Source: a virus. Taken from it: a DNA stretch of 64,000 nucleotides. This document shows, piece after piece, positions 1 to 64,000 of this stretch (positions are counted from its first letter, which is position 1; each line of letters opens with the position of its first letter). The position numbers were made by a program, and so were the translations under genes. Where the stretch lies: IMG/VR virus record IMGVR_UViG_3300035188_001379, positions 1 to 64,000 of that record; one strand, written 5' to 3'. Under the pieces are notes generated by a model. That model searched no databases, was not told where the DNA came from, and saw only the letters and a list, made by a program, of their open reading frames with translations.

Positions 1-1
1 A

Positions 2-1474
2 CACACGCCTCCTCCTCCTAAAGTACCGTTTATTTTTAATAAGTTCATTAGCCATCTTCAAGGAGCTGGAGTAAATGTAGTGCAGCAAGGATCTAAATTT
101 CACATAAAGCCTCAAACAGATAAAGACATTGTCGCACTCTCTCACGGCGAAATTAAAGAGCCTCTCAGCTACAAACTAAAGAAGGATAACCTTATCCCAG
201 AAGACGGAGGCCTGTTTGATCCTACAGTAGTAGGTATCCACGGTGATCAGTATAACCACATAGCTTTACATCATAGAATTCCGAATCCTATGTCTGAGGA
301 GCCCCTCAGAAAGCTGCTGAAGATGACCAAGGCCTCCTATGATGAAGCTGTCTCTTCTGGAGAGCTCGAAAAGAAACTCAAGTCTATCAATATAGACTCA
401 AAAATTGAGGAGCTTAAAAAGTTTATCGCTTCTCAACGCAAGTCAGGCAGAGACGATGCAGTAAAAGCTTTAAGTTTTTTGACCATGTTAAAATCTAATG
501 GGCTTACTCTAGATGACATGCTGTTGTCTAAAGTTCCTGTTATTCCTGCGCAGTACAGACCAGTTATGGCTCAAGGTGATCAGGTGCTTACCGCAGACAT
601 CAACGAACTGTATAAAGACCTCATGTTGGTCAACAGGTCTCTTGGGGAAGCTAAAGATCTTGAAGATGTCGACCCCGCACATATTCAAGCAGCTAAACGA
701 CAGATATACAATGGAGTAAAAGCTGTGTACGGACTTGGGGAGCCTATTCAGCAAAAGAGTGTAGAAAAAAGCTATAAAGGATTGCTCGCATCTGCTCTCG
801 GGTTGCAAGGAGGATCTGCCAAGGAAAGTATGTTTCAGGCAAAAGTTGTCAACAAGCCTATCGACCTTGTTGGTCGCGCTGTACTGCTGCCTGACTCTAA
901 CTTGGAGCTAAATCAATCCAGCATTCCTCAAAGCGTAGCATGGAGTATTTTCTCTCCTTTTGTCATCCGTAGACTTGTGAGACAAGGTGTACCAGCAACA
1001 AAAGCTAGAGAGTATTTGGATAACAAGCATCCACTAGCCTTGGCTGCTCTCCACGAAGAAATGGCAGATCGCCCAGGCATCGTTACAAGAGATCCTCAAC
1101 TCTCGAAATACAACTTTCAAGGGATGTATCTAAAAATGAACCCTGATCCTAAGGATTTCAGTATAAAACTAAATCCCCTGGTGTTTAAAGGTTATGGCGG
1201 AGACAGCGACGGAGACCAGTTAAACGTGCAGTTACCTGCCTCAGAAGAAGCCAAAGAAGAGGTTAAAGAAAAGCTACTTCCTGAAAAAAATCTAATATAT
1301 CATCGGACATTTAGCCCGATATACACCCCTTCTAATGAAGCAGCCACAGGCTTGTTTGCAGCCTCCTTTGAAGACAAAAAGAATACGCCAGTTAAGTATA
1401 ACTCTGCTGACGAAGTTGTGCGTGACTTTATTGCAGGCAAGCTCGACATTGGTGATCGCGTAGACCTACCTTAA
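2..1474 (+). CDS. RNA polymerase beta C-terminus fused to beta' N-terminal half (5'-truncated by window)
   Basis: The frame is open from nt 2. HTPPPPKVPFIFNKFISHLQGAGVNV resembles the RpoB C-terminus (P.VPESF.VL..EL.SLG..V). RpoC-like motifs follow: SHGEIKEP, EDGGLFD, NHIAL, TADINELY, KPIDLVGRAVL, TRDPQLSK and catalytic GGDSDGDQ (cf. NADFDGDQ). Confidence 0.9.
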   Translation, partial: HTPPPPKVPFIFNKFISHLQGAGVNVVQQGSKFHIKPQTDKDIVALSHGEIKEPLSYKLKKDNLIPEDGGLFDPTVVGIHGDQYNHIALHHRIPNPMSEEPLRKLLKMTKASYDEAVSSGELEKKLKSINIDSKIEELKKFIASQRKSGRDDAVKALSFLTMLKSNGLTLDDMLLSKVPVIPAQYRPVMAQGDQVLTADINELYKDLMLVNRSLGEAKDLEDVDPAHIQAAKRQIYNGVKAVYGLGEPIQQKSVEKSYKGLLASALGLQGGSAKESMFQAKVVNKPIDLVGRAVLLPDSNLELNQSSIPQSVAWSIFSPFVIRRLVRQGVPATKAREYLDNKHPLALAALHEEMADRPGIVTRDPQLSKYNFQGMYLKMNPDPKDFSIKLNPLVFKGYGGDSDGDQLNVQLPASEEAKEEVKEKLLPEKNLIYHRTFSPIYTPSNEAATGLFAASFEDKKNTPVKYNSADEVVRDFIAGKLDIGDRVDLP

Positions 1475-1504
1475 ATACTCTTTATTATTATATTCTTTTA
1501 AGCT

Positions 1505-1705
1505 ATGCTTGATGAACAATTATGGTTAACCTTGAGCGACGAAGATAAGATTGAGGAAATTCAAACTTGTTTAGACCAATTACTAGCAATAGACCACGGA
1601 CAACACGAATTTTACGGCTCCAACTTACAAGGACGCTTGGTAGCTGTTAAGAAAGAGCTTCAAGATAGACTTTTTAACATTATAGATATAGAAAACGCCA
1701 TATAG
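1505..1705 (+). CDS. small acidic hypothetical protein
   Basis: 66-aa ORF, co-oriented and tightly packed; no motif recognised. Confidence 0.55.
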   Translation: MLDEQLWLTLSDEDKIEEIQTCLDQLLAIDHGQHEFYGSNLQGRLVAVKKELQDRLFNIIDIENAI

Positions 1706-1706
1706 T

Positions 1707-2582
1707 ATGAAAATCGCTGAATTACTTGAAAACTACCGAAACTTAGACAAAGGAGCAAAGCCTGCGAAGTTTAAAGCAGCTTCACAGAAGATTGCTTTTG
1801 TCCCTAATCCAGAAATAGCCGCACAGCAACAGCAGCAACAGGCCGCCGCGCAGCAACCCGCCCCTCCTCAAGGAGCCCCTCAGCAGCAACAGATGCCTCC
1901 CCAACAACCGATGCCACCACAAGGCGCTCCTCCCGATCAGCAGGCAATGCCTCCTCAAGGCCCTCCACAGCAACCAATGCCACCACAAGGAGGCGCACCT
2001 CAACAACAGCAGATGTCCCCTCTTCTGCAAGAGCTCATGATGGCTGTACAGCAGCTACCACCTGAAATACAACAGCAAGTAATGCCGTTAATTCAGCAAA
2101 TCATGAGCATGCCACCAGAGCAGAGCGAGCAATACCTACAGTCCCTACTTCAACAGATGACAGCTATCCAGCAAGGACAAGGGGCACCTCAGCAACCAGG
2201 AATGGAAGCACAGGCCCAAGAAATGATGCTTGGTGGAGAACTTTCTCCTGAAGCCTATGCAGAACAACCAGCGCAAGATGAAGCTTCGCAAGAGGCCGAG
2301 AATGCTGAAGCTTCGGCAATTGAAGCTAAAAACGAATTAGATAATGTTCGAGTGAGTTTGACTGTGCGCGAGCTGTTAGACTTGATAGGTAAAGGGTCAG
2401 CCACAGCTTCTTTGCTGAAAGTTAAACAATTAGCTGACTCCCATAAGCAGAAAATGGAGCAAATTAAACAAAAAACCGAAGCAGATCAAACTCAGAAAGC
2501 TCAACAGCAGGCTGATCAGCAAACCTCAATGATGGGTGGAGGCATTTATCCTTCACCTATGGATGCTGGGGCCGCCCAATAA
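1707..2582 (+). CDS. Gln/Pro-rich low-complexity protein with N-terminal K-x-A motifs; putative internal head protein
   Basis: MKIA...QKIA followed by QQQQ/PPQG/QQPMPPQ repeats and an acidic coiled-coil-like C-terminus. Confidence 0.7.
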   Translation: MKIAELLENYRNLDKGAKPAKFKAASQKIAFVPNPEIAAQQQQQQAAAQQPAPPQGAPQQQQMPPQQPMPPQGAPPDQQAMPPQGPPQQPMPPQGGAPQQQQMSPLLQELMMAVQQLPPEIQQQVMPLIQQIMSMPPEQSEQYLQSLLQQMTAIQQGQGAPQQPGMEAQAQEMMLGGELSPEAYAEQPAQDEASQEAENAEASAIEAKNELDNVRVSLTVRELLDLIGKGSATASLLKVKQLADSHKQKMEQIKQKTEADQTQKAQQQADQQTSMMGGGIYPSPMDAGAAQ

Positions 2583-2586
2583 GTGT

Positions 2587-2997
2587 ATGGGAGACTTCAC
2601 AAAACTAGCAGCCTACTTAGAGTCTTTCGATAAAGACTCTCCAGGCTATGACACGGCATGCTTCATAAAAATGAAGATCGCTCAAGATTTGCAAGACTCC
2701 TCCACCGTCAACAACGGAGATGCAGAAGAACTTGAGGACAACGACATCACCATGGCTACTCCTGAGCAGCAAGCTCAGAATAATGTCGAGGGAAAGGAAA
2801 TGGCTGGAGCTTTTGCTGAGTTTGATGTTTTGAATAAACTCAAAGAAGAGAAGGAAGAGGTACGTATGCCTGACAAAAAAGACTCTGCAGGTAACACCGG
2901 ACTAGATGTCTCCACAGAGGAAGCTTTTGGAGATAACGTACAAAACCAAAAGCAAGCTTCGCTGTATTCTGTCCTCTTGAATAGACTTAAAAAATAA
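2587..2997 (+). CDS. acidic hypothetical protein with K-x-A motifs; putative internal head protein
   Basis: ATG at 2587 is preferred over the overlapping 2536 start; contains TKLAA, MKIAQ, QKQAS; stop overlaps the next ATG. Confidence 0.65.
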   Translation: MGDFTKLAAYLESFDKDSPGYDTACFIKMKIAQDLQDSSTVNNGDAEELEDNDITMATPEQQAQNNVEGKEMAGAFAEFDVLNKLKEEKEEVRMPDKKDSAGNTGLDVSTEEAFGDNVQNQKQASLYSVLLNRLKK

Positions 2998-4847
2998 TGG
3001 CTACCACAACAGTAGGGCGGGTAGTATTGAAGTTTTTTACTCCTGCACAATTCCATCATTTAATCGAAGATGCGGTGCTCGATAAAAAAGGCATCGCCAA
3101 GCTTTTTGCGGAGCTTGCCGAAAAAGCCCCTAACGAGTATTCAAAAATTGTATCTGACCTTACTCGCGCAGGTTTCGAGATCGCTACTAGACAAGGCACT
3201 TCTCTTACTTTAAGCGATCTGGTTTCGCCTGTAGACAAGGATAAACTATGGGATGAGTTTGAAACTTTCAAAACAGCCGTAGAGGCCGGTAAAGAGCATA
3301 AATCTGTTAAAGACCATAAAATTTTTGAAAAGTACAACACGATGATGTCAAACATCGAAAAAGAGATTTTGGCTAAAGGCTTAGCCAACAATCAGTCTTT
3401 GGCCAAGATTGTACTCGCAGGGTCTAGAGGTTCTCCAGCTCAGTACAGAGGCACGATAGCTACACAGGGTGTGGTTGTTGACGCTGAAGGGAAACCTAAG
3501 ATGGATATTCCAATTAAAAGTTCTTATGCTGAAGGATTGTCTCTCCCTGAATATCTCACCACTTCATTTGGTACACGATCCGGTGAAGTTTTAAAAAAAA
3601 TCTCAGTAGCGCAAGGAGGCTATGGAAGCAAACAGTTTGCTCGAGCACTAATGCCTCTTCAAGTTGTAGAGGCTGACTGCGAAACCCTGAACGGTATAGA
3701 CGTATCCATTGAAGACAGAGAGTCCGTTGGCGCTTTTTTAGCTAAAGCTGTAGGTAGCTATAATCGCAATAACGAGGTTACTTTAAAAATGCTGAATGAT
3801 TTGCATCACAAAGGAATCAAGCAAATCAATATTAGGTCATCGATGACTTGTCAGTCGAATAAAAAGCACCACTCAGGAGGGCTTTGCCAGATGTGTGTAG
3901 GCAAGAGAGAAAAGGGTATGGCAGCCATGGATAGCTACATCGGACTCGTTGCAGGTACAGCCGTAGCAGAACCTCTCACGGAGAGCGCGATGAAAGCCCG
4001 TCACTCAGGAGGAGCGGCCACCAGTCTTGGAGGGCAGCAAGGGTTTAAATTAATTAACCAGCTTGCAAATATTCCCAAAACCTTCGTAGGCAAAGCCCCA
4101 CTAGCTCAAGAAGACGGTATTGTCACAAAGCTTACTCCAGCAGATGCAGGAGGGCATTTCATTTCCGTTAATGACGAAGAGCACTATATAGGCATGGACC
4201 AAACCCCCAAAGTGACACTCGGGGAGCGCGTAGAGCAGGGGCAGGCATTAAGCACAGGACTAGTTGATCCTCGTGAAGTGGTACAGTATCGAGGAATAGG
4301 CGACGGTAGAAAATATTACATGGAGGCCATGAAAAAAGCCTTTGATGATAGTGGCCTGCCTGTAAACAGACGAAATTTTGAGCTGATAGCCAAAGCAGCT
4401 ATCGACCACGTAAAAATTACCGATCCTGAAGGCATAGGAAACTACCTACCTGACCAGGTAGTAAGTTATTCAGCTATTGAAAAAGATTATCAGCCCAGGG
4501 CATCTGCTAAGATGATGCGCACTGATCTAGCTTATGGAAAATACTTAGAAGAGCCTAAGCTGCATTATTCCATTGGAACTAAAGTAACCTCGGCGGTAAT
4601 AAAACATTTAAAAGAACATGAAGTGGAGGCTGTGCTAGTACATGAGCAGCACCCCAAATTCGAGCCTGTAATGGTGCGTCTTGTAGATGTACCTGAACAC
4701 CACGACGACTGGATGCATGTATTAAATAGTACTAACCTAGCCAAAAGGTTTGTTAATATGGTAAATAAAGGAGCTACGTCTGACACGCAAGGCTCTAGCC
4801 CTATACCAGGCCTTGCTTATGGCGTTGGCTTTGGTAAAAAGGATTAA
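2997..4847 (+). CDS. RNA polymerase beta' C-terminal half
   Basis: TTVGR, GSRGSPAQ, SSYAEGLSLPEYL..SFGTRSG (bridge-helix region), Zn-site Cys (EADC, MTC, CQMC), trigger loop AEPLTESAMKARHSGG, VNRRNFELI. Confidence 0.93.
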   Translation: MATTTVGRVVLKFFTPAQFHHLIEDAVLDKKGIAKLFAELAEKAPNEYSKIVSDLTRAGFEIATRQGTSLTLSDLVSPVDKDKLWDEFETFKTAVEAGKEHKSVKDHKIFEKYNTMMSNIEKEILAKGLANNQSLAKIVLAGSRGSPAQYRGTIATQGVVVDAEGKPKMDIPIKSSYAEGLSLPEYLTTSFGTRSGEVLKKISVAQGGYGSKQFARALMPLQVVEADCETLNGIDVSIEDRESVGAFLAKAVGSYNRNNEVTLKMLNDLHHKGIKQINIRSSMTCQSNKKHHSGGLCQMCVGKREKGMAAMDSYIGLVAGTAVAEPLTESAMKARHSGGAATSLGGQQGFKLINQLANIPKTFVGKAPLAQEDGIVTKLTPADAGGHFISVNDEEHYIGMDQTPKVTLGERVEQGQALSTGLVDPREVVQYRGIGDGRKYYMEAMKKAFDDSGLPVNRRNFELIAKAAIDHVKITDPEGIGNYLPDQVVSYSAIEKDYQPRASAKMMRTDLAYGKYLEEPKLHYSIGTKVTSAVIKHLKEHEVEAVLVHEQHPKFEPVMVRLVDVPEHHDDWMHVLNSTNLAKRFVNMVNKGATSDTQGSSPIPGLAYGVGFGKKD

Positions 4848-4868
4848 TTTGCATAGCTGAGATGGTTC

Positions 4869-4897
4869 TTGATATACAAGTAAAAAATTTATAAAAT
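4869..4897 (+). promoter_or_regulatory. sigma70-like promoter
   Basis: TTGATA-17 nt-TAAAAT upstream of the 4920 ORF. Confidence 0.6.
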
Positions 4898-4919
4898 TAA
4901 ACGAACACGACACTTTACT

Positions 4920-7166
4920 ATGCGCAACTCTACTTTACCGAAATACGCCGCAGACGACCAGATCGAGGGAGCTTTTTTTCAATTAGCCTATCAGAGGCTG
5001 CAAGATACCCTTAAAAACCTCATCCCATATTTGGTCGGGTTTGAGATTGTTAAAAAGAATGAAGACAACACCAAGGCTTTAGGTGTCTTCGGTTTTCGCT
5101 CTCAGTCAGGACAAATTTTGTTTGTTCCTGCATTTTTTATTAACGGCAAGGTAAAGAATCTTGATCTTCTGTATAGCAAGAACAACGAGCAGTTCTACCC
5201 GCTGAATGAAGACTTCGCTGAGATGTTCATTAAAGATGAGCTCTTAGGCTTAGGAGAAAACTCAAAGCAGCAAAGAGCTGATATTATGCGCGACGCCACT
5301 CAAGGCGACTACCGCCAAATGAGTGTTCCTCCTCGTACAGGACGCTACGCGATTGCTTCAGTTATAGACTACGTAAAAGATGGAGATAACTTAACAAAGC
5401 AGGCATTCACTAATTTGATTGAGGAAAATGCAGACTTTTGTGAGTCTGTCCTTCGTTTTTATCCTATAGAAAAAGTGGCGGAAGCTATTAAGCTCGAGGA
5501 TGGCGACAAGTACCGCAAAGGCGATAAAGGGGCTAAAAAAATTGACTTAGTTAAAGTCGTTAAGCCTACAGATAAAGATGAAGTAAAGAAACTTACCGAT
5601 CACGATAAGCAAACGCTGCTCACCCAAGGTTACGTTATTGTTGATGACCGCGAGGAAGGACAAAAGTCTTCTTACGGAGCTGTGGACTATATCAAGAAGT
5701 TCACCAATCCTACCGAATCCGGCTTCTACTCTTACATCACAAAGCTTGGAGGCTTACGCTACGGCTTGCTAATCGTGCGTCCTAAGCAGCTGCAGCAAGA
5801 CTTCGCTACGGATGATACACTTGTAATTGATTTGGACAGTAAAGAGGGAAACACTTACGTACGCGACCATAAGCAGGTCTTTATTAAAGATCAGATCAGA
5901 GTACAAGACTACTCAATCGTACACAAGATGATGGTTGACCCGGCAGAAGCCCGCCCAGGATATTCTAATGTTTATATTCTGATTAATGAGAATCTTAAGG
6001 CTACGCAACCCTTCCGGATTAATGCTAATTTTAAAGATGCCTCAGGTATTCGTCGTATTAGCGTAGAGCCTTGCACAGAGTATTGCGGGTGTGATTCCTA
6101 TCGTTCTGGTCCAAAAGATCGTCCAGGAAGCATTCATGATCTGCCTCGCGGCAATTTCTATGAACACCCTAAAAAATTGAGCGAGATCATGCTTGTCATG
6201 ACCAAGAAGCAAGGAGACCGCTTTGAGTACAAAGACAAATCTCTCTATGTCCCAGGCGGGTTTAAACTGCTCAAAATCAATCCTACAAAGCAGCATTTTG
6301 GAGAAACTTGGTATCCTTCTGACGGGTTATCTAAAAAAGATAAGGAAGACCAAGACAAGCGCAAGAGAGACCAGGAAGCAGAGAAAGAAAAGTACTTGAG
6401 AGGAGAACCAGGCTCTCCAAGCACTCTTCACGGTATTTTACGCGACAAGAATATTCTGCCGATGAATGTGCATACAAACGGCAGCGAATATTTTGTAGAT
6501 ATCAACGGAGCTAAAAAGAAGTACGATGACCCTCTCCAAGCAAAGATCGCTATGGTTGTTGACTTGGGGCTAGACCAGAAGGTTGCCTCAGAGCTGCTCG
6601 ACTCTTTGGTTCCGGGTTTTACAAAGAAAGGCCATATCAAACTAGCGTACACCGGAGACATCTATCCCCAGCCTTTTGAAGAGCAGCCCTATGTTAATGA
6701 GTTCGGTCAAAATACCTATGTTGGGGTAGGGCAGGAAAACACGCTACCTACTATGGATAGCTACACAGGCAATCCTACAAGACAAGACCTAGGGACCATG
6801 CCAGAGATCAAGGGGGTTGATCCTAAGTATGTGCAACAAGCGATTGAGTTGGCTCAGAACGGGCAAAAAGAAATCTTTGATACTCATATGATCGGAGCAT
6901 TGGCTAAGTACGTGGGTGTTGGGGATAAAATTGCCGAATACCTTCCTTCGCTAGTCGAATCCATGGACCGTCTCGGGCGTATTTTGTTTTTGCTTCACTG
7001 GGAAACAGATAAATTCAAGGAAATGTATGGTCGTGGAGACCTGCCTGCTTTAGTAGAGCTTGTCACTAACGTGTTTAAAAATACCGGAGACCTGGTTATC
7101 TTCTTGAAGAGGAAGTCGCCAGAGTTATCCATCAACATGACAAAGGCAGATAACTTAGATTTATAA
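4920..7166 (+). CDS. large head-associated or virion protein, function unknown
   Basis: 748-aa ORF opening the head module; PKYAA near the N-terminus and IKLAY before the C-terminal domain. Confidence 0.6.
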   Translation: MRNSTLPKYAADDQIEGAFFQLAYQRLQDTLKNLIPYLVGFEIVKKNEDNTKALGVFGFRSQSGQILFVPAFFINGKVKNLDLLYSKNNEQFYPLNEDFAEMFIKDELLGLGENSKQQRADIMRDATQGDYRQMSVPPRTGRYAIASVIDYVKDGDNLTKQAFTNLIEENADFCESVLRFYPIEKVAEAIKLEDGDKYRKGDKGAKKIDLVKVVKPTDKDEVKKLTDHDKQTLLTQGYVIVDDREEGQKSSYGAVDYIKKFTNPTESGFYSYITKLGGLRYGLLIVRPKQLQQDFATDDTLVIDLDSKEGNTYVRDHKQVFIKDQIRVQDYSIVHKMMVDPAEARPGYSNVYILINENLKATQPFRINANFKDASGIRRISVEPCTEYCGCDSYRSGPKDRPGSIHDLPRGNFYEHPKKLSEIMLVMTKKQGDRFEYKDKSLYVPGGFKLLKINPTKQHFGETWYPSDGLSKKDKEDQDKRKRDQEAEKEKYLRGEPGSPSTLHGILRDKNILPMNVHTNGSEYFVDINGAKKKYDDPLQAKIAMVVDLGLDQKVASELLDSLVPGFTKKGHIKLAYTGDIYPQPFEEQPYVNEFGQNTYVGVGQENTLPTMDSYTGNPTRQDLGTMPEIKGVDPKYVQQAIELAQNGQKEIFDTHMIGALAKYVGVGDKIAEYLPSLVESMDRLGRILFLLHWETDKFKEMYGRGDLPALVELVTNVFKNTGDLVIFLKRKSPELSINMTKADNLDL

Positions 7167-7175
7167 TCTAGTCCT

Positions 7176-8135
7176 ATGCCTGACGAAGATCAATCTAGCT
7201 CCTACCTGGAAAGGTTGGCTGCTTTAGACTTACTACGTGAGAACATTCTTTTTTCTCAGCCTAGTAAGCTGAATATCTCAAATTCTTTGGAAGACCTGCC
7301 TGGCGTGTTTAGATCAGCTGCCCCGCTAACCAAAAACATTGTTCCTTCTGCAGCCATTATTTCAAAAGATCCAGAAGAGCGCCAAAAACAGATTAACGAC
7401 GCTATAAAGAAAATAAAGGCTTCCAAGAAGTCTAGTAAATCCTTAGGAGACGAAATAACTCATAATGTGTATAACTTAGGAGTTAAGGCATTACCTCTCA
7501 GCTTTTTACTTAGCTCTGCCTTTCATATAGCCTCTCCTAGAAACCCATTTTTCAATGGGACTCTTAGATCTCCTATAACCCCTATTAAAAATATTAAAAA
7601 ACTTTTAGATAGTCCTCGCTACAGAGGCTACCTAGCCAGAAGCGCAGCAAAAGATTCTTTAATAGGTGCAGGGATGGGAGCAGCAGCAGGCGCTATTTAT
7701 CCCATAGTTTCAAACAAGGTGGACCCTTCAGATAAGGCGCTTGAGGAGGCCGCCACAATAATGCAAAACGAGCCTTTGCTTACTAGCTTACCTCCGGCAG
7801 AAGCCCTTAGCGCGATGCGCAACGGACCCAGTTCTGAGCCTATAAATAAATTAAAAAATGTTGCAATAGGTGCCGGTACTGGCTTAGGCTTTGGAGCGTT
7901 AGGATCCTTGTCATCGACAGGAATAAAAGCTTTAGGATATGGTGCAAGTAATCTGTATCGTAAGCTGACTGGGCAAGAATTAAATAAAAACGTCTTAAAA
8001 AGGCTTTCGTCAGGACTACTAAAAGATCTCAAAGTCACTTTACCTCTTGGTGCAGGATTGGGGGCCGTTTCTGGCTTAGCTACTAAAAATTTAAGTGATT
8101 ATGACCAGCAAAAAACTGACACCGATCAGACTTAA
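7176..8135 (+). CDS. glycine-zipper-containing putative virion (ejection) protein
   Basis: GAGMGAAAGAI, GAGTGLGFGALG and GAGLGAVSGL hydrophobic Gly-rich helices; basic protein. Confidence 0.55.
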   Translation: MPDEDQSSSYLERLAALDLLRENILFSQPSKLNISNSLEDLPGVFRSAAPLTKNIVPSAAIISKDPEERQKQINDAIKKIKASKKSSKSLGDEITHNVYNLGVKALPLSFLLSSAFHIASPRNPFFNGTLRSPITPIKNIKKLLDSPRYRGYLARSAAKDSLIGAGMGAAAGAIYPIVSNKVDPSDKALEEAATIMQNEPLLTSLPPAEALSAMRNGPSSEPINKLKNVAIGAGTGLGFGALGSLSSTGIKALGYGASNLYRKLTGQELNKNVLKRLSSGLLKDLKVTLPLGAGLGAVSGLATKNLSDYDQQKTDTDQT

Positions 8136-9180
8136 CCAGATAGGGTCTTTTTATAACTTTCCGAATTGGCGGTATCTTATCTATCTTGAACCTGAAAGAG
8201 CAAACCTGGCGCACTGTAGAGATAAACCCAAAGATGGAAATGCCCGTCTACGACGGTATATATCACAGGCAGCACAGTCACCGACGGTATCCTTTTCCTT
8301 TTCTCCTTTTTTTAGTAGAGTTTTATTGCGGTTAAGTCTAGCGCAGCGAGACCTGCTGTATAAGCTGTTCAATAAAAAACTCAAAGCTCAAGGAGACCGG
8401 AAAATTTTTGTACCAGTTTACTCTGAGGCTGTAGGTGTTTGGAATGCTAAGTATATAGCACTAATAACAGACAAGCCCCTACGTAATTTTCTATACCATA
8501 TCGCACACATAAAGCACTCAGCAGACTATGACTTTGCAGTCAGGTTTAGAAATTCCACAGAGCACCAAAGAACTTTTTGTGTTATAGGCTATTGTATTTT
8601 TGCCGGGCTATCTGACGGGGTTATAGCTTATCGCCACAAGTTAAGGCTAGGGCAAGTAAGAGCCATTCGTGAGCTCTTCTTTGATTTTACTAATGCACCG
8701 ACGGATGCGGTAGCCAGGGCAGCGTATTTTACTCAGCTCACAGATAATCAAATCATAAGCGACGTTGATCGCAGATACTTTAAGATCATAGGCTCTCTTG
8801 GTGAGCTAGGACTTAAAGCCGACGCCGACCCTACTAGCCTGACCCTTGAAGAGAAAGAGAGGCTTCACACTTATCTAGCAGACTCTATGCTTGATAATGT
8901 GACCTCCTTGTATTTCTCAATAGAGGATAAAAAAGACGCTGTAGCTTACAATGCAGTAATCAACAACCTTGCCTCTTTTCTTATAAAGAAAGAAGAGATT
9001 GGCTATTACCGTGCCAAGGTAAAGCATTTAGATGCATCTACCGCGAGAATAGTTAATGAGCGCACAAACTACGACACAGGGATGCAGGAAGAAGATGTAC
9101 TGGCGATGGAATTGATATCTAAGCTTGCTCTTAAAGAAAACGCTTTACCCGAATATAAAGTAATTACGCAATTGAATTAA
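8101..9180 (+). CDS. hypothetical protein (possibly DNA-binding or packaging-related)
   Basis: About 360-aa ORF; ATG at 8101; basic N-half and helical C-half; not K-x-A rich; no family recognised. Confidence 0.55.
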   Translation: MTSKKLTPIRLNQIGSFYNFPNWRYLIYLEPERANLAHCRDKPKDGNARLRRYISQAAQSPTVSFSFSPFFSRVLLRLSLAQRDLLYKLFNKKLKAQGDRKIFVPVYSEAVGVWNAKYIALITDKPLRNFLYHIAHIKHSADYDFAVRFRNSTEHQRTFCVIGYCIFAGLSDGVIAYRHKLRLGQVRAIRELFFDFTNAPTDAVARAAYFTQLTDNQIISDVDRRYFKIIGSLGELGLKADADPTSLTLEEKERLHTYLADSMLDNVTSLYFSIEDKKDAVAYNAVINNLASFLIKKEEIGYYRAKVKHLDASTARIVNERTNYDTGMQEEDVLAMELISKLALKENALPEYKVITQLN

Positions 9181-9214
9181 CCTGCAAAACCTGCTATAAA
9201 TATAAAAATTATAT

Positions 9215-10684
9215 ATGGAAGAGCCTAACATTCTCATCAAAACAGCCCTCTCAGATGCAGTTCAGCAGGTGAACTCAGGCGTATCTCCTACCGCAGCGCT
9301 TAAAAAAGTTGCTACCGATTTGGATCTGAATCCCAACTATATCCAGCGTACAGGAGAAGCCTTGAACGTTGCATTACACTATAAACATTTTAAGACAGCC
9401 TCCGACAGATCTATTGACTTTGAGATTGCCGATATTCCCAAAGCTATTGAGGACGTTTTTTCTTCTCGCACTAAAACAGCAGCAGAACAGACCTCAGAGT
9501 ATTTTTCATCCATAGACGCTAACGAACCTGTTTTCAATTACAACCGGATGTTAAGCAATCCAGTGTATAAGCAGGCTTTCATGGAAATTTCTTCGGCTCC
9601 TGAAACACATGACAGCTTTGCTACCACACTAAAAACAGTTTACGAAAAGTCTGCGAACTATATTCAGAAGCTTGCAAAGCAGGCAGACGAAGCCGAAGTG
9701 CATAAGACTGCAGCGGAGCTGGATTTAAATCAGTCTTTTTCAGCTTTGTGTGATGAGTTTAAGAAAGATGCGGCTTACCGAACATCTTTTGAAGAATTTG
9801 AATCGCAAGTTTTCTCAAAGCACGGAAGCGCTGCAGTAGAGTATCTCGACCTTATTCATAAAACCGCAGGACTTGTTGACGACAGAGGAGTGCATGACTC
9901 TAAGTATATTATGTTTAACCCCTGCAAAGAAGCCTCTCTGTTTGACTCGCTGATGGCTTCAGCTGAGCGAATGGTAGCAACAGAGAAGACCGCACAAGAA
10001 GCCCAGCAAAACCTAGCCTTCGAAAATTCCTTTTTGAAAGAGTGCAACACCCTACTGGGCAAGACAGCAGAAAAAAAAGAAGAATCTCCTGAGCGCGAAA
10101 AAGCAGAAGAGACTTCTGATGAGAAATCTGAAGATACCGGCGAAGAGAACCTTGAAGAGCAGGACCCTGTTATGGCGGCGGTTAAAAAAAAAGCCTCAGA
10201 CGCTAGCTTCAGCGTAGCTCCGAAATATGACAAAGACCCTGTGCTTGCTGAATGTATGGAGAAAGAAGCTTTTTTGGGGTCTCTAACGAATATGATGAGC
10301 AGTCTGATAGCAGAACCAGTGCAAGCAGCTTTTACCCATTCTTTTAAAGGCTCTCCGCAGACTTCTCCTGGAATACGACCCAATCTTACTTTAGATAATA
10401 TGGAGCGTAGGCTTTTGCTACAAGAGCTTATGCTGACAGACCCGATCTTATCTAAAGTTAATCCTGCTAAAGTAGCCAGGGCCTTTGAACAAATACTCAG
10501 GCTTTCTCCAGAAATTTCAAAACAAAAGGAGGTGGTCCGTGCTGAGTTACGTGCAATGGTGGCATCTCAAGCGTTAAGTAAATATGACGCCGAAATGATG
10601 ACCAAGCTGGATGTAGGAATGCTTAAAAGCAGGGTAGCTACCCAGCAGTTTAATAAAGGATTTATCGATCACTTCAAAGTTTAG
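9215..10684 (+). CDS. K-x-A-rich helical head or core protein
   Basis: Seven KTA plus about ten other K-x-A motifs in 489 aa, within the head module. Confidence 0.65.
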   Translation: MEEPNILIKTALSDAVQQVNSGVSPTAALKKVATDLDLNPNYIQRTGEALNVALHYKHFKTASDRSIDFEIADIPKAIEDVFSSRTKTAAEQTSEYFSSIDANEPVFNYNRMLSNPVYKQAFMEISSAPETHDSFATTLKTVYEKSANYIQKLAKQADEAEVHKTAAELDLNQSFSALCDEFKKDAAYRTSFEEFESQVFSKHGSAAVEYLDLIHKTAGLVDDRGVHDSKYIMFNPCKEASLFDSLMASAERMVATEKTAQEAQQNLAFENSFLKECNTLLGKTAEKKEESPEREKAEETSDEKSEDTGEENLEEQDPVMAAVKKKASDASFSVAPKYDKDPVLAECMEKEAFLGSLTNMMSSLIAEPVQAAFTHSFKGSPQTSPGIRPNLTLDNMERRLLLQELMLTDPILSKVNPAKVARAFEQILRLSPEISKQKEVVRAELRAMVASQALSKYDAEMMTKLDVGMLKSRVATQQFNKGFIDHFKV

Positions 10685-10687
10685 TTT

Positions 10688-11086
10688 ATGCCTACACTAC
10701 TCAAAATTAAAAAGTTTATTGAAAACGACGTGTGGAAAATTAACTTCACACTCGATACAACCACTTTGCCTGAAAGCGACAAAGAGCTCATTAGGAAGTT
10801 TGGTGAACCCCAAATCGACATTGGTGGTACGTATTTGTCAGGCACACCCAATCAGTACGTGCTTCCTACAAAATATATTCGCGTTAGGTCAGACTTGCCG
10901 TTTACTCAAGAATTTGACGCAAAAAGCCACATAGACTTTTTGACTACTCCAGCTATTGCCAAGGCGTCCACACAAGCCAGAGCTTTAGCTTTTCAAACTT
11001 ACTTTATAAATGCTTTTACTGCCGCCTTTGTAGCGCTACGCAATAGCCGAGACACTTTCACAGGCGAGTACATAGCCAATATCTAA
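10688..11086 (+). CDS. putative structural protein
   Basis: 132-aa ORF in the head module. Confidence 0.55.
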   Translation: MPTLLKIKKFIENDVWKINFTLDTTTLPESDKELIRKFGEPQIDIGGTYLSGTPNQYVLPTKYIRVRSDLPFTQEFDAKSHIDFLTTPAIAKASTQARALAFQTYFINAFTAAFVALRNSRDTFTGEYIANI

Positions 11087-11087
11087 T

Positions 11088-11468
11088 ATGACACAGGAAG
11101 ATTACAAGGAAGCTTTCGTAGCAGGGTTTGTAAAACGTGCCGAGCAGCACGGATTCGAGAAGCAGGCAATCGTAGGAATGCTCGCAGGCACAGGGTTAAG
11201 ACTGCTGGCTCCTATATTTGGACAACACTACCTAACAAAGGGGTTAGGTGCAATTGCTGCCCGAAAAGGTGCTGGTAGAGTAGGTAAGCATGCAAAGAAT
11301 TTACATACTCTACTTACAGAATCCCCCATGGTTTCTAGAAGTTTAGGAGATAACTTGAAGGGACAAGCCGCCTTCATGGGTACATCCATATTAGCGGACA
11401 GGGCATTAAATCCTATAGTTGATCCTCTCGCCACTAAGTTAGAGCAAAGAGACTATAGGAGAAATTAA
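11088..11468 (+). CDS. putative internal virion protein with an N-terminal GF-K-A module
   Basis: YKEAFVAGFVKRAEQHGFEKQA followed by basic amphipathic or hydrophobic cargo. Confidence 0.65.
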   Translation: MTQEDYKEAFVAGFVKRAEQHGFEKQAIVGMLAGTGLRLLAPIFGQHYLTKGLGAIAARKGAGRVGKHAKNLHTLLTESPMVSRSLGDNLKGQAAFMGTSILADRALNPIVDPLATKLEQRDYRRN

Positions 11469-11480
11469 TATTTCGTGATT

Positions 11481-12806
11481 ATGCTTACAGCCCTACAAGG
11501 ATACTTATACAAACAAGCCCAGGGGAGTCTTCCCTCTGCACCTGCAGGCGCTCCCTCTCCAGGAGTACCCGTCACGCCTACTAGCAGATATTATGGACCT
11601 ACAAGTGGTCCTGGAGTTATAAATGTAGGCTCTCCTTCGACCAATACATCAGGAGGTAGTCTCACTCTTCCACGTAAGCCTACAAATTTTAACGCCATGG
11701 GTTCAGGTCTAGGTGTCTTGAGTAGCGGGCTTAACGTTTATGGTAATTTAACCCACAGAAACGAGACCTCTCAAGGCACAGTCTACGACGACCCTCAGTA
11801 CGGACAGGCCGCACTTAATACCGCCGCAGGTTTAGGGGAAGCTTATAAGCTAAGAAATGCTTTGCGTTTTCCTGCCGCCGCTTCTACTGTGGCTCCTACC
11901 GCCGCTAAGACTGTAGGTGGAGCTTTACTTAGAAACGCAGCTCCTATAATGGGAGCAGTTGGCGTAGGTTCGAGATTGTTAGACAAAGACTATCTAGGGG
12001 CAGGTATAGATGCACTAAGCACAGCCGCACCCATCGTAGGTACAATGATTGCCCCAGGTGTAGGCACTGCAATAGGTACGGGAGTTAGTTGGCTAGGTCA
12101 GGGAATAAATGCTTATAGAGATATTAGGAAAAACCAGCAGCAGACCAAATTGCCTCCGCCGAGCATAGGGCAAGCGCAGCCACAATCCACACAACCAAAA
12201 GTAGCTTCTTTTATGTACACGTCCGACAACGATTTCAAAATTAAAAAGGCTTTCGCCTCAGGTTTCGTAAAATCTGCGGTAGCCAAAGGAGTGACTATAG
12301 ATGAATTCAGTGCCTTAACTAAACAAGCCTTATCAGCAGGAACTAGCCTAACTTATGACGACGTGTCTGCTATCAAAGCTTTGTTGGCAAATAATGAAGG
12401 CTCTGAAGATATTTACAGCGACCCTACAGGGGAGGCTATGCGTAATTATAAATCACGACTGTTAGCAGCCAGAGACGCCTCTTCTCAAGAGATCCCGGCT
12501 GTCTCAGGGGCCTTAGCAGGCTTACGCGCAGGAAGCTTGGGCGGCTTAGCGGGCGCAGGTATCGGAGGTTCTTTAGGTATGCTAGCTAAACACACACCAA
12601 TCCTTAATCTACCGTACCGCTTTAAACGTAATATGCCTACTGCCGGTGCGCTAGGAGGAACAGCGTTGGGCAGCATTATCGCAGCGCTACCTGCAGCCAA
12701 ACAGAAATATGAAGCTTCGAAAGCTTTACAAAAATTGCACAGCTCCAGCAACCTCGACGCTCTACAGCAGCTTGGGCAAGAGGATAGAGCGGTATTAAAC
12801 AGCTAA
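11481..12806 (+). CDS. Gly/Ala-rich putative ejection protein with an internal GF-K-A module
   Basis: YLYKQA N-terminus; IKKAFASGFVKSAVAKG...TKQA; several glycine zippers (GSLGGLAGAGIGGSLG). Confidence 0.65.
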   Translation: MLTALQGYLYKQAQGSLPSAPAGAPSPGVPVTPTSRYYGPTSGPGVINVGSPSTNTSGGSLTLPRKPTNFNAMGSGLGVLSSGLNVYGNLTHRNETSQGTVYDDPQYGQAALNTAAGLGEAYKLRNALRFPAAASTVAPTAAKTVGGALLRNAAPIMGAVGVGSRLLDKDYLGAGIDALSTAAPIVGTMIAPGVGTAIGTGVSWLGQGINAYRDIRKNQQQTKLPPPSIGQAQPQSTQPKVASFMYTSDNDFKIKKAFASGFVKSAVAKGVTIDEFSALTKQALSAGTSLTYDDVSAIKALLANNEGSEDIYSDPTGEAMRNYKSRLLAARDASSQEIPAVSGALAGLRAGSLGGLAGAGIGGSLGMLAKHTPILNLPYRFKRNMPTAGALGGTALGSIIAALPAAKQKYEASKALQKLHSSSNLDALQQLGQEDRAVLNS

Positions 12807-12811
12807 TTTAT

Positions 12812-14071
12812 ATGTCTAAAGAATATACAAACTTTAAGCAGGACCTAGCTAATCCTGAAGCAGGTTTAAACTCGGACTTGTATCACGCGTTGTCGCCGAT
12901 TGTTTCTCGAGGACCCTCTGGACCTTCTTCTAGAGAAGAACAACAGAAGCTTGATAGTTTGAGGGAGGATGTACGTAAAGGTATCGTGGGACTTGAGTAC
13001 ATGGCGGGGTTAAAAAAGAATAAAGGAGAAACTTTTTATGATGAGCATCCTGTACAAGCGTTAACTACTGACGCGCTTGGCAACGCATCGATTTTAGGGG
13101 CAGGTCTAACTGGTGGAGGTATGCTTTTGAACAGTATTAGACAAAAGCAGAATTTGGATAAAGTTATGCCTGCCGCTATGGCTCGTATGGGTAATACGCC
13201 TGACAAGGATCTTTCAAACCCTGAAGCACTGCTTAATCCTAGAGAAGGTACTGTCCGAGGAGACATAGCTAAAATATACGGGGACCCGGAGAGTTCAACT
13301 AGGATGCAGCTCATCGACAGACTGTCTGATGTTGCACCAAATGACCCAAATTCCTTGTCTAGTAAATTGTTAAGCGCAGATACTGCCGAGGCTAAGGCGA
13401 CTAGGAAACATCAGAAATTGTTGAAACAATTGAACGCGCAGTTATTAACTGCTGCAGACGACAAAGAAGCCAATAAGATAAGCAAACAGATTGCAGGAGC
13501 TGAAAAGCTGTACGAGGAACTCCGCAAAAATAACGCTAAAGCTAAAGGCGAAGTTCTAGCTGCGGCAAGGGCGTCTCAAGGAGATAAATACTTGAAGAAC
13601 CACGTCAATTTTCACGAGGCATTGACAAGAGCTAAGGAAAAAGGAGGATTCAGCTCGCCTGTAGGTTCAGGTTTAAACTTACCTGAGTTCATTGCCCCAG
13701 ATAAACACCAAGGCTTAGTCGATTTGATCGAGAACATGCAGCTAACAAAAGCCCATCCTGGGTTTAATAGAGATTTACTTCTGCAGTCTGTTTCCGATTA
13801 TTTAGATGACCCTGCCGAGCTAGCCAAGTTTGAGAGAGTTAGCTTACCCAAGATCATGAGCGCAGATCATCAAGGGTCAGGCATCCGTAGGTTTCTTTCG
13901 CGAAATAAGTTCCCTATAGCTGCAGGTGCTGCCACTGCAGCCGGAGGGGCAGGTCTCTATTACCTACTCAAAGCCATGCAAGACAAGATGTACTCCAAGG
14001 ATAAAGTAAAGGATTGGAAAAAGACTCTACTTAAGTCTAAAGGAGATTTTGACGCCGCAAACCAAATCTAA
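12812..14071 (+). CDS. putative ejection protein with hydrophobic Gly/Ala helices
   Basis: ILGAGLTGGGMLL and IAAGAATAAGGAGLYYLL segments with a coiled-coil middle. Confidence 0.55.
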   Translation: MSKEYTNFKQDLANPEAGLNSDLYHALSPIVSRGPSGPSSREEQQKLDSLREDVRKGIVGLEYMAGLKKNKGETFYDEHPVQALTTDALGNASILGAGLTGGGMLLNSIRQKQNLDKVMPAAMARMGNTPDKDLSNPEALLNPREGTVRGDIAKIYGDPESSTRMQLIDRLSDVAPNDPNSLSSKLLSADTAEAKATRKHQKLLKQLNAQLLTAADDKEANKISKQIAGAEKLYEELRKNNAKAKGEVLAAARASQGDKYLKNHVNFHEALTRAKEKGGFSSPVGSGLNLPEFIAPDKHQGLVDLIENMQLTKAHPGFNRDLLLQSVSDYLDDPAELAKFERVSLPKIMSADHQGSGIRRFLSRNKFPIAAGAATAAGGAGLYYLLKAMQDKMYSKDKVKDWKKTLLKSKGDFDAANQI

Positions 14072-14076
14072 TAACT

Positions 14077-15525
14077 ATGTATAGAGGACTCATTAAATTT
14101 AGTGCTACCGATGACTGGCGTTGGGATGTTGACCCTGTGCAATTGATACACAACGTAAACACGTTGACCAAAGCTGGAGCAGACAACACAGAACTACGCA
14201 CTGAAAAAACAGCAGGACAAACAGACGCTCTCGTTATTGCTCTGGGCGCTTATGAAGGGACAGGAGCAAATCGGAATGGGGATATCTTTAAAGAGGCAGA
14301 ATGTCTCAAGAACTATAAGACATTTGTTAAGTCTGGAAGCAAAGGTAAAGATGGCAAGTACGACGGGCGCGCTTTAAACAGGCATCATAAAAATAAACCG
14401 GAAGACCCTAAGTACGGTAATATTAAAGCAGCTACTTACAATAATAAGATGAAGCGTATCGAGCTGATTATAGGGCTCGACAACGACAAGTGCGCAGAAG
14501 AAATCCAGAAATTGGCTGAAGGAAAGCAGATTAATGTAAGTATGGCAGCTAAGGTAGCCTACGATAAATGCACGTGGTGTGGACATGAGGCAAAAGACGA
14601 CAACCACCGTTGCGAACACATACCTAAAAAACTAGGAGAGATTAACAAGCAAGGTGAGATGTGTAGTATGGAAAATATGAACCCTCGCTGGTTCGAATTA
14701 TCTATTGTAGGCAGACCTGCCGATCGGATAGGTATGTCCCTCAAGCTCGCCTCTGATAACGCTTACATCAAAACAGCTAGCGACTATAAAACACTATATC
14801 CCGGCTTTGTTGCGCCAGAAGATACTCAGGAGTATATCTCGATATCTAAGTATGCTCAGGAAAAACGTAGATTGCTTAAGAAGCTTTCTGCTATGGAAAA
14901 GCATATCGAAGCAATCGCTGAAGCAGGCCCTAAGAACTCAAAAGAAAAGTACATTTCCGAGCAGAAATCAAAAATCAGTCATGGTGACGATATTTCTGAC
15001 GATACTTTAGAAGAGCTCAGGAAGTTTGAACCATCAAAGCTGCTCAGAGCCTTAGCTGATGAAGGGATTGTTTTTTCTCCTAAAGATTTTGTAAAATATC
15101 TTTTCGGTACGAAAAACATCTCAAATTCTGAGGACATGTTCAGTAAGATTAAAAAGCAGCTTCCTTCTATGTTTTCAGACCTAGAAGAAGATGGAGATGA
15201 CGTTGTAAATGATGAGAAGTATGAGCCGTCTGGGTCCGATATTATGCCTAAAGGTATCTTGAATATGGTGAGAGGACTGTTTGACGATCATTCTCTTTTT
15301 GATAAACCTGTGCACGGCAGGATTATGAAAATAACCATAATCAAAAAAATGCCTTCCTCTAAGCTGAGCCGCAAATCAGAGAATGAAGGCCACACGAAGG
15401 AAGCCTCGATATCTGAGCTAACAAGACAATACGCAGCGTATAAATTAGCTGCTTTTAGATATTTAGATAGTAAAGATAAACTAGACGAAGACACCATGTA
15501 CAATATTCTATTGCAAAATAGATAA
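14077..15525 (+). CDS. prohead (capsid maturation) serine protease with a Cys/His insert and C-terminal extension
   Basis: NRNGDIF, RHH (candidate catalytic His), INVSM (candidate catalytic Ser), FELSIVGRPAD (cf. ELSxVxxPA in HK97-type proteases), CTWC...RCEH; lies upstream of scaffold and MCP. Confidence 0.8.
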   Translation: MYRGLIKFSATDDWRWDVDPVQLIHNVNTLTKAGADNTELRTEKTAGQTDALVIALGAYEGTGANRNGDIFKEAECLKNYKTFVKSGSKGKDGKYDGRALNRHHKNKPEDPKYGNIKAATYNNKMKRIELIIGLDNDKCAEEIQKLAEGKQINVSMAAKVAYDKCTWCGHEAKDDNHRCEHIPKKLGEINKQGEMCSMENMNPRWFELSIVGRPADRIGMSLKLASDNAYIKTASDYKTLYPGFVAPEDTQEYISISKYAQEKRRLLKKLSAMEKHIEAIAEAGPKNSKEKYISEQKSKISHGDDISDDTLEELRKFEPSKLLRALADEGIVFSPKDFVKYLFGTKNISNSEDMFSKIKKQLPSMFSDLEEDGDDVVNDEKYEPSGSDIMPKGILNMVRGLFDDHSLFDKPVHGRIMKITIIKKMPSSKLSRKSENEGHTKEASISELTRQYAAYKLAAFRYLDSKDKLDEDTMYNILLQNR

Positions 15526-15531
15526 AAATAC

Positions 15532-15560
15532 TTGGAAGCATCAAAAAATTAATATAAGAT
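15532..15560 (+). promoter_or_regulatory. sigma70-like promoter
   Basis: TTGGAA-17 nt-TAAGAT. Confidence 0.4.
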
Positions 15561-15584
15561 TTACCTACAACAGCAATACGTATT

Positions 15585-16721
15585 ATGCCATCAAACCCTA
15601 AAAATATTTTAGCCACCTTATTGGCGAAGCAAGCCGCAGGTGAAATTCCTATGTCTGCCGGAGAAGAAGCCGTACACGAGGAGGCTGAAACTCCTCAGGA
15701 AGAAGCTCTTGAGCACCTCCCAGGACAATATGAAGAAGGCGCAGTTGAGCCTGGTGAGTTAGAAGGTGGGGAAGATGCAGACGCTAGAGTGGAGCAATTA
15801 CTGGCTCAGCTTTCGCCAGAAGAACTGGATCATTTGACTGAGCTTTTAGCTGAGGACATGTCTGGAGGTGAAGAACCTGCTGCAGAAATTGATGAAGAAG
15901 AATCTGTGGAAGACCCTGCAGAACTAGCTCAGCTGATTGAGCAGCATCTCGCCAATTCGCCCGAAGCTAATCCAGAAGATGCCGACCCAGAAAAAATGGC
16001 AGCTTTAGCCTTTGTGAAATCTGCCTCTTACATCGAAGGTTTTATCGAGCAGGCGTTAGCTCATGGAGCCTCAGTGAAAGAAGCTGTCGACATTTATGAC
16101 ACGGCCCTTTCTAGAAGCCTCGACTCCTTAAATATTTACAAAACAGCCGCCAGAGGTAAATACGCAAGACGCAGAGCAAACGCATCTCGCCGCGCCTCCG
16201 CGCCTCAGGCTGCTCCTTCCGCAGCCAGCAAAGCGCAGGAGGCTGCTCCCACAAAAAAGCCCGACTATGAAGGACCGTCTATGGGCAGCAAAATTAAACA
16301 TCACCTAGAGGATCATCCAGAAACTGCCGTAGCTCTAGGTGCGGGTGCGGCCGCCACAGCCGCAGGCGGAGCCTACTTAGCTACCCGCAAAAACAAAGAC
16401 AAAGAAGACTCCGACGAGAAGACTGCAGCTTATTATGAAGGAGTACTTGAGCGCGCTCGAGAGTACGGACTCTCAGACCATGAAGCTGTACAGATTGTTA
16501 AGTCTGCTACGTTAGGGCAGATGCGTAACCCGAAGGTGGTAGCTGCTCTAAGAGCTGCTGCTTCGTCAGCGTCCTCTGCAGCAAAAAAGGCCCCAAAAGG
16601 GGAGGCAGATAAGCTATTACAAAGAGCACGTATCGCCGCTATAAAAAACAAAGCTTTGATTGCTGGCGGTGCTGGCTTAGCCGGAGGGGCCGCATTAACT
16701 TCGGCCCTTTCTGATGACTAG
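15585..16721 (+). CDS. modular internal head polyprotein (acidic N-terminus, two GF-K-A modules, two basic hydrophobic peptides)
   Basis: KSASYIEGFIEQALAHG...KTA and KTAAYYEGVLERAREYG...KSA modules flanking Arg/Lys/Ala-rich peptides. Confidence 0.65.
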   Translation: MPSNPKNILATLLAKQAAGEIPMSAGEEAVHEEAETPQEEALEHLPGQYEEGAVEPGELEGGEDADARVEQLLAQLSPEELDHLTELLAEDMSGGEEPAAEIDEEESVEDPAELAQLIEQHLANSPEANPEDADPEKMAALAFVKSASYIEGFIEQALAHGASVKEAVDIYDTALSRSLDSLNIYKTAARGKYARRRANASRRASAPQAAPSAASKAQEAAPTKKPDYEGPSMGSKIKHHLEDHPETAVALGAGAAATAAGGAYLATRKNKDKEDSDEKTAAYYEGVLERAREYGLSDHEAVQIVKSATLGQMRNPKVVAALRAAASSASSAAKKAPKGEADKLLQRARIAAIKNKALIAGGAGLAGGAALTSALSDD

Positions 16722-16732
16722 TAACAAAAGTA

Positions 16733-16761
16733 TTTACAAGCAGCTAAAAACAAAATAAACT
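16733..16761 (+). promoter_or_regulatory. sigma70-like promoter
   Basis: TTTACA-17 nt-TAAACT. Confidence 0.5.
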
Positions 16762-16782
16762 TCAACAATAGAAACTACAAAT

Positions 16783-17724
16783 ATGGCAAAACTAACTAAA
16801 CACGCAGAAGTCCTTAACCAGTTGCATACCATGGTTAAAAAGCAAGCTGAAGAAGCTCAGAAGAATATCTCCGGCAAGCCTGGAGAAGATGTTAAGTCTG
16901 TGAGTGTTGGGGGCGAGCATGAGTCGTATAACAAAAACTCTGTAGGCCCAGAAAACGTAGCTCAAGGTTATCACCAGAAGCCTACGGAAGATTCTTCTGA
17001 ACCTCTCGCTGGCGCAAAAACTGCAAACGATTTAGGTGCCGAGATTTTGGACATTATCCGCAAGCAGGCGGAAGCGCAGGATTCTGCCACAGGCAAGCCT
17101 GGAGATGTGAAGTCTGAGAGCGTTGGAGATGATAAGGAAAATGTTGATAAGAATGCTGTTAAGCCTGAAAACAATAAGCAGGAGTACAAGCAGGCTCCTT
17201 CATCCGACTCCTCCAAGCCTGTAGCCTCTGCTAAGAAAGCAGAAGAATCTGTTGAAGACCTTGCACAAAAGGTTGCTTCTTATACCTTAGGTCGCCAATT
17301 TTGTGCCGCGTTGCTGAAGTCTGCAGGTGTTCATCATCAAGATGACTCTGCTGATGAGACCATCATGATGAAAGAAGCAGGCCGCAGAGATTTTGATTTG
17401 CTCATCTCTCAAGCTGCTGAAGACCTCGAAGGAACTGAGAAGCAGGCCTCTGATGAATATCTTGAAAAAGAAGCTGAGGAAGCTGGTGCTGCCTATTTTG
17501 ATGAAATCCTCAAGCAGGCTGCCCTTGAAGAAGCTGTAGAAGAAAACAAGCAGCTTGCCGCCAAGGTGGCAGCTTACGAAGCTTATATTAAGGAAGCTCA
17601 AGAAGCCTACGAGGCCGACCAGTACGCAGCCTCCGCGCAAGAGCAGCAAGTCAAGCTCGCTGAATCTGTAGCTGATATTGTTCTGAATAAGCTGAGAGCT
17701 GAAATGGCTCCCTCTGCTGAGTAA
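16783..17724 (+). CDS. capsid scaffolding protein (putative)
   Basis: Acidic and coiled-coil-like; lies between protease and MCP; about 15 K-x-A motifs; internal duplication of about 60 aa. Confidence 0.7.
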   Translation: MAKLTKHAEVLNQLHTMVKKQAEEAQKNISGKPGEDVKSVSVGGEHESYNKNSVGPENVAQGYHQKPTEDSSEPLAGAKTANDLGAEILDIIRKQAEAQDSATGKPGDVKSESVGDDKENVDKNAVKPENNKQEYKQAPSSDSSKPVASAKKAEESVEDLAQKVASYTLGRQFCAALLKSAGVHHQDDSADETIMMKEAGRRDFDLLISQAAEDLEGTEKQASDEYLEKEAEEAGAAYFDEILKQAALEEAVEENKQLAAKVAAYEAYIKEAQEAYEADQYAASAQEQQVKLAESVADIVLNKLRAEMAPSAE

Positions 17725-17735
17725 GGTTGCTTTTT

Positions 17736-17894
17736 ATGTCTGCTGACTCTACGGAAACAAAAGATACTGTAGAGCAGCAGGCTATTAGCGCGCTCCAACA
17801 TCTCGATGCTGCTGAGCAGCAAAAAGTTTTGGAGTATATCGCTAGCTTAATCCATTTATCTGAAATCAATCATGACCAAGCAAGCATTGGATAA
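17736..17894 (+). CDS. small acidic helical protein (absent from the ORF track)
   Basis: 52-aa ORF MSADSTETKDTVEQQAISALQHL... fills the gap between the two scaffold-like genes and overlaps the next start by 23 nt. Confidence 0.4.
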   Translation: MSADSTETKDTVEQQAISALQHLDAAEQQKVLEYIASLIHLSEINHDQASIG

Positions 17895-18264
17895 GGTAGC
17901 AACTTTCGTAAACGTCGCTTTGTCTGAAATTAGTCAGCTCTCTAAAAAAGTTGCCGCTTACGAAAGCAAAAAAGCTGAAGAAGACAGACAAGAAAACATT
18001 GCCCTAGAGGGAGCTTTAAAAAAAGCTGCGGAGGCTATGTATAACTCTGATTTCATTAACGACGAGGAAGAAAAAACTTTGTTTGTTAAGAAAGCCAAAG
18101 AAGACGCCCTGTATCTGGCTAAAGTGGTTGAGCGCGTATGTAACGCAGCCGACGTAGCTTACATGGGAAAATCTGCTTCCGTTAAATCCTCAAACCAGTC
18201 AGATGATCCTGTCATGCGCAGAGCTTTTGGCTACGACAATAACTATAGTTTATTAGATGACTAA
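17872..18264 (+). CDS. second scaffold-like or head assembly protein
   Basis: 130 aa, helical, with KQA/KVA/KKA/KSA motifs; ends in DDPVMRRAFG. Confidence 0.6.
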   Translation: MTKQALDKVATFVNVALSEISQLSKKVAAYESKKAEEDRQENIALEGALKKAAEAMYNSDFINDEEEKTLFVKKAKEDALYLAKVVERVCNAADVAYMGKSASVKSSNQSDDPVMRRAFGYDNNYSLLDD

Positions 18265-18420
18265 ATATTCTTAAAATATAGTTGACTATTTGATTATTTT
18301 TTCCGACAATATTTATATTACTTTGCATTAGACCATTACTGAATTGACCTTGGCCGGTTATCGGGGTGGAAAGCATAGACAGACAAACCAAACAACAAAA
18401 CACAAAGAAAGAAAAGACAT

Positions 18421-18933
18421 ATGATTAACTTCAAAAAAGGTCCTGCTCTTAGCTTACACCAAGTTAACTACGTAGGCCCGATCGACACTACTGACACCAC
18501 TCCAGCGACAGGTATTGTTTCTGGTATGGTTGTTCGCATTAATGCAGATGGTTCTGTTGGCACAGGAGCTACAAGCGACACTGCTGACGTGAATACTCTG
18601 TACGGGTTCGCAATCAACAACGCTAACGCTGGAGATGTGATTGAATCTGGTAAGATTGGTGTATTTGCTCTCGACGGTATGTCGGTAGTAGAAACCGATC
18701 AAACTGCTGAAACAATCACCTCGACCACCTACCCTATCGGCAAGGCTCTCTCTGTAGACACCGCTGGTAAGGTCAAGGCAGTAAACACTTCCACATACAC
18801 TGGCAAGATCATTGGATGGGTTGAAGGGATTCGCTCAATTCCTGCCCAATCTAACGGATCGACCGTGATCAACGGGCGTTCGTTCACGTATCCTGTCAGC
18901 ACAACCGTGCTGGGAATTAAGCTCGCCGTCTAA
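18421..18933 (+). CDS. capsid decoration (cement) protein
   Basis: 170-aa beta-rich Thr/Gly/Val protein immediately upstream of the MCP (SGMVVRINADG..., GKIIGWV). Confidence 0.7.
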   Translation: MINFKKGPALSLHQVNYVGPIDTTDTTPATGIVSGMVVRINADGSVGTGATSDTADVNTLYGFAINNANAGDVIESGKIGVFALDGMSVVETDQTAETITSTTYPIGKALSVDTAGKVKAVNTSTYTGKIIGWVEGIRSIPAQSNGSTVINGRSFTYPVSTTVLGIKLAV

Positions 18934-18959
18934 CCTTAACCTGAGAAATAACAATTAAT

Positions 18960-19937
18960 ATGGAAAAAATCGCAAATCAGAGAGTATTTAACGACACGTT
19001 CGTTGAAATGGTTAAGGCTGGCGAAGAAAAGAAGGCCGCTGTCAGCGCACAGTCTTTTACCCGCAATAAGCTTCGTGAAGAAAGCTTCACAGAAAAGATT
19101 ATCACCCCTATCGACATCAGCAATGATGACCTCGACAAGGCTGAAAATCCTGAGCTGCTGGTTAAGTGGAACGATCGTGAGCCTGATACAGCCCCAGCTG
19201 TAACAATTCCTCTCGGCGTTGTGCCTGATATGTACCAGTTTGCTGGAACTCGTTATCCTTCTTACTTCACACGTATCACGTCTCCGAAGTACAACAAGGA
19301 CATCGACAACCTCCGCGGTTATGACTACGACATCCGTGCGATCATGCTCGAGTTGTCCACAAAGGATATCGCCACTGAGATCGACTCGCGCTTCATGGCT
19401 CGCGTTGATAGCATCATTGGCCCTGTCAACCAGGGGAACGTCCTCAATGGAACAGGTACGACTGTCCTCAGCGCGCTGCCGCAGAACGTTACAATCGCAG
19501 GAGGCATCACCCGTGAAAACGTGGCGGAAGCTTTCAAGGTGATTAAGCGTCTCCGTGTTCCATTTGGTCCCTCTCAGCCTGATGGCGGAGAAACCAAGGG
19601 AGTCATGTTGATGAACAATGTCACTGCTGACGACTTCGTCAAGATGAGCCGCTCTGAAGTTGGTGGTGACCTTGCGCAGGATATGTTTGTGAACGGTCTC
19701 CCTTCCAAGACCCTCTTGGGAGTCAAGCCGATCTATACCATCAAGCGTGATCTCGTCCCTGACGGTGTTATCTACCTGTTCTCTTCCGAAGAATTCTTCG
19801 GCAAGTACTACAGACTGCAGCCTCTCACAGTGTTCATGAAGAACGAGGCGTACTTCCTTGAGTACTTCCAGTACATGAACCTCTCGCTCGCGATTGGTAA
19901 CGTGAAGGGTGTTGTCAAGGTTGACTTCAACGGCTAA
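18960..19937 (+). CDS. major capsid protein (HK97-fold, putative)
   Basis: 325 aa; follows protease, scaffold and decoration genes; codon bias typical of high expression; strong terminator after it; starts MEKIA. Confidence 0.85.
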   Translation: MEKIANQRVFNDTFVEMVKAGEEKKAAVSAQSFTRNKLREESFTEKIITPIDISNDDLDKAENPELLVKWNDREPDTAPAVTIPLGVVPDMYQFAGTRYPSYFTRITSPKYNKDIDNLRGYDYDIRAIMLELSTKDIATEIDSRFMARVDSIIGPVNQGNVLNGTGTTVLSALPQNVTIAGGITRENVAEAFKVIKRLRVPFGPSQPDGGETKGVMLMNNVTADDFVKMSRSEVGGDLAQDMFVNGLPSKTLLGVKPIYTIKRDLVPDGVIYLFSSEEFFGKYYRLQPLTVFMKNEAYFLEYFQYMNLSLAIGNVKGVVKVDFNG

Positions 19938-19963
19938 GTAGCCACTTCAACCTAGTAAGTTAT

Positions 19964-19990
19964 AAAAGGGGACCTTCGGGTCCCCTTTTT
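19964..19990 (+). terminator. Rho-independent terminator
   Basis: AAAAGGGGACC-TTCG-GGTCCCCTTTTT: perfect stem, cUUCGg tetraloop and U-tract. Confidence 0.9.
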
Positions 19991-20006
19991 GCTGCCTATA
20001 ACCTAC

Positions 20007-20035
20007 TTGATATAACGTACACGCTGATTTATAAT
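20007..20035 (+). promoter_or_regulatory. sigma70-like promoter (likely leaderless mRNA)
   Basis: TTGATA-17 nt-TATAAT; ATG begins 8 nt after the -10 element. Confidence 0.65.
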
Positions 20036-20042
20036 CAATATT

Positions 20043-20339
20043 ATGAGCCTAGACACCAACATCCTTTCTGAGTTTGACTCTTTTATTAAAAAGTATGCAG
20101 CTCAGATGTCTCCTAACCAACCAGAGCCAGGGAATGCGCCTACTTCTGTAGTGCATCCTCAGGTAAATGCAGGCAATAGTCTACCTAGAGAAACGCAGGC
20201 TCCTCCTCCTGTCAATAATTCCACATCAGGAGAAATACATAATCCTAGCGACGGTGCGAGTGGAGGAGGACCTAAGCCTGTAACAGCACCTAAACAGCCC
20301 CTAAGCATGTCAGGCTCATTCATTAAAAATTCTAAATAA
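20043..20339 (+). CDS. Pro-rich small protein with an N-terminal helix ending in KYA
   Basis: 98-aa ORF; ILSEFDSFIKKYAAQ followed by a disordered Pro/Ser/Gly tract. Confidence 0.55.
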   Translation: MSLDTNILSEFDSFIKKYAAQMSPNQPEPGNAPTSVVHPQVNAGNSLPRETQAPPPVNNSTSGEIHNPSDGASGGGPKPVTAPKQPLSMSGSFIKNSK

Positions 20340-20341
20340 TT

Positions 20342-20788
20342 ATGGCTACCCCAATACTCACAAGCGAAGAAGTGCGCCTTTTTTTACAAGATAGAGAAGA
20401 GCTGAATCCTCTTTTGCTAGGTATAAGATTTACTCCCGAGATGATTGAGCAAGCTATGATCAATACGGTGGATTATTTTAATCTAATGAATCCTCCGTTA
20501 GGTATGATGTTCACCCTAGAGTCTTTTCCTTACCGCTCTCTTTTGCTTCTAGGTACCGCCTCCTACTTGCTTAGGTCAGGGGCGATCAACGAGGCTGCGA
20601 ATCAGCTTTCTTATGCTGCAGATGGAGTACAAGTTAATGATAAAGACAAAGCGCAGATATTTATGTCTTTGTCTCAAAACCTTCAGCAAGACTTTAAAGA
20701 GCTTGGTCAGCAAATCAAGATGAACCATAATATCGCGCAGATTTATGGTGTGAAACATTCAGAATATATCTACAGACGTCGTTACTAA
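20342..20788 (+). CDS. head-tail adaptor or neck protein (putative)
   Basis: 148-aa helical protein after the MCP; TSEEVRLFL...FTPEMIEQAM pattern. Confidence 0.6.
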   Translation: MATPILTSEEVRLFLQDREELNPLLLGIRFTPEMIEQAMINTVDYFNLMNPPLGMMFTLESFPYRSLLLLGTASYLLRSGAINEAANQLSYAADGVQVNDKDKAQIFMSLSQNLQQDFKELGQQIKMNHNIAQIYGVKHSEYIYRRRY

Positions 20789-21141
20789 TGGCTGACAACG
20801 AAGATAGCCTTAATAGCGCAGCAAGTCAGCTTGCTGAGCAGCTCAAAATCAAAGCAAGTGACCCTATATTTAAAATTAAGCTTAGGCTTAAAAAAGGGTT
20901 AAAGAAGCTGAACCCTTTTAGCGCTCTGATGCAAGGCAAAGCAACTAAAGACGAAACAAGACAACATATGGTCAAGGCCAGCTCAACTGGTGATTATATG
21001 GTCTACCGTGGAAAAGATCCAGATAAACCAGACCCGTACGCTTCTGAAGAAAAAACATTACGTAACGGTATGCTGGTCCCGAATCTACCTAAGAATCCTT
21101 TTCACGTTAATTGTAATCCTAGCAATCTCTCAAATTACTAA
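20788..21141 (+). CDS. hypothetical protein
   Basis: 117-aa ORF, translationally coupled. Confidence 0.5.
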   Translation: MADNEDSLNSAASQLAEQLKIKASDPIFKIKLRLKKGLKKLNPFSALMQGKATKDETRQHMVKASSTGDYMVYRGKDPDKPDPYASEEKTLRNGMLVPNLPKNPFHVNCNPSNLSNY

Positions 21142-21142
21142 T

Positions 21143-21964
21143 ATGCCTGTCGATCCTAGAAAAGCTTTTAAAAAAGTAGATGTCATTCCTGACTGGGAGA
21201 GAGGCCATTTTATTCAATGGCAGCTTGATCCTTTTTTTAAAGGCATGCCTCCATATAACTTTTCTCTAGAGATCTCTGCCACTAGTAATTTCTCAGAAAT
21301 AATGGCGGTTAAAGCAAATCTAGGCGATGTATTTTTTGCTGTGGATGACACTAGGCTGAAACAGTCTTGGGCTCCAAACTATTACTATAGAGTAGTATTG
21401 ATCACAAAGGACGGCAGGCAGTTCTATTCTACTCCTTTATTGTTCGGGTCTACTAGGCATGAACAGCGCAAATATGCAATGGCCTCAGATATCATTAGAA
21501 AAGAGCTGTTATTGTGTCGCTTTGTGGGTACAGAGGGCTGGCTGCTTCGCAGAAAATCCTACGGCTTTAAAAGCCCTACTACTCTAGCTAATCTAGACCC
21601 TGTATCTGGAGTACCCATAACTGATACTAAATTACAAGACTATGGCGTAGGAATCGACGAAGGGTATTTTGATCCTGTGCCGTGCGCGTTTTATATTGAA
21701 GCTAGCGCACAAGATAAACAGTTAGACCCCAACGGTATAGGTGTTAAAGAAACGTATAGCTCTCAAGTCAAACTTCCAGGTTATCCTATTGTGGAGGTGC
21801 GTGATGTTATCTGTGAAGCTAAGGATGGCTTTCGCTACAGTATACAGTCGAGAAACGCTAAGCAATTTCCAGGAACAAACATCGTGATAACACAGAAGGC
21901 CTCCATTAACCTAATCCCCCCAACGGACACGATTTATTCCATACCTTTACCAGTACCTCTTTAA
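21143..21964 (+). CDS. neck or head-closure protein (putative)
   Basis: ATG at 21143 preferred; beta-rich; YGVGIDEGYFDP motif; located between adaptor and tail terminator. Confidence 0.55.
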   Translation: MPVDPRKAFKKVDVIPDWERGHFIQWQLDPFFKGMPPYNFSLEISATSNFSEIMAVKANLGDVFFAVDDTRLKQSWAPNYYYRVVLITKDGRQFYSTPLLFGSTRHEQRKYAMASDIIRKELLLCRFVGTEGWLLRRKSYGFKSPTTLANLDPVSGVPITDTKLQDYGVGIDEGYFDPVPCAFYIEASAQDKQLDPNGIGVKETYSSQVKLPGYPIVEVRDVICEAKDGFRYSIQSRNAKQFPGTNIVITQKASINLIPPTDTIYSIPLPVPL

Positions 21965-21965
21965 C

Positions 21966-22670
21966 ATGGACTCATCTGACAATAGTCAATCAGAATTTTG
22001 CGCACAACCTGACATTGCGTATGTTTCTCCTTATGTACGCGAGCGTCTTGAGCAAGACACTCGTATCATGGTATTAACTCCATGGACTGTGCAGAATATT
22101 TGCTACGAGATTATTAAAAACTATATGCTCGAGAACCCTCCACAAAAAGAAGGGTACAAATTCTCACAAACATATGCCGCAGACGATTTTGAGACAGGTA
22201 TAGCCTTGGAGATTGCATATCATTACAAAGACTCAGTTATTCAGAAACGCCCAGCCATCTACGTGTCTAGAGGAGATGTTGTAGTCCAATTTCCGACGAT
22301 AAATCAGACCATGGGAGTGTTTCCAAAAGAGTCTGAAAAAACAAAGTTCGCCATGTTGCAGATGCCCATAAATCTAGCTGTTGTAGCTACTAATATAGGG
22401 TTTGCTGAGCAGCTAGCTCAGTACATATTTAAAATATTTTTGCGCTACCAGGAGGTGATTCGCAATGACTTTTGTTTAAGGCAATTTAAACTTGTTTCCA
22501 TAGGGCAGCCTATACTATACTTAGAGAGTAAAGATCACTTCGTTGTTAACGTCCAGCTTCAAGCTGTGTTTGATATGGGCTCTGTTATCAAAGGGGATGA
22601 CCTTAAACTCAAAACAGTCAGTTACACAGTTTTTACAAGTTGCGCCGAACAGCCCCTTTTAAACCAGTAA
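21966..22670 (+). CDS. tail completion or terminator protein (putative)
   Basis: 234 aa immediately before the sheath; KRPAIYVSRG motif. Confidence 0.55.
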   Translation: MDSSDNSQSEFCAQPDIAYVSPYVRERLEQDTRIMVLTPWTVQNICYEIIKNYMLENPPQKEGYKFSQTYAADDFETGIALEIAYHYKDSVIQKRPAIYVSRGDVVVQFPTINQTMGVFPKESEKTKFAMLQMPINLAVVATNIGFAEQLAQYIFKIFLRYQEVIRNDFCLRQFKLVSIGQPILYLESKDHFVVNVQLQAVFDMGSVIKGDDLKLKTVSYTVFTSCAEQPLLNQ

Positions 22671-22687
22671 GTTTTTTTAAAAAACTA

Positions 22688-22716
22688 TTGAAATACCTCT
22701 TTCATTTTACTAAAAT
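22688..22716 (+). promoter_or_regulatory. sigma70-like promoter
   Basis: TTGAAA-17 nt-TAAAAT upstream of the sheath. Confidence 0.65.
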
Positions 22717-22755
22717 TAACTCAGCAACCAATAGTCTAGGAGTAATAATAACAAT

Positions 22756-25700
22756 ATGGCATACATCACACCAAGAGTCTTAATTAAGCAGGAGTTTCTG
22801 CAAGTTCCAGTATACAGAGAATTCCCATTACCTGCGTTTATCATCGGACCGAATTACGCGTTGACCAGATATAGCGAAGCTGATGAAAAGCCTTTTACTG
22901 CGGTAGCTACATTGGATGGCGTTTCGCTTGAGTCAGGTAACTCTTATGTTGTCACCGCAGATACTAGATATGACTTTCCTAACGTTCCGGCTGGCGGAGA
23001 TGTTGACCATACCTACACAAAAGTCTACGCAGAATCCGTAGAGGCCAAATACTTTCCTCATCAGGATCTTCCAAGCGTCCCTGGAGCTGACGACGTCACC
23101 TTTTTAGTGGGTCCCTCCGGTCAGTATTACACCAACAGAGTTCAGCTGAACGCGACACTCAAGACCACGAATGGTTATACTCGTGATTCGTTTTTCGCTG
23201 AGCGTGATGTCGCTGTAGGAGATATTGTCGAGATCACCAGCTTAGACGCCGCAAATAACGAGACTGTGGTAAGATCGCGTATTAGCGGCTTGCTCGCCGA
23301 GACAGCCGCAGAAACACCATCCTTGGCTTCTGAGGTTGCTCCTCAGTATTATGCTAACGCTAACGGAGTATCCAACGGTACCAACCTTTTCACCTCACAA
23401 GGGGCAGACTTTATTGAGTCTGAGGTTGTCGGGAAGTATATTACCATTAATGGTATCGGTGTAAGACAGATTCTTTCTCGTCCTAACAGCTCCTCGTTGA
23501 TTTTGTCTTCTCCTGTAGCTACAGGAACAGCAAGAGGCTTTTTCATTGGCGGAGTTTATAATGATTTGGACAACTCACCTAAAGTTACGATGCTCACCGG
23601 CACAGTTACTGCAGGAGGAAGTTATACAGGCATCACCACAGCAATCGGCACCACCTCCGTTTATGTGGGCTATCCCTCACTGAATGTTCTGGAAGATACT
23701 TATACGATCACAGTTACTACAGGAGGATTAATCGACGCTGCAAGATTCCAGGTTACTTCATTGAATTCTGAAGCGCTCTATACAGGAAAGTCTCTCACTG
23801 TAACTGGCAGCAAGGGTGTTTTGGTTGTAGACGATAATGATGGGAATAACCTTACCTTTGAGTTCACAGTAAGTGATCCTCTTACTACTACCTTTGTCGC
23901 TTCGCCGACAGCGCAGTCTTGGACTATTGCCGGAACACGCGCCGCTGTCACTCAGGTTGTTCCTGATGCAGATGGTGACTATGCGGGTCAGTACGACATG
24001 ATCTATAAAGTTAAGGTAGATAGAGGCGGAACATTCTTCGACGGAGACAACGCAGACACTTGCGCAAGGCTGATTATCAGCTCGTCTAACATTGATAATA
24101 CTTCTCTTGTTCTTCCTGAGGCTGATGAGCCTTTCAGTGTAGGGACTTTTGGAGTTACTGCGAAGTTTGCTTCTGCACCCATCGGCAATGCTGGTAGCGG
24201 CTTCTACTTTATTGCAGGAGATACCTACTATATCCCAGTGGTGGCGGAGAAGCAGGGGAGAGTTTCGATCATCGAGCTTTCTGAAGACCTTCCTCAATCT
24301 GTGCTTGCAACTGCAACCAGCTCTTCTGCTTCGTTGTTTTTAACACAGAGGTCAATCCAGATTCCTGCTACGAGAAATCTCCTTACAGGAACTACCAATT
24401 GGGACCAGGACGGTAATTACATCACCATCAATGAAGGTCTCACCACATATGACCCGTATCTCGCGGTATCAGGTACACCTGTCCGTCTGCCTGTAGCTGC
24501 GGCTAAAATCTATGTAGAACATAGAGACTTGCTGCAAGACAATGTGGTAGCTATCGACTCTGTGCGTGATTTAGCCAGCGTCACAGATAAGTTGGGTACA
24601 GTACATCCTGATAATCCTCTCGCCCAAGGCGTGTATGATGCAGTTCTGAACGCCCAGAATCAGATTGTTTATTTCATCGGTGTAGCCACAGATGACCTGG
24701 AAGGTTACGCTGAAGCCATAAAGATCTCCGAAAAGAGCGATAAGGTTTACAGCTTTGTTCCTCTTACTTTTGACAGGACCATTCAGGACGCTGTAATCGC
24801 GCATGTTAACGCTTATAGTACTCCTGAAGTAGGACGCTGGAGAATTGCCTGGATATCTGCACAAGATAATAAGTCTTCTGTAATGTACGACTTGAAGCCT
24901 AACGGCGATCCGTACACTGCGACAGTGACAGACGATCCATCCGTGGCAGGTGTGCAGTATAAGCTGGTAACAGTGGCAGGAGCTAAGTTTATTGAAGACG
25001 GTGTAAGACCCAACGATGTTGTACGCTTGAACTTTAAGCTCAGCCCTGATGGCGAAGTTGTCTATGATGAGTATGTTGTAGATAGAGTACGCTCTAACTC
25101 GACGCTCTTGTTGACTACTCCATTGGCAGCAGCAATTACGTCTCCAATCAAGGCTCAAGTGGTGCGTAATTACACCAAGTCTGAAAGAGCCTATAACATT
25201 GCTCACATCGCCGGAGACTATAACAACAGACGTGTACGTGCAGTTTTCCCTGACACTTACAAGTATGGTGGAGTCACAAAGCAAGGCTACTTCGCAGCTG
25301 CAGGGCTTGCAGGCCTCAGATCTGGTGTCGTACCTCATCAAGGGTTAACTAACTCCGAATTCCTCGGAGCTGATGACTTGAGCAAGGTTGTGATTGAGTT
25401 TTCTCAAGATGATCTGAACACCTTAGCTGAGCAGGGCGTCTGGATCCTCACACAGGAAGTTGTTGGAGCTACTCCTTACGTCAGGCATCAGTTGACTACA
25501 GATACCCGTAGTCTGAATACTTCGGAAGATTCTATCACTACGAACGTAGATTCTATCAGCTACGCGTTAAAATCTGTACTTGCCCCATTCATTGGTCGTT
25601 ATAACATTAACCGTGAGAACATCTCGGCAGTTAAAGCGGCTGTGATTGAAGAACTGCGCTTTAGGGCGGGTAGTACCTATACTGTACGTGCCGGCAATCA

Positions 25701-25839
25701 GCTGGTGAGCTTCACTCCTGACACCGACATTATCAGGCTCGAGCAGAACGCCCAGTATAAAGATCGTATCGACGTAGAAGTACGCTTAAACGTACCATAC
25801 CCGATGAACTACATCAACTTGACGCTCATTGTCGGTTAA
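22756..25839 (+). CDS. contractile tail sheath protein
   Basis: 1027 aa; N-terminal YITPRVLIKQEF; C-terminal sheath core (AAAGLAGLRSG..PHQGLTN, LNTLAEQGVWIL, VRHQLTT, NVDSISY, VPYPMNYINLTL). Confidence 0.9.
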   Translation: MAYITPRVLIKQEFLQVPVYREFPLPAFIIGPNYALTRYSEADEKPFTAVATLDGVSLESGNSYVVTADTRYDFPNVPAGGDVDHTYTKVYAESVEAKYFPHQDLPSVPGADDVTFLVGPSGQYYTNRVQLNATLKTTNGYTRDSFFAERDVAVGDIVEITSLDAANNETVVRSRISGLLAETAAETPSLASEVAPQYYANANGVSNGTNLFTSQGADFIESEVVGKYITINGIGVRQILSRPNSSSLILSSPVATGTARGFFIGGVYNDLDNSPKVTMLTGTVTAGGSYTGITTAIGTTSVYVGYPSLNVLEDTYTITVTTGGLIDAARFQVTSLNSEALYTGKSLTVTGSKGVLVVDDNDGNNLTFEFTVSDPLTTTFVASPTAQSWTIAGTRAAVTQVVPDADGDYAGQYDMIYKVKVDRGGTFFDGDNADTCARLIISSSNIDNTSLVLPEADEPFSVGTFGVTAKFASAPIGNAGSGFYFIAGDTYYIPVVAEKQGRVSIIELSEDLPQSVLATATSSSASLFLTQRSIQIPATRNLLTGTTNWDQDGNYITINEGLTTYDPYLAVSGTPVRLPVAAAKIYVEHRDLLQDNVVAIDSVRDLASVTDKLGTVHPDNPLAQGVYDAVLNAQNQIVYFIGVATDDLEGYAEAIKISEKSDKVYSFVPLTFDRTIQDAVIAHVNAYSTPEVGRWRIAWISAQDNKSSVMYDLKPNGDPYTATVTDDPSVAGVQYKLVTVAGAKFIEDGVRPNDVVRLNFKLSPDGEVVYDEYVVDRVRSNSTLLLTTPLAAAITSPIKAQVVRNYTKSERAYNIAHIAGDYNNRRVRAVFPDTYKYGGVTKQGYFAAAGLAGLRSGVVPHQGLTNSEFLGADDLSKVVIEFSQDDLNTLAEQGVWILTQEVVGATPYVRHQLTTDTRSLNTSEDSITTNVDSISYALKSVLAPFIGRYNINRENISAVKAAVIEELRFRAGSTYTVRAGNQLVSFTPDTDIIRLEQNAQYKDRIDVEVRLNVPYPMNYINLTLIVG

Positions 25840-25849
25840 TTTAATCGTC

Positions 25850-26092
25850 ATGACTTCTTTTAAGGCAGGCTTTTTTAAATATGCCGAGGAGCAAGGTTTC
25901 TCTAAAGCCGAGGCCGAGCATTTATTCAAACAGGCTGAAGAATATCCAGCCACTGAACAAATGTTTCGAAGCCTTGCTCCTGAAGAAGAGTCTCACTCCC
26001 CTGAGGAATTAGAGGCTTTGTCCGAGTTGTTAAAGCAGCAAGCCATTAACAGTCAATTACATTTACCTGACGTACATCGTGTGCATTTATGA
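25850..26092 (+). CDS. small protein with an N-terminal GF-K-A module
   Basis: MTSFKAGFFKYAEEQGFSKAEAEHLFKQA; ATG at 25850. Confidence 0.65.
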   Translation: MTSFKAGFFKYAEEQGFSKAEAEHLFKQAEEYPATEQMFRSLAPEEESHSPEELEALSELLKQQAINSQLHLPDVHRVHL

Positions 26093-26301
26093 AAGTAGTT
26101 GTCGCTGGTGATTTCAGAGAACCTATTCTTTTAAATACAGATAAAGCTACAGCTGTGATGATTTACTCTAGAGATGGTCGCCCAAATACTATTTTTAGAA
26201 TTATAGCTGATGGTGCAGGATGGATAAGATATACTAAAGGTGAAGACGCAAATTTTGATGAAGTAGCTCATTCGTTAGGATTGATAAATAACTCTAAATA
26301 A
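26089..26301 (+). CDS. hypothetical protein
   Basis: 70-aa ORF with ATGA overlap. Confidence 0.55.
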   Translation: MKVVVAGDFREPILLNTDKATAVMIYSRDGRPNTIFRIIADGAGWIRYTKGEDANFDEVAHSLGLINNSK

Positions 26302-26303
26302 TA

Positions 26304-26332
26304 TTGCACCCATCAAAAAGATACTGTAAAAT
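26304..26332 (+). promoter_or_regulatory. sigma70-like promoter
   Basis: TTGCAC-17 nt-TAAAAT. Confidence 0.6.
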
Positions 26333-26364
26333 TAAGCTAAGAAACATATAACCAATAAAATATT

Positions 26365-26781
26365 ATGGCAGACATCTATGGATTTAAATCAGACTCGGTA
26401 CAAGCACCATTTACCGCCGACAAGTGCACTGTTGAGTTCGGCGGGCAAATTGCCACAGCGGTTAACGTCACTATTCAGTACAACCAGCAGATTAATAGAA
26501 GGCGTGTAGTCGGAGACCAATCTGTGTTGCTGTGGGCTTCTGCTCCTCAAGGACAGGCAAGCATTCAGACTATGGTTGTGAATAAGTCCCTAAAGGGTAG
26601 CGGTGACGGCTGGAATGCTTGTAAGCCCGGAAGAATTACATTCACGATGGCTGGTTGTGCCGGCGGGGGAAGCACAGTTACTTGCCACGGCGCGGTGGTT
26701 TCGTCCTATTCTGTTAGCGCTGAAGTAGAAGGACTCACTGTGATGGAAAATCTTGTGATCGACTTCGTTACCTTAAGCTAA
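26365..26781 (+). CDS. tail tube protein
   Basis: 138-aa beta-rich protein after the sheath, with its own promoter and terminator. Confidence 0.75.
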   Translation: MADIYGFKSDSVQAPFTADKCTVEFGGQIATAVNVTIQYNQQINRRRVVGDQSVLLWASAPQGQASIQTMVVNKSLKGSGDGWNACKPGRITFTMAGCAGGGSTVTCHGAVVSSYSVSAEVEGLTVMENLVIDFVTLS

Positions 26782-26805
26782 TCTACAGCTTTCAGCTTGA
26801 TAACT

Positions 26806-26843
26806 AGCTCCAGTCTTATATATTGAGACTGGAGCTTTTTATT
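26806..26843 (+). terminator. Rho-independent terminator
   Basis: AGCTCCAGTCT / AGACTGGAGCT 11-bp perfect stem followed by TTTTATT. Confidence 0.85.
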
Positions 26844-26849
26844 ATCATT

Positions 26850-29192
26850 ATGACAGCTGACTTATTTAAAGGAGTAGTAATCACATCCAACGCAGGATCT
26901 AGAGCAGTAACTGTTGTACGCGAAACGTCAGGAGACATGCGTACAGCAGACGGAGGAAAGCTGGTACAGGCTACAGTGCTTTCTTCGGTGTTGTCCCACT
27001 TTATGGGCTTCAAAGACTGCTCTTTACCTCAACCAGGTACACGAGTACTTTGTTTGGCTGAGTCTAACAATAACTGCTATGTGCTTGGTAGTATGCCTCA
27101 GCCGACACTAGGCAAGGCAGAACTATCCTCTCGCGCCATGCTAGGAGCTGGAGACGCCATGGGTGACGAAGCCAACCGCAAAGGGCACGTAGAGAAGTTA
27201 CCTGCAATTCACGAAGGCCGACGCCCTGTAGATGTCGTAGATGGTGAATATGTGGTCGGCAATGAGCTGGGTGTACTGATTGGTTTGTACCAGGAAATGG
27301 CAAATCTTAAAGCCTCTGAGCTTGCACAGATTCAATGCTACCTTCTAGATGATCTTGTGCGCGTGATTAGCCATAATTTTCAGCACTATACTGCACTGGG
27401 AGAATATAATATATATCATGACGGAAAAAGGATTATGGCGGAGTTTGGAGCTACCCATAAACCTGCAGAATCCTATGGTGCTCCTGCGGTATCATCCGAC
27501 TCAGGAGCGTTTCAAACCTTTTCTGAAGATGGCGGACATACCGTAGATGATTCTTCAGACTTTTATAAAATCACTAAAGACGAAAGAATTAAAGCGATCG
27601 AGAGGTTCAAGATTTTTCTAGGTAGTGTGGGAGACTTTCTTCATTTGTTTCTCGTAAGACCGCACAATGAAAAGTTTAGAATGCTTAACCCAGATCAAAG
27701 TTTATCTGACAGTGACTTTGACACAGGATTATGTGACGTACATATAGGCACAGACGGCGGAATGCATCTGCGTAGCGTTAAAGAGGTATTCATAGAGAAA
27801 ACAAACTGGATTCGTGTACCTCTTAGAAAATCTGCCCCTGACGATCCCAAAGGAGACGACGCTTCGTCGCTAAGCTATGAGCAGAAAGAAAACTTTCAGT
27901 TCGTCGATGACTATTCTTACAAAAGCAACCCATTTACATATGCGCTGCAGATACGCGACTATGTAGCCTATGTGAACGAAAAATTAGGGTATCAAAACTT
28001 TAAATCCCACGAGAAGGATTTTGGAGTCAGCGATGATGTAGACGCAGAGCAGAATATAAGTAAAGAGTCTCAGGTAGACAGTGAAACACAGCTCGATCTA
28101 CAGAAATTTAAATTGCGTACAGCTGGGATATATCTAATGCCTAATGGAGGCATCACAATCAGAGATGCTTGGAATTCAGCTATTGTAATGGAGGGAGGCA
28201 GCATCTATATTCAGCCAGCTAAAGATCTAGTTTTACAGCCTCTCCGTAACGGTATACTCAAGGCAGGAGACTCGATAAACATTAGCAGTAAGAAACATCT
28301 GGATCTATCTTCTACCGAAGAGGGGTTCAGGCTAAAAACAGAGAAATCTCAGTACTACTATTCTGACAATGGAGGCTACGTTGTAGAGACTAATGGGTCA
28401 GGAGACACCACAGGCGTACCAGAGCCTACGGAGGAGGCTATAGACGACGTAGGCGGCATAGTATTCAAGTCTAAGCTCAGCATCTATAACTATGCAGAGA
28501 AAGACATTTTGAACTACGCAAAAAAACAGTTCCTAGTAAAGGCGTTGACCAATATAGATATGTATGCAGAAGACACGCTATCTCTATACGGCAAGTCTAA
28601 TTTGCATTCTTTTTCGGACGGACTGATTTTGAGTCTTGGACAAACCTCATTAGCGCTTGCGGAAGGCTCAGCAATATTGGCAGGCTCAGGATCTACGGTA
28701 CTAGGTCAAAAAGACCAAAACCTAGGGGTCATGTACGACGATGAAAGTCCGTTCATTGATGTTATTAAAGGTGTACTAGACACTCCGACTATATTAGCAG
28801 AGCTAGAGAAAGCTAAAAAAGATAAAGACAAGATCCTCGAAAGAACTACTTTTTACGAGGAAGCTAAGTTCGACAACCTTAAGTTTAAATTTTTAAAATC
28901 TTATAAATATAATCTGACACCTACAGAGGACTCGATCCCTATGTCTATTGCGCAGCAGGACGATCTTCTTTCTGGAGCTTACGGGCTATCAGAATGGGAG
29001 GAGAAGGAAATCAACGAAAGCTTACCTTATCCAGGCAAGGAATTGTTTGAAAACTTCTACTACTCTTCAGAAAAACCTGTTAACCTCGAAAAGAAAAGTG
29101 TTAGTGAGGACTATACAAATAAACCTAAACCTGAGAAAACTCCTGCAAAAATAACGCTAGAGTCTTTGATGAAATACAAAGTACAATCATAA
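26850..29192 (+). CDS. baseplate central spike or hub protein with an N-terminal OB-fold (gp5/VgrG-like, putative)
   Basis: GVVITSN..RAVTV...PQPGTRVLCL OB-fold-like start; repetitive beta-strand C-half. Confidence 0.55.
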   Translation: MTADLFKGVVITSNAGSRAVTVVRETSGDMRTADGGKLVQATVLSSVLSHFMGFKDCSLPQPGTRVLCLAESNNNCYVLGSMPQPTLGKAELSSRAMLGAGDAMGDEANRKGHVEKLPAIHEGRRPVDVVDGEYVVGNELGVLIGLYQEMANLKASELAQIQCYLLDDLVRVISHNFQHYTALGEYNIYHDGKRIMAEFGATHKPAESYGAPAVSSDSGAFQTFSEDGGHTVDDSSDFYKITKDERIKAIERFKIFLGSVGDFLHLFLVRPHNEKFRMLNPDQSLSDSDFDTGLCDVHIGTDGGMHLRSVKEVFIEKTNWIRVPLRKSAPDDPKGDDASSLSYEQKENFQFVDDYSYKSNPFTYALQIRDYVAYVNEKLGYQNFKSHEKDFGVSDDVDAEQNISKESQVDSETQLDLQKFKLRTAGIYLMPNGGITIRDAWNSAIVMEGGSIYIQPAKDLVLQPLRNGILKAGDSINISSKKHLDLSSTEEGFRLKTEKSQYYYSDNGGYVVETNGSGDTTGVPEPTEEAIDDVGGIVFKSKLSIYNYAEKDILNYAKKQFLVKALTNIDMYAEDTLSLYGKSNLHSFSDGLILSLGQTSLALAEGSAILAGSGSTVLGQKDQNLGVMYDDESPFIDVIKGVLDTPTILAELEKAKKDKDKILERTTFYEEAKFDNLKFKFLKSYKYNLTPTEDSIPMSIAQQDDLLSGAYGLSEWEEKEINESLPYPGKELFENFYYSSEKPVNLEKKSVSEDYTNKPKPEKTPAKITLESLMKYKVQS

Positions 29193-29195
29193 CCT

Positions 29196-29711
29196 ATGGA
29201 AGACCAACCCCTATTCAACACCTCTATTGAGCTAAATAATGACGTGGCAAAAGAGCCCCTGATTTCAGACTCTGATAAAGAATCTTTTTTTAAGAGTATT
29301 TTAGCTGACCGCCCCTACGAAGAAACCTGCTCACTTTTTGACGGTAAACTATCTCTTGTTTTTAGAGCGATGACCGTTCAGGAAAATACCGATGTGGTTA
29401 ACCAGATTGTCGCAGACAGAAAAGCAGGTACAGCATCAGACACAGATGCGTATTTCATAACCATTGCTACTTATAGGCTGGCGATGTGTTTGGTGTCTGT
29501 CGATTCTCAGCCATACTCTTCTATAACCAAAGAAACCTTCAATAAGGCGAGCGACGACGAATCGTACGTTTTGGCTAGAGCCAGACCTATGGCTCACTGG
29601 TCTACCTCAAAGCTGAGCATATACCTTGATGCCTTTAGGTTATTCGAGTCTAAATTGGTTAAACTTAGTGCAGAGGTACAAAACGCAAATTTTTGGAAGG
29701 CCAGCGCGTAA
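29196..29711 (+). CDS. tail assembly chaperone (gpG-like)
   Basis: 171 aa, two ORFs upstream of the tape measure, with a slippery site at its 3' end. Confidence 0.75.
   Translation: MEDQPLFNTSIELNNDVAKEPLISDSDKESFFKSILADRPYEETCSLFDGKLSLVFRAMTVQENTDVVNQIVADRKAGTASDTDAYFITIATYRLAMCLVSVDSQPYSSITKETFNKASDDESYVLARARPMAHWSTSKLSIYLDAFRLFESKLVKLSAEVQNANFWKASA
29687..29693 (+). promoter_or_regulatory. programmed -1 ribosomal frameshift heptamer A_AAT_TTT
   Basis: X_XXY_YYZ in frame with the chaperone; a -1 shift enters the 29693..30064 ORF. Confidence 0.75.
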
Positions 29712-30064
29712 GATTGCTTACAGAGGGGTATTTACGCGGCTGGCTGACTTTTGAATACCCGAACACTAGTTCCTACGTTCGGGAAGAAATAATCCTCAGC
29801 TATATTGAGGATGAGCGCCTCTATGCGCTTTTAAAAAACAGGTTAAACATGGAGACCGTGCTGAGAAGCACGATGACTTCGAAAAGCAAGAATTTTCTTG
29901 ACCCTGTCTATAAAGTCGCCAACGAGCTCATAGGATTAAAATTGCCTTTGCTTAAGCCAAAAGATAAAATAAAGGATAAAGTCCATCCAGACACAGGTAC
30001 TCCGTATACTCGTGAACAGATAGATGAATGGAAAAAGATGTTAGCTGAGCTCAATAAACAATAA
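29693..30064 (+). CDS. frameshift extension of the tail assembly chaperone (gpT-like part of G-T fusion)
   Basis: -1 frame ORF overlapping the chaperone, with only a TTG start, ending at the tape-measure ATG. Confidence 0.7.
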   Translation: MEGQRVRLLTEGYLRGWLTFEYPNTSSYVREEIILSYIEDERLYALLKNRLNMETVLRSTMTSKSKNFLDPVYKVANELIGLKLPLLKPKDKIKDKVHPDTGTPYTREQIDEWKKMLAELNKQ

Positions 30065-33000
30065 TGGAAAGCGATTTCAACAGTTTTGACCCGTTTGAAG
30101 ATAACTATGAGTATTCTCATATGGGCAGGAATTTTGGTAGTGCCCCGGTTAATGCTGCGATGCATCATTTATTTGGGCGTCACCTATTGCCTCAGCCTCG
30201 TGACGGGCAGGACATGTATGATGCTCTGATTCAAAGAGAGCGTTCCCAGCATTTCATGAATTTACAGAGTTCGAGCTTTTCGAACAATATGCTCAATCAA
30301 GCCATGGGGATTAGCGGTCCTGCTGCTGCAATGATAGGTAGAGTGGCAGGCAGTCCTGACGGAGGATTAGCCCGTATGCTGTCCCCTTTAGTTGGAGGCA
30401 ACCCTATGGCAGCCAGTATGCAAACTTACGCCGGACTGTCTGGAGCCAGCACCATGGGGGCTTTTGGTAGGTTCTCTTCTATCACTGAGGAAGAAACCCA
30501 GGGAGTTATGAACTCTCTAGCCAATAACTTCTATAAAACTCAAAAATTTGAGGGCAAGGGAGGCATAGCTGAAGAATTAAATATTAAAAATCGGGATTTC
30601 TTAAATGCACTTATAGATAAAAATGACGAGAACAGTATTAAGCATTTAAGAGACTCAGGTATTGCTGTAGACACCGATAAGAAAGGAAAAATAAAAGATC
30701 CTGACAAGCTTAAAAAACAAATAGCAGATCTAGACTTTACGTCAGGCTTTAGAGCAGGTGAGGCAGAAGAAATTCAAAAGGCGCAGATTACTTCAGGACT
30801 AGGGCGAGACATGTCTAAAATTCTTAACGAGACAGATGCGACAGTCAAAGCTGCGCTCGAAGAAAGAATGGAGAAAATATTTAAAGCCACAGGTGTTACA
30901 ATCAGTGGTCATGTAAAGTCCGCCCCTTCTACAGCTGAAAAAACAGCAGCAAGGCGAGATCTAGCAGCAGACTTATTTAAATCTCTCGATGATTTGAAGG
31001 CTGCTCCTGAAGCTGAAAAAGCAAAGATCTCTGAGCAGGTTAAGCAGCAGTTCCGTGACCTCGGAATGAGTGAGCAGGCAATTAAAAAGACAACAGATAA
31101 GCAAGGTGTTGTATCTGCAGATGCGGCAACTAGCTTAGCTGAGGAATTTGTATTAAGAGGAGCCTCCAATACCGCAGAGAGTAAAACCGCAGAAAGACGA
31201 GAGCGCGCTTCTGCCCTTTTTAAATCTTTAGAAGCTCTCAAAGCAGCTCCAGCCACCGAAAAAGAGAAAATATCTACAGAGATTAAGCAGCAGTTCCGAG
31301 AGCTAGGAGTAAGTGAGCAAGCCATTAATAAAATAGCCGACAAGAAGGGTGTTGTGGCGACTGACGCAGCAAATAACCTAGCGGAGGACTTTGTTACAGG
31401 TAAGACAGCGACACCAGCAGACAGGACAACAGAGAGACGAGGGCTCGCAACCGAACTATTTAAAACCCTTGACGCACTTAAGACTGCTCCTGAAGCTGAA
31501 AAAGCAAAGATCTCTGAGCAGGTTAAGCAGCAGTTCCGAGAGCTAGGAGTAAGTGAGCAAAGAATAAAGAAAGTATCTGATGAAAAGGGCACTGTGCTAG
31601 CTGACGCAGCTAGTGGTCTTGCCGAAGATTTTGTGATGGGCAGAACAGAGGTAACTCCTGCGGAAAAAGCTGCTGCAAGAAAAGACCTAGCCTCTGACTT
31701 GTTTAAAACCCTCGACGCTCTCAAAGCTGCCCCTGAAGCTGAAAAAGCAAAGATCTCTGAGCAGGTTAAGCAGCAGTTCCGTGACCTCGGAATGAGTGAG
31801 CAGAGGTTGCAGAAAATATCCGATCAACAAGGGATTGTATCAGTTGATGCCGCTAAAAAACTAACAGAAGACTTTGCAGCAGGCAAAACAGACTTTGTAG
31901 AAAAAGAGTCCAAGGAGTCTACGCAGGCCAGAGACGCTATCGCTATCAAGACTGTTAGGAAATCCAAGATACTAGACCTAATGCAAGAGGCTAGTGCGCA
32001 GTTTGAAGAGAGCACTGACACTAGCAAGGCAGGCAAAGAGGATAACAAAAAAGCTAAAGAAAAGTTTGAGCAGACTAGTAAAAATACTTTTAAGCAGCTG
32101 CAATCTGAGACGATGAGTGCTTTGGGTATTACTGAGAAGGAATACGTTCGTCGATACTTAGACAAGGACCAGAACGTAATGATGGATAAGCTAAAAGCCG
32201 ACGTGGAAAAGTCTACTCAGCTTAATAGCGGAGAATCTGCGAGAGTAGCCGCAGACGCTACAGGTGCTTCTGGCTTTAGGCGCAAGGGGGTTAACTTTGA
32301 AAATACCAGAGGTTTCAAGGTAGAAGATTTTACGTCAGCCTTCAGCAAGGCTGCTGAACTTAGGATGCTAGGTGACGCTCGAGGCAAGAGCCCGGAAGAG
32401 ATGATGGACGCATTCTCAAAAAATGCTGGAGGCGTCATGTCTGCTGCACGCTCCCTTTTCGGCAATAAGTCTGGAGGAGAGCTAATGCAAAACTCTAGAG
32501 ATTTGATGGGGCTAACCTCGATGGATCTGTCTTCTGAAGACGGAGCTAAGGATGTAGAAGATATGCTACGCAAAGTTAAGTCTACTGCTCGAGTAGCAGG
32601 GCTTAGTGTAAAGCACATGCTAGGCATCATAGAAGCTACTCGTGATCTCGCCAGAAGCAACCCACAGCTGCAAAACATGAATCAAGGGTCGATCACTAAC
32701 CTAGCTGTAGCCTCTACGATGCACGCAGCTTCTGCTGGCGCAAGAATGAGCTCAGCAGATTTCACGAGTGCTGGAGGAGGACAAGGCATAATGGCAGCCG
32801 AGTCAAAGTCCTCCTTGGCCTTTGCGCAATCCGGTACAGGCAGGTTGATGGCTGTCGCTTTAGGGCAGGCTAAAGCAAAAGGCAGAGAAAAAGAAATGAT
32901 GAAGCTTATCGAAGAAGGTAAATTCGACGCTTCGGCGTTAGCTAGAGGAAGTTACTCTGAGATAGCCTCTGTAGCCGGTTTGAGTACAGGCTCACTTTCG

Positions 33001-34401
33001 TATATGGCGAACGATCCCTTGGTAGCTCAACGCTATATGAAAGATAAAACTATAGCCGACACAGTTACCGGAGCAGCAGGAGATAAGCAAATCGCTAGGA
33101 CTATGTCCAGGGTCATAGCTAGAGGCGTTTTTGGGAAGAGCGGGCAAGAAGAAAAACTAGCAGATCTTTATAAGAAGTCTAAAGAAGCAGGGATGTCTGA
33201 CAGTGATTTCGAAACAAAGTACATAGACCCAAACCTTAATTCAGCTCAGCGCGCCGCCTTTCAAACACATAAAGTTAAGTTTTTCAGAGAAATGAGGGAC
33301 AGAAATCTGCCAGAGCCTGTAAAAAACGCGCTAACTAAAATCAGAGATGCTGATATGGAAGCAGCTAAGAAAACTTCCAAAGAAATGGAAGGAAAGACAG
33401 GCTCACTAGCTTCGCAAGCAATTTCTGCTTTTTTGAATAACGAGGGAATGGACAATATTGGAGATGCTCTCGTCGGGATGTTTGCCACGAACGGAGATGC
33501 CCGTAGCAAAGACTTGAATCAAAAAGCTCAAGACGCAGCTAAAGGGCTGTATGACAGCATTAGAGATAAAGGTAAAGGGACAGACAAAGAAAGGTTAGAT
33601 CGTATAGATGTTAAGGACAATAAGGGTGTCTCTGACCTAGACAGACTAAATCAAGTTATAGATGCGCAGAAAGACCAGGCAATGCAGACTGGAGATACCA
33701 CGCGAGCCTCTAAATTACAGCGTTTAACTAAAAAAGATATAGTTGCGTTGCAAAGGTCTAGCGGCGAGACGACAGCCGAAGGAGCCAAAAAAAGGCTGGA
33801 GGAATTGAGAGCCAGAAAGAACGCTGGCGAAGCTCTTAAACCTGAGCTGCAGCAGCAGATGGAAACTCTGGAGGCACAGGAAAAGCTCACAGGAGGCTTC
33901 ACAAATCAACAAGCCTATGAAGCCGTGTCGTCAAAGAAGATATCAGGGCTGGTAGGAGGGTTGTTGGTAGGAGGCAAAGCTTCTGCAGAAAAAGCCTCGT
34001 TGGAGGAGCGCAAAAAGGCAGCCTTTGCCACGATGGACAGTCAGCTCACAGAGCTGGCTAAAGACGATAAATCTATTGCCGCAGCTCAAGAGTTTTACAA
34101 AGACAAAGGAGGAGCACAGCAGCTTGCTGAAGATTTACAAAAAGGTAAGGGAATGTTTGCGGATAAGGCTACGCGTGATAAATATCGTCAGGGTAGTCTT
34201 GGAGCTATTGTGGAAGGCACAACTTCTGCGATAGCAAAAGAAGAAGAGCGGCTGAAAGGTTCAGGAGAATTACCTGCAGCTGAAGACGCAGCTACTGCAG
34301 GCTTTAAATCCGCCTTAGCTCCTATATTAGAAGCAATCAAAGGAGGAGACTCTCTTAAAGTCGCGATAGAGAAATTAGCGACAGCGATAGGAAGCTTTTA
34401 A
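30064..34401 (+). CDS. tail tape measure protein
   Basis: 1445 aa, Ala/Lys/Gly-rich helical, with internal repeats; follows the G/GT pair. Confidence 0.85.
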   Translation: MESDFNSFDPFEDNYEYSHMGRNFGSAPVNAAMHHLFGRHLLPQPRDGQDMYDALIQRERSQHFMNLQSSSFSNNMLNQAMGISGPAAAMIGRVAGSPDGGLARMLSPLVGGNPMAASMQTYAGLSGASTMGAFGRFSSITEEETQGVMNSLANNFYKTQKFEGKGGIAEELNIKNRDFLNALIDKNDENSIKHLRDSGIAVDTDKKGKIKDPDKLKKQIADLDFTSGFRAGEAEEIQKAQITSGLGRDMSKILNETDATVKAALEERMEKIFKATGVTISGHVKSAPSTAEKTAARRDLAADLFKSLDDLKAAPEAEKAKISEQVKQQFRDLGMSEQAIKKTTDKQGVVSADAATSLAEEFVLRGASNTAESKTAERRERASALFKSLEALKAAPATEKEKISTEIKQQFRELGVSEQAINKIADKKGVVATDAANNLAEDFVTGKTATPADRTTERRGLATELFKTLDALKTAPEAEKAKISEQVKQQFRELGVSEQRIKKVSDEKGTVLADAASGLAEDFVMGRTEVTPAEKAAARKDLASDLFKTLDALKAAPEAEKAKISEQVKQQFRDLGMSEQRLQKISDQQGIVSVDAAKKLTEDFAAGKTDFVEKESKESTQARDAIAIKTVRKSKILDLMQEASAQFEESTDTSKAGKEDNKKAKEKFEQTSKNTFKQLQSETMSALGITEKEYVRRYLDKDQNVMMDKLKADVEKSTQLNSGESARVAADATGASGFRRKGVNFENTRGFKVEDFTSAFSKAAELRMLGDARGKSPEEMMDAFSKNAGGVMSAARSLFGNKSGGELMQNSRDLMGLTSMDLSSEDGAKDVEDMLRKVKSTARVAGLSVKHMLGIIEATRDLARSNPQLQNMNQGSITNLAVASTMHAASAGARMSSADFTSAGGGQGIMAAESKSSLAFAQSGTGRLMAVALGQAKAKGREKEMMKLIEEGKFDASALARGSYSEIASVAGLSTGSLSYMANDPLVAQRYMKDKTIADTVTGAAGDKQIARTMSRVIARGVFGKSGQEEKLADLYKKSKEAGMSDSDFETKYIDPNLNSAQRAAFQTHKVKFFREMRDRNLPEPVKNALTKIRDADMEAAKKTSKEMEGKTGSLASQAISAFLNNEGMDNIGDALVGMFATNGDARSKDLNQKAQDAAKGLYDSIRDKGKGTDKERLDRIDVKDNKGVSDLDRLNQVIDAQKDQAMQTGDTTRASKLQRLTKKDIVALQRSSGETTAEGAKKRLEELRARKNAGEALKPELQQQMETLEAQEKLTGGFTNQQAYEAVSSKKISGLVGGLLVGGKASAEKASLEERKKAAFATMDSQLTELAKDDKSIAAAQEFYKDKGGAQQLAEDLQKGKGMFADKATRDKYRQGSLGAIVEGTTSAIAKEEERLKGSGELPAAEDAATAGFKSALAPILEAIKGGDSLKVAIEKLATAIGSF
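30931..31893 (+). repeat. four tandem 240-243 nt (80-81 aa) repeats in the tape measure (boundaries approximate)
   Basis: TTAAGCAGCAGTTCCG recurs at 31040, 31283, 31523 and 31766; protein unit LFK(S/T)L..LK.AP..EK.KIS...KQQFR.LG.SEQ. Confidence 0.9.
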
Positions 34402-34418
34402 CCATAAAACTATAAAAT

Positions 34419-34862
34419 ATGCCAGCATCATTCGTAGATTCCGGGGGAGGAATATTTGGAAAAGGAGGAGGCGCACAAGGGCTTGTTACTGTGCCCTCAG
34501 TAGATGACATCGTTTCAAGTCAGGGCAATCTAGCGATCTACGACTCTGTGAGTGTACAGGTCAACGACACCATTCAATTCTTTTTAACCTTTGATGACAT
34601 TGTAAAGTATGTCTTTTTTGGTAAAGGTATTGGTTCGGTGGTGGCAGAAGGAACAATGTACTCAGCATGCGAAGGGGGCATACCTGGCTTAAGAGCCTGT
34701 GCAAGCGCAGTAGGGCAATTAAGAGGCCAAAAGGTTGATGTTTCTTTGGGCGGGTTCGCTGTATCAGCAATACTCACAAGCGCTCAAGTGACTGTGATTA
34801 GCGAGCCTGACATTATGGGTAGATTTGTTTTTAACTTCGCAGCTATCGACCACCACATGTAA
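34419..34862 (+). CDS. tube-like baseplate (tube initiator) protein, putative
   Basis: 147-aa beta-rich protein directly after the tape measure. Confidence 0.5.
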   Translation: MPASFVDSGGGIFGKGGGAQGLVTVPSVDDIVSSQGNLAIYDSVSVQVNDTIQFFLTFDDIVKYVFFGKGIGSVVAEGTMYSACEGGIPGLRACASAVGQLRGQKVDVSLGGFAVSAILTSAQVTVISEPDIMGRFVFNFAAIDHHM

Positions 34863-34863
34863 T

Positions 34864-35808
34864 ATGGTAAATCACTTCGCATCTTTACTAAGCAACCTTA
34901 ACCTTTATGCCATGGCGCAGACTGCGGTAAGCTATCTGCTGGTCGCTAGCGACAACCATAATGTTGTCTCAAGCGACTCATATCTTATCGAACTTGCAGG
35001 AGAATATGAGAGATCTGCTGAAATGGTGCAACTGGTTAGTCCTATCGTAAATAGGAATTTTAATCAAATAGACCTTCCGCAGGAGCTAAAACCATTTTAC
35101 AATATTCTTTTTCCAGAGTCGGCTTCCAACTACTATAAACAGTTTTTGTTGTATTGCTACTTACGCATTGTAGATTCTACAGATCGCCGTGAAGAAATTA
35201 AGAAATATGACAACAGAGTGTCATATAATCTAGACCTAATTCGTGATTATTTTAAGTTTAACAGAGTCTACCTAGATGACACTAACCCGAAAGACTATAA
35301 GTTGCTGGTTTTTGGCAAGCTGCTCTCGAGCACGTCTGCAAATTTTTATTCCAACAGCTTTCTAATATCTCAAGTACCTAATACGCCAGGCGTACAGGTG
35401 TACTCTTCCACGCAAAATCAATTCTATAAACCTTTCAGTTTACCTACCCCATCATCAAATAATTCAACTATTACACTATCCTCAACCAGGGCAGGTATCA
35501 CCGATCCTGTTCCTGTGGGAGATACTGGGTTGTTTTTCAGTATTGTAGGCAGCTTTGATAACTTCCTGTCACCCTATTCGAGATCCTGGAAATTTACAGC
35601 TGAAGCGCCTTTTCATTTTGACTTTTCTGCCAAGATGGTAGAGTTTGAAAATTATCAGCATGTTGTGGATAAAATGCTGAACTATAGGAAAAGTGAATGC
35701 AATGCCTCGCACGAAAATCTATGGAATATGCATCACAGCGATGTTTATAGATTTGCTGGCTTATTGCTCGCTTACGTAGAACGAGTGAACTTAAATTATG
35801 CCAGCTAA
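34864..35808 (+). CDS. baseplate-region hypothetical protein
   Basis: ATG at 34864 preferred; assigned by position only. Confidence 0.5.
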   Translation: MVNHFASLLSNLNLYAMAQTAVSYLLVASDNHNVVSSDSYLIELAGEYERSAEMVQLVSPIVNRNFNQIDLPQELKPFYNILFPESASNYYKQFLLYCYLRIVDSTDRREEIKKYDNRVSYNLDLIRDYFKFNRVYLDDTNPKDYKLLVFGKLLSSTSANFYSNSFLISQVPNTPGVQVYSSTQNQFYKPFSLPTPSSNNSTITLSSTRAGITDPVPVGDTGLFFSIVGSFDNFLSPYSRSWKFTAEAPFHFDFSAKMVEFENYQHVVDKMLNYRKSECNASHENLWNMHHSDVYRFAGLLLAYVERVNLNYAS

Positions 35809-37420
35809 AGCAGAAGTCACAGTAACATCAGGCCTTCCCGGATCGGTCACAGGGGTGAGTATTACCTATCAGGTGGGTAGCATTCCTTATGCGACTATAG
35901 ATCTTATTACAGAAGGAGGCGCAGCTCTATTTAGTAGTTTAGAGCAGGACAAGCGAAAGCCCTACGATATTGATATCTCTTGTAAAGTACATTCGGGGCA
36001 AGATGAAGAAACCAGGACTTTGAAATTTGAAGGGGTACTGGACGGGTTGTCTGTTTCTAGTACTGTAGGTAGGTCGCATTTCCAGGCTGTGCTGAAGAGT
36101 AAAATGCAAAAGCTCCTTGAGCTCACGACATTGACTCCTGGCTTGTACCCGTCCTCGATCAACATATATAAAATGCCTGATTTTAGCGTGATTGCTGACG
36201 GGGACATGGTGACGTCTTGGGGTGTTTTTGACGAGGACGGTAAGCTCCCCTACGATAAGGAACCTATCGTTTTTTATACAGAATTACTTAAAACTATCCT
36301 CGAGCTACAAAGCGGAGATTTTCAGAAGTTTCTAGGTGTTGAGCCTTTGATGGATGAGTCGAAACCTTATCAAAAGCTATACAACGATAAGCGATATAAG
36401 AAGGCAGCAAAAGACGCTTTTGAGCTTTTTGACAAGAATGTAGATATATCTGCGGTTTCTGGAGGAGGGTCTGCAGCTGCAGGTGTTCCAGTTGTTTTTG
36501 ATAGCATTCAAAACATGTTCCTTAACGGGCCGAATGTTTTACTGGAAAACTACATGAATTTTTTGGCGCAGATGGGTTGCAGTTTAATTTTTGGTAACAC
36601 TAAAGTATGGGCTGTTCCCATGAACACTGTAATTAAACCTGCGGGAGGTTCTCCAGAAGGAGGAGGGAAGCTGCAAAGCGAACCAAATGCCGCAGGTCCT
36701 GCGGATTGTGTAGCCTATAGTTACAACGACGTAGGTTACAGAGACATTGCGTGCGTCATTGTTAATGGAGAAAATTTGGCAGGAGGCGTAGATATAGGTA
36801 CGCCAGCTTTCACAAGAGATCACTTAGCACACTTCATAGAAGAAGACGGGCTTTCTCAAGCTTCAGGGGTATTAGTAGTTAAAAATCATCCATGGATGGC
36901 AGCCTTTCCCACCAAAGCGGTTCCAGCTGACGCTGAAGAGACAAAAGAAAAGCTAGACCAGCAGGATAGCATGTATGAGTCTAAAAAAAGTTTTGACGAC
37001 GGCTCTGAAGAAGCAAAAGAAGTAGCTGAAGCTATTGAAAAGAAAAAAGAGGATATAGTTGATGCTGCTCAAGAGGTCCTTGAAAACTATGCACTTACTA
37101 AATTTCTACAAGCGCGCTACGGAGATCGCCAAGGGTCGATAACTCTAGACTTCAATCCTAAGTGGGTTCCAGGTACAGGGGGAACATTGTATGTGCGAGA
37201 AATCTCTACCACGCTATCTTTCTATGTTACAAGCGTTGTCCATCATATAGACCTATCTCCTCCCAATTCAGGTACAGCCATTACCACAGTTAGCTTCACT
37301 TGCGGCAGATCTGGCGATGGTCCTCAAGGAGCAAAAGAAGATAAGTTTTTGAACTACAACGCCGACAAAGAGAGCGACGTGCAAAAAGCTTTTTTAAAAG
37401 ATATAGGAGCAAGCGAATGA
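35798..37420 (+). CDS. baseplate hub protein (gp27/gpD-like, putative)
   Basis: 540 aa; FEGVLDGLSV; C-terminal RQGSITLDFNPKWVPG...FYVTSVVHHI typical of hub proteins. Confidence 0.6.
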   Translation: MPAKAEVTVTSGLPGSVTGVSITYQVGSIPYATIDLITEGGAALFSSLEQDKRKPYDIDISCKVHSGQDEETRTLKFEGVLDGLSVSSTVGRSHFQAVLKSKMQKLLELTTLTPGLYPSSINIYKMPDFSVIADGDMVTSWGVFDEDGKLPYDKEPIVFYTELLKTILELQSGDFQKFLGVEPLMDESKPYQKLYNDKRYKKAAKDAFELFDKNVDISAVSGGGSAAAGVPVVFDSIQNMFLNGPNVLLENYMNFLAQMGCSLIFGNTKVWAVPMNTVIKPAGGSPEGGGKLQSEPNAAGPADCVAYSYNDVGYRDIACVIVNGENLAGGVDIGTPAFTRDHLAHFIEEDGLSQASGVLVVKNHPWMAAFPTKAVPADAEETKEKLDQQDSMYESKKSFDDGSEEAKEVAEAIEKKKEDIVDAAQEVLENYALTKFLQARYGDRQGSITLDFNPKWVPGTGGTLYVREISTTLSFYVTSVVHHIDLSPPNSGTAITTVSFTCGRSGDGPQGAKEDKFLNYNADKESDVQKAFLKDIGASE

Positions 37421-38049
37421 ACGACGTAGAAAAACTCATTAAAGAAAACAAAAAGCTTATAGACCTAGAGGCTGCAAGGTACGCCACAAACATACCTTTA
37501 ATCACAGTACAGATAGAGGCTTATAAACTGGCGCGTGAGGCGGCCAAAAGCTACAATCCTAACACAGGAGTTAAGTTCAGCACACATCTTGTTAATAGTC
37601 TTAAAAAACTGTCGAGACTATCCACTAAATATGGCGCTGTACTCCGCGTACCTGAGAATACTCAATTCGGTATCAACAAACTTCAAAAGCTCGAAAAAGA
37701 CCTCGAGCACTCCCTAGGAAGAACTCCCACGACTGAAGAGCTCGCTCATCACTCAGGGTTCAATGTGAAGGCTGTTACACACACACTACAGAGCCGTAAA
37801 ACAAGCGCAGGACTGTCATCACTGTTCGATGCGCCTTCCTTGTTCGACAGCGCTAATGATGAATGGGTGCAATTTGTTTATCATGACCTAGCAGACAAAG
37901 ATAAATTGATTTTTGAACACAAAACAGGGTTTGGAGGGAAAACTATTCTAGATAACGCTGCCTTAGCCAAGAAATTAAATTTGTCTACCAGTACGCTAAA
38001 TAATAGGTTAAAATTAATTAACTCTACACTAGCCAAAGGATGGAAATAA
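37417..38049 (+). CDS. phage sigma-70-family factor
   Basis: Region 2 YNPNTGVKFSTH (cf. FDP.RG.KFSTY), region 3 LGRTPTTEELA, region 4 HTH LAKKLNLSTSTLNNRL. Confidence 0.85.
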   Translation: MNDVEKLIKENKKLIDLEAARYATNIPLITVQIEAYKLAREAAKSYNPNTGVKFSTHLVNSLKKLSRLSTKYGAVLRVPENTQFGINKLQKLEKDLEHSLGRTPTTEELAHHSGFNVKAVTHTLQSRKTSAGLSSLFDAPSLFDSANDEWVQFVYHDLADKDKLIFEHKTGFGGKTILDNAALAKKLNLSTSTLNNRLKLINSTLAKGWK

Positions 38050-38050
38050 C

Positions 38051-38464
38051 ATGTTCGACACTCTCATCAAGCTGCTTAATAAGCTTAAATCTTTTTTTGA
38101 AGATAAACTACCGTCTGGAAGGCTCAGCAATGATAGCTCAGGGCGCAAATGGTTTTTAGAGCATATTTCATATGAGGGAGAGCTTACGTTAGAAAAATTG
38201 CGAGAAATCACCGATCGTGGCGATTTGAACAGTCTTTTTGTTGAACGCTATGACGAAAAATCAGTAAAAGCCAAAAAAGGTATCAGCGCAGTAAAAGTAG
38301 AGATATCTGCCTTATACAGTTTTCAAAAATGTTTTGTGCAACGCTACAAAGGCAGACTGCATTTTTACAGAGACGATCTTTCTCAAAAAGGAGCCAGGAC
38401 CATGCACACCACCGGTAGGGCCTATGGACTTTTTAACGAGCTTAAAAAAAATCTAGACTCTTAG
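38051..38464 (+). CDS. hypothetical protein
   Basis: 137-aa ORF. Confidence 0.55.
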   Translation: MFDTLIKLLNKLKSFFEDKLPSGRLSNDSSGRKWFLEHISYEGELTLEKLREITDRGDLNSLFVERYDEKSVKAKKGISAVKVEISALYSFQKCFVQRYKGRLHFYRDDLSQKGARTMHTTGRAYGLFNELKKNLDS

Positions 38465-38467
38465 TTT

Positions 38468-38947
38468 ATGGCGATCGCAAGCATATCTACAAACTACACA
38501 AATCGCACTAAGGATATCAGCATACTGCAATACCCAGACGCATCTACTGTTGATGCTCAGATTGTATTACCTCAGTTTGGAGGCAACGCTAGGTTTTGTA
38601 CAGGCGTACAGAAGCTTATTCAGAAGTATGCGATTATTCTGCTTACAAACATAAAATCTCAACCGGCTTTTCCTACGTTTGGTACAAACTTTTTGTATAC
38701 CTTGCAGGCAGGTATATCTCCAGTAGACCGTGTGCGAGCTTCACAGATATTTGTTTTAGCCAGCTTCCAGGCAGTCACAGCCCTTAGAAGATATCAAGTG
38801 GCCAACCCATCTATTCCAGACGATGAAAAGATTGTACGGGCAGAGCTGGTAGGTCTAGATTTGTATGGAGGCTACGTAGGGTTCTCAGTAAATATAATTA
38901 CAGTAGCTGGAGACAACATTTCGTTCGTGGTACCTTTACCTAAGTAA
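38468..38947 (+). CDS. baseplate wedge or sheath initiator (gp25-like)
   Basis: TGVQKLIQKYAIILLT...FPTFGTNF pattern, upstream of the J-like gene. Confidence 0.7.
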   Translation: MAIASISTNYTNRTKDISILQYPDASTVDAQIVLPQFGGNARFCTGVQKLIQKYAIILLTNIKSQPAFPTFGTNFLYTLQAGISPVDRVRASQIFVLASFQAVTALRRYQVANPSIPDDEKIVRAELVGLDLYGGYVGFSVNIITVAGDNISFVVPLPK

Positions 38948-38950
38948 CAT

Positions 38951-40588
38951 ATGGCAGAGACAATTCAAAACACACTAGACCGCTTAACTGCATTCATTTC
39001 TCAAAATTATACAGACATTGAAGTAGGTCCTGGTTCTGTTATAAGCGAGCTACTCCTCAAAGTTGCGGCTAGTATTCATAACGAGCAGTATAATCTCATC
39101 GAAGGACTGCGGCAATCCTCGCATATTAGCAGCGTACTTGCAGCCACTGAAGACACCTATTCCCCTATAATGGATGCAGTGGCCTCTAACTATAACGTTA
39201 GCCGCGACACTGGTGCGTACGTTACAGGTAAAATAAAAGTAACTGTTAGTGCCTCTAACGAGTACAACCTGAGACAGGGGTTCGAGTTTGTCCAGCCCGG
39301 CTTGAACTTAAACTATACTCTTGTGAAAAACACTAGAGTGGTTGGAACAAAATCACTAACAACTTTAAATGAGGTGCAGCTGTTCAGCTCAAACGGAATG
39401 TTCTATTTCATTCTCGACGTAATCGCTGAAAATGTAGGACCGCAATATCAAGTACCTTCAGGAACAGTATTCTCACTGGCTCCTGATGGATATCTAAACA
39501 AGTTTGTAAAAGCTGAGGCATACGGCAACTTTTCTTCAGGTAAAAATGTAGATACCGATAAAGAGTTGGTAGCTAAAATAAAAACAAGTCTAGGCAATTC
39601 ACGACTTACTTCTGCTGCAGGTATCGCCAAAAACTTCTCAGAAAAATTTCCCAGCTTCCAGTACCTATCCATTTGTGGAGCAAACGACCCAGAGATGCTT
39701 AGGTCAAAGCAGAATGTTCTAGGTATTTCTACGTTTGGAAAAGCTGACGTTTATGTTCGTTCAAGCGTAGGGTTAGAATTAACTCACATCACGAAGTCAG
39801 CTACGAAAATTGCTGAAAATACATGGAGGCTGCAACTTTTCAACATAGACGTACCAGGATTTTATAGGATTCAATCCATTATACCTACCTCCAAACAGAT
39901 TAACCTAGGAGGTACATTGTTGCCCACAGCTGTAGATTACGGTTTCTCTATATACCCTAACTATAGGAATAATGAGATTGCCGCAGACACAATCGCAAAG
40001 AGTGTTAGTAACGCCAGATTCACCAAGTATCAAACTGCGACAGTCACATTTAATTATTCAGATCCTGAAAAGATAGCTATAGGGCAAACCGCTTCTTTTG
40101 AACTTCATATCAGTAATCAGCCTCATATCGCTGAGATGCAGGACTTGTTACTTTCTGACGAAAACCGACTAGCTTGCGCAGACTACCTAGTGAAGGCTGT
40201 TGTTCCTTGTATGGTGTCGCTGAACATCAATCTGATCAAGAAAAGAATTACCGACACATACGAATCTTTAAATATTCAGCAGCTAAAAAAAGACATATTC
40301 ACGTATGTTAACACTATTCCTTTTGGAGAAGAGCTGCATGCCTCTGCGTTAATCGACATTTGTCATAACTATGATATACGTAGAGTAGACTTGCCTATAA
40401 GCATGGAAGGTGTAATTATATGCCCAGACAATTCAACCATAACACTTGAAGACTCTGATGTGCTGGCTATCCCTACCGATATCGCTAGAGGAGTATCTCC
40501 GAAAACAACCGCGTACTTTATCGACTATTATCGAGTAGAGGCAGGTGTGACGCAACCCATCGACAATATAGGCTTAAATATTTCATAG
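38951..40588 (+). CDS. baseplate wedge protein (gpJ/gp6-like)
   Basis: DIEVGPGSVISELL, A.NYNVSR..G..VTG, V.AENVGPQYQV, F..GKNVDTDKEL. Confidence 0.8.
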   Translation: MAETIQNTLDRLTAFISQNYTDIEVGPGSVISELLLKVAASIHNEQYNLIEGLRQSSHISSVLAATEDTYSPIMDAVASNYNVSRDTGAYVTGKIKVTVSASNEYNLRQGFEFVQPGLNLNYTLVKNTRVVGTKSLTTLNEVQLFSSNGMFYFILDVIAENVGPQYQVPSGTVFSLAPDGYLNKFVKAEAYGNFSSGKNVDTDKELVAKIKTSLGNSRLTSAAGIAKNFSEKFPSFQYLSICGANDPEMLRSKQNVLGISTFGKADVYVRSSVGLELTHITKSATKIAENTWRLQLFNIDVPGFYRIQSIIPTSKQINLGGTLLPTAVDYGFSIYPNYRNNEIAADTIAKSVSNARFTKYQTATVTFNYSDPEKIAIGQTASFELHISNQPHIAEMQDLLLSDENRLACADYLVKAVVPCMVSLNINLIKKRITDTYESLNIQQLKKDIFTYVNTIPFGEELHASALIDICHNYDIRRVDLPISMEGVIICPDNSTITLEDSDVLAIPTDIARGVSPKTTAYFIDYYRVEAGVTQPIDNIGLNIS

Positions 40589-40589
40589 C

Positions 40590-42428
40590 ATGCTCATTGA
40601 CTTCATACCTTCAAAATTCCCTGCAGGAGATGTTACAGACGGACAATATCTGTATCGTTCGCTGGGCTCTTTTTGGACACAGATATTCAGAGATAAGAAC
40701 GTTTTAAAAGGCTATACTATCGGAACAGCTGACGAACTTATTCAGTCTTACTTTAACCTAACGGAAGCGATCAAGCAGTACTCTGTTAAAGATATAGATA
40801 TTCTACATAAGGAAAAATGGCTGCCTCTCGTAATTAAGAAGTCCGAGTTTAACAACGCACCCTTTAAATTTACTTCCAACTCTGCTGTGTTTGGAAAGCA
40901 ACCCAACACAGATAGCTTTTATGCGGGACAAATATTCAGGTTCGGTTTCTCAAAAGAGACAGGAGGACAAGTCTACAGTTTTACACCTACTGTAGCATTA
41001 TCTAAATTTGGAGCTATAGCCAATAGAATCATAGCTCCTTCGCTTGTGCTGATCCCTGGTATAGATGTCGTAATGCAGGAAGGTACTCTGTATTTTACGG
41101 TAAATCTTTTTAACAATTCGAGAATACCTACAGCAAAAGTCATCGATGACTTCGGTTCTCCTGTAACTTTTAAAGACTCTAGAGGCGAAGTATTCGAAGA
41201 AGAATTTATTGTATTGTGGATGCATATGGCGGAAATAGATCAAGCCGCACTATACAATACATTCGGAGTGCTCCTGGACCTGAACCTACCTTCAGCAGAA
41301 AGCTATAAAGAAATACTTAAAGCGGTTTTTAACCTCTATGTGGAAGGTCCTACAGTTAGAGCACTAACGTCTGCGTTTGCCGCCTTGGCCAAGGCTCCTG
41401 TCATAATCGAGCCTGAAGAAATTGTTGATGACATATACGTAGACGATTATAACCAGTATGTGATTACAGATAAAAACGTCTACAAACTAGCATTGAACCA
41501 GAATATTTCCAGTGATGTGGCTAGAGGCGTTATTTTTTTTAGCGGAGAAATTTTAAGTGCAGATGTGTCGGTGTCTGACAGTGTTATTGATCCTATATGG
41601 TGGCAAAGCAAGGTACAGACAACCAAGCTTTCGTTTGCTTCACATATTTTTATTGCTGGTGTTAAAAATCAATTGTTTTTTGAAAACTCGCTTAAGCTTT
41701 TGACGTATACAGGAGCAGCTCCAAACCCACAGGACAAGAAGCTAATATTTCCTGTTCTTGGGAGAGACACTGACGTACAGCTATTCCAAGACTATATAAA
41801 TTTGCCTGAAAATAAAAACGAGCTAATCTCTTTGCTTAAATTTAAGCCGAATATAACTTCGTCGATAACAATCAATCCCATCGATTTTCTATTTAAAAAT
41901 CTTTTTAAGAACAACACCCTTTTTGTTAAGTTAGACTTCTACGAGCAGACCCAGCTCGAGCTTTTCGTGTCTTTGCTTCCTCTGCTGCAGTTCCACCTTC
42001 CGTCACATGTGTATTTGCTGCTGTATATCTCAATAACTCTACCGCAGGACACTCTCTCTAGATTGAATAGCGGATTAAAGATACATGCTTTCCCTGGAAG
42101 ACTTTTTAGCTTTGACGGCTCCGAGTACCTGACAGGTTCACGGCCGATACTTGGCAACGACGATCCCGACTACTACAAAGATTACCTAAATCGCCTTTTT
42201 TGTATCTCGCTAGGTCCTTACAGGAATGGGCAGCCGCTGCATGCGGACGGCACAGCAAAATTCAACAACGTCAATAACCTCGATGATCTGCAACTAAATC
42301 ATCCTATAGGTGTCACTGCTGGGACTATGCGTACAGACATACCTGCAAGCGTTCAACCTCCTGGAGAACCTTTTCCAAGACTTCCTTCAACCAGAGAGAT
42401 ACAATCAATCTTATTAATCGACTTTTAA
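40590..42428 (+). CDS. baseplate wedge protein (gpI/gp7-like, putative)
   Basis: 612 aa after the J-like gene; LYNTFGVLLDL...YKEILKAVFNLYVEGPT. Confidence 0.6.
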   Translation: MLIDFIPSKFPAGDVTDGQYLYRSLGSFWTQIFRDKNVLKGYTIGTADELIQSYFNLTEAIKQYSVKDIDILHKEKWLPLVIKKSEFNNAPFKFTSNSAVFGKQPNTDSFYAGQIFRFGFSKETGGQVYSFTPTVALSKFGAIANRIIAPSLVLIPGIDVVMQEGTLYFTVNLFNNSRIPTAKVIDDFGSPVTFKDSRGEVFEEEFIVLWMHMAEIDQAALYNTFGVLLDLNLPSAESYKEILKAVFNLYVEGPTVRALTSAFAALAKAPVIIEPEEIVDDIYVDDYNQYVITDKNVYKLALNQNISSDVARGVIFFSGEILSADVSVSDSVIDPIWWQSKVQTTKLSFASHIFIAGVKNQLFFENSLKLLTYTGAAPNPQDKKLIFPVLGRDTDVQLFQDYINLPENKNELISLLKFKPNITSSITINPIDFLFKNLFKNNTLFVKLDFYEQTQLELFVSLLPLLQFHLPSHVYLLLYISITLPQDTLSRLNSGLKIHAFPGRLFSFDGSEYLTGSRPILGNDDPDYYKDYLNRLFCISLGPYRNGQPLHADGTAKFNNVNNLDDLQLNHPIGVTAGTMRTDIPASVQPPGEPFPRLPSTREIQSILLIDF

Positions 42429-42453
42429 CCTAGAGGCAATATAATATAGTTTT

Positions 42454-43014
42454 ATGGTAAACACTGAAAATTTAAGCACGACCAAAGCGCTTACAGGTTT
42501 TATAAAAATCTGGCAAGTCGACCCTTGCTCTGGCGAATCCTTGTTGTTGGTAGACAAGCCGAATATGATTCTGAAAGGCGGAGCAACGCTATTGTCGCGC
42601 TCTTTAGGTGGGGATGCTGCTGCAAAAATTTGGGGAATGTATATCGGTTACAACAACAACGTAACTTTCGTTAAGCCAGATATTGATGTAGACTACGCAA
42701 ACCGCTTTATCAATTATGCTGCACCTTTTGGATATTTGCGCGAGCCTTTAACTTTTAGCCCCAACTTCTTATCTTCTCCAGGCTATGTCGACAACACTGT
42801 GCTGTTTTCGACAATGATAACTTCCGCCAATAAAGCAGGCGGGGCAGAGTTCACTGAAGATAGTAAGATTTATGAGGTTGCTCTTGTAGCTGCACAAGAT
42901 GTAAATGACCCTACCAAGGATATCGTGTTTTCTAGAACTAACTTTAATCCTGTGCAGTATAACTCTACTTATAACTTCACCATAACTTGGGGCGTTAGAA
43001 TTCTACTTACATAA
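42454..43014 (+). CDS. tail fibre attachment or collar-type protein (putative)
   Basis: 186 aa; IYEVAL...IVFSRTNFNPV...FTITWGV C-terminus. Confidence 0.5.
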   Translation: MVNTENLSTTKALTGFIKIWQVDPCSGESLLLVDKPNMILKGGATLLSRSLGGDAAAKIWGMYIGYNNNVTFVKPDIDVDYANRFINYAAPFGYLREPLTFSPNFLSSPGYVDNTVLFSTMITSANKAGGAEFTEDSKIYEVALVAAQDVNDPTKDIVFSRTNFNPVQYNSTYNFTITWGVRILLT

Positions 43015-43018
43015 TCAT

Positions 43019-45076
43019 ATGAGTTTAACTCCTTGGCTTCCGGTAGTCCGAAAAATAAAAGATGGTGAGTTCGTAGACCAGACGACTGTAAACGTACCTA
43101 TCGACCAGCTCACTCAAAGAGACCAGCATCTCTATGAGAAGTTTCAAGAGCTATCAGGTAAATCTGTCTTGATTAGCTTTGGTCAGCCGATACATCCAGA
43201 AGAAACAAGCTATGTTGTACCAGGAGAGTTAAATCTTGTCTACTTCCGCAGTGATGCCTCAGGGGCAGGTATCTCTAGAAGTATGACAGGCTTTTCTTCG
43301 ACATCTTCCTCGTCGATGTTCGCGCCTAAAAATTCAAACTATGTCTTCGGCTTAACCAAGATGGTTTATGCCGATACGCAAACCGCAGACCTGTTTACAG
43401 AAGGCTTGTGTGAGCTGACCTCAGACATTGATGACTCTGCAACTGGGCTCTTACAGAGCGGAGAAGAGTTTTCTCCAGGTCCGTATTTTTTATCTTCGAA
43501 GTATTTAGGTAAAATTACAAGAGATCCGTCAGGAATACCTGTGTATGTTGGTTATGCTATAAGTAAGCGTAAGTTTTTACTACATACAAACGTAGACGAA
43601 TTTTCTCAGTTTTTTATTAACTACAGGTACCACGTATTAGATCGTGTAGCAGGTACACCCTCTTTATCTGGTACAACTTGGACAATAACCTCGTCTAATG
43701 CCAATAAACTCGGTTGGATAGCCGTGGGCAGCATCACAAACATTCCTGTACCTGTAGGAGCTAAATTTTACTACAATATTCCAAGAACTACAGCTCAGCT
43801 AGACGCTGACACTGAGCTTGAAGGCTATGAACGTGAGGAGGCCATAGACTTACGCAGAGATCTTCCTCCGGTTCCTGCGAATTTTATTCAATTGTATACG
43901 AACGGTGTTCTGGAGAGATATAATAATGAGTTTGATCCTGCAGGGAATTTTTCAGTGAACGAGTACGGCTTATGGTGGCATAACGATCAGAACAGCTATC
44001 AGCCTTGGTCAGCTTCATACAACAGCTCTAACACCTGGGCAGTGAATAAAACAAATCTTTCTGCGAGCAGAAAAAGAATGTTTGTAAGCTTTTCAAAATT
44101 TAACCCAGCACTAAGAACACAGCTAGTCAGGTCTCTAGCTCCATATGATCGTGTAGAGAACGGAGAGTATGTTAACCGGCCATCCAGCTTTTTGAAGCTC
44201 TACAGCAAAGATAAGCCTGATGCGCAGGCCGCAACAGGAGATCTGCTCTTTGACATTGACGCTCCTGTGAACCTTTACGGCTATCGCCCAAGCGGAGCTA
44301 CGAGCGATCTAGAAGAATTCGAATACCCCGAAGCACCAAGGAGTGACCAGTATACTGCAAATCGTGCAATAGCTGCTTTACAGTACTCTAAACCGGAAGG
44401 TGCATTCAAGGCAGTAGTTACCCCTGTGGTTGCAAGAATACTCGGAGCCAATGGAGTGACTGTAAATGAAGACGCTAACCGACCAGGTGTGTGGACAATC
44501 CAGTATTCTGCCACAGGCATATCAGGACAAGTGGACTCTATAGAGCCTATCAATTCACGACTCGAGTTTTTAGGCTTAAACTCCTATATCAAACTGCCTC
44601 CTCCCTCATCTACACCCTATGGGCTGATTGGTAAGATAGTTCTACCTAAGTCTGGAGTGAATAACAAACCTCTCCAGCTTGTGTTTCACCTATTTGGAGA
44701 CAAGGATGTTTCGTTGAGCTCAACATTCAGAAACGTAGCGTTCCAGTTGGAGTACTCAGCTGTGTCTGCTTACAATGGTAGCTCTCCTACGAACTACACT
44801 ACAGTAAATACAAATAAATATAGTCCTAACGTTAATCCTGTAGAATTCGCAATTAAGCCTATCGCAGGCGCAGCTAATAACTACGCAGCCTACACATCTT
44901 GTCGTATAGCTGAGCCTGGCTTTGTGATTCCTGCTCAGTTTGTGCGAGAAGACACAATCATTAACTTTAAGATAACTCGCGTGGCTGTAGGGTCACTTGC
45001 AAACAACTATGCAGGGAATGTTATCGAAGGAGGCAATATTGGACTGCTAGGTATTTATTGGGAAAGCTTAACATAG
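43019..45076 (+). CDS. tail fibre or baseplate peripheral protein
   Basis: 685 aa; N-terminal IKDGEFVDQTTVNVPIDQLTQRDQHL anchor-like segment. Confidence 0.55.
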   Translation: MSLTPWLPVVRKIKDGEFVDQTTVNVPIDQLTQRDQHLYEKFQELSGKSVLISFGQPIHPEETSYVVPGELNLVYFRSDASGAGISRSMTGFSSTSSSSMFAPKNSNYVFGLTKMVYADTQTADLFTEGLCELTSDIDDSATGLLQSGEEFSPGPYFLSSKYLGKITRDPSGIPVYVGYAISKRKFLLHTNVDEFSQFFINYRYHVLDRVAGTPSLSGTTWTITSSNANKLGWIAVGSITNIPVPVGAKFYYNIPRTTAQLDADTELEGYEREEAIDLRRDLPPVPANFIQLYTNGVLERYNNEFDPAGNFSVNEYGLWWHNDQNSYQPWSASYNSSNTWAVNKTNLSASRKRMFVSFSKFNPALRTQLVRSLAPYDRVENGEYVNRPSSFLKLYSKDKPDAQAATGDLLFDIDAPVNLYGYRPSGATSDLEEFEYPEAPRSDQYTANRAIAALQYSKPEGAFKAVVTPVVARILGANGVTVNEDANRPGVWTIQYSATGISGQVDSIEPINSRLEFLGLNSYIKLPPPSSTPYGLIGKIVLPKSGVNNKPLQLVFHLFGDKDVSLSSTFRNVAFQLEYSAVSAYNGSSPTNYTTVNTNKYSPNVNPVEFAIKPIAGAANNYAAYTSCRIAEPGFVIPAQFVREDTIINFKITRVAVGSLANNYAGNVIEGGNIGLLGIYWESLT

Positions 45077-45083
45077 TAAGAGT

Positions 45084-45977
45084 ATGCCGTGGATTGATAG
45101 CTTAGACTGGTTGTCTCTAAACTCTCTCAGAAGATATCCTCTGAGAGAGGGCACCAGCGTGCTTAGTACTGACGAGTATTTTAGTATACCTGATACGCTA
45201 ATATCTGATTTTACGTTATGTGCCTCTAGCGATGTTACACGCAGATTCTATATCTCTAAAATTTTTAATAAAGTCACTTCTCTGATTATCGAAGTCAGTG
45301 ATTCCTCAGGCATTCAGGTTGGCTCGTTTAATATACAAGGAAGCCAACACACCCAAGACAAAGACTATTACCTAACTCCTACGTCTTTGTATGCAGGGGC
45401 CAACGGCAAAATAACTATAAATACTCTTGAGGACCTTAAAACACAGCCGGCAGGAGTTTTTTCTTTTACGCTCGCTGCCACAGAATTCGAGCCTCGAGTG
45501 ATTGTTCCTGGGTTGCAGGGAATAGACAGAATCAAGTTCACTGATACTCAAAACGGCACATATAGTTTTACAGGAGATATACATATCACTTCACGGAGTA
45601 ACGTATACTTTGACTATGCTCTCGCTAATAATGAAGTGCTGGTAGATGCTGGCGATGACCTTGGCTTGAGTAAGTTGTGTACGTTTAAAGATTGTGTTAA
45701 GAGTATCAATGGCGTCGGGCCGGATCCTGCCACAGGCAACATCAATCTTCTCGGCGTTAACTGTGTTAAAATATCAAACTCTGCGCAGTACACTCTCGAT
45801 GTTTCTGACACTTGCTGCACTCCGTGCTCAGGTTGCAATGATCTAGAAGAGCTAACTACGAGACTCACATCGCTAGAGAACAGCTTTTTACAGTTGAAAG
45901 ATAATTATAATAGTGTAAATACTCAGCTAAGTACGTATCTTTCTACAATTAATTCTAACTGTGCATGCCCCGAGTAA
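45084..45977 (+). CDS. tail appendage paralog 1
   Basis: DWLSLNSLRRYPL N-motif, VKSINGVGPD..GNINL, Cys-rich CCTPCSGC followed by a coiled coil. Confidence 0.6.
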   Translation: MPWIDSLDWLSLNSLRRYPLREGTSVLSTDEYFSIPDTLISDFTLCASSDVTRRFYISKIFNKVTSLIIEVSDSSGIQVGSFNIQGSQHTQDKDYYLTPTSLYAGANGKITINTLEDLKTQPAGVFSFTLAATEFEPRVIVPGLQGIDRIKFTDTQNGTYSFTGDIHITSRSNVYFDYALANNEVLVDAGDDLGLSKLCTFKDCVKSINGVGPDPATGNINLLGVNCVKISNSAQYTLDVSDTCCTPCSGCNDLEELTTRLTSLENSFLQLKDNYNSVNTQLSTYLSTINSNCACPE

Positions 45978-45992
45978 TGCAATTAAGCTTCT

Positions 45993-48353
45993 ATGGCTGC
46001 TCTAGAATATCTCACAGGCAACGCGCTGACGGCCCATCCGTTTAGACCTCCGAAAAACACATCTTTTGTACCTACCCACCCCGTGGAGGGCAACGGAGAC
46101 ACCTCTGTAGTTTGGTTCTACGACATTCTTTTCGTTGCCTTTTTACCTAATTTAAAAAAAGTGTTCGTATCGAACATTTCAAAGATTTCTGACACGCAAG
46201 TATCTTTGACTTTTAGCGACTATGACACAGGAGAAGTCATTGTACCTAGCGAGCAGCCAGCCGTATTGACTTTAGCTAACCACTTTAAAAATACTGAAGC
46301 CAGCTTTGCTTCGTGGCAAACAAGCGGGTTTGCCGTCAAAGTAGTGTTCGGGCCAGGATTATTAGCTAAACCCAACTTTAGTCAAAATTATCCTAAGGAG
46401 CTTACAGAGCTGAGCTCCACTGCAGTAGTGTTAAAACAACCTAGAGTATCGAGTCTGACATTTAACGCTTACGACACACCCAAGGCTCGAGAGCTTGCTC
46501 TGCCTCTTGACCATAAGTTTCAGGTGGCGGTATACACAAAAGACACTACTGAGCCAAGGGTTAGGCTAAAGCACAACATTCTGTATCGCATAGAATCCCC
46601 TTCAGCTCTAGGTTTGGTTGTAGCCAGAGGTACAGGGGAAGGATTGTACGATCCTTGTCCTGCTCTTGGCGCTATTGAGGATGTTTATAGTGTGACCCAG
46701 GTTACTCCAGACGAAAACGGTGGTATTTTCCTAAACCCGTCTAGCTGCTATTCTGCAAACACGTTAACTTCAAATGATGTAATCCTTCTAGGAGAACCAG
46801 TACTCGCTCCGTATAGAGCATTTCCTCTTTACTTCCCTAGAAATGACTCCTTGGTGTTTAACGCAGTTTCCGTAGGCTCTTCAATTTTTATTGAAAATTT
46901 CTGTAAACCTAAGTGCGCACCAGAACAAATTCAAGCTTTTGCACACTATTTAAACAGAGTTACTGACGGCGCAAAGGAGTTAGACCTTATAGCTGCTAGG
47001 GACACAGAGACGCACGGGATCTGCGACATCCAAAATCTTACGCTAACCGTACTATCTTTTTGTGATGACGGGGTGTTCGGTCGTTGCGACATTCCTTGTA
47101 CCCCAAATTTCATAAAATATTTCCACGAAGGCCGCGAAATTCAGATAGCATATACTGGAACAAACGTACAGACCTTTAAAATCATGGAAGTAGTGTCTGA
47201 TAATGTGGTCAAAATTGACCAGCTTGCTGATTACGGTAAATCTTTACCTTTTAGACTTTTAGATAACGGTGTGGTAAGTAACATGAATTGCGCTGTTACT
47301 GAGTACAACACCAAGGCCCTAGCATTTTTACGCCCTTATTTTACTGTAAAGTACACAACAAGCGAGTCGTATAGTTCTCAAGGCATATATACAACCTTTT
47401 TATCTGTGATTGTGGCGGTGTTTAACCCGTCAGGTGATCCTGTGGCGTTACGTACAGATTTCAACTATACAGCTTTTGCACGACAAGGCAGCTTTAAAAT
47501 ACGTAAGGCTGATGGTGTTGAAGTGAGTGACACCACTGAAACTTACGTGGGTTGTCGTGAGTATGTTTTTGTAGAAGCTGTGTTCGGTATCGGGTGCGGC
47601 ATGACAGGAGGAGCAATCCAAATAGCTGTTTTTGACACCACAACTGGTGTAGACTCTCTGATAGGTGCTCCGTATTTTCTGCCGGGTATTAATGGTGTTC
47701 CCTGCCCAGGCAGCGGAGGATCCACCACACCTACCATACCAGTGTTTAAGCTGCTTAGAGATAATTGGGAAGGCTACTCGAAGGCTATACCTACCAGCAG
47801 CTTTTTCACTAGCGTCACCTTCAGCGCAAACAAACCTTCATGGCTTAACTTATCTTTTGATAATGCAGTCAAACAAATAAGACTGACTGTGCCTGCCTAC
47901 CCGTCTGCAGCTCTCAGTGCACTGTACAACATAAGTTACACCTCAAATTACGGTGCAAATGGGTCTTTTAAACTGCTGTATATAGTTAAGCCTACAATCA
48001 CTAGCCCTCTCGAAAGCACATACACCCTAGCTAACCCGCTGCCTGTTAATAAGAACACCGTATACACCTCGCAGGCACCGCTAATTTCAGTTGTAGCTAC
48101 AAACATGACGCTTCTTTCTGCTGATTTCCCTGCTGACGAATTTTTCTATCAGTATACTCTGCATGTGTACGGGAACAGCTCTCTGCTTCCTGCTGGCTTG
48201 TACTTCGACAAAATCACAGGAAAGCTGACAGGTCAACTAAGCAACGCCGTACCTGTAGGCTCAAGAATAACCTTATATGTGAGCGCTAGGAATCCTGCAG
48301 GACTTGCCACGAACGCTCAAATTATTCCTTTAATCGTGACTGGTGCCACATAG
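45993..48353 (+). CDS. tail appendage paralog 2 with a C-terminal Ig/cadherin-like (He_PIG-like) domain
   Basis: EYLTGNALTAHPF, VTPDENGGIFL, C-terminal LPAGLYFDKITGKLTG. Confidence 0.6.
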   Translation: MAALEYLTGNALTAHPFRPPKNTSFVPTHPVEGNGDTSVVWFYDILFVAFLPNLKKVFVSNISKISDTQVSLTFSDYDTGEVIVPSEQPAVLTLANHFKNTEASFASWQTSGFAVKVVFGPGLLAKPNFSQNYPKELTELSSTAVVLKQPRVSSLTFNAYDTPKARELALPLDHKFQVAVYTKDTTEPRVRLKHNILYRIESPSALGLVVARGTGEGLYDPCPALGAIEDVYSVTQVTPDENGGIFLNPSSCYSANTLTSNDVILLGEPVLAPYRAFPLYFPRNDSLVFNAVSVGSSIFIENFCKPKCAPEQIQAFAHYLNRVTDGAKELDLIAARDTETHGICDIQNLTLTVLSFCDDGVFGRCDIPCTPNFIKYFHEGREIQIAYTGTNVQTFKIMEVVSDNVVKIDQLADYGKSLPFRLLDNGVVSNMNCAVTEYNTKALAFLRPYFTVKYTTSESYSSQGIYTTFLSVIVAVFNPSGDPVALRTDFNYTAFARQGSFKIRKADGVEVSDTTETYVGCREYVFVEAVFGIGCGMTGGAIQIAVFDTTTGVDSLIGAPYFLPGINGVPCPGSGGSTTPTIPVFKLLRDNWEGYSKAIPTSSFFTSVTFSANKPSWLNLSFDNAVKQIRLTVPAYPSAALSALYNISYTSNYGANGSFKLLYIVKPTITSPLESTYTLANPLPVNKNTVYTSQAPLISVVATNMTLLSADFPADEFFYQYTLHVYGNSSLLPAGLYFDKITGKLTGQLSNAVPVGSRITLYVSARNPAGLATNAQIIPLIVTGAT

Positions 48354-48390
48354 GTTTCATATATTGGGCTAGCGACACTTTTTAATTAAT

Positions 48391-49428
48391 ATGATCCTTA
48401 CACTAGATTTTAATAATAAGAATCAGTATAGGCGCTATCCTTTTAAACAGCATAGTGTATTGACCTCAACTACAGGGGATACACTTGCAGACGACATGAT
48501 AGTCAACTGTTCGGTGACTACTGTGTACGGACAGCACAGAGTGTATGTTAGCCAAATTTTTAAAAGTAAAAACACTGTGCGAATTTCTATAGCCTCTGTT
48601 TTTGATGACTCGCTACTCGGTGTTTTTGCTGGTACACTTAGTGGAGATTACACAACGCTAGATTTGACAGCCAGTGACAATTATTTGTCAGGCTCTCTGA
48701 CCCTAGGTCCAGTTAAAGCCTGGGAGCAAGCGCCACGAATATCTTTTTTTAACCCTGCGGCCACTGAGTTGGAAGAGTCCACACTATTTTGCTACGAAGC
48801 CCCAAAAGTAACATCTATTCTAGATAAAAAGCAACAGTCCCTTAGAGGTGTGGTACCCTACGGAGTACTTACAAATATTGAAAAGTACACAAATACAGGA
48901 CTTAAGCAGACCAATTTTGAGTCTACTGCACCGGCCTCTGTAACTACAATCGCAGACAAGTCATCTTTCTTAAACAACTGCGCTACACCAGTAATTAAAA
49001 ACATCAACGGAGTATTCCCGTTCCCTAAAGACGTCATACCTGACGAAAATGATGGTAACATATACCTCGTAGGCGTGCTGCCGATCACTTTCTACGGCAT
49101 TTCTATAACGGAAGGTGTGGTGAATACAGTCACAGAAGATATCACTATCGACAGTTTGTGTAGTTTGAAGAGTAAACTACTTCCCCCTATAAATATTTCT
49201 GGATTTACTTTAGATACTGAAGAGTTCAGAGACAAGTACTATAGTAAGCCGGCGTTTACTACTGCGCGCCCAAATGGCGTACCTCCACACTACAATGAGT
49301 ATATTCCAAAAAGGCTCGCAGCTAACTTTAACGTAACCACCCTACCAGAGTATTATTACTGGCCGCAGTTTGTGCAGCCTGATTACTACAGTCTCTGGTT
49401 CAACTACTCAGCGAATGTCATCATATAA
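48391..49428 (+). CDS. tail appendage paralog 3
   Basis: DFNNKNQYRRYPF, IKNINGV...PDENDGNIYL. Confidence 0.6.
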   Translation: MILTLDFNNKNQYRRYPFKQHSVLTSTTGDTLADDMIVNCSVTTVYGQHRVYVSQIFKSKNTVRISIASVFDDSLLGVFAGTLSGDYTTLDLTASDNYLSGSLTLGPVKAWEQAPRISFFNPAATELEESTLFCYEAPKVTSILDKKQQSLRGVVPYGVLTNIEKYTNTGLKQTNFESTAPASVTTIADKSSFLNNCATPVIKNINGVFPFPKDVIPDENDGNIYLVGVLPITFYGISITEGVVNTVTEDITIDSLCSLKSKLLPPINISGFTLDTEEFRDKYYSKPAFTTARPNGVPPHYNEYIPKRLAANFNVTTLPEYYYWPQFVQPDYYSLWFNYSANVII

Positions 49429-50128
49429 CGTACTAGAATGGCAGGATGAAAATAGCCTCACAAGCTACCCTCTCACAGAAGAGCTTGAAGTGCAAGGTGT
49501 GTTCGTGTCTGCAAACTTCATACAGTTCGATAATTTCGCTCCAGTTCTTAACGAGATATTTGTAGACAGTGACGCTATCAAGCTGAAAATAACTTTCGAT
49601 TTTGGTCAACATACAGAACTCAGCTTTTCTAAGCAACGCTATGCTATGGGTGAAGCGTATAGGTATCTGAGAATTTACACACCAGATAAATCAAGGTATT
49701 TAGGAGTAATTTCTTTTGGACGAGGAGCACAGACATTATGGACTGAGCATGTAGGCAGAAAGTTTGAATACAACCTTTCGTTTACTCCTTGCGCTGTACG
49801 TAGCGTATCTTCCAAAAGTGGGGTTTACCTTCTTGACGGGAGTTATGGCGATATCAAGATGGGTAGAACACAGAGAGACGTCACTATATTCTATAACATG
49901 TCCTCTGCAGCTAAAACAGTAACCTTTAACGCCGTCACAGGGCACAGCGTCGAACCGACAGATACTATAGGTTTGCGTAAAATTAACCTAGTTTCTCCTG
50001 TGAGGAATAACATCAATCTAGCCGCTAACGATGTAATTAAATTTACCCCTCAGAATGCGTCGGCTTTGTCTGTTGACCTAGTGGCTGGAGTGTCTCCTTC
50101 AGGCTTCAGTATTCCCACCCTGTTCTAA
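49415..50128 (+). CDS. tail appendage paralog 4
   Basis: ATG at 49415; EWQDENSLTSYPL, LRKINLVSPVRNNINL. Confidence 0.6.
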   Translation: MSSYNVLEWQDENSLTSYPLTEELEVQGVFVSANFIQFDNFAPVLNEIFVDSDAIKLKITFDFGQHTELSFSKQRYAMGEAYRYLRIYTPDKSRYLGVISFGRGAQTLWTEHVGRKFEYNLSFTPCAVRSVSSKSGVYLLDGSYGDIKMGRTQRDVTIFYNMSSAAKTVTFNAVTGHSVEPTDTIGLRKINLVSPVRNNINLAANDVIKFTPQNASALSVDLVAGVSPSGFSIPTLF

Positions 50129-50132
50129 TGTT

Positions 50133-50984
50133 ATGTACCAAGTAATTGATTGGCTGAACGAAAATGAGCTCAGAGCGTTTCCATTACTTTATAATGGTAC
50201 GCTTCCCTCTGACTTTTTACTAGACCTGCAGCTAATCTTTAAATCTCACGACATTGAGTTGTCTCCTATTTTTTTAAAAAGTTATAGGAAGGTCTCTAAC
50301 GATCTCGAGTTGGTTTTCGGCTCTTTAAATGAGAATATTTTTACTTTTACTCTTCCTTCTCCAGACACGCAAACTTACCCATATTATTTACGCGCAGCTA
50401 ATGGGTGTTTGGTTGTGTTTGGCGAAGGAGCAAAAACTATTTTTTCTTCGGCAACTAGCACAGCTGCAGTTGTAGAGCTGCCTACAGACCCGTCTGTTTG
50501 CTATCAGTTCAACAATGCGTGGTTAGGTGTATCCAGTATAGCCTGTACCCCAAATAAGCAAACCAGAACTAACTCTCACGCTCCTATATTACCACTAATC
50601 CCTGCCACATCTGCTCCTCTAGTCGGGGACATCACTTTCCTGGCAGGCTATAACTTTCGTGTAAACATTAACGACAATGCGATTGATTTAGAGATAGGGG
50701 GAGGCTATGGTTTAAAAATGGATTGCTCAACTTTCTTTTTAGAAGAAACTTTCCGGGATTGTAGTGATATTGTATCGTACATTAATGGTGTACCTCCTGA
50801 TGAACAGGGAAATTTTAGGTTGCTACAAGGAGCAGATATCAATATAGTTCCAGGAACAACCCTCACAGCTGACTTTGACGACCGCTTTCAACAGAAAGCT
50901 AACGAGCACTCTTTGTTTGTAGGTCTGTCATTCCAGCAAAATGACGTTTGTGCTCCTGTAAACCTAACACCTTCCTTATTATGA
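50133..50984 (+). CDS. tail appendage paralog 5
   Basis: DWLNENELRAFPL, VSYINGVPPDEQGNFRL. Confidence 0.6.
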   Translation: MYQVIDWLNENELRAFPLLYNGTLPSDFLLDLQLIFKSHDIELSPIFLKSYRKVSNDLELVFGSLNENIFTFTLPSPDTQTYPYYLRAANGCLVVFGEGAKTIFSSATSTAAVVELPTDPSVCYQFNNAWLGVSSIACTPNKQTRTNSHAPILPLIPATSAPLVGDITFLAGYNFRVNINDNAIDLEIGGGYGLKMDCSTFFLEETFRDCSDIVSYINGVPPDEQGNFRLLQGADINIVPGTTLTADFDDRFQQKANEHSLFVGLSFQQNDVCAPVNLTPSLL

Positions 50985-51307
50985 CCCCAACAAACCCTAG
51001 ACTCGTATTGACAAGTGTAAATCAGCTTATCAAATTGGTGCAGAATAACCCTGAGTTAAGCGCTAAACTTCCTAGGTTTTCTCAGATAGCCTCAATGACT
51101 GCCAGCACAGCACCTAAGAAGTCTTGCAATTGCGGAGGAAAAGTAAACGTAACTACCCCAGATAAGAATAAACAAGTCGCAGAGAACTTGCTCACATCCT
51201 TGACTCCTCAAGACTTTGTAACGATTAAAAATACTTTAAATTTGACAGAGTTGTGCTATTATAAGAGGTCAGCTGAAGCAGGGACCTTAACTCTTATTTG
51301 TGCTTAA
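50981..51307 (+). CDS. small Cys-containing hypothetical protein
   Basis: ATGA-coupled start at 50981; KKSCNCGG motif. Confidence 0.5.
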   Translation: MTPTNPRLVLTSVNQLIKLVQNNPELSAKLPRFSQIASMTASTAPKKSCNCGGKVNVTTPDKNKQVAENLLTSLTPQDFVTIKNTLNLTELCYYKRSAEAGTLTLICA

Positions 51308-51310
51308 TGT

Positions 51311-52024
51311 ATGGCAGATGAACCTGTATCCTACTTTTTCTCTCCAAATGTAAACGGAGAAGCTACCAGCGTGCCTAGAGTTGTCTCAGATAATACTGTG
51401 GCGCTGCAGTCATCTGTTATAAAAGCTAGGAACAGTCAGGCGCCTCTGCCGAATTCTTCTTTAACTATAGATAGTATCCCTGGAATACCCTTTGAGCGAG
51501 GGACACCTAACCCAGATCTCTTCTACCAAGGAGAGGATATCGTATACGACCTTTTCCTCTTTAATGGCGAGATCGTCACGTCTGATGATTATGACATCCT
51601 GGCGATACTTAAAACAAGCCCTAGGGCTTACACAGTGGCTTGGCAAGGCTCACTAGACTTAGGTATATACCCAGTAACTAACCAGTCAGGCTATTATGAG
51701 TTATGGATACCCTCCAATATAACTTCAAATCTTCTGGCTGGGACGTACTACTTAGATGTGTTGGTTCGCGAGAAAATGGGGGCAGGTAAAGGTAGGTTTG
51801 ATCGTAAGTATGTATTGGTGCAAACTAGCCTTAATATTGAGTATAGTAATTTCTCGCCAAGCCCAGAAACTTTGGCGAGCAACCCTTTAGCCTCAAAAAG
51901 AGGTGGTATAGAGCAGGTCTGGCCCAACCATCCCGACACGATAGGTAGGCGCTCGGGGCCGGATATTCCAGGATTCTCTGACCCTGCATGGAGCGCGGTA
52001 GACCCCACGCAAATTCAGCAATAA
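51311..52024 (+). CDS. Ig-like beta-sandwich virion protein (BppU-N-like, putative)
   Basis: FYQGEDIVYDL...GYYELWIPSNITSNLLAGTYYLDV. Confidence 0.5.
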   Translation: MADEPVSYFFSPNVNGEATSVPRVVSDNTVALQSSVIKARNSQAPLPNSSLTIDSIPGIPFERGTPNPDLFYQGEDIVYDLFLFNGEIVTSDDYDILAILKTSPRAYTVAWQGSLDLGIYPVTNQSGYYELWIPSNITSNLLAGTYYLDVLVREKMGAGKGRFDRKYVLVQTSLNIEYSNFSPSPETLASNPLASKRGGIEQVWPNHPDTIGRRSGPDIPGFSDPAWSAVDPTQIQQ

Positions 52025-52027
52025 TTT

Positions 52028-52117
52028 TGGTATAATAATTTGAGAGTAATTTGCTCTTTGATATATTTTTTAGCTGTTTACCCATACTTACAGTTTTAGC
52101 TGTTTTTATGGTATAAT
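52028..52117 (+). promoter_or_regulatory. tandem extended -10 promoters for tmRNA with a 12-nt direct repeat
   Basis: TGGTATAAT at 52028 and 52109; TTTTAGCTGTTT at 52068 and 52094. Confidence 0.5.
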
Positions 52118-52178
52118 ATCTTGCATAGCTTTAAATCGCTATCAGCGCACCATAGAGTCATTCAAAATATTGCACTTT

Positions 52179-52609
52179 GGGCCCGTACTGGTTTCGATCA
52201 AGAAGATGAGTCAAGTAATGCACGTCGAGGAAGTCTGGTTGGCCTCGTTAAAACATCTGGACAAAAACTAAACGCAAACGATCAATCGTTCGCTATGACG
52301 GTAGCTGAAGCTGACGCGCTCTTGAACTCTTTCGAGTTCGAAGCTGCTGAAGCCCTCGCTGCTTAGTCTGCCTGGTGTGGACACTACTAAAGCACTAGGA
52401 AACCGCAGTAGGTTGGGCTAGACTGTAAAGCCTTGTAGAAAAGTACAGCAAGAGCGACTACTTAGAAGTCGATCGGTTCTTACCATCCTAATAAGATGTG
52501 ATTGGTCGCTACATCCAAGACAGCCGTAATTGTCGCTATGTAGATAAACGTGTAGAGTTATTTGATAAAGCTGCTTGAGACAGGGGTTCGACTCCCCTCG
52601 GGTCCACCA
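52179..52609 (+). ncRNA. ssrA: tmRNA (one-piece), tag ANDQSFAMTVAEADALLNSFEFEAAEALAA*
   Basis: The 5' GGGCCCG pairs with CGGGTCC before ACCA and includes the G3.U Ala identity pair. T-arm AGGGG-TTCGACT-CCCCT. Resume codon GCA at 52274 after AAACTAAAC, stop at 52364-52366, tag ending in LAA. Confidence 0.95.
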
Positions 52610-52620
52610 ATTTGGGAATA

Positions 52621-52810
52621 CTCAGAGATAACATCCCTCTGCAGTACCCCCGGTACTGAGCTACAGGATATCGACAGTTGTTTTACTTTGTGAAGCTCAC
52701 GAGAGCCCTTTGTAAAACAATTCCTGTGCAATTTGGGTGGGTATGGGTACCCTTCCAGCGCTGGGCTGAGGTCCTCGCTGGAAGGGTTATACCTACACCT
52801 CTTTTTCTTT
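52621..52810 (+). ncRNA. structured 3' trailer or candidate small RNA ending in a long terminator hairpin
   Basis: Stems CAGAG/CTCTG, CAGTACC/GGTACTG, ACAGGA/TCCTGT, TTGTTTTAC/GTAAAACAA and ACCCTTCCAGCG/CGCTGGAAGGGT, then CTTTTTCTTT. Confidence 0.45.
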
Positions 52811-54088
52811 AGCTTCTTGTGGAACGATAGCCACATCGTGACATGTAAGCTGTACCATAGTCATGAGCTGTTTTACGTATTTTTCGTTGATGAACGGAAT
52901 ACCTAGACCTAGCGTTAAAAACAGCTTCCTGACACCTCGAGCAAACAGAAAACAACTGGTAAAGTATTTATCTTCCAGCTCAAACGGCACGGCATGTTCC
53001 TTGAAATAGACCATACCACACCATATAAAATCGTCTTCATTTTTTTTACGTATCTGCTTTATATCCAGTACAAAGTTTGTCAGTTGTTCTTCTCCGCTTT
53101 TTTTAACCAGATAATAGGCCTTATCTCTCTTAACGTACGTTCTTCCTTGTACGCTAAATTGTTCTTCTCGGCTACGCATCCAGAAGCTCATCAAATCTTG
53201 TCCTGTTCTTTTTTCTAGCTGTTGTACCTGCGAATGGTCTAGTGCGGTAATATGCTTACGCAAATCTTCGTCACCCTGCTTACCTAGCATCAGCTCTGCA
53301 ATATCTTCCGAAAATTTAGAATGCTCACTCTCACTCCATATCTTAATTAGTTGCTCTGTGCCTAGCAGCTCAGACAGTTTAACAGTGGAACTATTCCAAT
53401 AGTCGTTTTTACTATTCCATGTATTCCCTGGCTTTATTTTTAGCTCATTGATGTCTTTAACAATTTCTACGCCTGCTTTACCATACCAACCATATTCACC
53501 ATTCAGGAACAAAGTCTCTCTTTCATGTAAGCTTCCTAGCCTTGCAACCTCTAGCGAGCATATGTGCTTTGGTGAGCAAAACGTCGGAATAAGTAATGTT
53601 TTCTTGTACCTGTATTTGACGTCTAACTCTAGTAGTGGAAATGTTTTCACCACTCTCTCAGTCAAATACCCAAAACCGTTATGAATTAGCGCAGGCATAC
53701 CTAGCTCCTCAAGCATGGCTTTAAAATAGACCACTTTGTCGTTAAATCGTGCTCGAGTATTTTCTGCTTCCTGAAGGCTCATCAGCCACGCTGACTGATA
53801 CTGCATGATTTTTGTTTGATCTTTAAATAGCGATCGCTCTGCAAATTCAGAGTAAGCCAGTTTAAAGTCAAAACAGTCTGAAAAATCTCTACACAGTATC
53901 CTGTACAACTTTCTCCAGTCAGAAATAGGGAAAAAGTCAAAAATGTTTCCCACAAAATCGCTAGTCTTAGACTTAGCATACCAACCAAACAAAGGTACTC
54001 GCACAAAGTCATACTCTGAAGTGTTCGCTCCTAGCTTAGCGACCACCCCAGGCAGGTTGATTTTGCTGTTGATACTATTCAATAACAT
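52793..54088 (-). CDS. hypothetical protein, possibly a degenerate primase-like or DNA-binding protein
   Basis: 431-aa ORF; the N-terminus is shaped like a DnaG Zn-domain but lacks the Cys; no TOPRIM motif recognised. Confidence 0.45.
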   Translation of the reverse strand: MLLNSINSKINLPGVVAKLGANTSEYDFVRVPLFGWYAKSKTSDFVGNIFDFFPISDWRKLYRILCRDFSDCFDFKLAYSEFAERSLFKDQTKIMQYQSAWLMSLQEAENTRARFNDKVVYFKAMLEELGMPALIHNGFGYLTERVVKTFPLLELDVKYRYKKTLLIPTFCSPKHICSLEVARLGSLHERETLFLNGEYGWYGKAGVEIVKDINELKIKPGNTWNSKNDYWNSSTVKLSELLGTEQLIKIWSESEHSKFSEDIAELMLGKQGDEDLRKHITALDHSQVQQLEKRTGQDLMSFWMRSREEQFSVQGRTYVKRDKAYYLVKKSGEEQLTNFVLDIKQIRKKNEDDFIWCGMVYFKEHAVPFELEDKYFTSCFLFARGVRKLFLTLGLGIPFINEKYVKQLMTMVQLTCHDVAIVPQEAKEKEV

Positions 54089-54096
54089 AATATAAT
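54069..54096 (+). promoter_or_regulatory. sigma70-like promoter (leaderless) overlapping the start of the divergent gene
   Basis: TTGATA-16 nt-TATAAT; ATG begins 7 nt after the -10 element. Confidence 0.55.
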
Positions 54097-54102
54097 TACC
54101 AT

Positions 54103-55161
54103 ATGTCTATTTATAACTTTGATGCAAGCACAGATTACTCTGGCAAAGAATTATACTCTCTGTTGTCGGGAGCAGACCTCCCAGAATACGTAAAGACCGC
54201 AGAGTTATCTGATGTGAGCGATTTGTCTTCTCTCAATAAAGAAGCTTTCGCAGACCCATACAGAAGAATCTACCCAATCAACACTCCTGCTCGAGTGTAT
54301 GTGAGTAACGCCTACTTCATGAGCAAGCAGGCAGCGATCACCAAAACCTATGGGAAGGGCTATAGCGATAGCCTGCTCGCTAAGATCGCCCAAGCTGCAG
54401 AAATCCTGGATATCTCTGAAGACTTGGAAAACTACAACAACCGCTTTAATGAGAAGCAGGCAGCAGACTATGAAGAGCGTCACATGGTCGACTTCACGGT
54501 TGACGGCATGGAAACACCGGTGCAGCTGTACCCTGTGAAGACTGCAGAAGATCTAACCAAAGCTGCAGAAGATTTCACAAAGAATATTAAAAACTTTCCT
54601 TTCGCTATTCGTGTTAAGTCTGCTGAGAATTTTGTAAAGGCTGCCGAAGAGCTTGAGGTAACTGACCTGCCTGACTTGCTCTGCAAATACGCAGGCATGT
54701 ACTACCCTGATTTGGTCAACCTTGATTTTGAATTGTGGAGAAGAGGCACCAAACTCACAAAAGAAGCGCATAGTGAAATCTACAACCAAATCAGAGCTGA
54801 TCTAGGTAATATGCAGAGTATTGCTGAAGTCATGAAGGTTGCAGAGACCTGCTTCAACATTGAAAACATGGAAGGCCTTTATGATAATGTGAAAGTTGCC
54901 CAGATTCTGGGTGACCCTGTTGACATGATTTTCACTGAGCCTGTCACAAAAGTGGCAAGTGAGCTGAGTTTTGTTGAGGTACATGGCGACAAGTATAGGC
55001 TCGATGACCTGGTCAAGATCAGTAAAGATAAGTACGAAGAAGCGTTTGGTGATTGCGGGATAGACCCTGCTGATCCAGAAAAGATCGCAGACATCCTTCC
55101 TACGATGCCTAGAAGTGACGTTAAGCTTCTAGAGGAGCTGACAGGGCTGCGCCCGATCTAG
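54103..55161 (+). CDS. K-x-A-rich putative head protein outside the head module
   Basis: About 15 K-x-A motifs in 352 aa. Confidence 0.65.
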   Translation: MSIYNFDASTDYSGKELYSLLSGADLPEYVKTAELSDVSDLSSLNKEAFADPYRRIYPINTPARVYVSNAYFMSKQAAITKTYGKGYSDSLLAKIAQAAEILDISEDLENYNNRFNEKQAADYEERHMVDFTVDGMETPVQLYPVKTAEDLTKAAEDFTKNIKNFPFAIRVKSAENFVKAAEELEVTDLPDLLCKYAGMYYPDLVNLDFELWRRGTKLTKEAHSEIYNQIRADLGNMQSIAEVMKVAETCFNIENMEGLYDNVKVAQILGDPVDMIFTEPVTKVASELSFVEVHGDKYRLDDLVKISKDKYEEAFGDCGIDPADPEKIADILPTMPRSDVKLLEELTGLRPI

Positions 55162-55171
55162 TGAGTGCCTC

Positions 55172-55215
55172 GTAACTTCCGGGGTAACTTCCTGGGTAAC
55201 TTCCGGGGTTTTTTT
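55172..55215 (+). repeat. three tandem 12-mers GTAACTTCC(G/T)GG followed by a T-tract; likely terminator
   Basis: Units at 55172, 55184 and 55196, then G and a run of T. Confidence 0.8.
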
Positions 55216-55251
55216 GTTTGCACTCTACAGTTTAGCAGCTAGCCTCATCCT

Positions 55252-55353
55252 ATGTGCTACGAACCACCAAACAATTCGAAACCAGATCTAGACGGAGCAG
55301 TAGTATGGTTAATCTTTCTCGCGATTGTATTAGCCATATGTAAGGTCCTATGA
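55252..55353 (+). CDS. 33-aa single-pass membrane peptide (absent from the ORF track)
   Basis: MCYEPPNNSKPDLDGAVVWLIFLAIVLAICKVL*; ATGA overlap with the next gene. Confidence 0.5.
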   Translation: MCYEPPNNSKPDLDGAVVWLIFLAIVLAICKVL

Positions 55354-55898
55354 AAACGATCAAGCAAATTCTTCAAGATGAAAAAGCTCCGATCACTGCT
55401 CTGCTTTACGCGATAACTAAAGAGTATGGCAGTGAATGCTATTCTTGGGAGCCTCTAGTGCTTAAAGCAGAGCTGCAGAAAGACTATAGCTGTGAGCTCT
55501 CAGATTTACAGTCAGACAAAATTCAGGCAGGAATCACGCTGCTCACTACTGAGCAGTATGAAACCAACATTGCTGTATTTGAGACAATAAATTATTTACT
55601 CAATCATCAGCCTGATAACATCGAAGAGTTCAATCCTCTCGAGCCCGAAGAATTGATCTGCGGGCTTACCGAAGCGTACATTATCAAAGCTGAAGAAATC
55701 AGCTTCAGTCCTGAGGTACGCGTGTACGCAGGACTCATATTCAGAGATTACGGAATGCATCGTCCTCCCAAGCTATTTCCCAAAGCTATCATGGAAGAAC
55801 GCGATGGAAATGATGATGAGAAGAACGAAGCCCTTCAAGAAATATTCGACGAAAAACTCAAACTAGTTGAGCAGTATCTTAAAAAATGCATCCACTAA
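55350..55898 (+). CDS. acidic helical hypothetical protein
   Basis: 182-aa ORF. Confidence 0.6.
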   Translation: MKTIKQILQDEKAPITALLYAITKEYGSECYSWEPLVLKAELQKDYSCELSDLQSDKIQAGITLLTTEQYETNIAVFETINYLLNHQPDNIEEFNPLEPEELICGLTEAYIIKAEEISFSPEVRVYAGLIFRDYGMHRPPKLFPKAIMEERDGNDDEKNEALQEIFDEKLKLVEQYLKKCIH

Positions 55899-57028
55899 AC
55901 AACCCCGCATTGATAGGTAACAATTTCTATTCAAGTCCGGCGTCTGTATCGAACACACATATAGAGTACATTTACAACAAGCTTTTTCATTGCGTACCTA
56001 CTAGATTAGACTTTGCTGACGAGTTTGCTACAAGCTGTCTGGACGTTATTCCGCAGTATTTTGATACGTTCACTTCTTTAATTAACAAGGTAGATACACA
56101 TTTCCTCGAAGAGACTGTATGGATAGGTAAGCCTGGTACAGAGTATGAGCAAGCGATCATCGGTGTAGCCTTCAAGTCTCATGAGAGCAGTATGCCTTTT
56201 AATGTTATAGGCTATCCTCCAAGGACTATAGATAAAGAATTCTTATCTAAGATGTATGTGGGGCTCAAGGCTGTTGTGCGAGATCGCGAGCAAGCCGCAC
56301 TCATATCAAAATTACTAGACGCGCATGTGCTAGAGAAGTGCAGTAAAATGTACGTGTTGTCTAATACTTATGGAGAGCTCAGCCTTTCTGCGCTGCCTAT
56401 AGATAAAATCACTCCAAATATCGCATTAAATTATGGCGACGATTTTGTCAGCGTAAATAACAATATTCTTGAAAGCTTGAGCAATGAGAAGTCAGGGCTG
56501 TACCTGTTCCATGGCGAACCCGGTACAGGTAAGAGCACCTATATTAAATACCTTTGCTCAGGCATATTGTCTCGTAAAATCGCATACATTCCTGTGGGGT
56601 TAATCTCGGCGCTCACATCCCCAGACATGCTTCCTCTTTTGATGGAGCATAAGGATTTGATTATTGTGATAGAAGACGCTGAGCAAGCCTTGATAGCTAG
56701 AGACACAGCCTCAGCAAATTCCCATGTTGTGAGCACTATTCTAAACCTCACAGATGGTTTCCTCGGTGACGCTATGAACACCACCATAGTAGCCACATTC
56801 AATACAGGAAAAGAAAATATTGATGAGGCTCTTTTACGCAAAGGCCGCCTGCGCGTATGCCATGAGTTCAAGAAGCTTTCTATAGATCAAGCCAAGAAGC
56901 TCGCCTCATCTATAGGTCAGGACGAGAATAACGTTACTGAAGGCATGTCTTTGGCTGATATCTACTATATGTCCGCCAATTCCCCTGAATACGCTAAAGA
57001 GGAAGAGCGGCGGGTAGGGTTTCACTAG
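55886..57028 (+). CDS. AAA+ ATPase (single C-terminal AAA domain, BCS1-like)
   Basis: Walker A GEPGTGKS, Walker B IIVIEDAE, ILNLTDG, SRH IDEALLRKGRL. Confidence 0.85.
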   Translation: MHPLNNPALIGNNFYSSPASVSNTHIEYIYNKLFHCVPTRLDFADEFATSCLDVIPQYFDTFTSLINKVDTHFLEETVWIGKPGTEYEQAIIGVAFKSHESSMPFNVIGYPPRTIDKEFLSKMYVGLKAVVRDREQAALISKLLDAHVLEKCSKMYVLSNTYGELSLSALPIDKITPNIALNYGDDFVSVNNNILESLSNEKSGLYLFHGEPGTGKSTYIKYLCSGILSRKIAYIPVGLISALTSPDMLPLLMEHKDLIIVIEDAEQALIARDTASANSHVVSTILNLTDGFLGDAMNTTIVATFNTGKENIDEALLRKGRLRVCHEFKKLSIDQAKKLASSIGQDENNVTEGMSLADIYYMSANSPEYAKEEERRVGFH

Positions 57029-58740
57029 ACCTCAGGAGCTGCTGAGGAGCTAGGACCCAGCAGCCCAGAATCCCCTACAGCCATATAGGCGGCGCAAACA
57101 CAGAATACCAAACTGTGCATTGCGTCGTCTGGCTGTTTAGGGTGATGGTCGTATATAAGCTCTTGCCCATACAAACCGTCTCTTACCTCTACGAATATAT
57201 TCAACAGGTCTTGCATATACTCGGAGACATCACCCCACTGCGGAAAGAGTATTTTTCCTGCTTTGAGCTGTCTGATGACTAGCGAGATAACGTCAGAGCG
57301 ATGCAAGACCCAGCGATTCTGCCTCCAGTCATAAACCCCAGCCTCAAAATGCTGAATCATTTTGGTTCTTCTGTAGGCAGCAAGTTGAGACCTGCTAGGG
57401 CTTGTTAATTCGCATAGTTTGATACCGCGAATAGGATCAGGCCCGCTATCAGATACGCAGAAAGCGTTAACCGCGTTAGCTTTTTCTGCGATGTCTCTGA
57501 TATGCGCCTCATGGTCAAACCCTCGGTACACTTTAGCCATGATGATTTCAAATACCCCGTCAGCTCGCATACCTCCCAAGGTAGCCACTGTACGAGACTG
57601 CGCCATACTTACTCCCCAATCGACTCCCATGGTATACAGTCTGTATTCGCTTTTTCTTTTGTTTAATATCGTTAAATTATTGCTATTACCGCCCTCAAAT
57701 TGCGGACCAAGTGTGCATAGCTTCACCAGCTCTTCTTGTGATATAGGTTTTGACCCTATGTCATAGGTTAATCCGAACGTTTCATTCATCACCACACGGA
57801 TCTCATTCTTACCGCTATGCACTTTCTCATATATTTCCTTCCACTCTTTAGGGTCCTCGTTGAAGTGAGGCAAAAGAGGCTGAGCTAGATGATAGCCTGT
57901 GATTAAATAGTCGCTAGGATTGCAGCTCACCCATTCTCCTTTTCTGGAGTCTAGGCGGGCTAGGCACTTAGAGCAGCTTAGTCCGTGGGGCTGCACCATT
58001 CTTAGCGGCTCGTTACCTTCTGTTAAACTATTCCAGTGTGTACACTTTTCACACTTCATCAGCCACTCGAGCTGATTCGAGCTGCGCCACATTCTATGAA
58101 TAGTATTTGTAGAATCTAGTGGCGTACCTGCAAATATTTCCCGCTTGTAAGGACTCATGGCCATAGTTTCCTGGATAATCGGTATTTGATCGTACTGAAT
58201 ATCCTGGATTTCGTCATAAACGACGCAATCTATAGCCGGTCCGCGAGTACGGGTAGCATCATCACTAACATATCTAAATAACACACTACTATGCGTATCA
58301 TCCAATATTTTTTCAAAGACATCATTTTTAAACCATCCTTTCAACAGCAAATTTTTAATTTTTGGGCTCTCAAACCTAGGGGGTATATAGTTACTTGAAA
58401 AATACTTCGTAGTTAGCTCCTGAGGCCCGACATACATCATTTTGAAATAATTCCACCGAATAAGATTTAAACATACAAAGTTGCTGAGCAGCGTAGACTT
58501 GAGTGTTTTACGGCTGCATTTAAGCAACAATTTCTGAGGCATGTTGTCATAGATATGCTTCAGCATCGGGAAAGCTTCCAGACTTTGCAGTCTACCCTCG
58601 TTATCGTAGAGAAAGTTCTCGACGAAATGCGACGGAGGCAGCACCGAAAACATCAGTTGTCGAGCGAGGAACGTGCTTTTGGGACTATTCTTCTTAAGCA
58701 GTTTCTCTATAGTAGACTTAATTTCATCATGGGCCGTCAT
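57025..58740 (-). CDS. terminase large subunit (lambda gpA-like)
   Basis: KCSRKTLKST deviant Walker A, VVYDEIQD Walker B, FAGTP, CEKC...CSKC Zn finger, MGVDWG and DDAMHS nuclease motifs. Confidence 0.85.
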   Translation of the reverse strand: MTAHDEIKSTIEKLLKKNSPKSTFLARQLMFSVLPPSHFVENFLYDNEGRLQSLEAFPMLKHIYDNMPQKLLLKCSRKTLKSTLLSNFVCLNLIRWNYFKMMYVGPQELTTKYFSSNYIPPRFESPKIKNLLLKGWFKNDVFEKILDDTHSSVLFRYVSDDATRTRGPAIDCVVYDEIQDIQYDQIPIIQETMAMSPYKREIFAGTPLDSTNTIHRMWRSSNQLEWLMKCEKCTHWNSLTEGNEPLRMVQPHGLSCSKCLARLDSRKGEWVSCNPSDYLITGYHLAQPLLPHFNEDPKEWKEIYEKVHSGKNEIRVVMNETFGLTYDIGSKPISQEELVKLCTLGPQFEGGNSNNLTILNKRKSEYRLYTMGVDWGVSMAQSRTVATLGGMRADGVFEIIMAKVYRGFDHEAHIRDIAEKANAVNAFCVSDSGPDPIRGIKLCELTSPSRSQLAAYRRTKMIQHFEAGVYDWRQNRWVLHRSDVISLVIRQLKAGKILFPQWGDVSEYMQDLLNIFVEVRDGLYGQELIYDHHPKQPDDAMHSLVFCVCAAYMAVGDSGLLGPSSSAAPEV

Positions 58741-58882
58741 AGCAAAAAAACTAACAGAAAACCAAGCAAGGGCAGATCAAATGGAACAGTAGAATTATTT
58801 CAATTTTTTGATAATTCTTTTCAGTTGCTCACCAGTATCTTAGATATAGCTAGCACTGACAAGAGAAAAAAATATTACAGGG

Positions 58883-58911
58883 TCTACAAACGATAGCAGC
58901 TATGTTATACT
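58883..58911 (+). promoter_or_regulatory. extended -10 sigma70-like promoter of the right-hand operon
   Basis: TCTACA-17 nt-TATACT with TGn immediately upstream of the -10 element. Confidence 0.5.
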
Positions 58912-58921
58912 CATAGTTGTT

Positions 58922-59101
58922 ATGAGTAAAACGATCCGTAAATACCAGGTTAGAGACAGAAGCAATCAGTATAAGCGCATCGAGAACATGAAGCTTATCG
59001 ATAAGTATTATACTGACGTAGCAAAATCGCATGAGCGAAACATCCAAAAATCCGGATTGCCTCCTGACCAAGGAGGAGAACAGCAACGTTACCCTAGTTA
59101 A
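58922..59101 (+). CDS. possible 59-aa basic protein (absent from the ORF track)
   Basis: MSKTIRKYQVRDRSNQYKRIENMKLIDKYY...; first ATG after the promoter; overlaps the AT-hook ORF by 71 nt. Confidence 0.35.
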   Translation: MSKTIRKYQVRDRSNQYKRIENMKLIDKYYTDVAKSHERNIQKSGLPPDQGGEQQRYPS

Positions 59102-59642
59102 AAAAAGAGGCAGACCAAAAGGCTCAAAGAATAAAATTAAATCTTTTGAGTCTATCAATACCAGCTCTGAGAGTGTTGTAGTGATAAAGCGCGGCAGAGG
59201 CCGACCTCCAGGAGCTAAAAATAAACCCAAGAGCAGCTGCGTTCTCGCAGTTGTCTGCTCTGATACAGATTCTTTGCCCAAGCGCAGAGGAAGACCCAAA
59301 GGATCTAAGAATAAAAATACTCCTTTACGTGAGGAGACAGAGGCTGCCGCTAAGCCGTTAAAAAAACGAGGCAGGCCTAGAAAAGAGCCTGCACCTACTG
59401 ATCAAACTGTTCAGCAGTCTCCTTCTCAGTCCATAGAGTCTGAGATTCATCCATTGCTACAGGCAGCTAAATGGATTGAGAGAAAAATGGAACACCCTGC
59501 ACAAGTAAACTACTATCGGCGCAGGATGGCTAGCATGGGTGCATCCATGCAGGCAGTAATAGCTATAGATATACTAGGCTTATTTAACATAAGCGACAGT
59601 GAGTTACGCAAACAAATCAAATCAACCACAACAGAACAGTAA
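59031..59642 (+). CDS. AT-hook (HMGA-like) DNA-binding protein
   Basis: Four RGRP motifs: KKRGRPKGSKNK, RGRGRPPGAKNK, KRRGRPKGSKNK, KKRGRPRKE. Confidence 0.8.
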   Translation: MSETSKNPDCLLTKEENSNVTLVKKRGRPKGSKNKIKSFESINTSSESVVVIKRGRGRPPGAKNKPKSSCVLAVVCSDTDSLPKRRGRPKGSKNKNTPLREETEAAAKPLKKRGRPRKEPAPTDQTVQQSPSQSIESEIHPLLQAAKWIERKMEHPAQVNYYRRRMASMGASMQAVIAIDILGLFNISDSELRKQIKSTTTEQ

Positions 59643-59644
59643 AT

Positions 59645-61234
59645 ATGGACTTCCTACAAAAAATCGACCTTTATCGTAAAGCCTGCTACGCTGGGCTTGC
59701 AGTATTAACTCATGAAGAGGCCAGGCTTGTTCCGCATCTGAAGATGCTGAAAAATAGTGAGCCTACACTCTCTTTATATGAATGGGACAACCAATCAGGA
59801 CTCACAGGAGGAGTTGTCGATCAAGAAAGATACGCCGTACCGTCCACAGCGTTTCCTAAAGAGGTGTTGCAATATATCCAAAAGCACACGGTAAACAATA
59901 CGATCTTTGTGCTCAAGGATTTTCATCTCGAGTTCGACAGAAGTAACATTCTCCGACTCTTGCGTAATTCTTGGGATTTATTAAAATCTCGGCGCAACAT
60001 GATTATATTTGTGAGTCACAAGTATGCTCTACCTCCTGAGATCGAGAAGGAGGTACAGATTGTTGATTATGATCTGCCAGACGCTGAGGCAATCGAGCAC
60101 CAGTTAAGCTACATTCATGAGTGCACAAATAAAGCCAGAGAAGCAAAGTCACGCCCAGCGTTAAGTATACCTGACGAGATTAAAGACGCAGCTATCGACG
60201 CAGCTAAGGGTATGACCTTTGCAGAGATCGAGAGCGCCTTTTCCTTGGCGATAATTAAAGCCTCTAAATTTGACCAGGTTTTTGTAGAGGCTGTGTTTCA
60301 CGAGAAAATTGCTCACTTGAAAAAGAACGGCTTGCTCACTTATATGGAGCCTAACGTAAGCTTCGATAATGTGGGCGGTCTAGTAGGGCTCAAGACATGG
60401 ATCTCTGCTCGTAAAAAAGCCTATAGTAAAGAGGCCAGAGAATATAATCTACCTATGCCTAAGGGTATGCTGCTAGCCAGCGTCCCAGGCACAGGCAAAA
60501 GTCTTATATGTAAGGCTATTGCAAAAGAGTTCGACTGCCCATTGTTTGCATTAGACATCGGCAGCATTTTTGACTCGCTTGTAGGTAACAGCGAGAAAAA
60601 CATGCGTGAGCTAATCAAAACAGTGAACGGGGTAGGTAGATGCGTGATCTTGATCGACGAGATTGAGAAGAGTCTCAGCAACACCGCAGTTAGCGGCAGC
60701 GGAGACAGTGGTGTAAGCAGCCGTATATTTGGCACGTTTCTTACATGGCTAAACGATAGAACAAATCCTGCGTTTATTGTAGCTACAACAAACGACCATA
60801 CAAAGCTACCTGCAGCTTTGATTCGCAAGGGTCGTTTTGACCAGCTGTTCTGGCTGGACCTGCCTACTCTCGAGGAGCGTAAAGAAATCTTCTCAGTAGT
60901 GATCAAGAAGTATGGCAGGAATGTTAAAGACTTCAGTGTTTCCTCTCATGCGGCCAGCGCAGTTAATTTCACTGGCGCAGAGATTGAAGAGGTGTTTAAG
61001 GACGCTATGTACAAAGCGTTTAATGATAATAAAGATGTGAGCGATAATTATCTTATCGAGGCTCTTGCAGAGTTCATTCCTTTTGCTGTAAGTCACGAGG
61101 AAGATCTGAAGACCATGCGTAGACAAGCTCAAGGAAAACTTGTGATGATTACTGCGAAAGGAGATCCTATCGCAGACGTTCAGAAAAATATGCGCAAACT
61201 TAGTATTGCGATCGGCAGTGACGACGAAGAGTAA
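59645..61234 (+). CDS. Ycf46-like AAA+ ATPase
   Basis: Degenerate N-domain (THEEAR, IFVLKDFH), FDNVGGLVGLKTWI, PKGMLLASVPGTGKS, ILIDEIEK, TNDHTKLPAALIRKGRFD. Confidence 0.85.
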   Translation: MDFLQKIDLYRKACYAGLAVLTHEEARLVPHLKMLKNSEPTLSLYEWDNQSGLTGGVVDQERYAVPSTAFPKEVLQYIQKHTVNNTIFVLKDFHLEFDRSNILRLLRNSWDLLKSRRNMIIFVSHKYALPPEIEKEVQIVDYDLPDAEAIEHQLSYIHECTNKAREAKSRPALSIPDEIKDAAIDAAKGMTFAEIESAFSLAIIKASKFDQVFVEAVFHEKIAHLKKNGLLTYMEPNVSFDNVGGLVGLKTWISARKKAYSKEAREYNLPMPKGMLLASVPGTGKSLICKAIAKEFDCPLFALDIGSIFDSLVGNSEKNMRELIKTVNGVGRCVILIDEIEKSLSNTAVSGSGDSGVSSRIFGTFLTWLNDRTNPAFIVATTNDHTKLPAALIRKGRFDQLFWLDLPTLEERKEIFSVVIKKYGRNVKDFSVSSHAASAVNFTGAEIEEVFKDAMYKAFNDNKDVSDNYLIEALAEFIPFAVSHEEDLKTMRRQAQGKLVMITAKGDPIADVQKNMRKLSIAIGSDDEE

Positions 61235-61261
61235 ACCAACAACCAACCAAAATAAATTAAT

Positions 61262-62266
61262 ATGTCTGACAATAACTACAAAATCACTGACACCCTTCAA
61301 AAGTACTATGACAAGGTTTTTGAAGACGGGAAACTCATGAGTGTTCACATCGGTATGTGGGGTATGGCTGCTAACCTCGTCGAGGAGGATATCAAGCTTA
61401 CCTCTAAACTTCCAGATACTCACAAGCTTGGTAAGAAAATGCTCATCAAGCCTGAGGTGTACAACAGGTTCAAAACAATGGATCAGAAAATCAGGAAGAC
61501 TCTGGAAAAGTCTTCATTCGACTTCCCATTGGCCAAGGCCAACTTCGTACCCAAGTCTAAATATCTTGAGGTGTACACCAAGCTCAACGGTCTGCGTGAT
61601 GAGTATATGCAGATGGTTGAAGAATTCGTAGAAAAATACGAAGACTACAAGAAGGAGGCCATGGACTATTACGAGGAGCACAAAGACACAATCAAGGTAG
61701 AGGATTTAGAAGCCTATTACCCTGCCGCAAACAAAATTCGTAGTAAGTTTTATTGCGACATTGTGTCTTTTGAGGTAAAGATGCCGAAAGAATTCAGTGA
61801 GATCAACCTGCAGGATGAAATTACGCGTGAGCAGATCAACACAGCTGCTCGCGAGAGTGCAGCAGTCAGATACAAAGAAGAGTTCTCGAAGCAGGTTGAT
61901 ATCCATACAGAAAAGCTCAGAAGCTTCATGGAGGAAGCCACCTCTGAACTTCGTACTCGTGTGGCAGAGCACTTCACGGTAGCCCTCGCAAAGATCAACA
62001 AGAGCGAGGTAGTTACTGACAACAGTATTCGTAGAATGTACGAGCAGATTAACGAGTTTCGTGCAGCTAATTTTGCTAACGATACCGCAGTAGAAACTCA
62101 GTTGAACGAGCTTGAGAAGCTGCTAGGAGGAACTAAAGATTTCTCTAAAGATAAAGAGGCTATGAGTGTACTAAAACAGCATCTTGCTAACGTTGTGGAA
62201 GAAGCTAGGAACACTTCAGATGTGTCAGGCGTCAGCGGCCGGTATTTCCGTAATCTTGACGTATAA
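61262..62266 (+). CDS. DUF3150-like coiled-coil protein
   Basis: FVPKSKY..VY.KL..LRDEY..MVEEFVEKY...YP....IRSKF pattern next to the Ycf46-like ATPase. Confidence 0.55.
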   Translation: MSDNNYKITDTLQKYYDKVFEDGKLMSVHIGMWGMAANLVEEDIKLTSKLPDTHKLGKKMLIKPEVYNRFKTMDQKIRKTLEKSSFDFPLAKANFVPKSKYLEVYTKLNGLRDEYMQMVEEFVEKYEDYKKEAMDYYEEHKDTIKVEDLEAYYPAANKIRSKFYCDIVSFEVKMPKEFSEINLQDEITREQINTAARESAAVRYKEEFSKQVDIHTEKLRSFMEEATSELRTRVAEHFTVALAKINKSEVVTDNSIRRMYEQINEFRAANFANDTAVETQLNELEKLLGGTKDFSKDKEAMSVLKQHLANVVEEARNTSDVSGVSGRYFRNLDV

Positions 62267-62562
62267 TGTCTGAAGACTCTAGAGATCTACTGGACCCGCC
62301 AAGGCACGACATGCTAATCGTAAGATTTCATGGCGATGACTTTGATGTGGTATTACCCTACTGCGAGGTTGCTAACGGAGACTTCAACTCTGTAACCGAA
62401 GACAGTATTCACATCACTGTAAATAAAGATAGTAAGACAGAAGCTGTAGCCATGACTTACGCCTCATTTGCAGATGTGGTGGAAAAGACGTTCGATATAA
62501 AAGAAGTCGTAGCTCTAGCAATTCAGCCTAAGGCAAGTTATAACACATTCAAAATACTATGA
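62266..62562 (+). CDS. hypothetical protein
   Basis: 98-aa coupled ORF. Confidence 0.5.
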   Translation: MSEDSRDLLDPPRHDMLIVRFHGDDFDVVLPYCEVANGDFNSVTEDSIHITVNKDSKTEAVAMTYASFADVVEKTFDIKEVVALAIQPKASYNTFKIL

Positions 62563-62951
62563 GTCACAGCGTAAACATCAAAACACAGTTCAAAAACATC
62601 CAAAACCTGCTAGGGCAGTTCACTCAAGCAGGCTGGGCTATCGAGCAAAACACAAAATGCCGCACATATCCTTCCGATCCTAGGCGTGACGAAGTGCATA
62701 CGTATGTGGCTAAGAACCCTAAAAATACTGGGTATGACATAGGGATCGATATTGACTCAGAAGGTAACGCATACTTTGTGTGCGATTTCTTCGACAGCAG
62801 TATTGAAAAACAGCTCGGCCAAAACTTGCAAAATATCAAGCAAGGGTATACATTGACCGAGATTCAGAGGCAGCTAGATGCAGAGAACTTTGCGTACTCT
62901 GTAGAAGAGCTTGCAACTGGAGAGAAAGTCCTAACCGCATACAGAAACTAA
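62559..62951 (+). CDS. DUF1257 / Ycf35-like protein
   Basis: MSHSVNIKTQFKN...GYDIGI...YFVCDFF...IKQGY...GF(AY)SVEE pattern. Confidence 0.7.
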   Translation: MSHSVNIKTQFKNIQNLLGQFTQAGWAIEQNTKCRTYPSDPRRDEVHTYVAKNPKNTGYDIGIDIDSEGNAYFVCDFFDSSIEKQLGQNLQNIKQGYTLTEIQRQLDAENFAYSVEELATGEKVLTAYRN

Positions 62952-62955
62952 CATC

Positions 62956-63243
62956 ATGGAAATTGAAGACAACGGGTTCGAAATCATTAAGTCCAAAGTA
63001 GTCAAAAGCTTAAAAGACTTTTTGATCAAAGATACACTAGCTAAGACAGGTGAAACTCCTGTCGTTTGTGAGATGCACGTGCCTTATCACCAGGTCTCAG
63101 CTGATAAAGATGAGACTGGTACTGCACAGGCGGTAATTACCTATGTGGTAAACTACATCAAAGAAAGAAAGCACACAGTGCGTGTAAAGTTCCAGTATGA
63201 CGCCAAAGGCAAAGTAGATAGAAGCTCGCTTGTATATGTCTAA
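62956..63243 (+). CDS. hypothetical protein
   Basis: 95-aa ORF. Confidence 0.5.
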   Translation: MEIEDNGFEIIKSKVVKSLKDFLIKDTLAKTGETPVVCEMHVPYHQVSADKDETGTAQAVITYVVNYIKERKHTVRVKFQYDAKGKVDRSSLVYV

Positions 63244-63436
63244 AAAAATAGTATTTAAGGTAGGTAAAGACGGTAACGCACAGATTGAATCTGTGGAAGG
63301 CTTCGGCTTTACTTGTTTAGACGCTACTAAATTCCTCGAGCATGCCCTAGGAGCAGCCGATGAGAGCAGCAGACGGTTGACAGACGAATACAATCAGCCT
63401 CTGGACGTTTCTGAGGAGCAGCACCTGCGGCACTAG
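63230..63436 (+). CDS. DUF2997-like protein
   Basis: KKIVFKVGKDGNAQIESVEGFGFTCLDATKFLEHALG...LTDEY. Confidence 0.75.
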   Translation: MYMSKKIVFKVGKDGNAQIESVEGFGFTCLDATKFLEHALGAADESSRRLTDEYNQPLDVSEEQHLRH

Positions 63437-63438
63437 CC

Positions 63439-63690
63439 ATGCTCACGACGATATACATCGACAAGCATGGTGATATAGTAGGTCTTGCTGACGACGTTAT
63501 TGATAAACTTAGGCTAGGTACCAAAGATGTTAAGCGTGTTTCTAACGTGGAGTTTGATCACGCTCAACAGTTATGGGTAGCCACAGACCTTGAAGGCAGG
63601 GTCATAGCGTCAGATCCTATTCGTAGCCGTGTAATAGACCTAGAAAGAGAATATTTCAACAGCTCTATCGAGCTCTCTTTCTCTAAGTAA
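63439..63690 (+). CDS. small protein of a type I associate with DUF1257/DUF2997 clusters
   Basis: IYIDKHG...KRVSNVEFD....LWVA...RSRVIDLE. Confidence 0.5.
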   Translation: MLTTIYIDKHGDIVGLADDVIDKLRLGTKDVKRVSNVEFDHAQQLWVATDLEGRVIASDPIRSRVIDLEREYFNSSIELSFSK

Positions 63691-63703
63691 TTCCCCCACA
63701 AAC

Positions 63704-63738
63704 AGCCTGGCTGGGTCCAATTCCCGGTCAGGCTTTTT
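63704..63738 (+). terminator. Rho-independent terminator
   Basis: AGCCTGGCTGGG / CCCGGTCAGGCT 12-bp stem (two G-U pairs) followed by TTTTATTTT. Confidence 0.8.
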
Positions 63739-63743
63739 ATTTT

Positions 63744-64000
63744 ATGGAAAAAATACGTTTAGAGATACTTTTATTTGACCTTTTAAACCTAGGGCGTGTG
63801 AACATTGTTGAGCTGGTAAAAGACGGCGACATGTACTCGCTGTATGAAAATTATGGAGACAGAGAGTCTTCAGATTTGATTAATCACTGGGTAGAGTCTC
63901 ACAACAACCTAGAGGTTGCGCTAGCCAGATTCGAGGGGCTGGTAGCAGCACTACAAATGATAGGCTATAGGTTACCCAGCAATGGAGAAGAGTTGCAACT
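63744..64000 (+). CDS. hypothetical protein, 3'-truncated (WGR-like arrangement, uncertain)
   Basis: ATG at 63744, open to the window end: MEKIRLEILLFDLLNLGRVNIVELVKDGDMYSLYENYG... Confidence 0.5.
   Translation, partial: MEKIRLEILLFDLLNLGRVNIVELVKDGDMYSLYENYGDRESSDLINHWVESHNNLEVALARFEGLVAALQMIGYRLPSNGEELQ

Follow-up and report, generated by a model that had tools for sequence, protein, structure and literature searches.

A predicted bacterial-type RNA polymerase encoded by four genes, with beta and beta' parts fused in one chain, in an uncultured phage with a 184-kb genome

An uncultured phage with a 184-kb genome was found to encode its own bacterial-type RNA polymerase, spread over four genes. 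The window, a stretch of 64,000 nucleotides from one end of the IMG/VR record IMGVR_UViG_3300035188_001379, contains the end of a gene that fuses the C-terminal half of beta with the N-terminal part of beta', and the whole of a separate gene for the rest of beta' (beta'C). Two further genes elsewhere on the contig encode N-terminal parts of beta (betaN1 and betaN2). The gene structure, the homology, the conserved catalytic residues and the conserved arrangement were observed directly. The four products probably form one multisubunit, two-barrel RNA polymerase that is expressed from three transcription units, assembles without an alpha-type subunit, is made late and is packaged in the virion. 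The features are listed in Table 1.

Table 1. Polymerase genes and neighbouring head genes (window positions unless marked as contig positions)
Feature	Position	Strand	Remarks
Fused gene, last 490 codons	1..1474	+	beta C-terminus, linker, beta' N-terminal region, clamp helices, DSDGD
66-aa gene	1505..1705	+	no assigned function; position kept in relatives to about 30-38% identity
291-aa Gln/Pro-rich protein	1707..2582	+	predicted disordered; five K-x-A motifs in the first 30 residues
136-aa acidic protein	2587..2997	+	stop overlaps beta'C start (TAATG)
beta'C	2997..4847	+	616 aa; bridge helix, trigger loop, second zinc site
748-aa protein	4920..7166	+	Arash gp218 homologue
Prohead-protease-like gene	14077..15525	+	Arash gp222 homologue
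Major capsid protein gene	18960..19937	+	Arash gp226 homologue
betaN1 (beta N-terminal part)	contig 175348-176010	-	220 aa; profile match to beta
betaN2 (fork region)	contig about 169648-170340	+	about 230 aa; Rpb2_3

The fused gene is open at the 5' end of the window because the record was cut inside it. Frame 2 has no stop from nucleotide 2 until the stop codon at 1472-1474, and the GTG at 80 is not a start but lies within the gene, as a preliminary description of the window had proposed. Bases 1-207 recur at 184259-184465 with 206 of 207 positions identical; the record is circularly permuted, and the fused gene spans its ends. Across the junction the frame extends 508 codons further 5', up to an ATG at contig position 182736, giving a full gene of 998 codons, and the intact 998-aa product is present in the protein collection (P0007). 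Its 5' neighbour, a conserved 107-aa gene, is co-oriented with it, and the genes beyond that are oppositely oriented. The cut within the gene and the one mismatch in the end repeat might indicate that the fusion, or the wrap-around ORF, arose through misassembly, but the probability of this is negligible: products of about 997 aa form more than 120 clusters at 90% identity, the gene was found at 21 IMG/VR loci, mostly in contig interiors and with the same neighbours, its reading frame is uninterrupted in the relatives, and linker residues F541, P545 and D548 are invariant among homologues. A megablast search of the phage collection with the first 5 kb as query returned no match.

The preliminary description had also read the C-terminus of RpoB as running straight into RpoC N-terminal motifs, and alignments with the E. 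coli subunits and Pfam searches bear this out. The fused chain covers about residues 666-1337 (of 1342) of E. coli beta and, overall, about 30-550 of beta', with aligned stretches at 30-63 and 160-511. The first residues of the window, HTPPPPKVPFIFNKFISHLQGAGVNV, align with the extreme C-terminus of beta (8i23_C 1127-1160 of 1250); a linker of about 10-15 residues joins the two parts, and the chain ends in GKLDIGDRVDLP. Rpb1_1 and Rpb1_2 scored above their cut-offs, and bacterial beta and beta' chains in the PDB were matched at E 1e-35 to 1e-41. In the beta barrel (the GDK...KG lysines), D322, K323, K331 and G332 are invariant among 14 homologues, as are D909, D911 and D913 of the metal-binding triad in the beta' barrel (DSDGD at 909-913); a hybrid-binding domain is also present. 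Since both double-psi beta-barrels are on the fused chain, so is the whole catalytic centre. The chain lacks the first 25 or so residues of beta' and its zinc-finger loop, and contains no cysteine. An AlphaFold2 model of the chain built from 14 sequences was poor (mean pLDDT 58, pTM 0.34).

The preliminary description had proposed a fusion of beta with the beta' N-terminus, to be checked by extending the contig leftward and searching the full ORF for domains. The extension did place a beta domain in frame (Rpb2_6, E 1e-44) and the fusion is genuine and conserved, but beta is not whole, as the ORF begins at the ATG and carries only residues 666-1337. An enzyme of two chains, with whole beta fused to the beta' N-terminal part and a separate beta'C, does exist: it is the layout of gp206/gp216 in phage Arash and of D69_0261/0264 in phage D69, and the majority form among metagenomic relatives. 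For the present genome it is refuted, with scarcely any probability left to it, by the ATG that follows the conserved 107-aa gene and its oppositely oriented neighbours, by the first residues of the fused chain, which align at beta 666, and by the presence of the N-terminal half of beta in two separate conserved genes. The count of two chains thus becomes four.

These two genes, betaN1 and betaN2, lie 7 and 13 kb upstream of the fused gene on opposite strands. E. coli beta 78-156 and 403-573 map to them, and their profiles match bacterial beta at 84-200 and 371-576, within the N-terminal modules (protrusion, lobe and fork). The only matches of these profiles above chance were beta chains (E 5e-9 and 3e-8), and Rpb2_3 scored above its cut-off on betaN2. 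Both genes are outside the structural operon, beside nucleotide-metabolism genes, and the timing of their expression may therefore differ. Being short, displaced and on opposite strands, they could be decaying leftovers of beta, with a working enzyme made of the fused chain and beta'C; minimal two-barrel polymerases such as YonO do function without these lobes (PMC7824862). We consider decay very unlikely, as both ORFs are intact in 6 of 6 genomes at 40-84% identity, each retains at least 47 invariant positions, the fork-loop motif included, and the same segments stay in frame in single-chain relatives. The four-chain reading, by comparison, has the fused chain carry both barrels and would have the outer modules dock on it non-covalently as separate chains.

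The remainder of beta' was found where the preliminary description had it resume, at TTVGR in a separate gene 1.5 kb downstream. Homology in beta'C begins at MATTTVGR; its aligned stretches in E. coli beta' are 572-939 and 1177-1286, and the chain scores above the cut-off with Pfam Rpb1_5. The bridge helix, the trigger loop and the second zinc site (Cys228/285/297/300) all fall within its alignment with Thermus and E. coli beta'. It has no counterpart of the SI3 insert of E. coli, and no match was found for the last 120 or so residues. The break falls at about E. coli beta' 550-570, two residues before TTVGR, in the surface region past the catalytic barrel where beta' is also split in cyanobacteria and plastids (RpoC1/gamma and RpoC2; PMC7598289). 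Residue 22 of beta'C aligns with RpoC2 residue 9 (8syi_Z) and residue 4 with E. coli beta' 572; by these shared coordinates, an indirect derivation, the cyanobacterial break would come after TTVGR and the phage break about 12 residues earlier, which agrees with the preliminary placement just before the motif. The boundary itself had been called unusual, and this did not hold, because the same loop is split in cyanobacteria and in phiKZ-type phages (PMC7598289).

The arrangement is conserved. The order betaN2(+), betaN1(-), fused gene(+), small genes and beta'C(+) was kept in all 5 relatives compared, whose identity is about 40-84%. A single chain of about 1450-1530 aa holding the whole of beta and the N-terminal part of beta' is the commoner form, with well over 100 clusters at 50% identity, and two cultured phages, Arash of Salmonella and D69 of Vibrio, also have it; in Arash gp206 and D69_0261 all three beta-bearing pieces are colinear in the one chain. 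The four-chain clade is the most fragmented form seen in this analysis, and its gene order is scrambled.

The preliminary description had placed co-oriented polymerase genes at the front of the head operon. The fused gene and beta'C do open a long plus-strand block that includes the prohead-protease-like and major capsid protein genes. PHROG and Pfam scans returned almost nothing for the neighbouring head-module genes, and the major capsid protein had no Pfam match. For the 136-aa acidic protein, the ATG at 2587 was preferred over the GTG at 2536 as start codon. The 291-aa protein is possibly a processed head protein; neither of the two disordered proteins encoded between the polymerase genes yielded a usable lead in Atlas searches, and the Atlas models had a pLDDT of about 0.45. 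The three small genes between the beta' parts were rejected as polymerase subunits common to the wider family because D69 has unrelated small genes there.

Packaging of the polymerase in the virion is plausible by analogy with Arash. In the Arash virion proteome, gp206 had 3516 spectra, the most of any protein and above the capsid protein, and gp216 had 1210; gp218, which is encoded near the Arash beta'C gene, was also detected in virions (PMC10585845). The polymerase genes share synteny with the genes for the capsid, the protease and the gp218-like protein. Loading into the capsid is suggested because the two largest polymerase genes head the structural operon and their Arash homologues are abundant in virions. 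The enzyme would thus be made late, loaded into the capsid, delivered with the DNA, and would start transcription in the next host.

Alternatively, the four-chain polymerase may be made after infection for middle and late genes and left out of the virion, with the host polymerase reading early promoters of the sigma-70 type. Extended -10 sites (TGnTATAAT, sigma-70 type) occur 38-91 nt 5' of several genes, so the host polymerase could start infection. A helical head tag of about 30 residues was found on seven proteins of the phage, mostly encoded among head and putative cargo genes, and its HMM detected no copy in any of the four polymerase genes. The location of betaN1 and betaN2 among nucleotide-metabolism genes is also in keeping with an unpackaged enzyme, and the Arash authors cautioned that abundant enzymes may be contaminants, their preparation having contained ribonucleotide reductases, a kinase and a primase as well (PMC10585845). 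We regard this alternative as possible but doubtful: the Arash fused chain tops the virion spectra, the large genes head the structural operon, the polymerase genes of Arash and D69 lie between portal and capsid, and the excess of extended -10 sites is only about twofold (10 on the plus strand against about 5.4 expected). K-x-A motifs were neither enriched nor depleted in the polymerase genes. Scans for sigma-70 promoters and terminators around the operon stayed at chance level, and a k-mer analysis of the sequences 5' of genes revealed an AT-rich AAATTAAT box directly before start codons but no promoter common to the polymerase genes.

Searches of the phage for alpha, omega, sigma-70 (regions 2 and 4) and the Arash sigma factor gp196 found none. 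A search for a T7-type polymerase also found none, although its control was uninformative. Nor was a second polymerase set found, as Rpb2_6, Rpb1_2 and Rpb1_5 each had one match and phmmer detected no paralogue. Since no alpha, omega or sigma homologue was found, we suggest that the covalent beta-beta' link may take over the assembly task of the bacterial alpha dimer. The four chains would form an active complex capable of template-dependent RNA synthesis.

The closest known systems are Arash (gp206 and gp216, OQ632216) and D69 (VPHD69_0261 and 0264), in which the C-terminus of beta and the N-terminus of beta' are joined head to tail in the same way and a separate beta'C gene starts at the same place. 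Their genomes are of similar size (about 181-187 kb), with the gp218-like, protease-like and capsid genes in the same order, and the fused chain is 31% identical over 99% of its length. Their fused chains, of 1525 and 1527 aa, include whole beta, whereas in the present phage the first 470 or so residues have become two displaced genes. Sigma factors are annotated in Arash, one of which occurs in virions, while none was found here. In the Arash paper, which makes no mention of a fusion, gp206 is labelled "beta" and gp216 "beta-prime" (PMC10585845).

Enzymes of the phiKZ/AR9 type are likewise multisubunit two-barrel polymerases without alpha, omega or sigma (PMC7598289, PMC7824862), and, as here, their beta' is split past the catalytic barrel and their beta is in pieces, of which they have two or three. 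No beta-beta' fusion is described in them, and there are two sets, one packaged in the virion (PMC7598289, PMC7824862), as against one set in this phage. The present enzyme is much closer to bacterial sequences than those of the phiKZ/AR9 type: whole-length beta/beta' families in PHROG were matched at E 1e-36 to 1e-42, compared with 1e-9 to 1e-17 for the families annotated as phage RNA polymerase beta subunit. In Helicobacter and Wolbachia, two whole subunits are joined in frame, the C-terminus of beta to the N-terminus of beta'; the phage gene joins half of beta to about 40% of beta'. The mReC phages are also uncultured tailed phages with beta and beta' alignable with the bacterial ones (PMC7481178). 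The definition of that group calls for beta and beta' as separate hits, each 800 aa or longer, along with the motif NADxDGD (Weinheimer and Aylward 2020; PMC7481178), whereas the present motif is GGDSDGD and none of the chains (220, about 230, 998 and 616 aa) fits it. The mReC supplement includes T4-type capsid references (PF07068), in contrast to the capsid protein here, which matches no Pfam family.

We found no published description of the fused design in the literature searched, nor anything on a type that aligns well with bacterial beta and beta' yet is fused, and split elsewhere. Reviews of phage multisubunit RNA polymerases cover only the split, never-fused phiKZ/AR9 type and the single-chain crAss and YonO types. 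The fused type comprises more than 100 clusters at 50% identity and has at least two cultured hosts, Salmonella and Vibrio; Arash can be propagated on a laboratory strain of Salmonella. In such phages, genes annotated as "beta subunit" or "hypothetical protein" are fusions, and screens demanding separate long beta and beta' genes overlook the entire group. Tentatively, these phages may represent a very large, seldom-cultured tailed-phage lineage in which the barrels are always on one chain, the link replaces the alpha dimer, the enzyme is packaged as the only transcriptase, and the other boundaries have been repeatedly reshuffled by inteins and homing endonucleases. The group serves as a natural test of which covalent links are required in a two-barrel polymerase, with the barrels kept together and the lobes separable, and shows how such a polymerase can be put together when alpha and omega are lacking and how promoter recognition might work when no sigma is recognisable.

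The reading frame open from nt 2 of the window (frame 2), which by the preliminary description does not start at 80, was the 3' part of a longer gene. The first 207 bases of the 184,465-base record were repeated at its end (206/207 identity), and the assembly, either circular or permuted, has its cut point within the gene; the frame is open at the window start because base 1 of the record, cut inside the gene, is also that of the window. Across the join, the ORF extended upstream to an ATG and comprised 998 codons (table). An identical 998-aa product was present in the protein collection, from a 184,387-base contig (entry P0007). The gene was also uninterrupted, with unchanged neighbours, in the contig interiors of relatives, and clustering at 90% identity left more than 120 groups of products of about 997 aa, whose contigs measured up to 293 kb. 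The 998-codon gene was preceded by a conserved, co-oriented gene of 107 aa, and the genes beyond that one were on the opposite strand.

Pfam Rpb2_6 matched residues 98-460 of the 998-aa product (E 1e-44), and both Rpb1_1 and Rpb1_2 scored over their cut-offs. Residues 29-551 aligned with 635-1176 of a bacterial beta subunit of 1250 residues (8i23_C, E 4e-41), and the aligned parts of E. coli beta were 666-908 and 1048-1337 of 1342. A linker of about 10-15 residues separated the beta from the beta' homology, and downstream of it E. coli beta' 30-63 and 160-511 were aligned. In this chain, therefore, the C-terminal half of beta runs head-to-tail into the N-terminal part of beta'. The fusion described earlier was thus borne out, but not a whole beta within the gene, since the alignment begins at E. 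coli beta 666. Compared with E. coli, the N-terminal 25 or so residues of beta' and the zinc-finger loop were absent, and the fused chain contained no cysteine. Both catalytic barrels were carried by this chain; in 14 homologues of 52-100% identity, D322, K323, K331 and G332 of the beta barrel, D909, D911 and D913 of the beta' barrel, and F541, P545 and D548 of the linker were invariant.

The rest of beta was found elsewhere in the record. A Pfam Rpb2_3 match was present at contig 170026-170205 (+ strand), and tblastn with gp206, the homologous chain of Salmonella phage Arash, located two small genes, betaN1 and betaN2 (table). The true start of betaN2 is placed at about 169648, because a stop codon directly precedes the conserved ATG in a relative. 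The betaN1 profile matched bacterial beta 84-200 (E 5e-9) and the betaN2 profile 371-576 (E 3e-8); neither had a match above chance level other than bacterial beta chains. The homologous chain of Vibrio phage D69 (D69_0261) aligned colinearly to the three beta-bearing pieces (12-222, 217-462 and 480-1515); the cutting of the gene cost little or no sequence. The core is therefore divided among four chains, encoded by three transcription units that lie on both strands, rather than the two chains first proposed. All five relatives searched whole had betaN2 (+), betaN1 (-), the fused gene (+), small genes and beta'C (+) in this order. In them betaN1 and betaN2 were intact short ORFs with identities of about 40-84%, and the two large chains had identities of about 47-82%. 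We infer that the four-chain form is a derived state. Adjoining betaN1 was a 238-aa ORF (contig 174490-175206, minus strand; L003:8491-9207 in a stretch of the same record) with four ALTTAQ repeats (PF20080, E 2e-16), which overlapped a 243-aa ORF on the opposite strand; either could be the gene.

Coordinates of the polymerase genes and of the small genes between the two beta' parts
Feature	Position	Strand	Remarks
Fused gene	contig 182736 to window 1474	+	ATG at contig 182736; stop at window 1472-1474
Small gene 1	window 1505-1705		tightly packed
Small gene 2	window 1707-2582		tightly packed
Small gene 3	window 2587-2997		tightly packed
beta'C	window 2997-4847	+	protein begins MATTTVGR
betaN1	contig 175348-176010	minus	220-aa ORF; matches gp206 residues 36-222
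betaN2	contig 169612-170340	plus	ORF; matches gp206 residues 231-469

The product of beta'C, the C-terminal part of beta', aligned with residues 572-939 and 1177-1286 of the E. coli subunit, a span that takes in the bridge helix, trigger loop and a four-cysteine zinc site. The fused chain ended at about E. coli beta' 550, and the break therefore lies in a surface hairpin that directly precedes the TTVGR motif (residues 572-576 in E. coli). In beta'C, residue 22 stood opposite residue 9 of cyanobacterial RpoC2 (8syi_Z), which would place the cyanobacterial break about 12 residues downstream by alignment coordinates; the loop is the same, but the bond probably differs. The earlier statement that cyanobacteria split beta' after the motif and this phage just before it was correct, but to call the boundary unusual was an overstatement, since the loop is shared with cyanobacteria and the region with phiKZ-type enzymes, in which beta' is split in the same region as in cyanobacteria (PMC7598289).

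The three small genes between the beta' parts, the last of which overlaps the start of beta'C, were constant in position within the clade and had no family match. Atlas models of two of the three were of low confidence, which suggests disordered products. D69 also had small genes at this place, but these were unrelated to those in the window. The "head-cargo" label for the three genes had a single basis, a K-x-A cluster at the N-terminus of the 291-aa product of small gene 2. This Gln/Pro-rich protein (window 1707-1800 region) had five K-x-A motifs in its first 30 residues, and the capsid protein had three in its first 27, a pattern that fits the idea of Lys-x-Ala processing.

In Arash (180.8 kb) and D69 (186.7 kb), the homologue was a single polypeptide (1525 or 1527 aa) comprising whole beta and the N-terminal part of beta', with a separate gene (606 or 609 aa) downstream for the C-terminal part of beta'. 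When 1.84 billion sequences, each representing a cluster at 50% identity, were scanned for the family, 1421 matched at E 1e-30 or better, cellular subunits included. Among the best 150 (all E < 1e-168), the majority were whole-beta fusions, the query beginning at residue 450-500 of a 1410-1500 aa protein, and about 12 by our own count resembled the window's chain in starting with the C-terminal half of beta. With betaN2 as the query, a search for longer proteins found a 556-aa protein with betaN1 and betaN2 joined. Many matches of the family scan were longer and in 2-4 stretches, including many whole-fusion relatives of 1800-2900 aa; the query breaks recurred at about 465-483, 595, 775-781 and 914-916, which fits inteins. 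The betaN2 of a close relative (P0135, 573 aa) carried a LAGLIDADG-type intein within the fork-loop motif KMGxGGIG, and the polymerase genes of the family look like intein hot spots. Given these varied fusions, splits and inteins, the chain boundaries of the family are fluid, and the beta-to-beta' link is constant.

In four IMG/VR records (L021, L022, L025 and L027), the fused gene had its catalytic motif split over two ORFs. In L021 (9965-14513; 52% identity), the first ORF ended with YGAD, 13 further residues and a stop; the second started 31 nt on in a different frame and carried an intein splicing domain with a LAGLIDADG endonuclease, its intein part ending ...KN, followed by SDGDQLNV. This may be either a disabled gene or a naturally split intein whose N-fragment is very short. 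The C-terminal beta' gene of L021 (16843-19182, 779 aa) was interrupted in frame by a mini-intein, a Hint domain of about 140 aa, at the trigger-loop motif; the corresponding residues in the window's beta'C are 334-338. Two other relatives had an additional gene directly 3' of the fused gene (L023:13020-14465, 481 aa; L019:12939-14597, 552 aa) with a DUF7487 domain, together with a Vsr-like endonuclease domain in L019 and a weak Mom-like match in L023; it looks like a free-standing mobile endonuclease.

Packaging of the polymerase in the virion of this phage appears slightly more likely than not. In the Arash virion proteome, gp206 had the most spectra of all proteins (3516, 100% coverage), and gp216, the second Arash chain, had 1210 compared to 1333 for the capsid protein; the authors caution that abundant enzymes may be carried over (PMC10585845). 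The two large polymerase genes head a + strand block, followed by a homologue of gp218, an Arash virion protein (PMC10585845), a protease-like gene and the capsid gene. Besides the authors' caution, three observations were counted against packaging or as neutral: a helical tag of about 30 residues, present on seven proteins of this phage, mostly from head and putative cargo genes, was found in none of the four polymerase genes; K-x-A motifs in these genes were at the expected number; and betaN1 and betaN2 lay near dCMP deaminase and ribonucleotide reductase genes.

Within the open-access literature, split subunits, with fusions only as crAss-type single chains, are described in a jumbo-phage polymerase review (PMC7598289), the mReC paper (PMC7481178), a comparative survey (PMC7824862) and a review of 2026 (PMC13282480), none of which mentions the beta-beta' fused form. 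The Arash paper names gp206 'beta' and gp216 'beta-prime' (PMC10585845).

Extended -10 promoter-like sites (TGnTATAAT, often TTTGGTATAATAT) were seen upstream of several genes and of tRNA genes (window 52028 and 52109; contig 111856, 122156, 123617, 125560 and others), with 10 on the + strand versus about 5.4 expected, a hint of transcription with a sigma-70-type factor. An AT-rich box, (A)AATTAAT, lay 7-12 nt 5' of the start codon in about eight genes, that for the capsid among them (window 18950-18962, 48381-48393, 61252-61264 and others genome-wide), and occurred in 14 upstream regions versus 1.5 expected. No Shine-Dalgarno sequence was visible upstream of the polymerase genes, and the box may be a translation signal for a host making little use of it.

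Rpb2_6, Rpb1_2 and Rpb1_5 each had a single match in the genome, in which phmmer found no polymerase paralogue; no alpha, omega, sigma-70 region 2 or 4, or homologue of the Arash sigma gp196 was found there. The phiKZ and AR9 cores are similar in composition, likewise without alpha, omega and sigma, but in sequence the enzyme was far nearer to those of bacteria and to two PHROG families without annotation that span beta and beta' at whole length (E 1e-36 to 1e-42); the families annotated as phage RNA polymerase beta subunit were matched less well (1e-9 to 1e-17). A helical hairpin at fused chain residues 704-750 (poor AlphaFold model) fell within the stretch aligned to E. coli beta' 160-511, which holds the clamp helices; a sigma-like initiation factor, the phage's or the host's, is therefore possible. 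The four chains would form a crab claw like that of beta and beta'. Since no alpha is present, we infer that the covalent joining of the two halves that bear the barrels probably substitutes for the alpha dimer, supplying the assembly role that the dimer has in bacteria.

Follow-up and report, generated by a model that had tools for sequence, protein, structure and literature searches.

A Lys-x-Ala motif enriched in the head module of an uncultured phage and its probable recognition by the prohead protease

Head-module genes and their K-x-A content

The window analysed here is a stretch of 64,000 nucleotides (positions 1 to 64,000 of IMG/VR record IMGVR_UViG_3300035188_001379) from the 184-kb genome of an uncultured phage. 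ORFs are named by their first position, and those that bear on the motif K-x-A are listed in table 1 together with the sites in the protease.

Table 1. ORFs and protease sites considered, with positions in the window (K-x-A counts are observed versus expected)
Feature	Coordinates	Strand	K-x-A count or basis
ORF between RNA polymerase genes, 291 aa	1707..2582	+	5 versus 2.0, marginal
Virion protein, 748 aa, homologue of Arash gp218	4920..7166	+	9 versus 3.5
Head-module protein, 319 aa, motif-avoiding	7176..8135	+	0 versus 2.8
Head-module protein, 489 aa, family unknown	9215..10684	+	17 versus 4.8, seven KTA
Protein, 126 aa	11088..11468	+	5 versus 1.1
Fusion protein, 443 aa	11475..12806	+	tag HMM, E 3e-15
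Head-module protein, 419 aa, motif-avoiding	12812..14071	+	1 versus 4.6
Prohead protease, 482 aa	14077..15525	+	phrog_18299 head maturation protease, E 1.8e-9
K223-L-A-S, candidate autocleavage (release) site, end of catalytic domain	14743..14754	+	near-invariant in 32 homologues
K232-T-A-S (IKTA site)	14770..14781	+	kept here and in relatives of at least about 70% identity
K258-Y-A-Q, second conserved site, start of C-terminal helical part	14848..14859	+	
K441-E-A-S and K456-L-A-A, candidate C-terminal tail sites	15397..15453	+	conservation in homologues
Protein, 378 aa, leader ending AKQA at residue 17	15585..16721	+	9 versus 4.9
Scaffold-like protein, 313 aa	16783..17724	+	16 versus 5.1
Protein, 130 aa	17872..18264	+	8 versus 2.2
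Major capsid protein, 325 aa	18960..19937	+	tblastn to Arash major capsid protein, E 2e-26
ORF, 98 aa, KKYA at residues 16-19	20043..20339	+	single site, alone not significant
Protein, 352 aa, near terminase gene	54103..55161	+	15 versus 2.4, densest in genome

The K-x-A excess is carried by seven proteins, including the product of ORF 54103-55161. Genome-wide, only 7 of 223 ORFs have p ≤ 0.01 for the motif (54103, 9215, 16783, 17872, 14077, 11088, and 4920), and the remaining 217 ORFs hold 290 copies versus 304 expected. The initial annotation had put the number of copies at about 15 in the 313-aa scaffold and about 17 in ORF 9215, close to the 16 and 17 that we counted. In the scaffold-like protein, the sites are in register across five orthologues with variable flanks; the final one (KLA) comes 20 residues before the C-terminus, and cutting at all sites would give pieces of 8-59 aa. 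This protein also has an internal repeat of ~50 residues. Orthologues of ORF 9215 have 15-18 sites, the N-terminal one reading KTA, KIA, KHA, KSA, or KQA across relatives, and the conserved leader of ORF 4920 ends in K-x-A at residue 10, where six relatives have KYA, KQA, KSA, or KRA. ORF 11088 starts with a 32-residue tag flanked by K-x-A (tag HMM E 2e-17, aa 6-38). ORF 54103 lies outside the range 1707-20339 to which the initial annotation was confined. Its 115 homologues average 14.8 sites versus 2.5 expected, with conserved positions and a variable middle residue, and its AF2 model (pLDDT 84.5) is mostly helical, many sites falling inside helices rather than loops.

All of the short leaders that had been listed as ending in the motif were found (MKIA, PKYA, IKTA, YKQA, AKQA, TKQA, MEKIA, and KKYA). 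K-x-A occurs inside the first 20 residues in 10 of the 18 ORFs of the 1505-20339 block (2.5 expected) and in 22 of the 205 ORFs elsewhere (~18 expected). The major capsid protein has the motif only in its first 27 residues (MEKIA, KKA/KAA), its body (aa 28-325) being free of it. Two weak copies of the tag are present in ORF 15585 (aa 147-176 and 281-308), and residues 256-443 of ORF 11475 begin at the tag and align to the whole of a 187-aa ORF in a relative (L006, 8095-8658); this tag-plus-domain unit is fused in the window and a separate gene in the relative, the junction coinciding exactly with the tag. ORF 1707, which had been counted among the head genes, has the MKIA leader and all five of its K-x-A within the first 30 residues, but its enrichment is marginal and it has no family match; it is a candidate head protein. 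Other head-module proteins avoid the motif: orthologues of ORF 12812 have 0-2 sites versus 2.5-6.3 expected, and the depleted head-module set that includes ORFs 12812 and 7176 has 8 copies versus 20.4 expected (P 0.0016 in a post hoc test, the set having been defined after data inspection).

Enrichment, register, and conservation of the motif

Our head set consisted of 15 head-module ORFs and ORF 54103, which had already been flagged by the per-ORF scan. It contains 103 K-x-A versus 44.3 expected (z ~9), the first rank among 1600 gapped residue pairs. The initial observation holds, and the signal exceeds what had been stated. Local shuffles in which composition was held within 10-30 residues gave z values of 9.4-9.8, with a maximum of 67 copies in 1000 shuffles; for global and local shuffles together the range is 8.8-9.8. 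In the same set, other spacings (KA 36 observed/44.5 expected, KxxA 51/44.2) and the reversed order (AxK 39/44.3) are flat, substituted pairs have no excess (RxA 16/21.5, KxG 20/28, KxS 21/31), and rival cutting motifs are near expectation (LxE 39/32, IxE 13/18, AxE 53/41), with V/L/I-x-A and A/S/G-x-E at expectation. No excess of K-x-A was seen in tail genes (46 versus 51.5 expected) or in genes beyond 64 kb (189 versus 200). The sheath, in which the motif had been described as sparse, has 2 copies versus 2.9 expected, and the tape measure, whose richness in Lys and Ala had been a concern, has 23 versus 19.5; therefore, neither is enriched. The motif had also been proposed to predict the cargo set of the capsid. 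Because bare K-x-A occurs 281 times, at chance level, in the other ORFs, the tripeptide alone cannot do so; prediction is possible only from site density, from the extended form, from an N-terminal position, or from the 32-residue tag.

The signal resides in the protein and not in the DNA. Lys codons at head-set sites are evenly used (AAA:AAG = 52:51), all four Ala codons occur, and the DNA pattern for K-x-A is found 103 times in frame and 8 and 15 times out of frame. Site flanks are as dissimilar as random segments (7.2% versus 6.6% identity). The effective signal goes beyond the tripeptide, its fuller form being (L/I/M/F)-x-K-x-A with S, E, or A next; numbered with Ala as P1, the preferences are L/I/M/F at P5, E/V at P4, and S/E/A at P1', and they reach P1' and P2'. 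In five orthologue sets, retention is 0.83 for Lys within K-x-A versus 0.63 for other Lys and 0.74 for Ala versus 0.60 for other Ala, the middle residue is at background (0.62), and the K-x-A pair ranks first of 44. Judged by this retention, K-x-A is under selection as a unit, with P2 free.

In each of five metagenomic relatives K-x-A ranks first or second among motifs, and it does so in the same orthologues, with conserved positions and a free middle residue. It ranks first in head genes of two distant cultured relatives, Salmonella phage Arash (46 versus 21.1 expected) and Vibrio phage D69 (51 versus 22.4), which stand at only about 27% identity and give the same P6-P1' logo. The most K-x-A-enriched ORFs of the whole Arash genome are again head genes, and its four most enriched non-protease ORFs have L/I/M/F at P5 in 31 of 33 sites. 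Phage G has 8 copies versus 2.4 expected in gp19 and 7 versus 2.8 in gp21, and gp17 of actinophage Finch has 17 RxA versus 6.5 expected and 12 KxA versus 6.8. The motif accompanies this protease type across five very different phage lineages. As a positive control, the same blind scan of T4 gp68/21/22/23/24 placed IxE first and, when limited to gp68/21/22, LxE second; the scan recovers the known (I/L)-x-E rule of T4 gp21. The virion proteome of Arash has 80-100% tryptic coverage of head-module proteins, motif-rich ones included, in a sample of 116 proteins that comprise many non-structural enzymes, and it reports only per-protein coverage and peptide and spectrum counts, from which cleavage sites are not readable (PMC10585845). 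Such coverage means that uncut copies of motif-rich proteins are present in that sample.

The protease, its own sites, and the reading of the motif

ORF 14077 has 11 K-x-A versus 4.2 expected; its catalytic domain is N-terminal (about aa 18-219), and a helical middle part separates it from the C-terminal tail. Its AF2 model matches T4 gp21 (PDB 5jbl) with Z 9.0 over 139 aa, the VZV protease (1vzv) with Z 6.6, and the HCMV protease with Z 4.5; on this modelling, the protein belongs to the serine proteases of T4 gp21/herpes assemblin fold. Sequence similarity between ORF 14077 and T4 gp21 is not detectable, and their catalytic residues did not align residue by residue. Six proteases with 23-53% identity all have H104, S155, C165, C168, C179, and H181.

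The protease has conserved [K/R]-x-A(-S) sites both behind its catalytic domain and ahead of its tail, in or next to linkers that are disordered in the AF2 model. K223-L-A-S falls within a segment of pLDDT < 50 (aa 214-230), and its aligned counterparts are KVAN in Arash, KVAS in D69 and phage G, and RKAS in Finch. K258-Y-A-Q comes after a disordered stretch (aa 242-255); all 32 homologues have S257, K258, and A260, and among six distant proteases A260 is invariant and K-x-A at K258 is kept in five. K441-E-A-S borders a disordered linker (aa 436-441). In the 32 homologues K441, A443, and A458 are near-invariant and Y455 and K456 invariant, and cuts at these two tail sites would take off the last 24 to 39 residues. 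The IKTA site (K232) that had been taken to divide the protease domain from its extension does exist, but it is kept in close relatives only and has other residues in more distant homologues; the family-wide boundary sites are K223-L-A-S and K258-x-A260. Enrichment, register, conservation, distribution, protease fold, and site positions are shown by this analysis.

We consider that the prohead maturation protease ORF 14077 probably recognises its substrates by (L/I/M/F)-x-K-x-A with S, E, or A after it. Given the enrichment, the conservation, the protease fold, the boundary sites, and the T4 control, cutting after K-x-A is the best reading of the motif and a likely one. That this protease cuts after K-x-A had been proposed in the initial annotation, and fold, conservation, and boundary sites make it the best-supported explanation, but the bond is placed by analogy, the P3-x-P1 rules of gp21-type and herpes proteases suggesting a scissile bond after Ala (P1 = Ala). 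From all this we infer the occurrence of cutting, its bond, its enzyme, and an order of events. Inside the newly built prohead, the protease would cut after Ala, with Lys at P3 and Ala at P1. It would release its own catalytic domain at K223-L-A/S and K258-Y-A/Q and lose its own C-terminal tail at K441-E-A/S and K456-L-A/A (slashes mark the cuts). Four scaffold- or core-like proteins (ORFs 16783, 9215, 17872, and 54103) would be cut into peptides of 1-69 residues that could then exit the shell, and short N-terminal leaders and 32-residue tags would be trimmed off proteins staying in the head. The motif is avoided by the proteins that would need to outlast the cutting in the same prohead, namely the capsid protein body, ORF 12812, ORF 7176, and the RNA polymerase pieces.

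It is unlikely that K-x-A with a hydrophobic P5 is instead an uncut docking or capsid-targeting motif that binds the scaffold core, the shell interior, or the protease, any cutting obeying another rule. The motif does head short leaders and the 32-residue tag in the manner of a targeting signal, many ORF 54103 sites are within predicted helices, and motif-rich proteins have near-full tryptic coverage in the Arash virion sample; however, docking leaves unexplained the 14-18 copies per scaffold-like protein with their spacing of 15-30 residues, the conserved copies at the protease's own domain boundaries, and the avoidance of the motif by co-resident proteins, and there is no other enriched motif (LxE, IxE, AxE, V/L/I-x-A) to act as the cutting rule. 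In T4, the capsid-targeting leader ends in a cut site; therefore, targeting and cutting are compatible. Improbable too is a cleavage signal read at another bond, for example after Lys, or by another phage or host protease. Because the preferences reach P1' and P2', the register is not fixable from sequence, and both bond and enzyme are assigned indirectly, but the P3-x-P1 spacing agrees with every rule known for this fold, and the motif travels with the protease type in five lineages and sits at the protease's boundaries.

We regard it as very unlikely that the Lys of K-x-A is a modification acceptor, for example for phage ubiquitin-like conjugation (compare the SUMO consensus hydrophobic-K-x-E). 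This genome (at 86442-87077), Arash, and D69 all encode an E1-like ThiF, and the position just before Lys favours a hydrophobic residue or Val. Phage G and Finch, however, have no ThiF match and still keep [K/R]-x-A-S at the protease boundary and the motif excess in the protease and the neighbouring gene; Finch has Arg, which cannot accept such a conjugate, for Lys at many sites; 16 acceptor sites would serve no evident purpose in a scaffold due to exit the capsid; and the fusion or split of a module at the tag fits cutting. That the excess is a functionless by-product of composition, helical amphipathic periodicity, internal repeats, or a DNA motif is scarcely credible, since, although the motif-rich proteins are Lys/Ala/Glu-rich and helical and one has its repeat, the excess survives the shuffles in one register and one order, the flanks are non-homologous, codon use is unbiased, the signal is frame-specific, the Lys/Ala-rich tape measure has no excess, and conservation of the motif as a unit extends to distant phages.

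Comparison with known systems

Cutting after K-x-A by ORF 14077 would have its closest known parallels in T4, in phiKZ and SPN3US, and in the herpesviruses. T4 gp21 is like ORF 14077 in fold, a P3-x-P1 rule likewise marks the scaffold gp22 many times, the protease, and the leaders of internal head proteins, and the statistical footprint under the blind scan is the same. T4 differs in having Leu/Ile at P3 and Glu at P1, whereas the window phage has Lys and Ala, and, unlike gp21, the 482-aa window protease carries an inserted Cys/His cluster within the domain and extends by 260 residues at its C-terminus. The T4 capsid protein loses a 65-residue segment, whereas that of the window would lose a few N-terminal residues at most.

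The phages encoding phiKZ gp175 and SPN3US gp245 are also large myophages with virion RNA polymerase genes beside head genes, and they have multiple motif copies in propeptides. Both proteases undergo C-terminal autocleavage at their own motif (PMC5694885). At the A-x-E sites of SPN3US, P4 is preferably V and P1' preferably S (PMC10052503, PMC5694885), and both preferences are also seen at K-x-A sites of the window. The phiKZ (S/A/G-x-E) and SPN3US (A-x-E) proteases all cut after Glu (PMC5694885), whereas in the window A/S/G-x-E is at expectation and K-x-A is the enriched pair. If cut, the Lys-x-Ala code would depart from the cut-after-glutamate rule known so far from T4- and phiKZ-type phages.

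Herpesvirus assemblin (UL26 family) is related to ORF 14077 in fold. Its sites are V/L-x-A|S (the bar marks the cut), for example YLQA|T and VQA|S in PrV, in an R-site/M-site layout (PMC4498786). The order of catalytic domain, site, helical part, site, and short C-terminal tail is shared (PMC4498786), and the ORF 14077 sites that follow the catalytic domain and precede the tail agree with this layout and with the autocleavage of phiKZ and SPN3US. Ala at P1 is shared as well, and Ser at P1' is common in Arash, D69, phage G, and the K223 site of the window. P3 is Val/Leu/Ile in assemblin sites, whereas it is Lys in the window phage, where V/L/I-x-A is unenriched, and Arg in the actinophage. The herpes scaffold is nested in the protease gene and that of the window phage is a separate gene, and herpes substrates have one or two sites, whereas those of the window phage have many.

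Head Genes and Their Lys-x-Ala Motif

The window covers the initial 64 kb of one virus contig of 184,465 bp, and ORFs are named here by their start coordinates. Within the head module the order is protease (ORF 14077), ORF 15585, scaffold-like protein (ORF 16783), two small ORFs (17872 and 18421), and major capsid protein (ORF 18960); the protease gene adjoins scaffold and major capsid genes as in prohead proteases of the gp21/assemblin fold, and the protease-to-capsid order is the same in Salmonella phage Arash and in those metagenomic relatives whose fetched loci extend to the capsid gene (L003 and L005–L007). No near relative of the head module turned up when 50,697 phage records were searched by megablast. 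Among cultured phages, Arash and Vibrio phages D69, D181, and D148 come closest (~27–29% identity in capsid protein and protease), and more than 200 homologues of the protease were found in metagenomes on contigs of up to ~215 kb.

The homologue of the Arash RNA polymerase beta gene maps across the contig end (182739–184421) and the window start (80–1474), and the contig is therefore cut inside the beta gene. Three small ORFs (1505–2997) lie between the beta and beta' genes; in this interval ORF 1707, which matched no Pfam or PHROGs family, carries five K-x-A (Lys-any residue-Ala) motifs in its first 30 residues and none after them. The fetched relatives have a gene of 112–136 aa immediately upstream of beta'.

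Coordinates of the features, with K-x-A counts where an ORF departs from expectation
Feature	Position (strand)	Length	K-x-A observed	K-x-A expected	Remarks
RNA polymerase beta gene	80–1474
ORF 1707	1707–2582 (+)	291 aa			between RNA polymerase genes
RNA polymerase beta' gene	2997–4847
Head module	4920–20339
ORF 4920			9	3.5
ORF 7176	7176–8135 (+)		0	2.8
ORF 9215			17	4.8
ORF 11088			5	1.1	tag at N-terminus
ORF 11475					tag internal
ORF 12812	12812–14071 (+)		1	4.6
ORF 14077, prohead protease	14077–15525 (+)	482 aa	11	4.2
Cys/His cluster in protease domain	14491–14664				residues 139–196
ORF 15585					two weak copies of tag
ORF 16783, scaffold-like	16783–17724 (+)	313 aa	16	5.1
ORF 17872			8	2.2
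ORF 18960, major capsid protein					tblastn to Arash capsid protein, E 2e-26, 28% identity
Contractile-tail and baseplate module	after head module
ORF 25829	25829–26092 (+)	87 aa			tag at N-terminus, HMM E 7e-18
ORF 54103	54103–55161 (+)	352 aa	15	2.4
Large terminase	57025–58740 (−)

An initial annotation proposed that the prohead protease cuts after the Ala of K-x-A, and its counts of the motif proved correct on recount. We scanned blindly for every one of the 1600 residue pairs with gaps of 0–3 in a head set of 16 ORFs, of which 15 come from the head module and one, ORF 54103, lies outside the range originally considered and was added after a per-ORF scan had flagged it. K-x-A ranked first, with 103 occurrences against 44.3 expected (z 8.8), followed by a runner-up pair at z 5, and the same scan of the tail gene set gave nothing comparable. 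Neither other registers and orders (KA 36 vs. 44.5, KxxA 51 vs. 44.2, AxK 39 vs. 44.3) nor near variants (RxA 16 vs. 21.5, KxG 20 vs. 28, KxS 21 vs. 31) are in excess in the head set. As a positive control, the identical scan of T4 gp68, gp21, gp22, gp23, and gp24 placed IxE first (22 vs. 8.9), with LxE second if only gp68, gp21, and gp22 are scanned, which is the experimentally known gp21 rule.

Composition, repeats, and a DNA motif were each considered as the source of the excess and are contradicted by the controls. K-x-A retains a z of 9.4–9.8 under shuffles that keep composition within 10–30 residues, and the tape measure, whose richness in Lys and Ala had been put forward as a check on the claim, is not enriched (23 vs. 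19.5). The 12 residues on either side of each site resemble those of other sites no more than randomly chosen segments resemble each other, which rules out repeats as the cause. The sites show ordinary codon usage, and the DNA pattern was counted 103 times in frame versus 8 and 15 times out of frame; the signal therefore lies in the protein.

Genome-wide, 7 of 223 ORFs are enriched at p ≤ 0.01 (4920, 9215, 11088, 14077, 16783, 17872, and 54103), and the other 217 show no departure from expectation (290 vs. 304). Pfam and PHROGs are uninformative for ORFs 54103, 1707, 9215, 16783, 17872, and 11088. The motif falls within the first 20 residues in 10 of the 18 ORFs of the 1505–20339 block versus 2.5 expected, and at the chance rate elsewhere. 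A depleted set, chosen post hoc and composed of the capsid body, ORFs 7176, 8095, 10688, 12812, and 18421, and the polymerase pieces, contains 8 copies versus 20.4 expected (P 0.0016). ORFs 12812 and 7176 avoid the motif, as do their orthologues in relatives, and their products may be stable head components that need protease resistance.

ORF 54103, which adjoins the terminase gene, has the highest K-x-A density of the genome, and its 115 homologues average 14.8 copies versus 2.5 expected. Its predicted model is confident (pLDDT 84.5) and mostly helical, with many of the sites inside helices, a caveat for the proposed cutting, and fold searches yielded nothing beyond generic helical bundles and viral proteins without a name. 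In the scaffold-like protein a unit of ~50 residues (G-x-P-G ... P-E-N ... acidic stretch) occurs in two copies, both of which end in K-x-A and around which relatives gain or lose extra sites.

A tag of 32 residues with the pattern F-x-x-G-F-(V/I/L)-K-R-A ... L-(L/F)-K-x-A was found in four places in the window and on several proteins beyond 127 kb. It was rejected as the source of the excess in ORFs 9215, 16783, and 54103, none of which its HMM matches. Residues 256–443 of ORF 11475 start at the tag and correspond to a whole stand-alone gene in a relative, a junction that would fit a role of the tag as the mark of a processing joint. ORF 25829 directly follows the sheath gene, which places a head-type tag within the tail module.

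The Protease and Its Own Sites

Residues 64–227 of ORF 14077 match the profile phrog_18299, "head maturation protease" (E 1.8e-9). Sequence and profile searches of Pfam and PDB gave no match to the protein, which therefore represents a distant branch. An AF2 model built with 32 homologues (pLDDT 71) has a beta-rich N-terminal domain, of which residues 18–213 best match T4 gp21 (5jbl; Z 9.0, rmsd 3.6, 139 of 165 residues), followed by the VZV protease (1vzv; Z 6.6) and the HCMV protease (8j3s; Z 4.5), with unrelated folds at 5.3 or less. The match to gp21 required a wide VIA search beyond Foldseek, which ranked 5jbl first in PDB at a weak E value of 0.58. On the basis of this model, the protein is predicted to share the gp21/assemblin prohead serine protease fold (MEROPS clan SH, with T4 gp21, phiKZ gp175, and herpes assemblin). 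The candidate catalytic residues Ser155 and His104 do not vary among 32 close and six distant homologues, and hhalign of the protease family with T4 gp21 gave no usable alignment for mapping catalytic residues.

Cys165, Cys168, Cys179, and His181 are invariant in six proteases of 23–53% identity, and C139 and C196 in the close family. This cluster inside the protease domain looks like a zinc-binding insert, which is not known from T4 gp21.

In all six proteases [K/R]-x-A directly follows the catalytic domain (KLAS, KLA within LKKLAA in L004, KVAN, KVAS, KVAS, and RKAS), and a second site, K258-x-A260, is present in five of the six. K441-E-A and K456-L-A, which precede the last 24 to 39 residues, are conserved in close homologues. 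The IKTA site originally noted after the protease domain does exist (K232), but is kept in close relatives only. In the AF2 model the conserved sites after the catalytic domain and before the C-terminal residues fall within linkers of low confidence or at their margins. The family as a whole (113 homologues) averages 11.8 K-x-A versus 4.5 expected.

Conservation of the Motif in Other Phages

In five related contigs, whose proteases are 51–78% identical, K-x-A is the top or second motif in every case and in the same orthologues. Orthologue alignments revealed that Lys within K-x-A is kept at 0.83 versus 0.63 for other Lys of the same proteins and Ala at 0.74 versus 0.60, the middle residue being kept at background (0.62), and that pair retention is highest for K-x-A among 44 pair types. 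The leader sites likewise vary in the middle residue: one family has KTA/KIA/KHA/KSA/KQA, another KYA/KQA/KSA/KRA. In L004, the metagenomic relative that is most distant, ~8 kb of additional genes (11377–19296) separate the protease gene from the scaffold-like gene, and several of these additional genes start with a leader of the F-x-x-G-F-x-K-x-A type; this locus also shows a strong GxxxG excess (86 vs. 40).

Blind scans of the head genes of Arash (46 vs. 21.1) and D69 (51 vs. 22.4) again placed K-x-A first, followed by LxK, MxK, and LxxxA. Site logos from the window phage, Arash, and D69 agree on G/A at P6, L/I/M/F at P5, E/V at P4, then K, x, A, and S/E/A, and Ser directly after the motif is enriched in all three (12 vs. 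3.2 in Arash, 18 vs. 3.9 in D69, and 14 vs. 7.4 in the window). The top K-x-A ORFs of the Arash genome are gp220, gp225, gp223, ORF 174466–175335, which is rich in the motif similarly to ORF 54103, and the protease gp222; the four that are not the protease have L/I/M/F at P5 in 31 of 33 sites. The suggestion that the bare motif could predict the cargo of the capsid fails because it is too common, with 281 copies at chance level in other ORFs; in this genome the seven rich proteins carry the extended form at 14 times the density found elsewhere (12.9 vs. 0.9 per 1000 residues). The pattern extends to more distant phages with this protease type: Bacillus phage G carries K-x-A excesses in gp19 (8 vs. 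2.4) and gp21 (7 vs. 2.8), and gp17 of the actinophage Finch has 17 RxA versus 6.5 expected plus 12 KxA versus 6.8. A related rule may hold in phage G and in an actinophage. In the phage G paper gp19 is called a head maturation protease, and no cut sites are given.

Readings of the Motif and Comparison with Known Proteases

The motif excess on which the initial proposal rested was thus confirmed and extended, and K-x-A is probably the cutting code of the prohead protease, cutting being the best available interpretation and a step that we infer. That K-x-A is instead a docking motif that stays uncut would fit the leaders, but not the density of sites, the protease's own sites, or the avoidance, and we consider it unlikely; a similarly small chance attaches to a cleavage signal that acts at a different bond or through a different enzyme. 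In a further, very improbable reading, the Lys of hydrophobic-(x)-K-x-A would act instead of, or in addition to, its part in cleavage as the acceptor for the phage-encoded ubiquitin-like conjugation system, so that head-core proteins would receive a tag at a SUMO-like consensus while the head is assembled. This genome, Arash, and D69 have an E1-like gene, but phage G and Finch keep the boundary sites without one and Arg often replaces Lys in Finch. The E1-like ThiF domain (PF00899), which scores above the Pfam cut-off, is encoded at 86442–87077 in this genome, where the match contains two internal stop codons, at 176809–177291 in Arash, and at 173999–174484 in D69, and was not found in phage G or Finch.

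Cutting at K-x-A can be tested directly in Arash or D69, since there are relatives in culture and mass-spectrometry data on virions are available. The Arash virion proteome, from a sample that held 116 proteins, reached 80–100% tryptic coverage of the motif-rich proteins (PMC10585845); the paper and its supplement give per-protein coverage and counts and no peptide-level or cleavage data, so cleavage is unreadable from them. If cutting at K-x-A is true, a Lys-x-Ala rule, of which we found no prior report in the literature on phage protease rules, would operate in a large, globally distributed clade of 180–215 kb phages including Arash and D69. Together with the tag, the extended motif and the density at which it occurs would offer a way to propose from sequence alone the fates of head proteins (disposable core or scaffold, trimmed and kept, or protected) in phages with unannotated head genes.

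Characterized phage proteases of the T4/phiKZ type all cut after glutamate, and those of phiKZ and SPN3US undergo C-terminal autocleavage at the enzyme's own motif (PMC5694885). The short N-terminal leaders ending in K-x-A on ORFs in or near the head module (10 of 18 vs. 2.5 expected) resemble T4-type capsid-targeting leaders. The window's head proteins have no x-E excess of the T4/phiKZ type (LxE 39 vs. 32.3, IxE 13 vs. 17.8, AxE 53 vs. 41.3, SxE 29 vs. 26.0, GxE 24 vs. 21.6), whereas IxE stands at 22 versus 8.9 in T4 itself. Nor is the aliphatic P3 of the herpes type enriched (VxA 25 vs. 28.3, LxA 45 vs. 50.8, IxA 26 vs. 26.3, vs. KxA 103 vs. 44.3). The layout of the protease, domain-site-helical part-site-tail, mirrors that of herpesvirus UL26, which has R and M sites (PMC4498786). 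The motif ends in a fixed Ala, the presumed P1; if the rule is true, this fold would carry a new specificity here, one that shares Ala at P1 with the herpesvirus enzymes.

Follow-up and report, generated by a model that had tools for sequence, protein, structure and literature searches.

Otherwise unrelated proteins of an uncultured myophage share a module of about 28-33 residues (consensus K-x-A-A-Y-I-E-G-F-V-K-R-A-x-E-Y-G-F-S-E-x-E-A-x-E-L-L-K-Q-A) that is predicted to fold as a helical hairpin. We infer, tentatively, that it is a clade-specific docking tag for incorporation of these proteins into the prohead, and that it is probably clipped at K-x-A. The window analysed here, a stretch of 64,000 nucleotides, opens a genome of 184,465 bp. 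An initial annotation of the window had reported five copies of the module in four ORFs and had likened them to the capsid-targeting sequence of T4 internal proteins.

Copies of the module in the window

The copies, their carriers and the head genes discussed below are as follows.

9215..10684, + strand, head-module protein without the tag module; 17 K-x-A versus 4.8 expected, in a K-x-A-rich block
11088..11468, + strand, carrier ORF of 126 aa with an N-terminal half-module and glycine-zipper-like hydrophobic segments; aromatic residue of the module at nt 11115
11106..11168, + strand, module copy 1, a half-module; external profile E = 3.8e-7
11475..12806, + strand, carrier ORF of 443 aa, Gly/Ala/Pro-rich, no family match; aromatic residue at nt 12252
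12243..12329, + strand, module copy 2 (K-K-A ... K-Q-A), internal, the most divergent copy
14077..15525, + strand, prohead maturation protease (phrog_18299, E = 1.8e-9)
15585..16721, + strand, multi-module head protein of 378 aa, the gene directly after the protease; aromatic residues at nt 16029 and 16431
16017..16106, + strand, module copy 3, first in ORF 15585 (K-S-A-S-Y-I-E-G-F ... D-T-A); external profile E = 7e-5
16419..16508, + strand, module copy 4, second in ORF 15585 (K-T-A-A-Y-Y-E-G-V ... K-S-A); external profile E = 8.5e-8
16783..18264, + strand, two acidic scaffold-like proteins of 313 and 130 aa; 16 and 8 K-x-A versus 5.1 and 2.2 expected
18960..19937, + strand, major capsid protein; N-terminal K-K-A at residues 24-26
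25850..26092, + strand, carrier ORF of 80 aa with an N-terminal module and an acidic tail with a SPEEL motif; aromatic residue at nt 25859
25850..25936, + strand, module copy 5 (M-T-S-F-K-A-G-F-F ... K-Q-A); external profile E = 1.1e-6

All five copies lie in real ORFs at the places first given for them, and their K-x-A brackets read as annotated, copy 3 being without a closing K-x-A and copy 5 opening at the initiator Met. Written as a regular expression, the originally proposed consensus matches the window proteins five times, against a mean of 0.064 and a maximum of 2 in 2000 composition-preserving shuffles. An independent, external profile was built only from 77 metagenomic N-terminal modules; its domain E values are those listed above for the two copies in ORF 15585 and for the copies in ORFs 11088 and 25850, and 0.088 for the copy in ORF 11475, with the best unrelated ORF at 2.6. 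Because of these values, four of the five reported copies are robust and the ORF 11475 copy, whose leave-one-out E value is 0.058, is marginal. The copy in ORF 11088 is real but is a half-module only: K-E-A is followed by helix 1 (FVAGFVKRAEQHG), a Gly turn, F-E-K-Q-A and then a hydrophobic Gly-rich segment, a short form that is kept in its orthologues.

The resemblance among copies might be an artefact of low-complexity helical sequence, recent duplication or DNA-level gene conversion, the peptide itself being without function. The module is indeed short and helical, and in the leave-one-out analysis a profile from three of the reported sequences misses both copies in ORF 15585 (E = 6.2). The external profile recovers both, however, and the five matches stand far above the chance expectation; the module occurs in 617 clusters in public data, and its Gly and Ala positions are invariant. 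Copies within the genome have 39% amino-acid identity, with a third-codon-position identity of 0.41 at identical residues, and recent duplication or gene conversion is rejected as the source of the similarity because synonymous sites have diverged. Cluster count, synonymous divergence, the shuffle test and the external profile effectively refute the artefact reading, which we regard as extremely improbable. The module is conserved as protein and not as DNA, under purifying selection on the peptide. With the modules masked, the best BLASTP match among the nine carriers of the whole genome has E = 0.027, in agreement with the description of the ORFs as otherwise unrelated.

Genomic context and distribution

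In the window the module occurs in head and tail operons with close gene spacing, its carriers lying 1-59 nt from head and tail genes. Three carriers are within the head operon, between portal-side genes and the capsid gene, and ORF 11088 begins 1 nt past the gene that precedes it. ORF 25850 starts 11 nt after a 1027-aa putative sheath gene and stands between this gene and the next tail genes, a position kept in 13 of 13 relatives; its tail is acidic, not basic. ORF 15585 and ORF 25850 have one additional short motif in common. In 13 related phages the positions of the window carriers are syntenic, and a protein with two or three modules comes right after the protease in all 13 head loci; in relatives, different proteins with an N-terminal tag occupy the slot immediately upstream of the decoration and capsid genes. 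In the window this multi-module protein, ORF 15585, combines an acidic N-terminal half bearing an LSPEEL motif with two modules and two Gly/Ala-rich hydrophobic segments, and it is a candidate hub or core protein. The protease consists of a catalytic domain at approximately residues 64-227 followed by a long C-terminal extension, and is 29% identical to Arash gp222 (E = 1e-28). No real relative of the protease, the 1027-aa sheath candidate or the ORF 15585 family profile was found among PDB sequences. Virion-type RNA polymerase subunits are encoded beside the head genes, and a genome profile search found no module in them; the tag therefore cannot be the sole route into the head.

Run genome-wide, an HMM built from the five window copies detected six more outside the window (E = 1e-5 to 4e-11), giving 11 copies in nine proteins with nothing else above noise. 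Searched against 1.84 billion metagenomic representatives, the module profile matched 617 protein clusters at E <= 1e-3, of which 108 remained at E <= 1e-10, and cellular genomes are essentially without matches. Pfam, PHROGs and the PDB hold no match to the module: no family covers it in any carrier, even at E <= 1 in Pfam and at E <= 0.01 in PHROGs, and scans of all carriers and their neighbours with both libraries left it likewise uncovered. A tblastn search of 50,697 phage records with a 37-aa module matched nothing, the module profile found nothing in Arash, and the ESM Atlas gave no usable match. The module is clade-specific, and the clade is known from uncultured genomes.

The six outside copies lie about 65 kb from the head genes, and arrays of tagged genes in relatives lie about 65-75 kb away, with a papain-like peptidase, two DUF1501 proteins and a giant P-loop protein as neighbours. 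This location, among enzymes and small ORFs and far from head genes, is consistent with a module unrelated to the capsid, whose binding partner would be a host factor or else a phage hub outside the virion (a chaperone, membrane site or polymerase), the tagged small basic proteins acting within the infected cell in host takeover or anti-defence. Anti-defence loci, too, typically have small genes in variable arrays, and one carrier belongs to the tail block. We nevertheless consider such a role unlikely, given the three head-operon carriers, which are closely spaced (gaps of 1-59 nt) and syntenic in relatives, the multi-module protein directly after the protease, and module boundaries that use the very K-x-A that specifically marks head proteins; in addition, all genes concerned share the strand of the structural genes. 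Docking into the prohead remains the reading we prefer.

K-x-A in head proteins

When 1600 gapped residue pairs are compared across eight head proteins, K-x-A shows the highest enrichment (72 versus 30 expected, p = 5.5e-11), whereas the remaining genome contains 295 versus 294 expected. The protease has 11 where 4.2 are expected, and the two that close the protease domain are in register with those of Arash; the K-K-A of the capsid protein is likewise in register with a K-E-A of the Arash capsid protein. In the 313-aa scaffold-like protein, K-Q-A and K-[TK]-A bound a duplicated internal unit of about 60 aa. Head proteins of Arash and D69, cultured distant relatives with a homologous protease, likewise have K-x-A as their top pair. 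Arash gp223, encoded by the gene after the protease, ends in three hairpin-like repeats bracketed by K-x-A, and the protein was detected in virions by mass spectrometry (PMC10585845). When these Arash/D69 repeats are compared with the module, the summed E is 5e-6 with the forward profile, E is 0.046 with hhalign and only 0.53 with the reciprocal profile; homology between the two is marginal. The shared K-x-A enrichment and the hairpin-like repeats after the protease make the proposed system open to experiment, and the enrichment in Arash and D69 opens its cleavage half to testing, possibly with existing mass-spectrometry data. Alternatively, K-x-A could have a structural role in these helical proteins.

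Each end of the module is closely tied to K-x-A, the multi-module gene adjoins the protease gene, and the protease has its long C-terminal extension, all of which would suit an exosite that recruits substrates to the prohead protease and so marks proteins for processing rather than for targeting to scaffold or shell. We find this quite improbable, as the head proteins richest in K-x-A (ORFs 9215, 16783 and 17872) are without the module, and Arash and D69 are K-x-A-enriched without a detectable module of this family. Furthermore, the protease must still be in the prohead, and therefore the exosite reading in practice merges with that of a docking tag.

Module form and placement

The proposal of a helical hairpin is borne out by AF2, which predicts with confidence a helix at residues 3-17, a turn and a second helix at 22-37 (pLDDT 91-97). 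In the model of ORF 15585 pLDDT is 92-97 over residues 111-190, and K145 and A147 of copy 3 are invariant across 51 homologues. The mean net charge of the module is -1.3. Its portability is equally evident, since it occurs on unrelated proteins in N-terminal, internal and tandem positions: 104 of 267 modules begin 12 residues or fewer from the N-terminus and 20 are C-terminal. A third architecture, with one N-terminal module and two C-terminal ones, occurs in P0031, P0036 and P0060, for which the contigs recovered were of about 1 kb, or none. The boundaries of the module coincide with its K-x-A brackets, as first claimed, and conservation collapses right after the closing K-x-A. In 7 of 13 fusion junctions, where a tagged gene has been fused behind another domain, K-x-A-x directly precedes the vestigial Met, in about three independent families.

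A Foldseek search of the PDB with an 85-aa model returned nothing at E <= 0.001 and only generic helical matches, the best VIA-align score against 48,161 chains was Z 4.8, all matches being generic hairpins, and the ORF 15585 model likewise had only generic helical matches in BFVD by Foldseek. BurrH, with TALE-like 33-residue repeats, gave a summed E of 3.5e-14; we read this value as a sum of weak repeat matches, with no significant single stretch, rather than as membership, and only profile positions 19-37 align, a region that corresponds to a G-x-S/T-x-x-E-A helix cap. A match to a proteasome subunit (E = 2e-4) was rejected as chance or local helix-cap similarity.

Conserved hydrophobic positions occur on both helices beyond the need of a lone hairpin, and many carriers contain glycine-zipper segments, which are typical of oligomerising membrane-active proteins. 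Both features would be expected if head-core and ejection proteins shared a domain, structural or self-associating, that is retained in the mature proteins and helps to build an internal body or ejection complex, and that is neither an address label nor a removed propeptide. The constant multi-module protein after the protease in 13 of 13 relatives fits such a domain, as does the opening K-x-A of copy 4, which the AF2 model of ORF 15585 places inside a continuous helix, and Arash gp223 with its similar repeats is present in mature virions (PMC10585845). A retained domain leaves unexplained, however, why so many small genes standing alone, whose basic tails are unrelated and for the most part disordered, have kept the module precisely at the N-terminus, why K-x-A is the exact point at which conservation ends, and why K-x-A is enriched in module-free head proteins and in Arash and D69. 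We therefore hold it to be not very likely, and continue with the docking tag.

Cargo and proposed mechanism

In relatives the tagged genes form back-to-back arrays of small genes with only the tag in common, for example seven in 4.3 kb in L020. Most tagged proteins comprise the tag and one disordered tail, and 91% of 77 attached tails are net positive (+5.1 per 100 aa), as against 34% for the proteins of the phage itself. Additional parts are present in a minority of carriers (DUF3008, DUF6321, MazG, ATP-grasp, acylphosphatase-like or zincin-like). The cargo is proposed to include many small basic Pro/Arg/Ala/Gly-rich polypeptides akin to T4 internal proteins, glycine-zipper proteins that are possibly membrane-active, and a few enzyme-bearing proteins.

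As a docking tag, the folded helix-loop-helix would bring otherwise unrelated proteins into the assembling prohead core. Its likeliest receptor is a core or scaffold component, and a specific candidate is the multi-module protein of the ORF 15585 family, which could bind by hairpin-to-hairpin association. Once assembly is complete, cleavage by the prohead protease probably takes place at the closing K-x-A of the module, and for internal copies probably at the opening K-x-A too, and the cargo would be ejected into the host. A fuller formulation, which we put forward as possible but doubtful, is a cargo loading and release system in a large-phage lineage that couples a self-associating hairpin of about 30 residues to a Lys-x-Ala protease code: a hub with two or three hairpins would lie in the prohead core, and proteins with an N-terminal hairpin would co-assemble with it, be cut at K-x-A and be ejected with the DNA.

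Only for T4 is it known in detail how large phages select the proteins that are loaded into the head and injected; for phiKZ-type phages the picture is partial. If the proposal is correct, the variable arrays of tagged basic proteins would correspond, in this lineage, to the internal proteins that T4 deploys against host defences, served by a system unrelated in sequence to those of T4, phiKZ or P22. A second, unrelated folded tag with another cleavage syntax would imply that loading by a tag plus a protease code arose more than once, and would make it possible to catalogue, by sequence, the injected proteins of uncultured phages, which are likely anti-defence factors. The module might also be of use in loading phage capsids with cargo, as a larger tag of perhaps greater specificity.

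Comparison with known systems

In the polyvalent proteins of phages (Iyer, Burroughs, Anand, de Souza, Aravind 2017; PMC5512222), enzyme and uncharacterised domains are mixed and matched, and the predicted fate of these proteins is packaging and injection. Some tagged proteins resemble them in carrying the extra domains listed above. Most, however, are small with a single tail, and their common element is an address-like tag rather than an effector domain, one that matches no Pfam family, the LPD families included.

The P22 scaffolding protein has a C-terminal helix-loop-helix coat-binding domain that is used to load cargo into P22 capsids; this element is basic, docks proteins to the inner side of the procapsid through electrostatic contacts with the coat protein, and also functions in fusion with foreign cargo. 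The module is predicted to belong to the same fold class, the small helix-loop-helix, but it is mostly N-terminal or internal and net acidic. The two have no sequence match, and the structural matches of the module are only generic (Z <= 4.8); the Pa193 scaffold fragment 9b40_G, for instance, aligns with the module model at Z = 4.0 and rmsd 4.4 A.

Cleavage specificities of head proteases include L/I-x-E for T4 gp21 and S/A/G-x-E for phiKZ/SPN3US. K-x-A is like these codes in that it is the most enriched pair in head proteins of three phages with a homologous protease, and unlike them in its residues, the putative cut falling after Ala with Lys two residues before. A cut after Ala recalls the herpesvirus assemblin site, (V/L)-x-A|S. 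In the maturation of large phage heads by proteolysis, a short motif present in many head and internal proteins marks propeptide boundaries (PMC5694885, PMC10052503).

In T4 the capsid targeting sequence (CTS) is carried by internal proteins IPI-III and Alt, and T4-type phages have diverse, mostly basic internal proteins that share only this sequence and occur in varying sets (PMC9026906, PMC3012670). Targeting, cleavage and delivery have been demonstrated for T4 (PMC9026906, PMC3012670), whereas for the module all three are proposed. The T4 CTS is about 10 residues long and is cut after Glu at L/I-x-E, in contrast to a predicted folded hairpin of 28-33 residues that ends in K-x-A, and the module differs from the CTS as described in that a conserved head protein has it internally and in tandem, with 2-3 copies. 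No homology to the propeptides of T4 internal proteins was detected, no carrier being matched by any PHROG family in a library that includes T4 proteins. The CTS of T4 internal proteins was reportedly treated by Mullaney and Black in 1996. Like the CTS, which ends at a gp21 site, the module ends at a short motif enriched in head proteins; like it, too, the module is placed at the extreme N-terminus as the element common to unrelated proteins. With small genes that form variable arrays and have nothing but the tag in common, and with their basic tails, the parallel to T4 is closer than the initial annotation had it.

Recurrence of the module in the phage genome

The virus record from which the window is taken is a single contig of 184,465 bp, estimated to be 94% complete, and the window forms its first 64 kb. 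Nearly every gene between 0 and 52 kb is on the + strand.

Landmark genes of the window
80-1474 and 2997-4847: two RNA polymerase beta-type subunits, lying immediately before the head genes
14077-15525, + strand: prohead protease (phrog_18299, E = 1.8e-9)
18960-19937, + strand: major capsid protein (28% identity to the Salmonella phage Arash capsid protein, E = 1e-34)
22756-25839: 1027-aa protein, weakly matched to tail sheath proteins
57025-58740, minus strand: large terminase

All five copies of the module listed in the initial annotation were recovered where it had placed them, each in a real ORF (ORF 11088, ORF 11475, ORF 15585 with two copies, and ORF 25850, named by start nucleotide) and with K-x-A borders as described. 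The consensus pattern matches five times in the window proteins compared with 0.064 times in shuffles, and a profile built from these copies has no additional match there (next best E = 1.2). Extended to the whole genome, this profile picks up six more copies, spread over five proteins at 127-143 kb (E = 1e-5 to 4e-11). When the profile is built from 77 metagenomic sequences only, four window copies are clear and the ORF 11475 copy is marginal (E = 0.088); in ORF 11088 the copy has a conserved, shortened form consisting of helix 1, the turn and K-Q-A followed by a hydrophobic segment. We consider it very improbable that the similarity among the copies is an artefact. The carriers had been described as unrelated apart from the module, and no similarity is found among the nine carriers once the modules are masked.

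The window carriers are tightly packed in the head and tail operons, lying 1, 6, 59 and 10 nt from the preceding gene. Copies outside the window, and the arrays of tagged genes in relatives, are separated from the head genes by about 65-75 kb.

Block containing the six copies outside the window
126000-144000 of the whole genome (L001)

Among the products of this block are a 1308-aa P-loop protein bearing DUF6321, a peptidase of the papain family, a pair of neighbouring full-length DUF1501 proteins (E = 1e-112 and 1e-127), a module-fused DUF3008 domain and, within a 702-aa carrier, an acylphosphatase-like domain.

Predicted fold and selection on the peptide

The consensus of 253 distinct copies, anchored on the invariant Gly, reads K(53%)-x-A/Q-A-Y(89%)-I-E-G(97%)-F-V-K-R-A(96%)-x-E-Y-G(99%)-F-S-E-x-E-A(82%)-V-x-L-L-K(62%)-Q-A(74%), and beyond the closing Ala conservation is at most 26% at every position. 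AF2, run with a 70-sequence alignment, predicts a helix at 3-17, a four-residue turn and a second helix at 22-37 with pLDDT 91-97, in agreement with the helical hairpin originally proposed, while the tail is modelled at lower confidence and mostly without secondary structure. In the model of ORF 15585, residues 111-205, which include the first module, are confidently helical, and the second module is likewise predicted to be a helix-turn-helix. Fold searches return generic hairpins only, and no family in Pfam, PHROG or PDB covers the module. That the module is a retained structural or oligomerisation domain is an alternative reading, which we regard as rather unlikely.

Copies within the genome share 39% protein identity and, at the third codon positions of identical residues, only 41% identity; their conservation therefore reflects selection on the peptide. 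The same third-position divergence rules out recent copying as the cause of the similarity.

K-x-A as a signature of head proteins

An unbiased enrichment test covered all 400 residue pairs at four spacings, with no motif presupposed. In the eight head-module proteins encoded at 9215-18264, K-x-A is by far the most over-represented pair (72 observed versus 30 expected, p = 5.5e-11), and in the remaining genome it occurs at expectation (295 versus 294.3). All of the seven genes with the strongest K-x-A enrichment genome-wide fall in the window, six of them within the 4.9-18.3 kb head region. In ORF 16783, which is acidic and scaffold-like, a unit of roughly 60 residues is duplicated in tandem (16840-17241, as read from the translation), each copy having K-Q-A-E at its start and A-K-[TK]-A at its end.

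The same test applied to the head proteins of two cultured phages again ranks K-x-A first, in Arash (37 versus 15.6) and in Vibrio phage D69 (42 versus 15.9), and the downstream tail genes of both have almost none. Protease gp222 of Arash is a homologue of the window protease (29% identity, E = 1e-28), and between the two phages a K-x-A where the protease domain ends and another near the N-terminus of the capsid protein are in register. As judged from sequence, this distribution is the pattern expected for the recognition motif of a maturation protease, for which K-x-A is a candidate. The site of herpesvirus assemblin, with which K-x-A may be compared, is cut after Ala. That the module is an exosite for the protease seems improbable to us.

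The highest K-x-A excess in the genome (15 observed versus 2.4 expected, p = 3e-8) belongs to a protein outside the head block.

K-x-A-rich protein
54103-55161, + strand: 352-aa protein near the large terminase gene

It has no family match and may be another protease substrate or head protein.

Carrier architectures and gene neighbourhoods

Of 267 modules in 160 matched proteins, 104 lie at the extreme N-terminus, 20 at the C-terminus and 143 internally; in keeping with the internal and tandem use noted earlier, the ORF 15585 family carries two or three modules per protein. That family, which has an acidic N-terminal half and Gly/Ala-rich hydrophobic segments, is one of two dominant architectures. 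The other comprises small proteins that start M-N-T-Q-Q-A-Y-I-E-G-F-V-K-R-A... and continue into unrelated tails rich in Pro/Arg/Ala/Gly, 91% of which are net positive compared with 34% of this phage's proteome. In related uncultured phage contigs the small tagged genes stand back to back, seven within 4.3 kb in L020.

Arrays of four to seven adjacent small tagged genes
L020 6988-11309
L021 5948-9693
L022 6374-9328

A few carriers have extra parts (DUF3008, DUF6321, MazG, ATP-grasp, an acylphosphatase-like domain, HExxH motifs). In fusions that place a tagged unit behind another domain, the vestigial Met is often immediately preceded by K-x-A-x (7 of 13 junctions, representing about three independent families).

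Two short motifs accompany the module in some carriers. A conserved EF-hand-like stretch, ELKGDQHKLDVDKDGKIEASDLKKLR, with a weak match to Pfam EF-hand_5 (E = 0.008), directly follows it in the metagenomic proteins P0005, P0049, P0063, P0088 and P0096 and at genome 137100-137200, and also lies between modules in some ORF 15585 family members. The motif SPEEL[DE]xLxELL occurs in the whole genome only in two module carriers, and its order relative to the module is reversed between them.

Occurrences of SPEEL[DE]xLxELL
15813-15851: LSPEELDHLTELL in ORF 15585
26015-26053: SPEELEALSELL in ORF 25850

Position is conserved among relatives. In 13 of 13 related head loci a multi-module gene directly follows the protease, and in all 13 a tagged gene of 77-85 aa follows the sheath candidate. 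Across these loci differing N-terminally tagged proteins, several with glycine-zipper segments, occupy the position immediately before the decoration and capsid genes; in the window an untagged protein is found in that position. A hub-binding element unrelated to the capsid is a further reading of the module, and an unlikely one in our estimation.

Distribution among phages

In a search of 1.84 billion representative proteins, a profile of 11 copies retrieves 617 clusters at E <= 1e-3, of which 108 reach E <= 1e-10. The members looked up are all unnamed hypothetical proteins of metagenomic origin, and their contigs resemble this phage, with the giant P-loop protein, papain-like peptidase and DUF3008 as neighbours. 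A capsid protein with 80-94% identity to that of the window phage is present on thirteen IMG/VR contigs. The profile search of related phages that had been proposed yields 4-12 copies in each of five relatives searched whole (165-204 kb). A collection of 50,697 phage records contains no cultured phage that matches the module. A pattern scan of 185,579 prokaryotic species, one genome per species, gives a single match, in a 2.5-kb contig (CAYOWH010000178.1, L025) binned with an uncultured Bacteriovoracaceae MAG; this contig may be mis-binned phage DNA or a weak hint of the host.

A possible connection to cultured phages is suggested by the gene directly after the protease in Arash and D69, which ends in three tandem, hairpin-like units, each about 26 residues long and conforming to K-x-A-[AS]...G..F.EA.ELVKEA, a syntax shared with the ORF 15585 family.

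Genes following the prohead protease
L002 9502-10269: Arash gp223
L039 9645-10454: Vibrio phage D69 0271

Comparison of the module with these repeats gives a summed E = 5e-6 for the forward profile, an in-register hhalign E = 0.046 and a reciprocal profile E = 0.53, so that homology is a marginal lead. Arash gp223 was detected in virions (PMC10585845). The particles of Arash, a cultured myovirus, comprise 116 proteins according to mass spectrometry, RNA polymerase subunits among them (PMC10585845), and the lineage is therefore one whose virions are loaded with many proteins. In Arash the counterparts of the two window subunits rank with the most abundant proteins of the particle (PMC10585845); neither window subunit carries the module, so a second route into the head must exist.

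A putative docking tag and its relation to the T4 capsid targeting sequence

The best explanation, held tentatively and at somewhat under even chances, is that the module is a docking tag for incorporation into the prohead, probably clipped at K-x-A. In docking, the hairpin of the tag would associate with those of the multi-module protein (the ORF 15585 family), as the conservation of that protein and the many conserved hydrophobic positions lead us to propose. We rank the docking tag first because the combination of features matches the logic of T4 capsid targeting, with real differences. In T4, the capsid targeting sequence is all that an assortment of basic internal proteins have in common, and gp21 cleaves it off (PMC9026906, PMC3012670). 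Unlike it, the module is three times longer and structured (as predicted), is used internally and in tandem, has a different putative cleavage syntax and bears no sequence relation to it. As in T4, a tag, here predicted to be folded, stands at the N-termini of unrelated proteins with mostly basic tails encoded in variable arrays; a conserved multi-tag protein lies beside the protease, and the module is bordered by K-x-A, the motif that marks head proteins.
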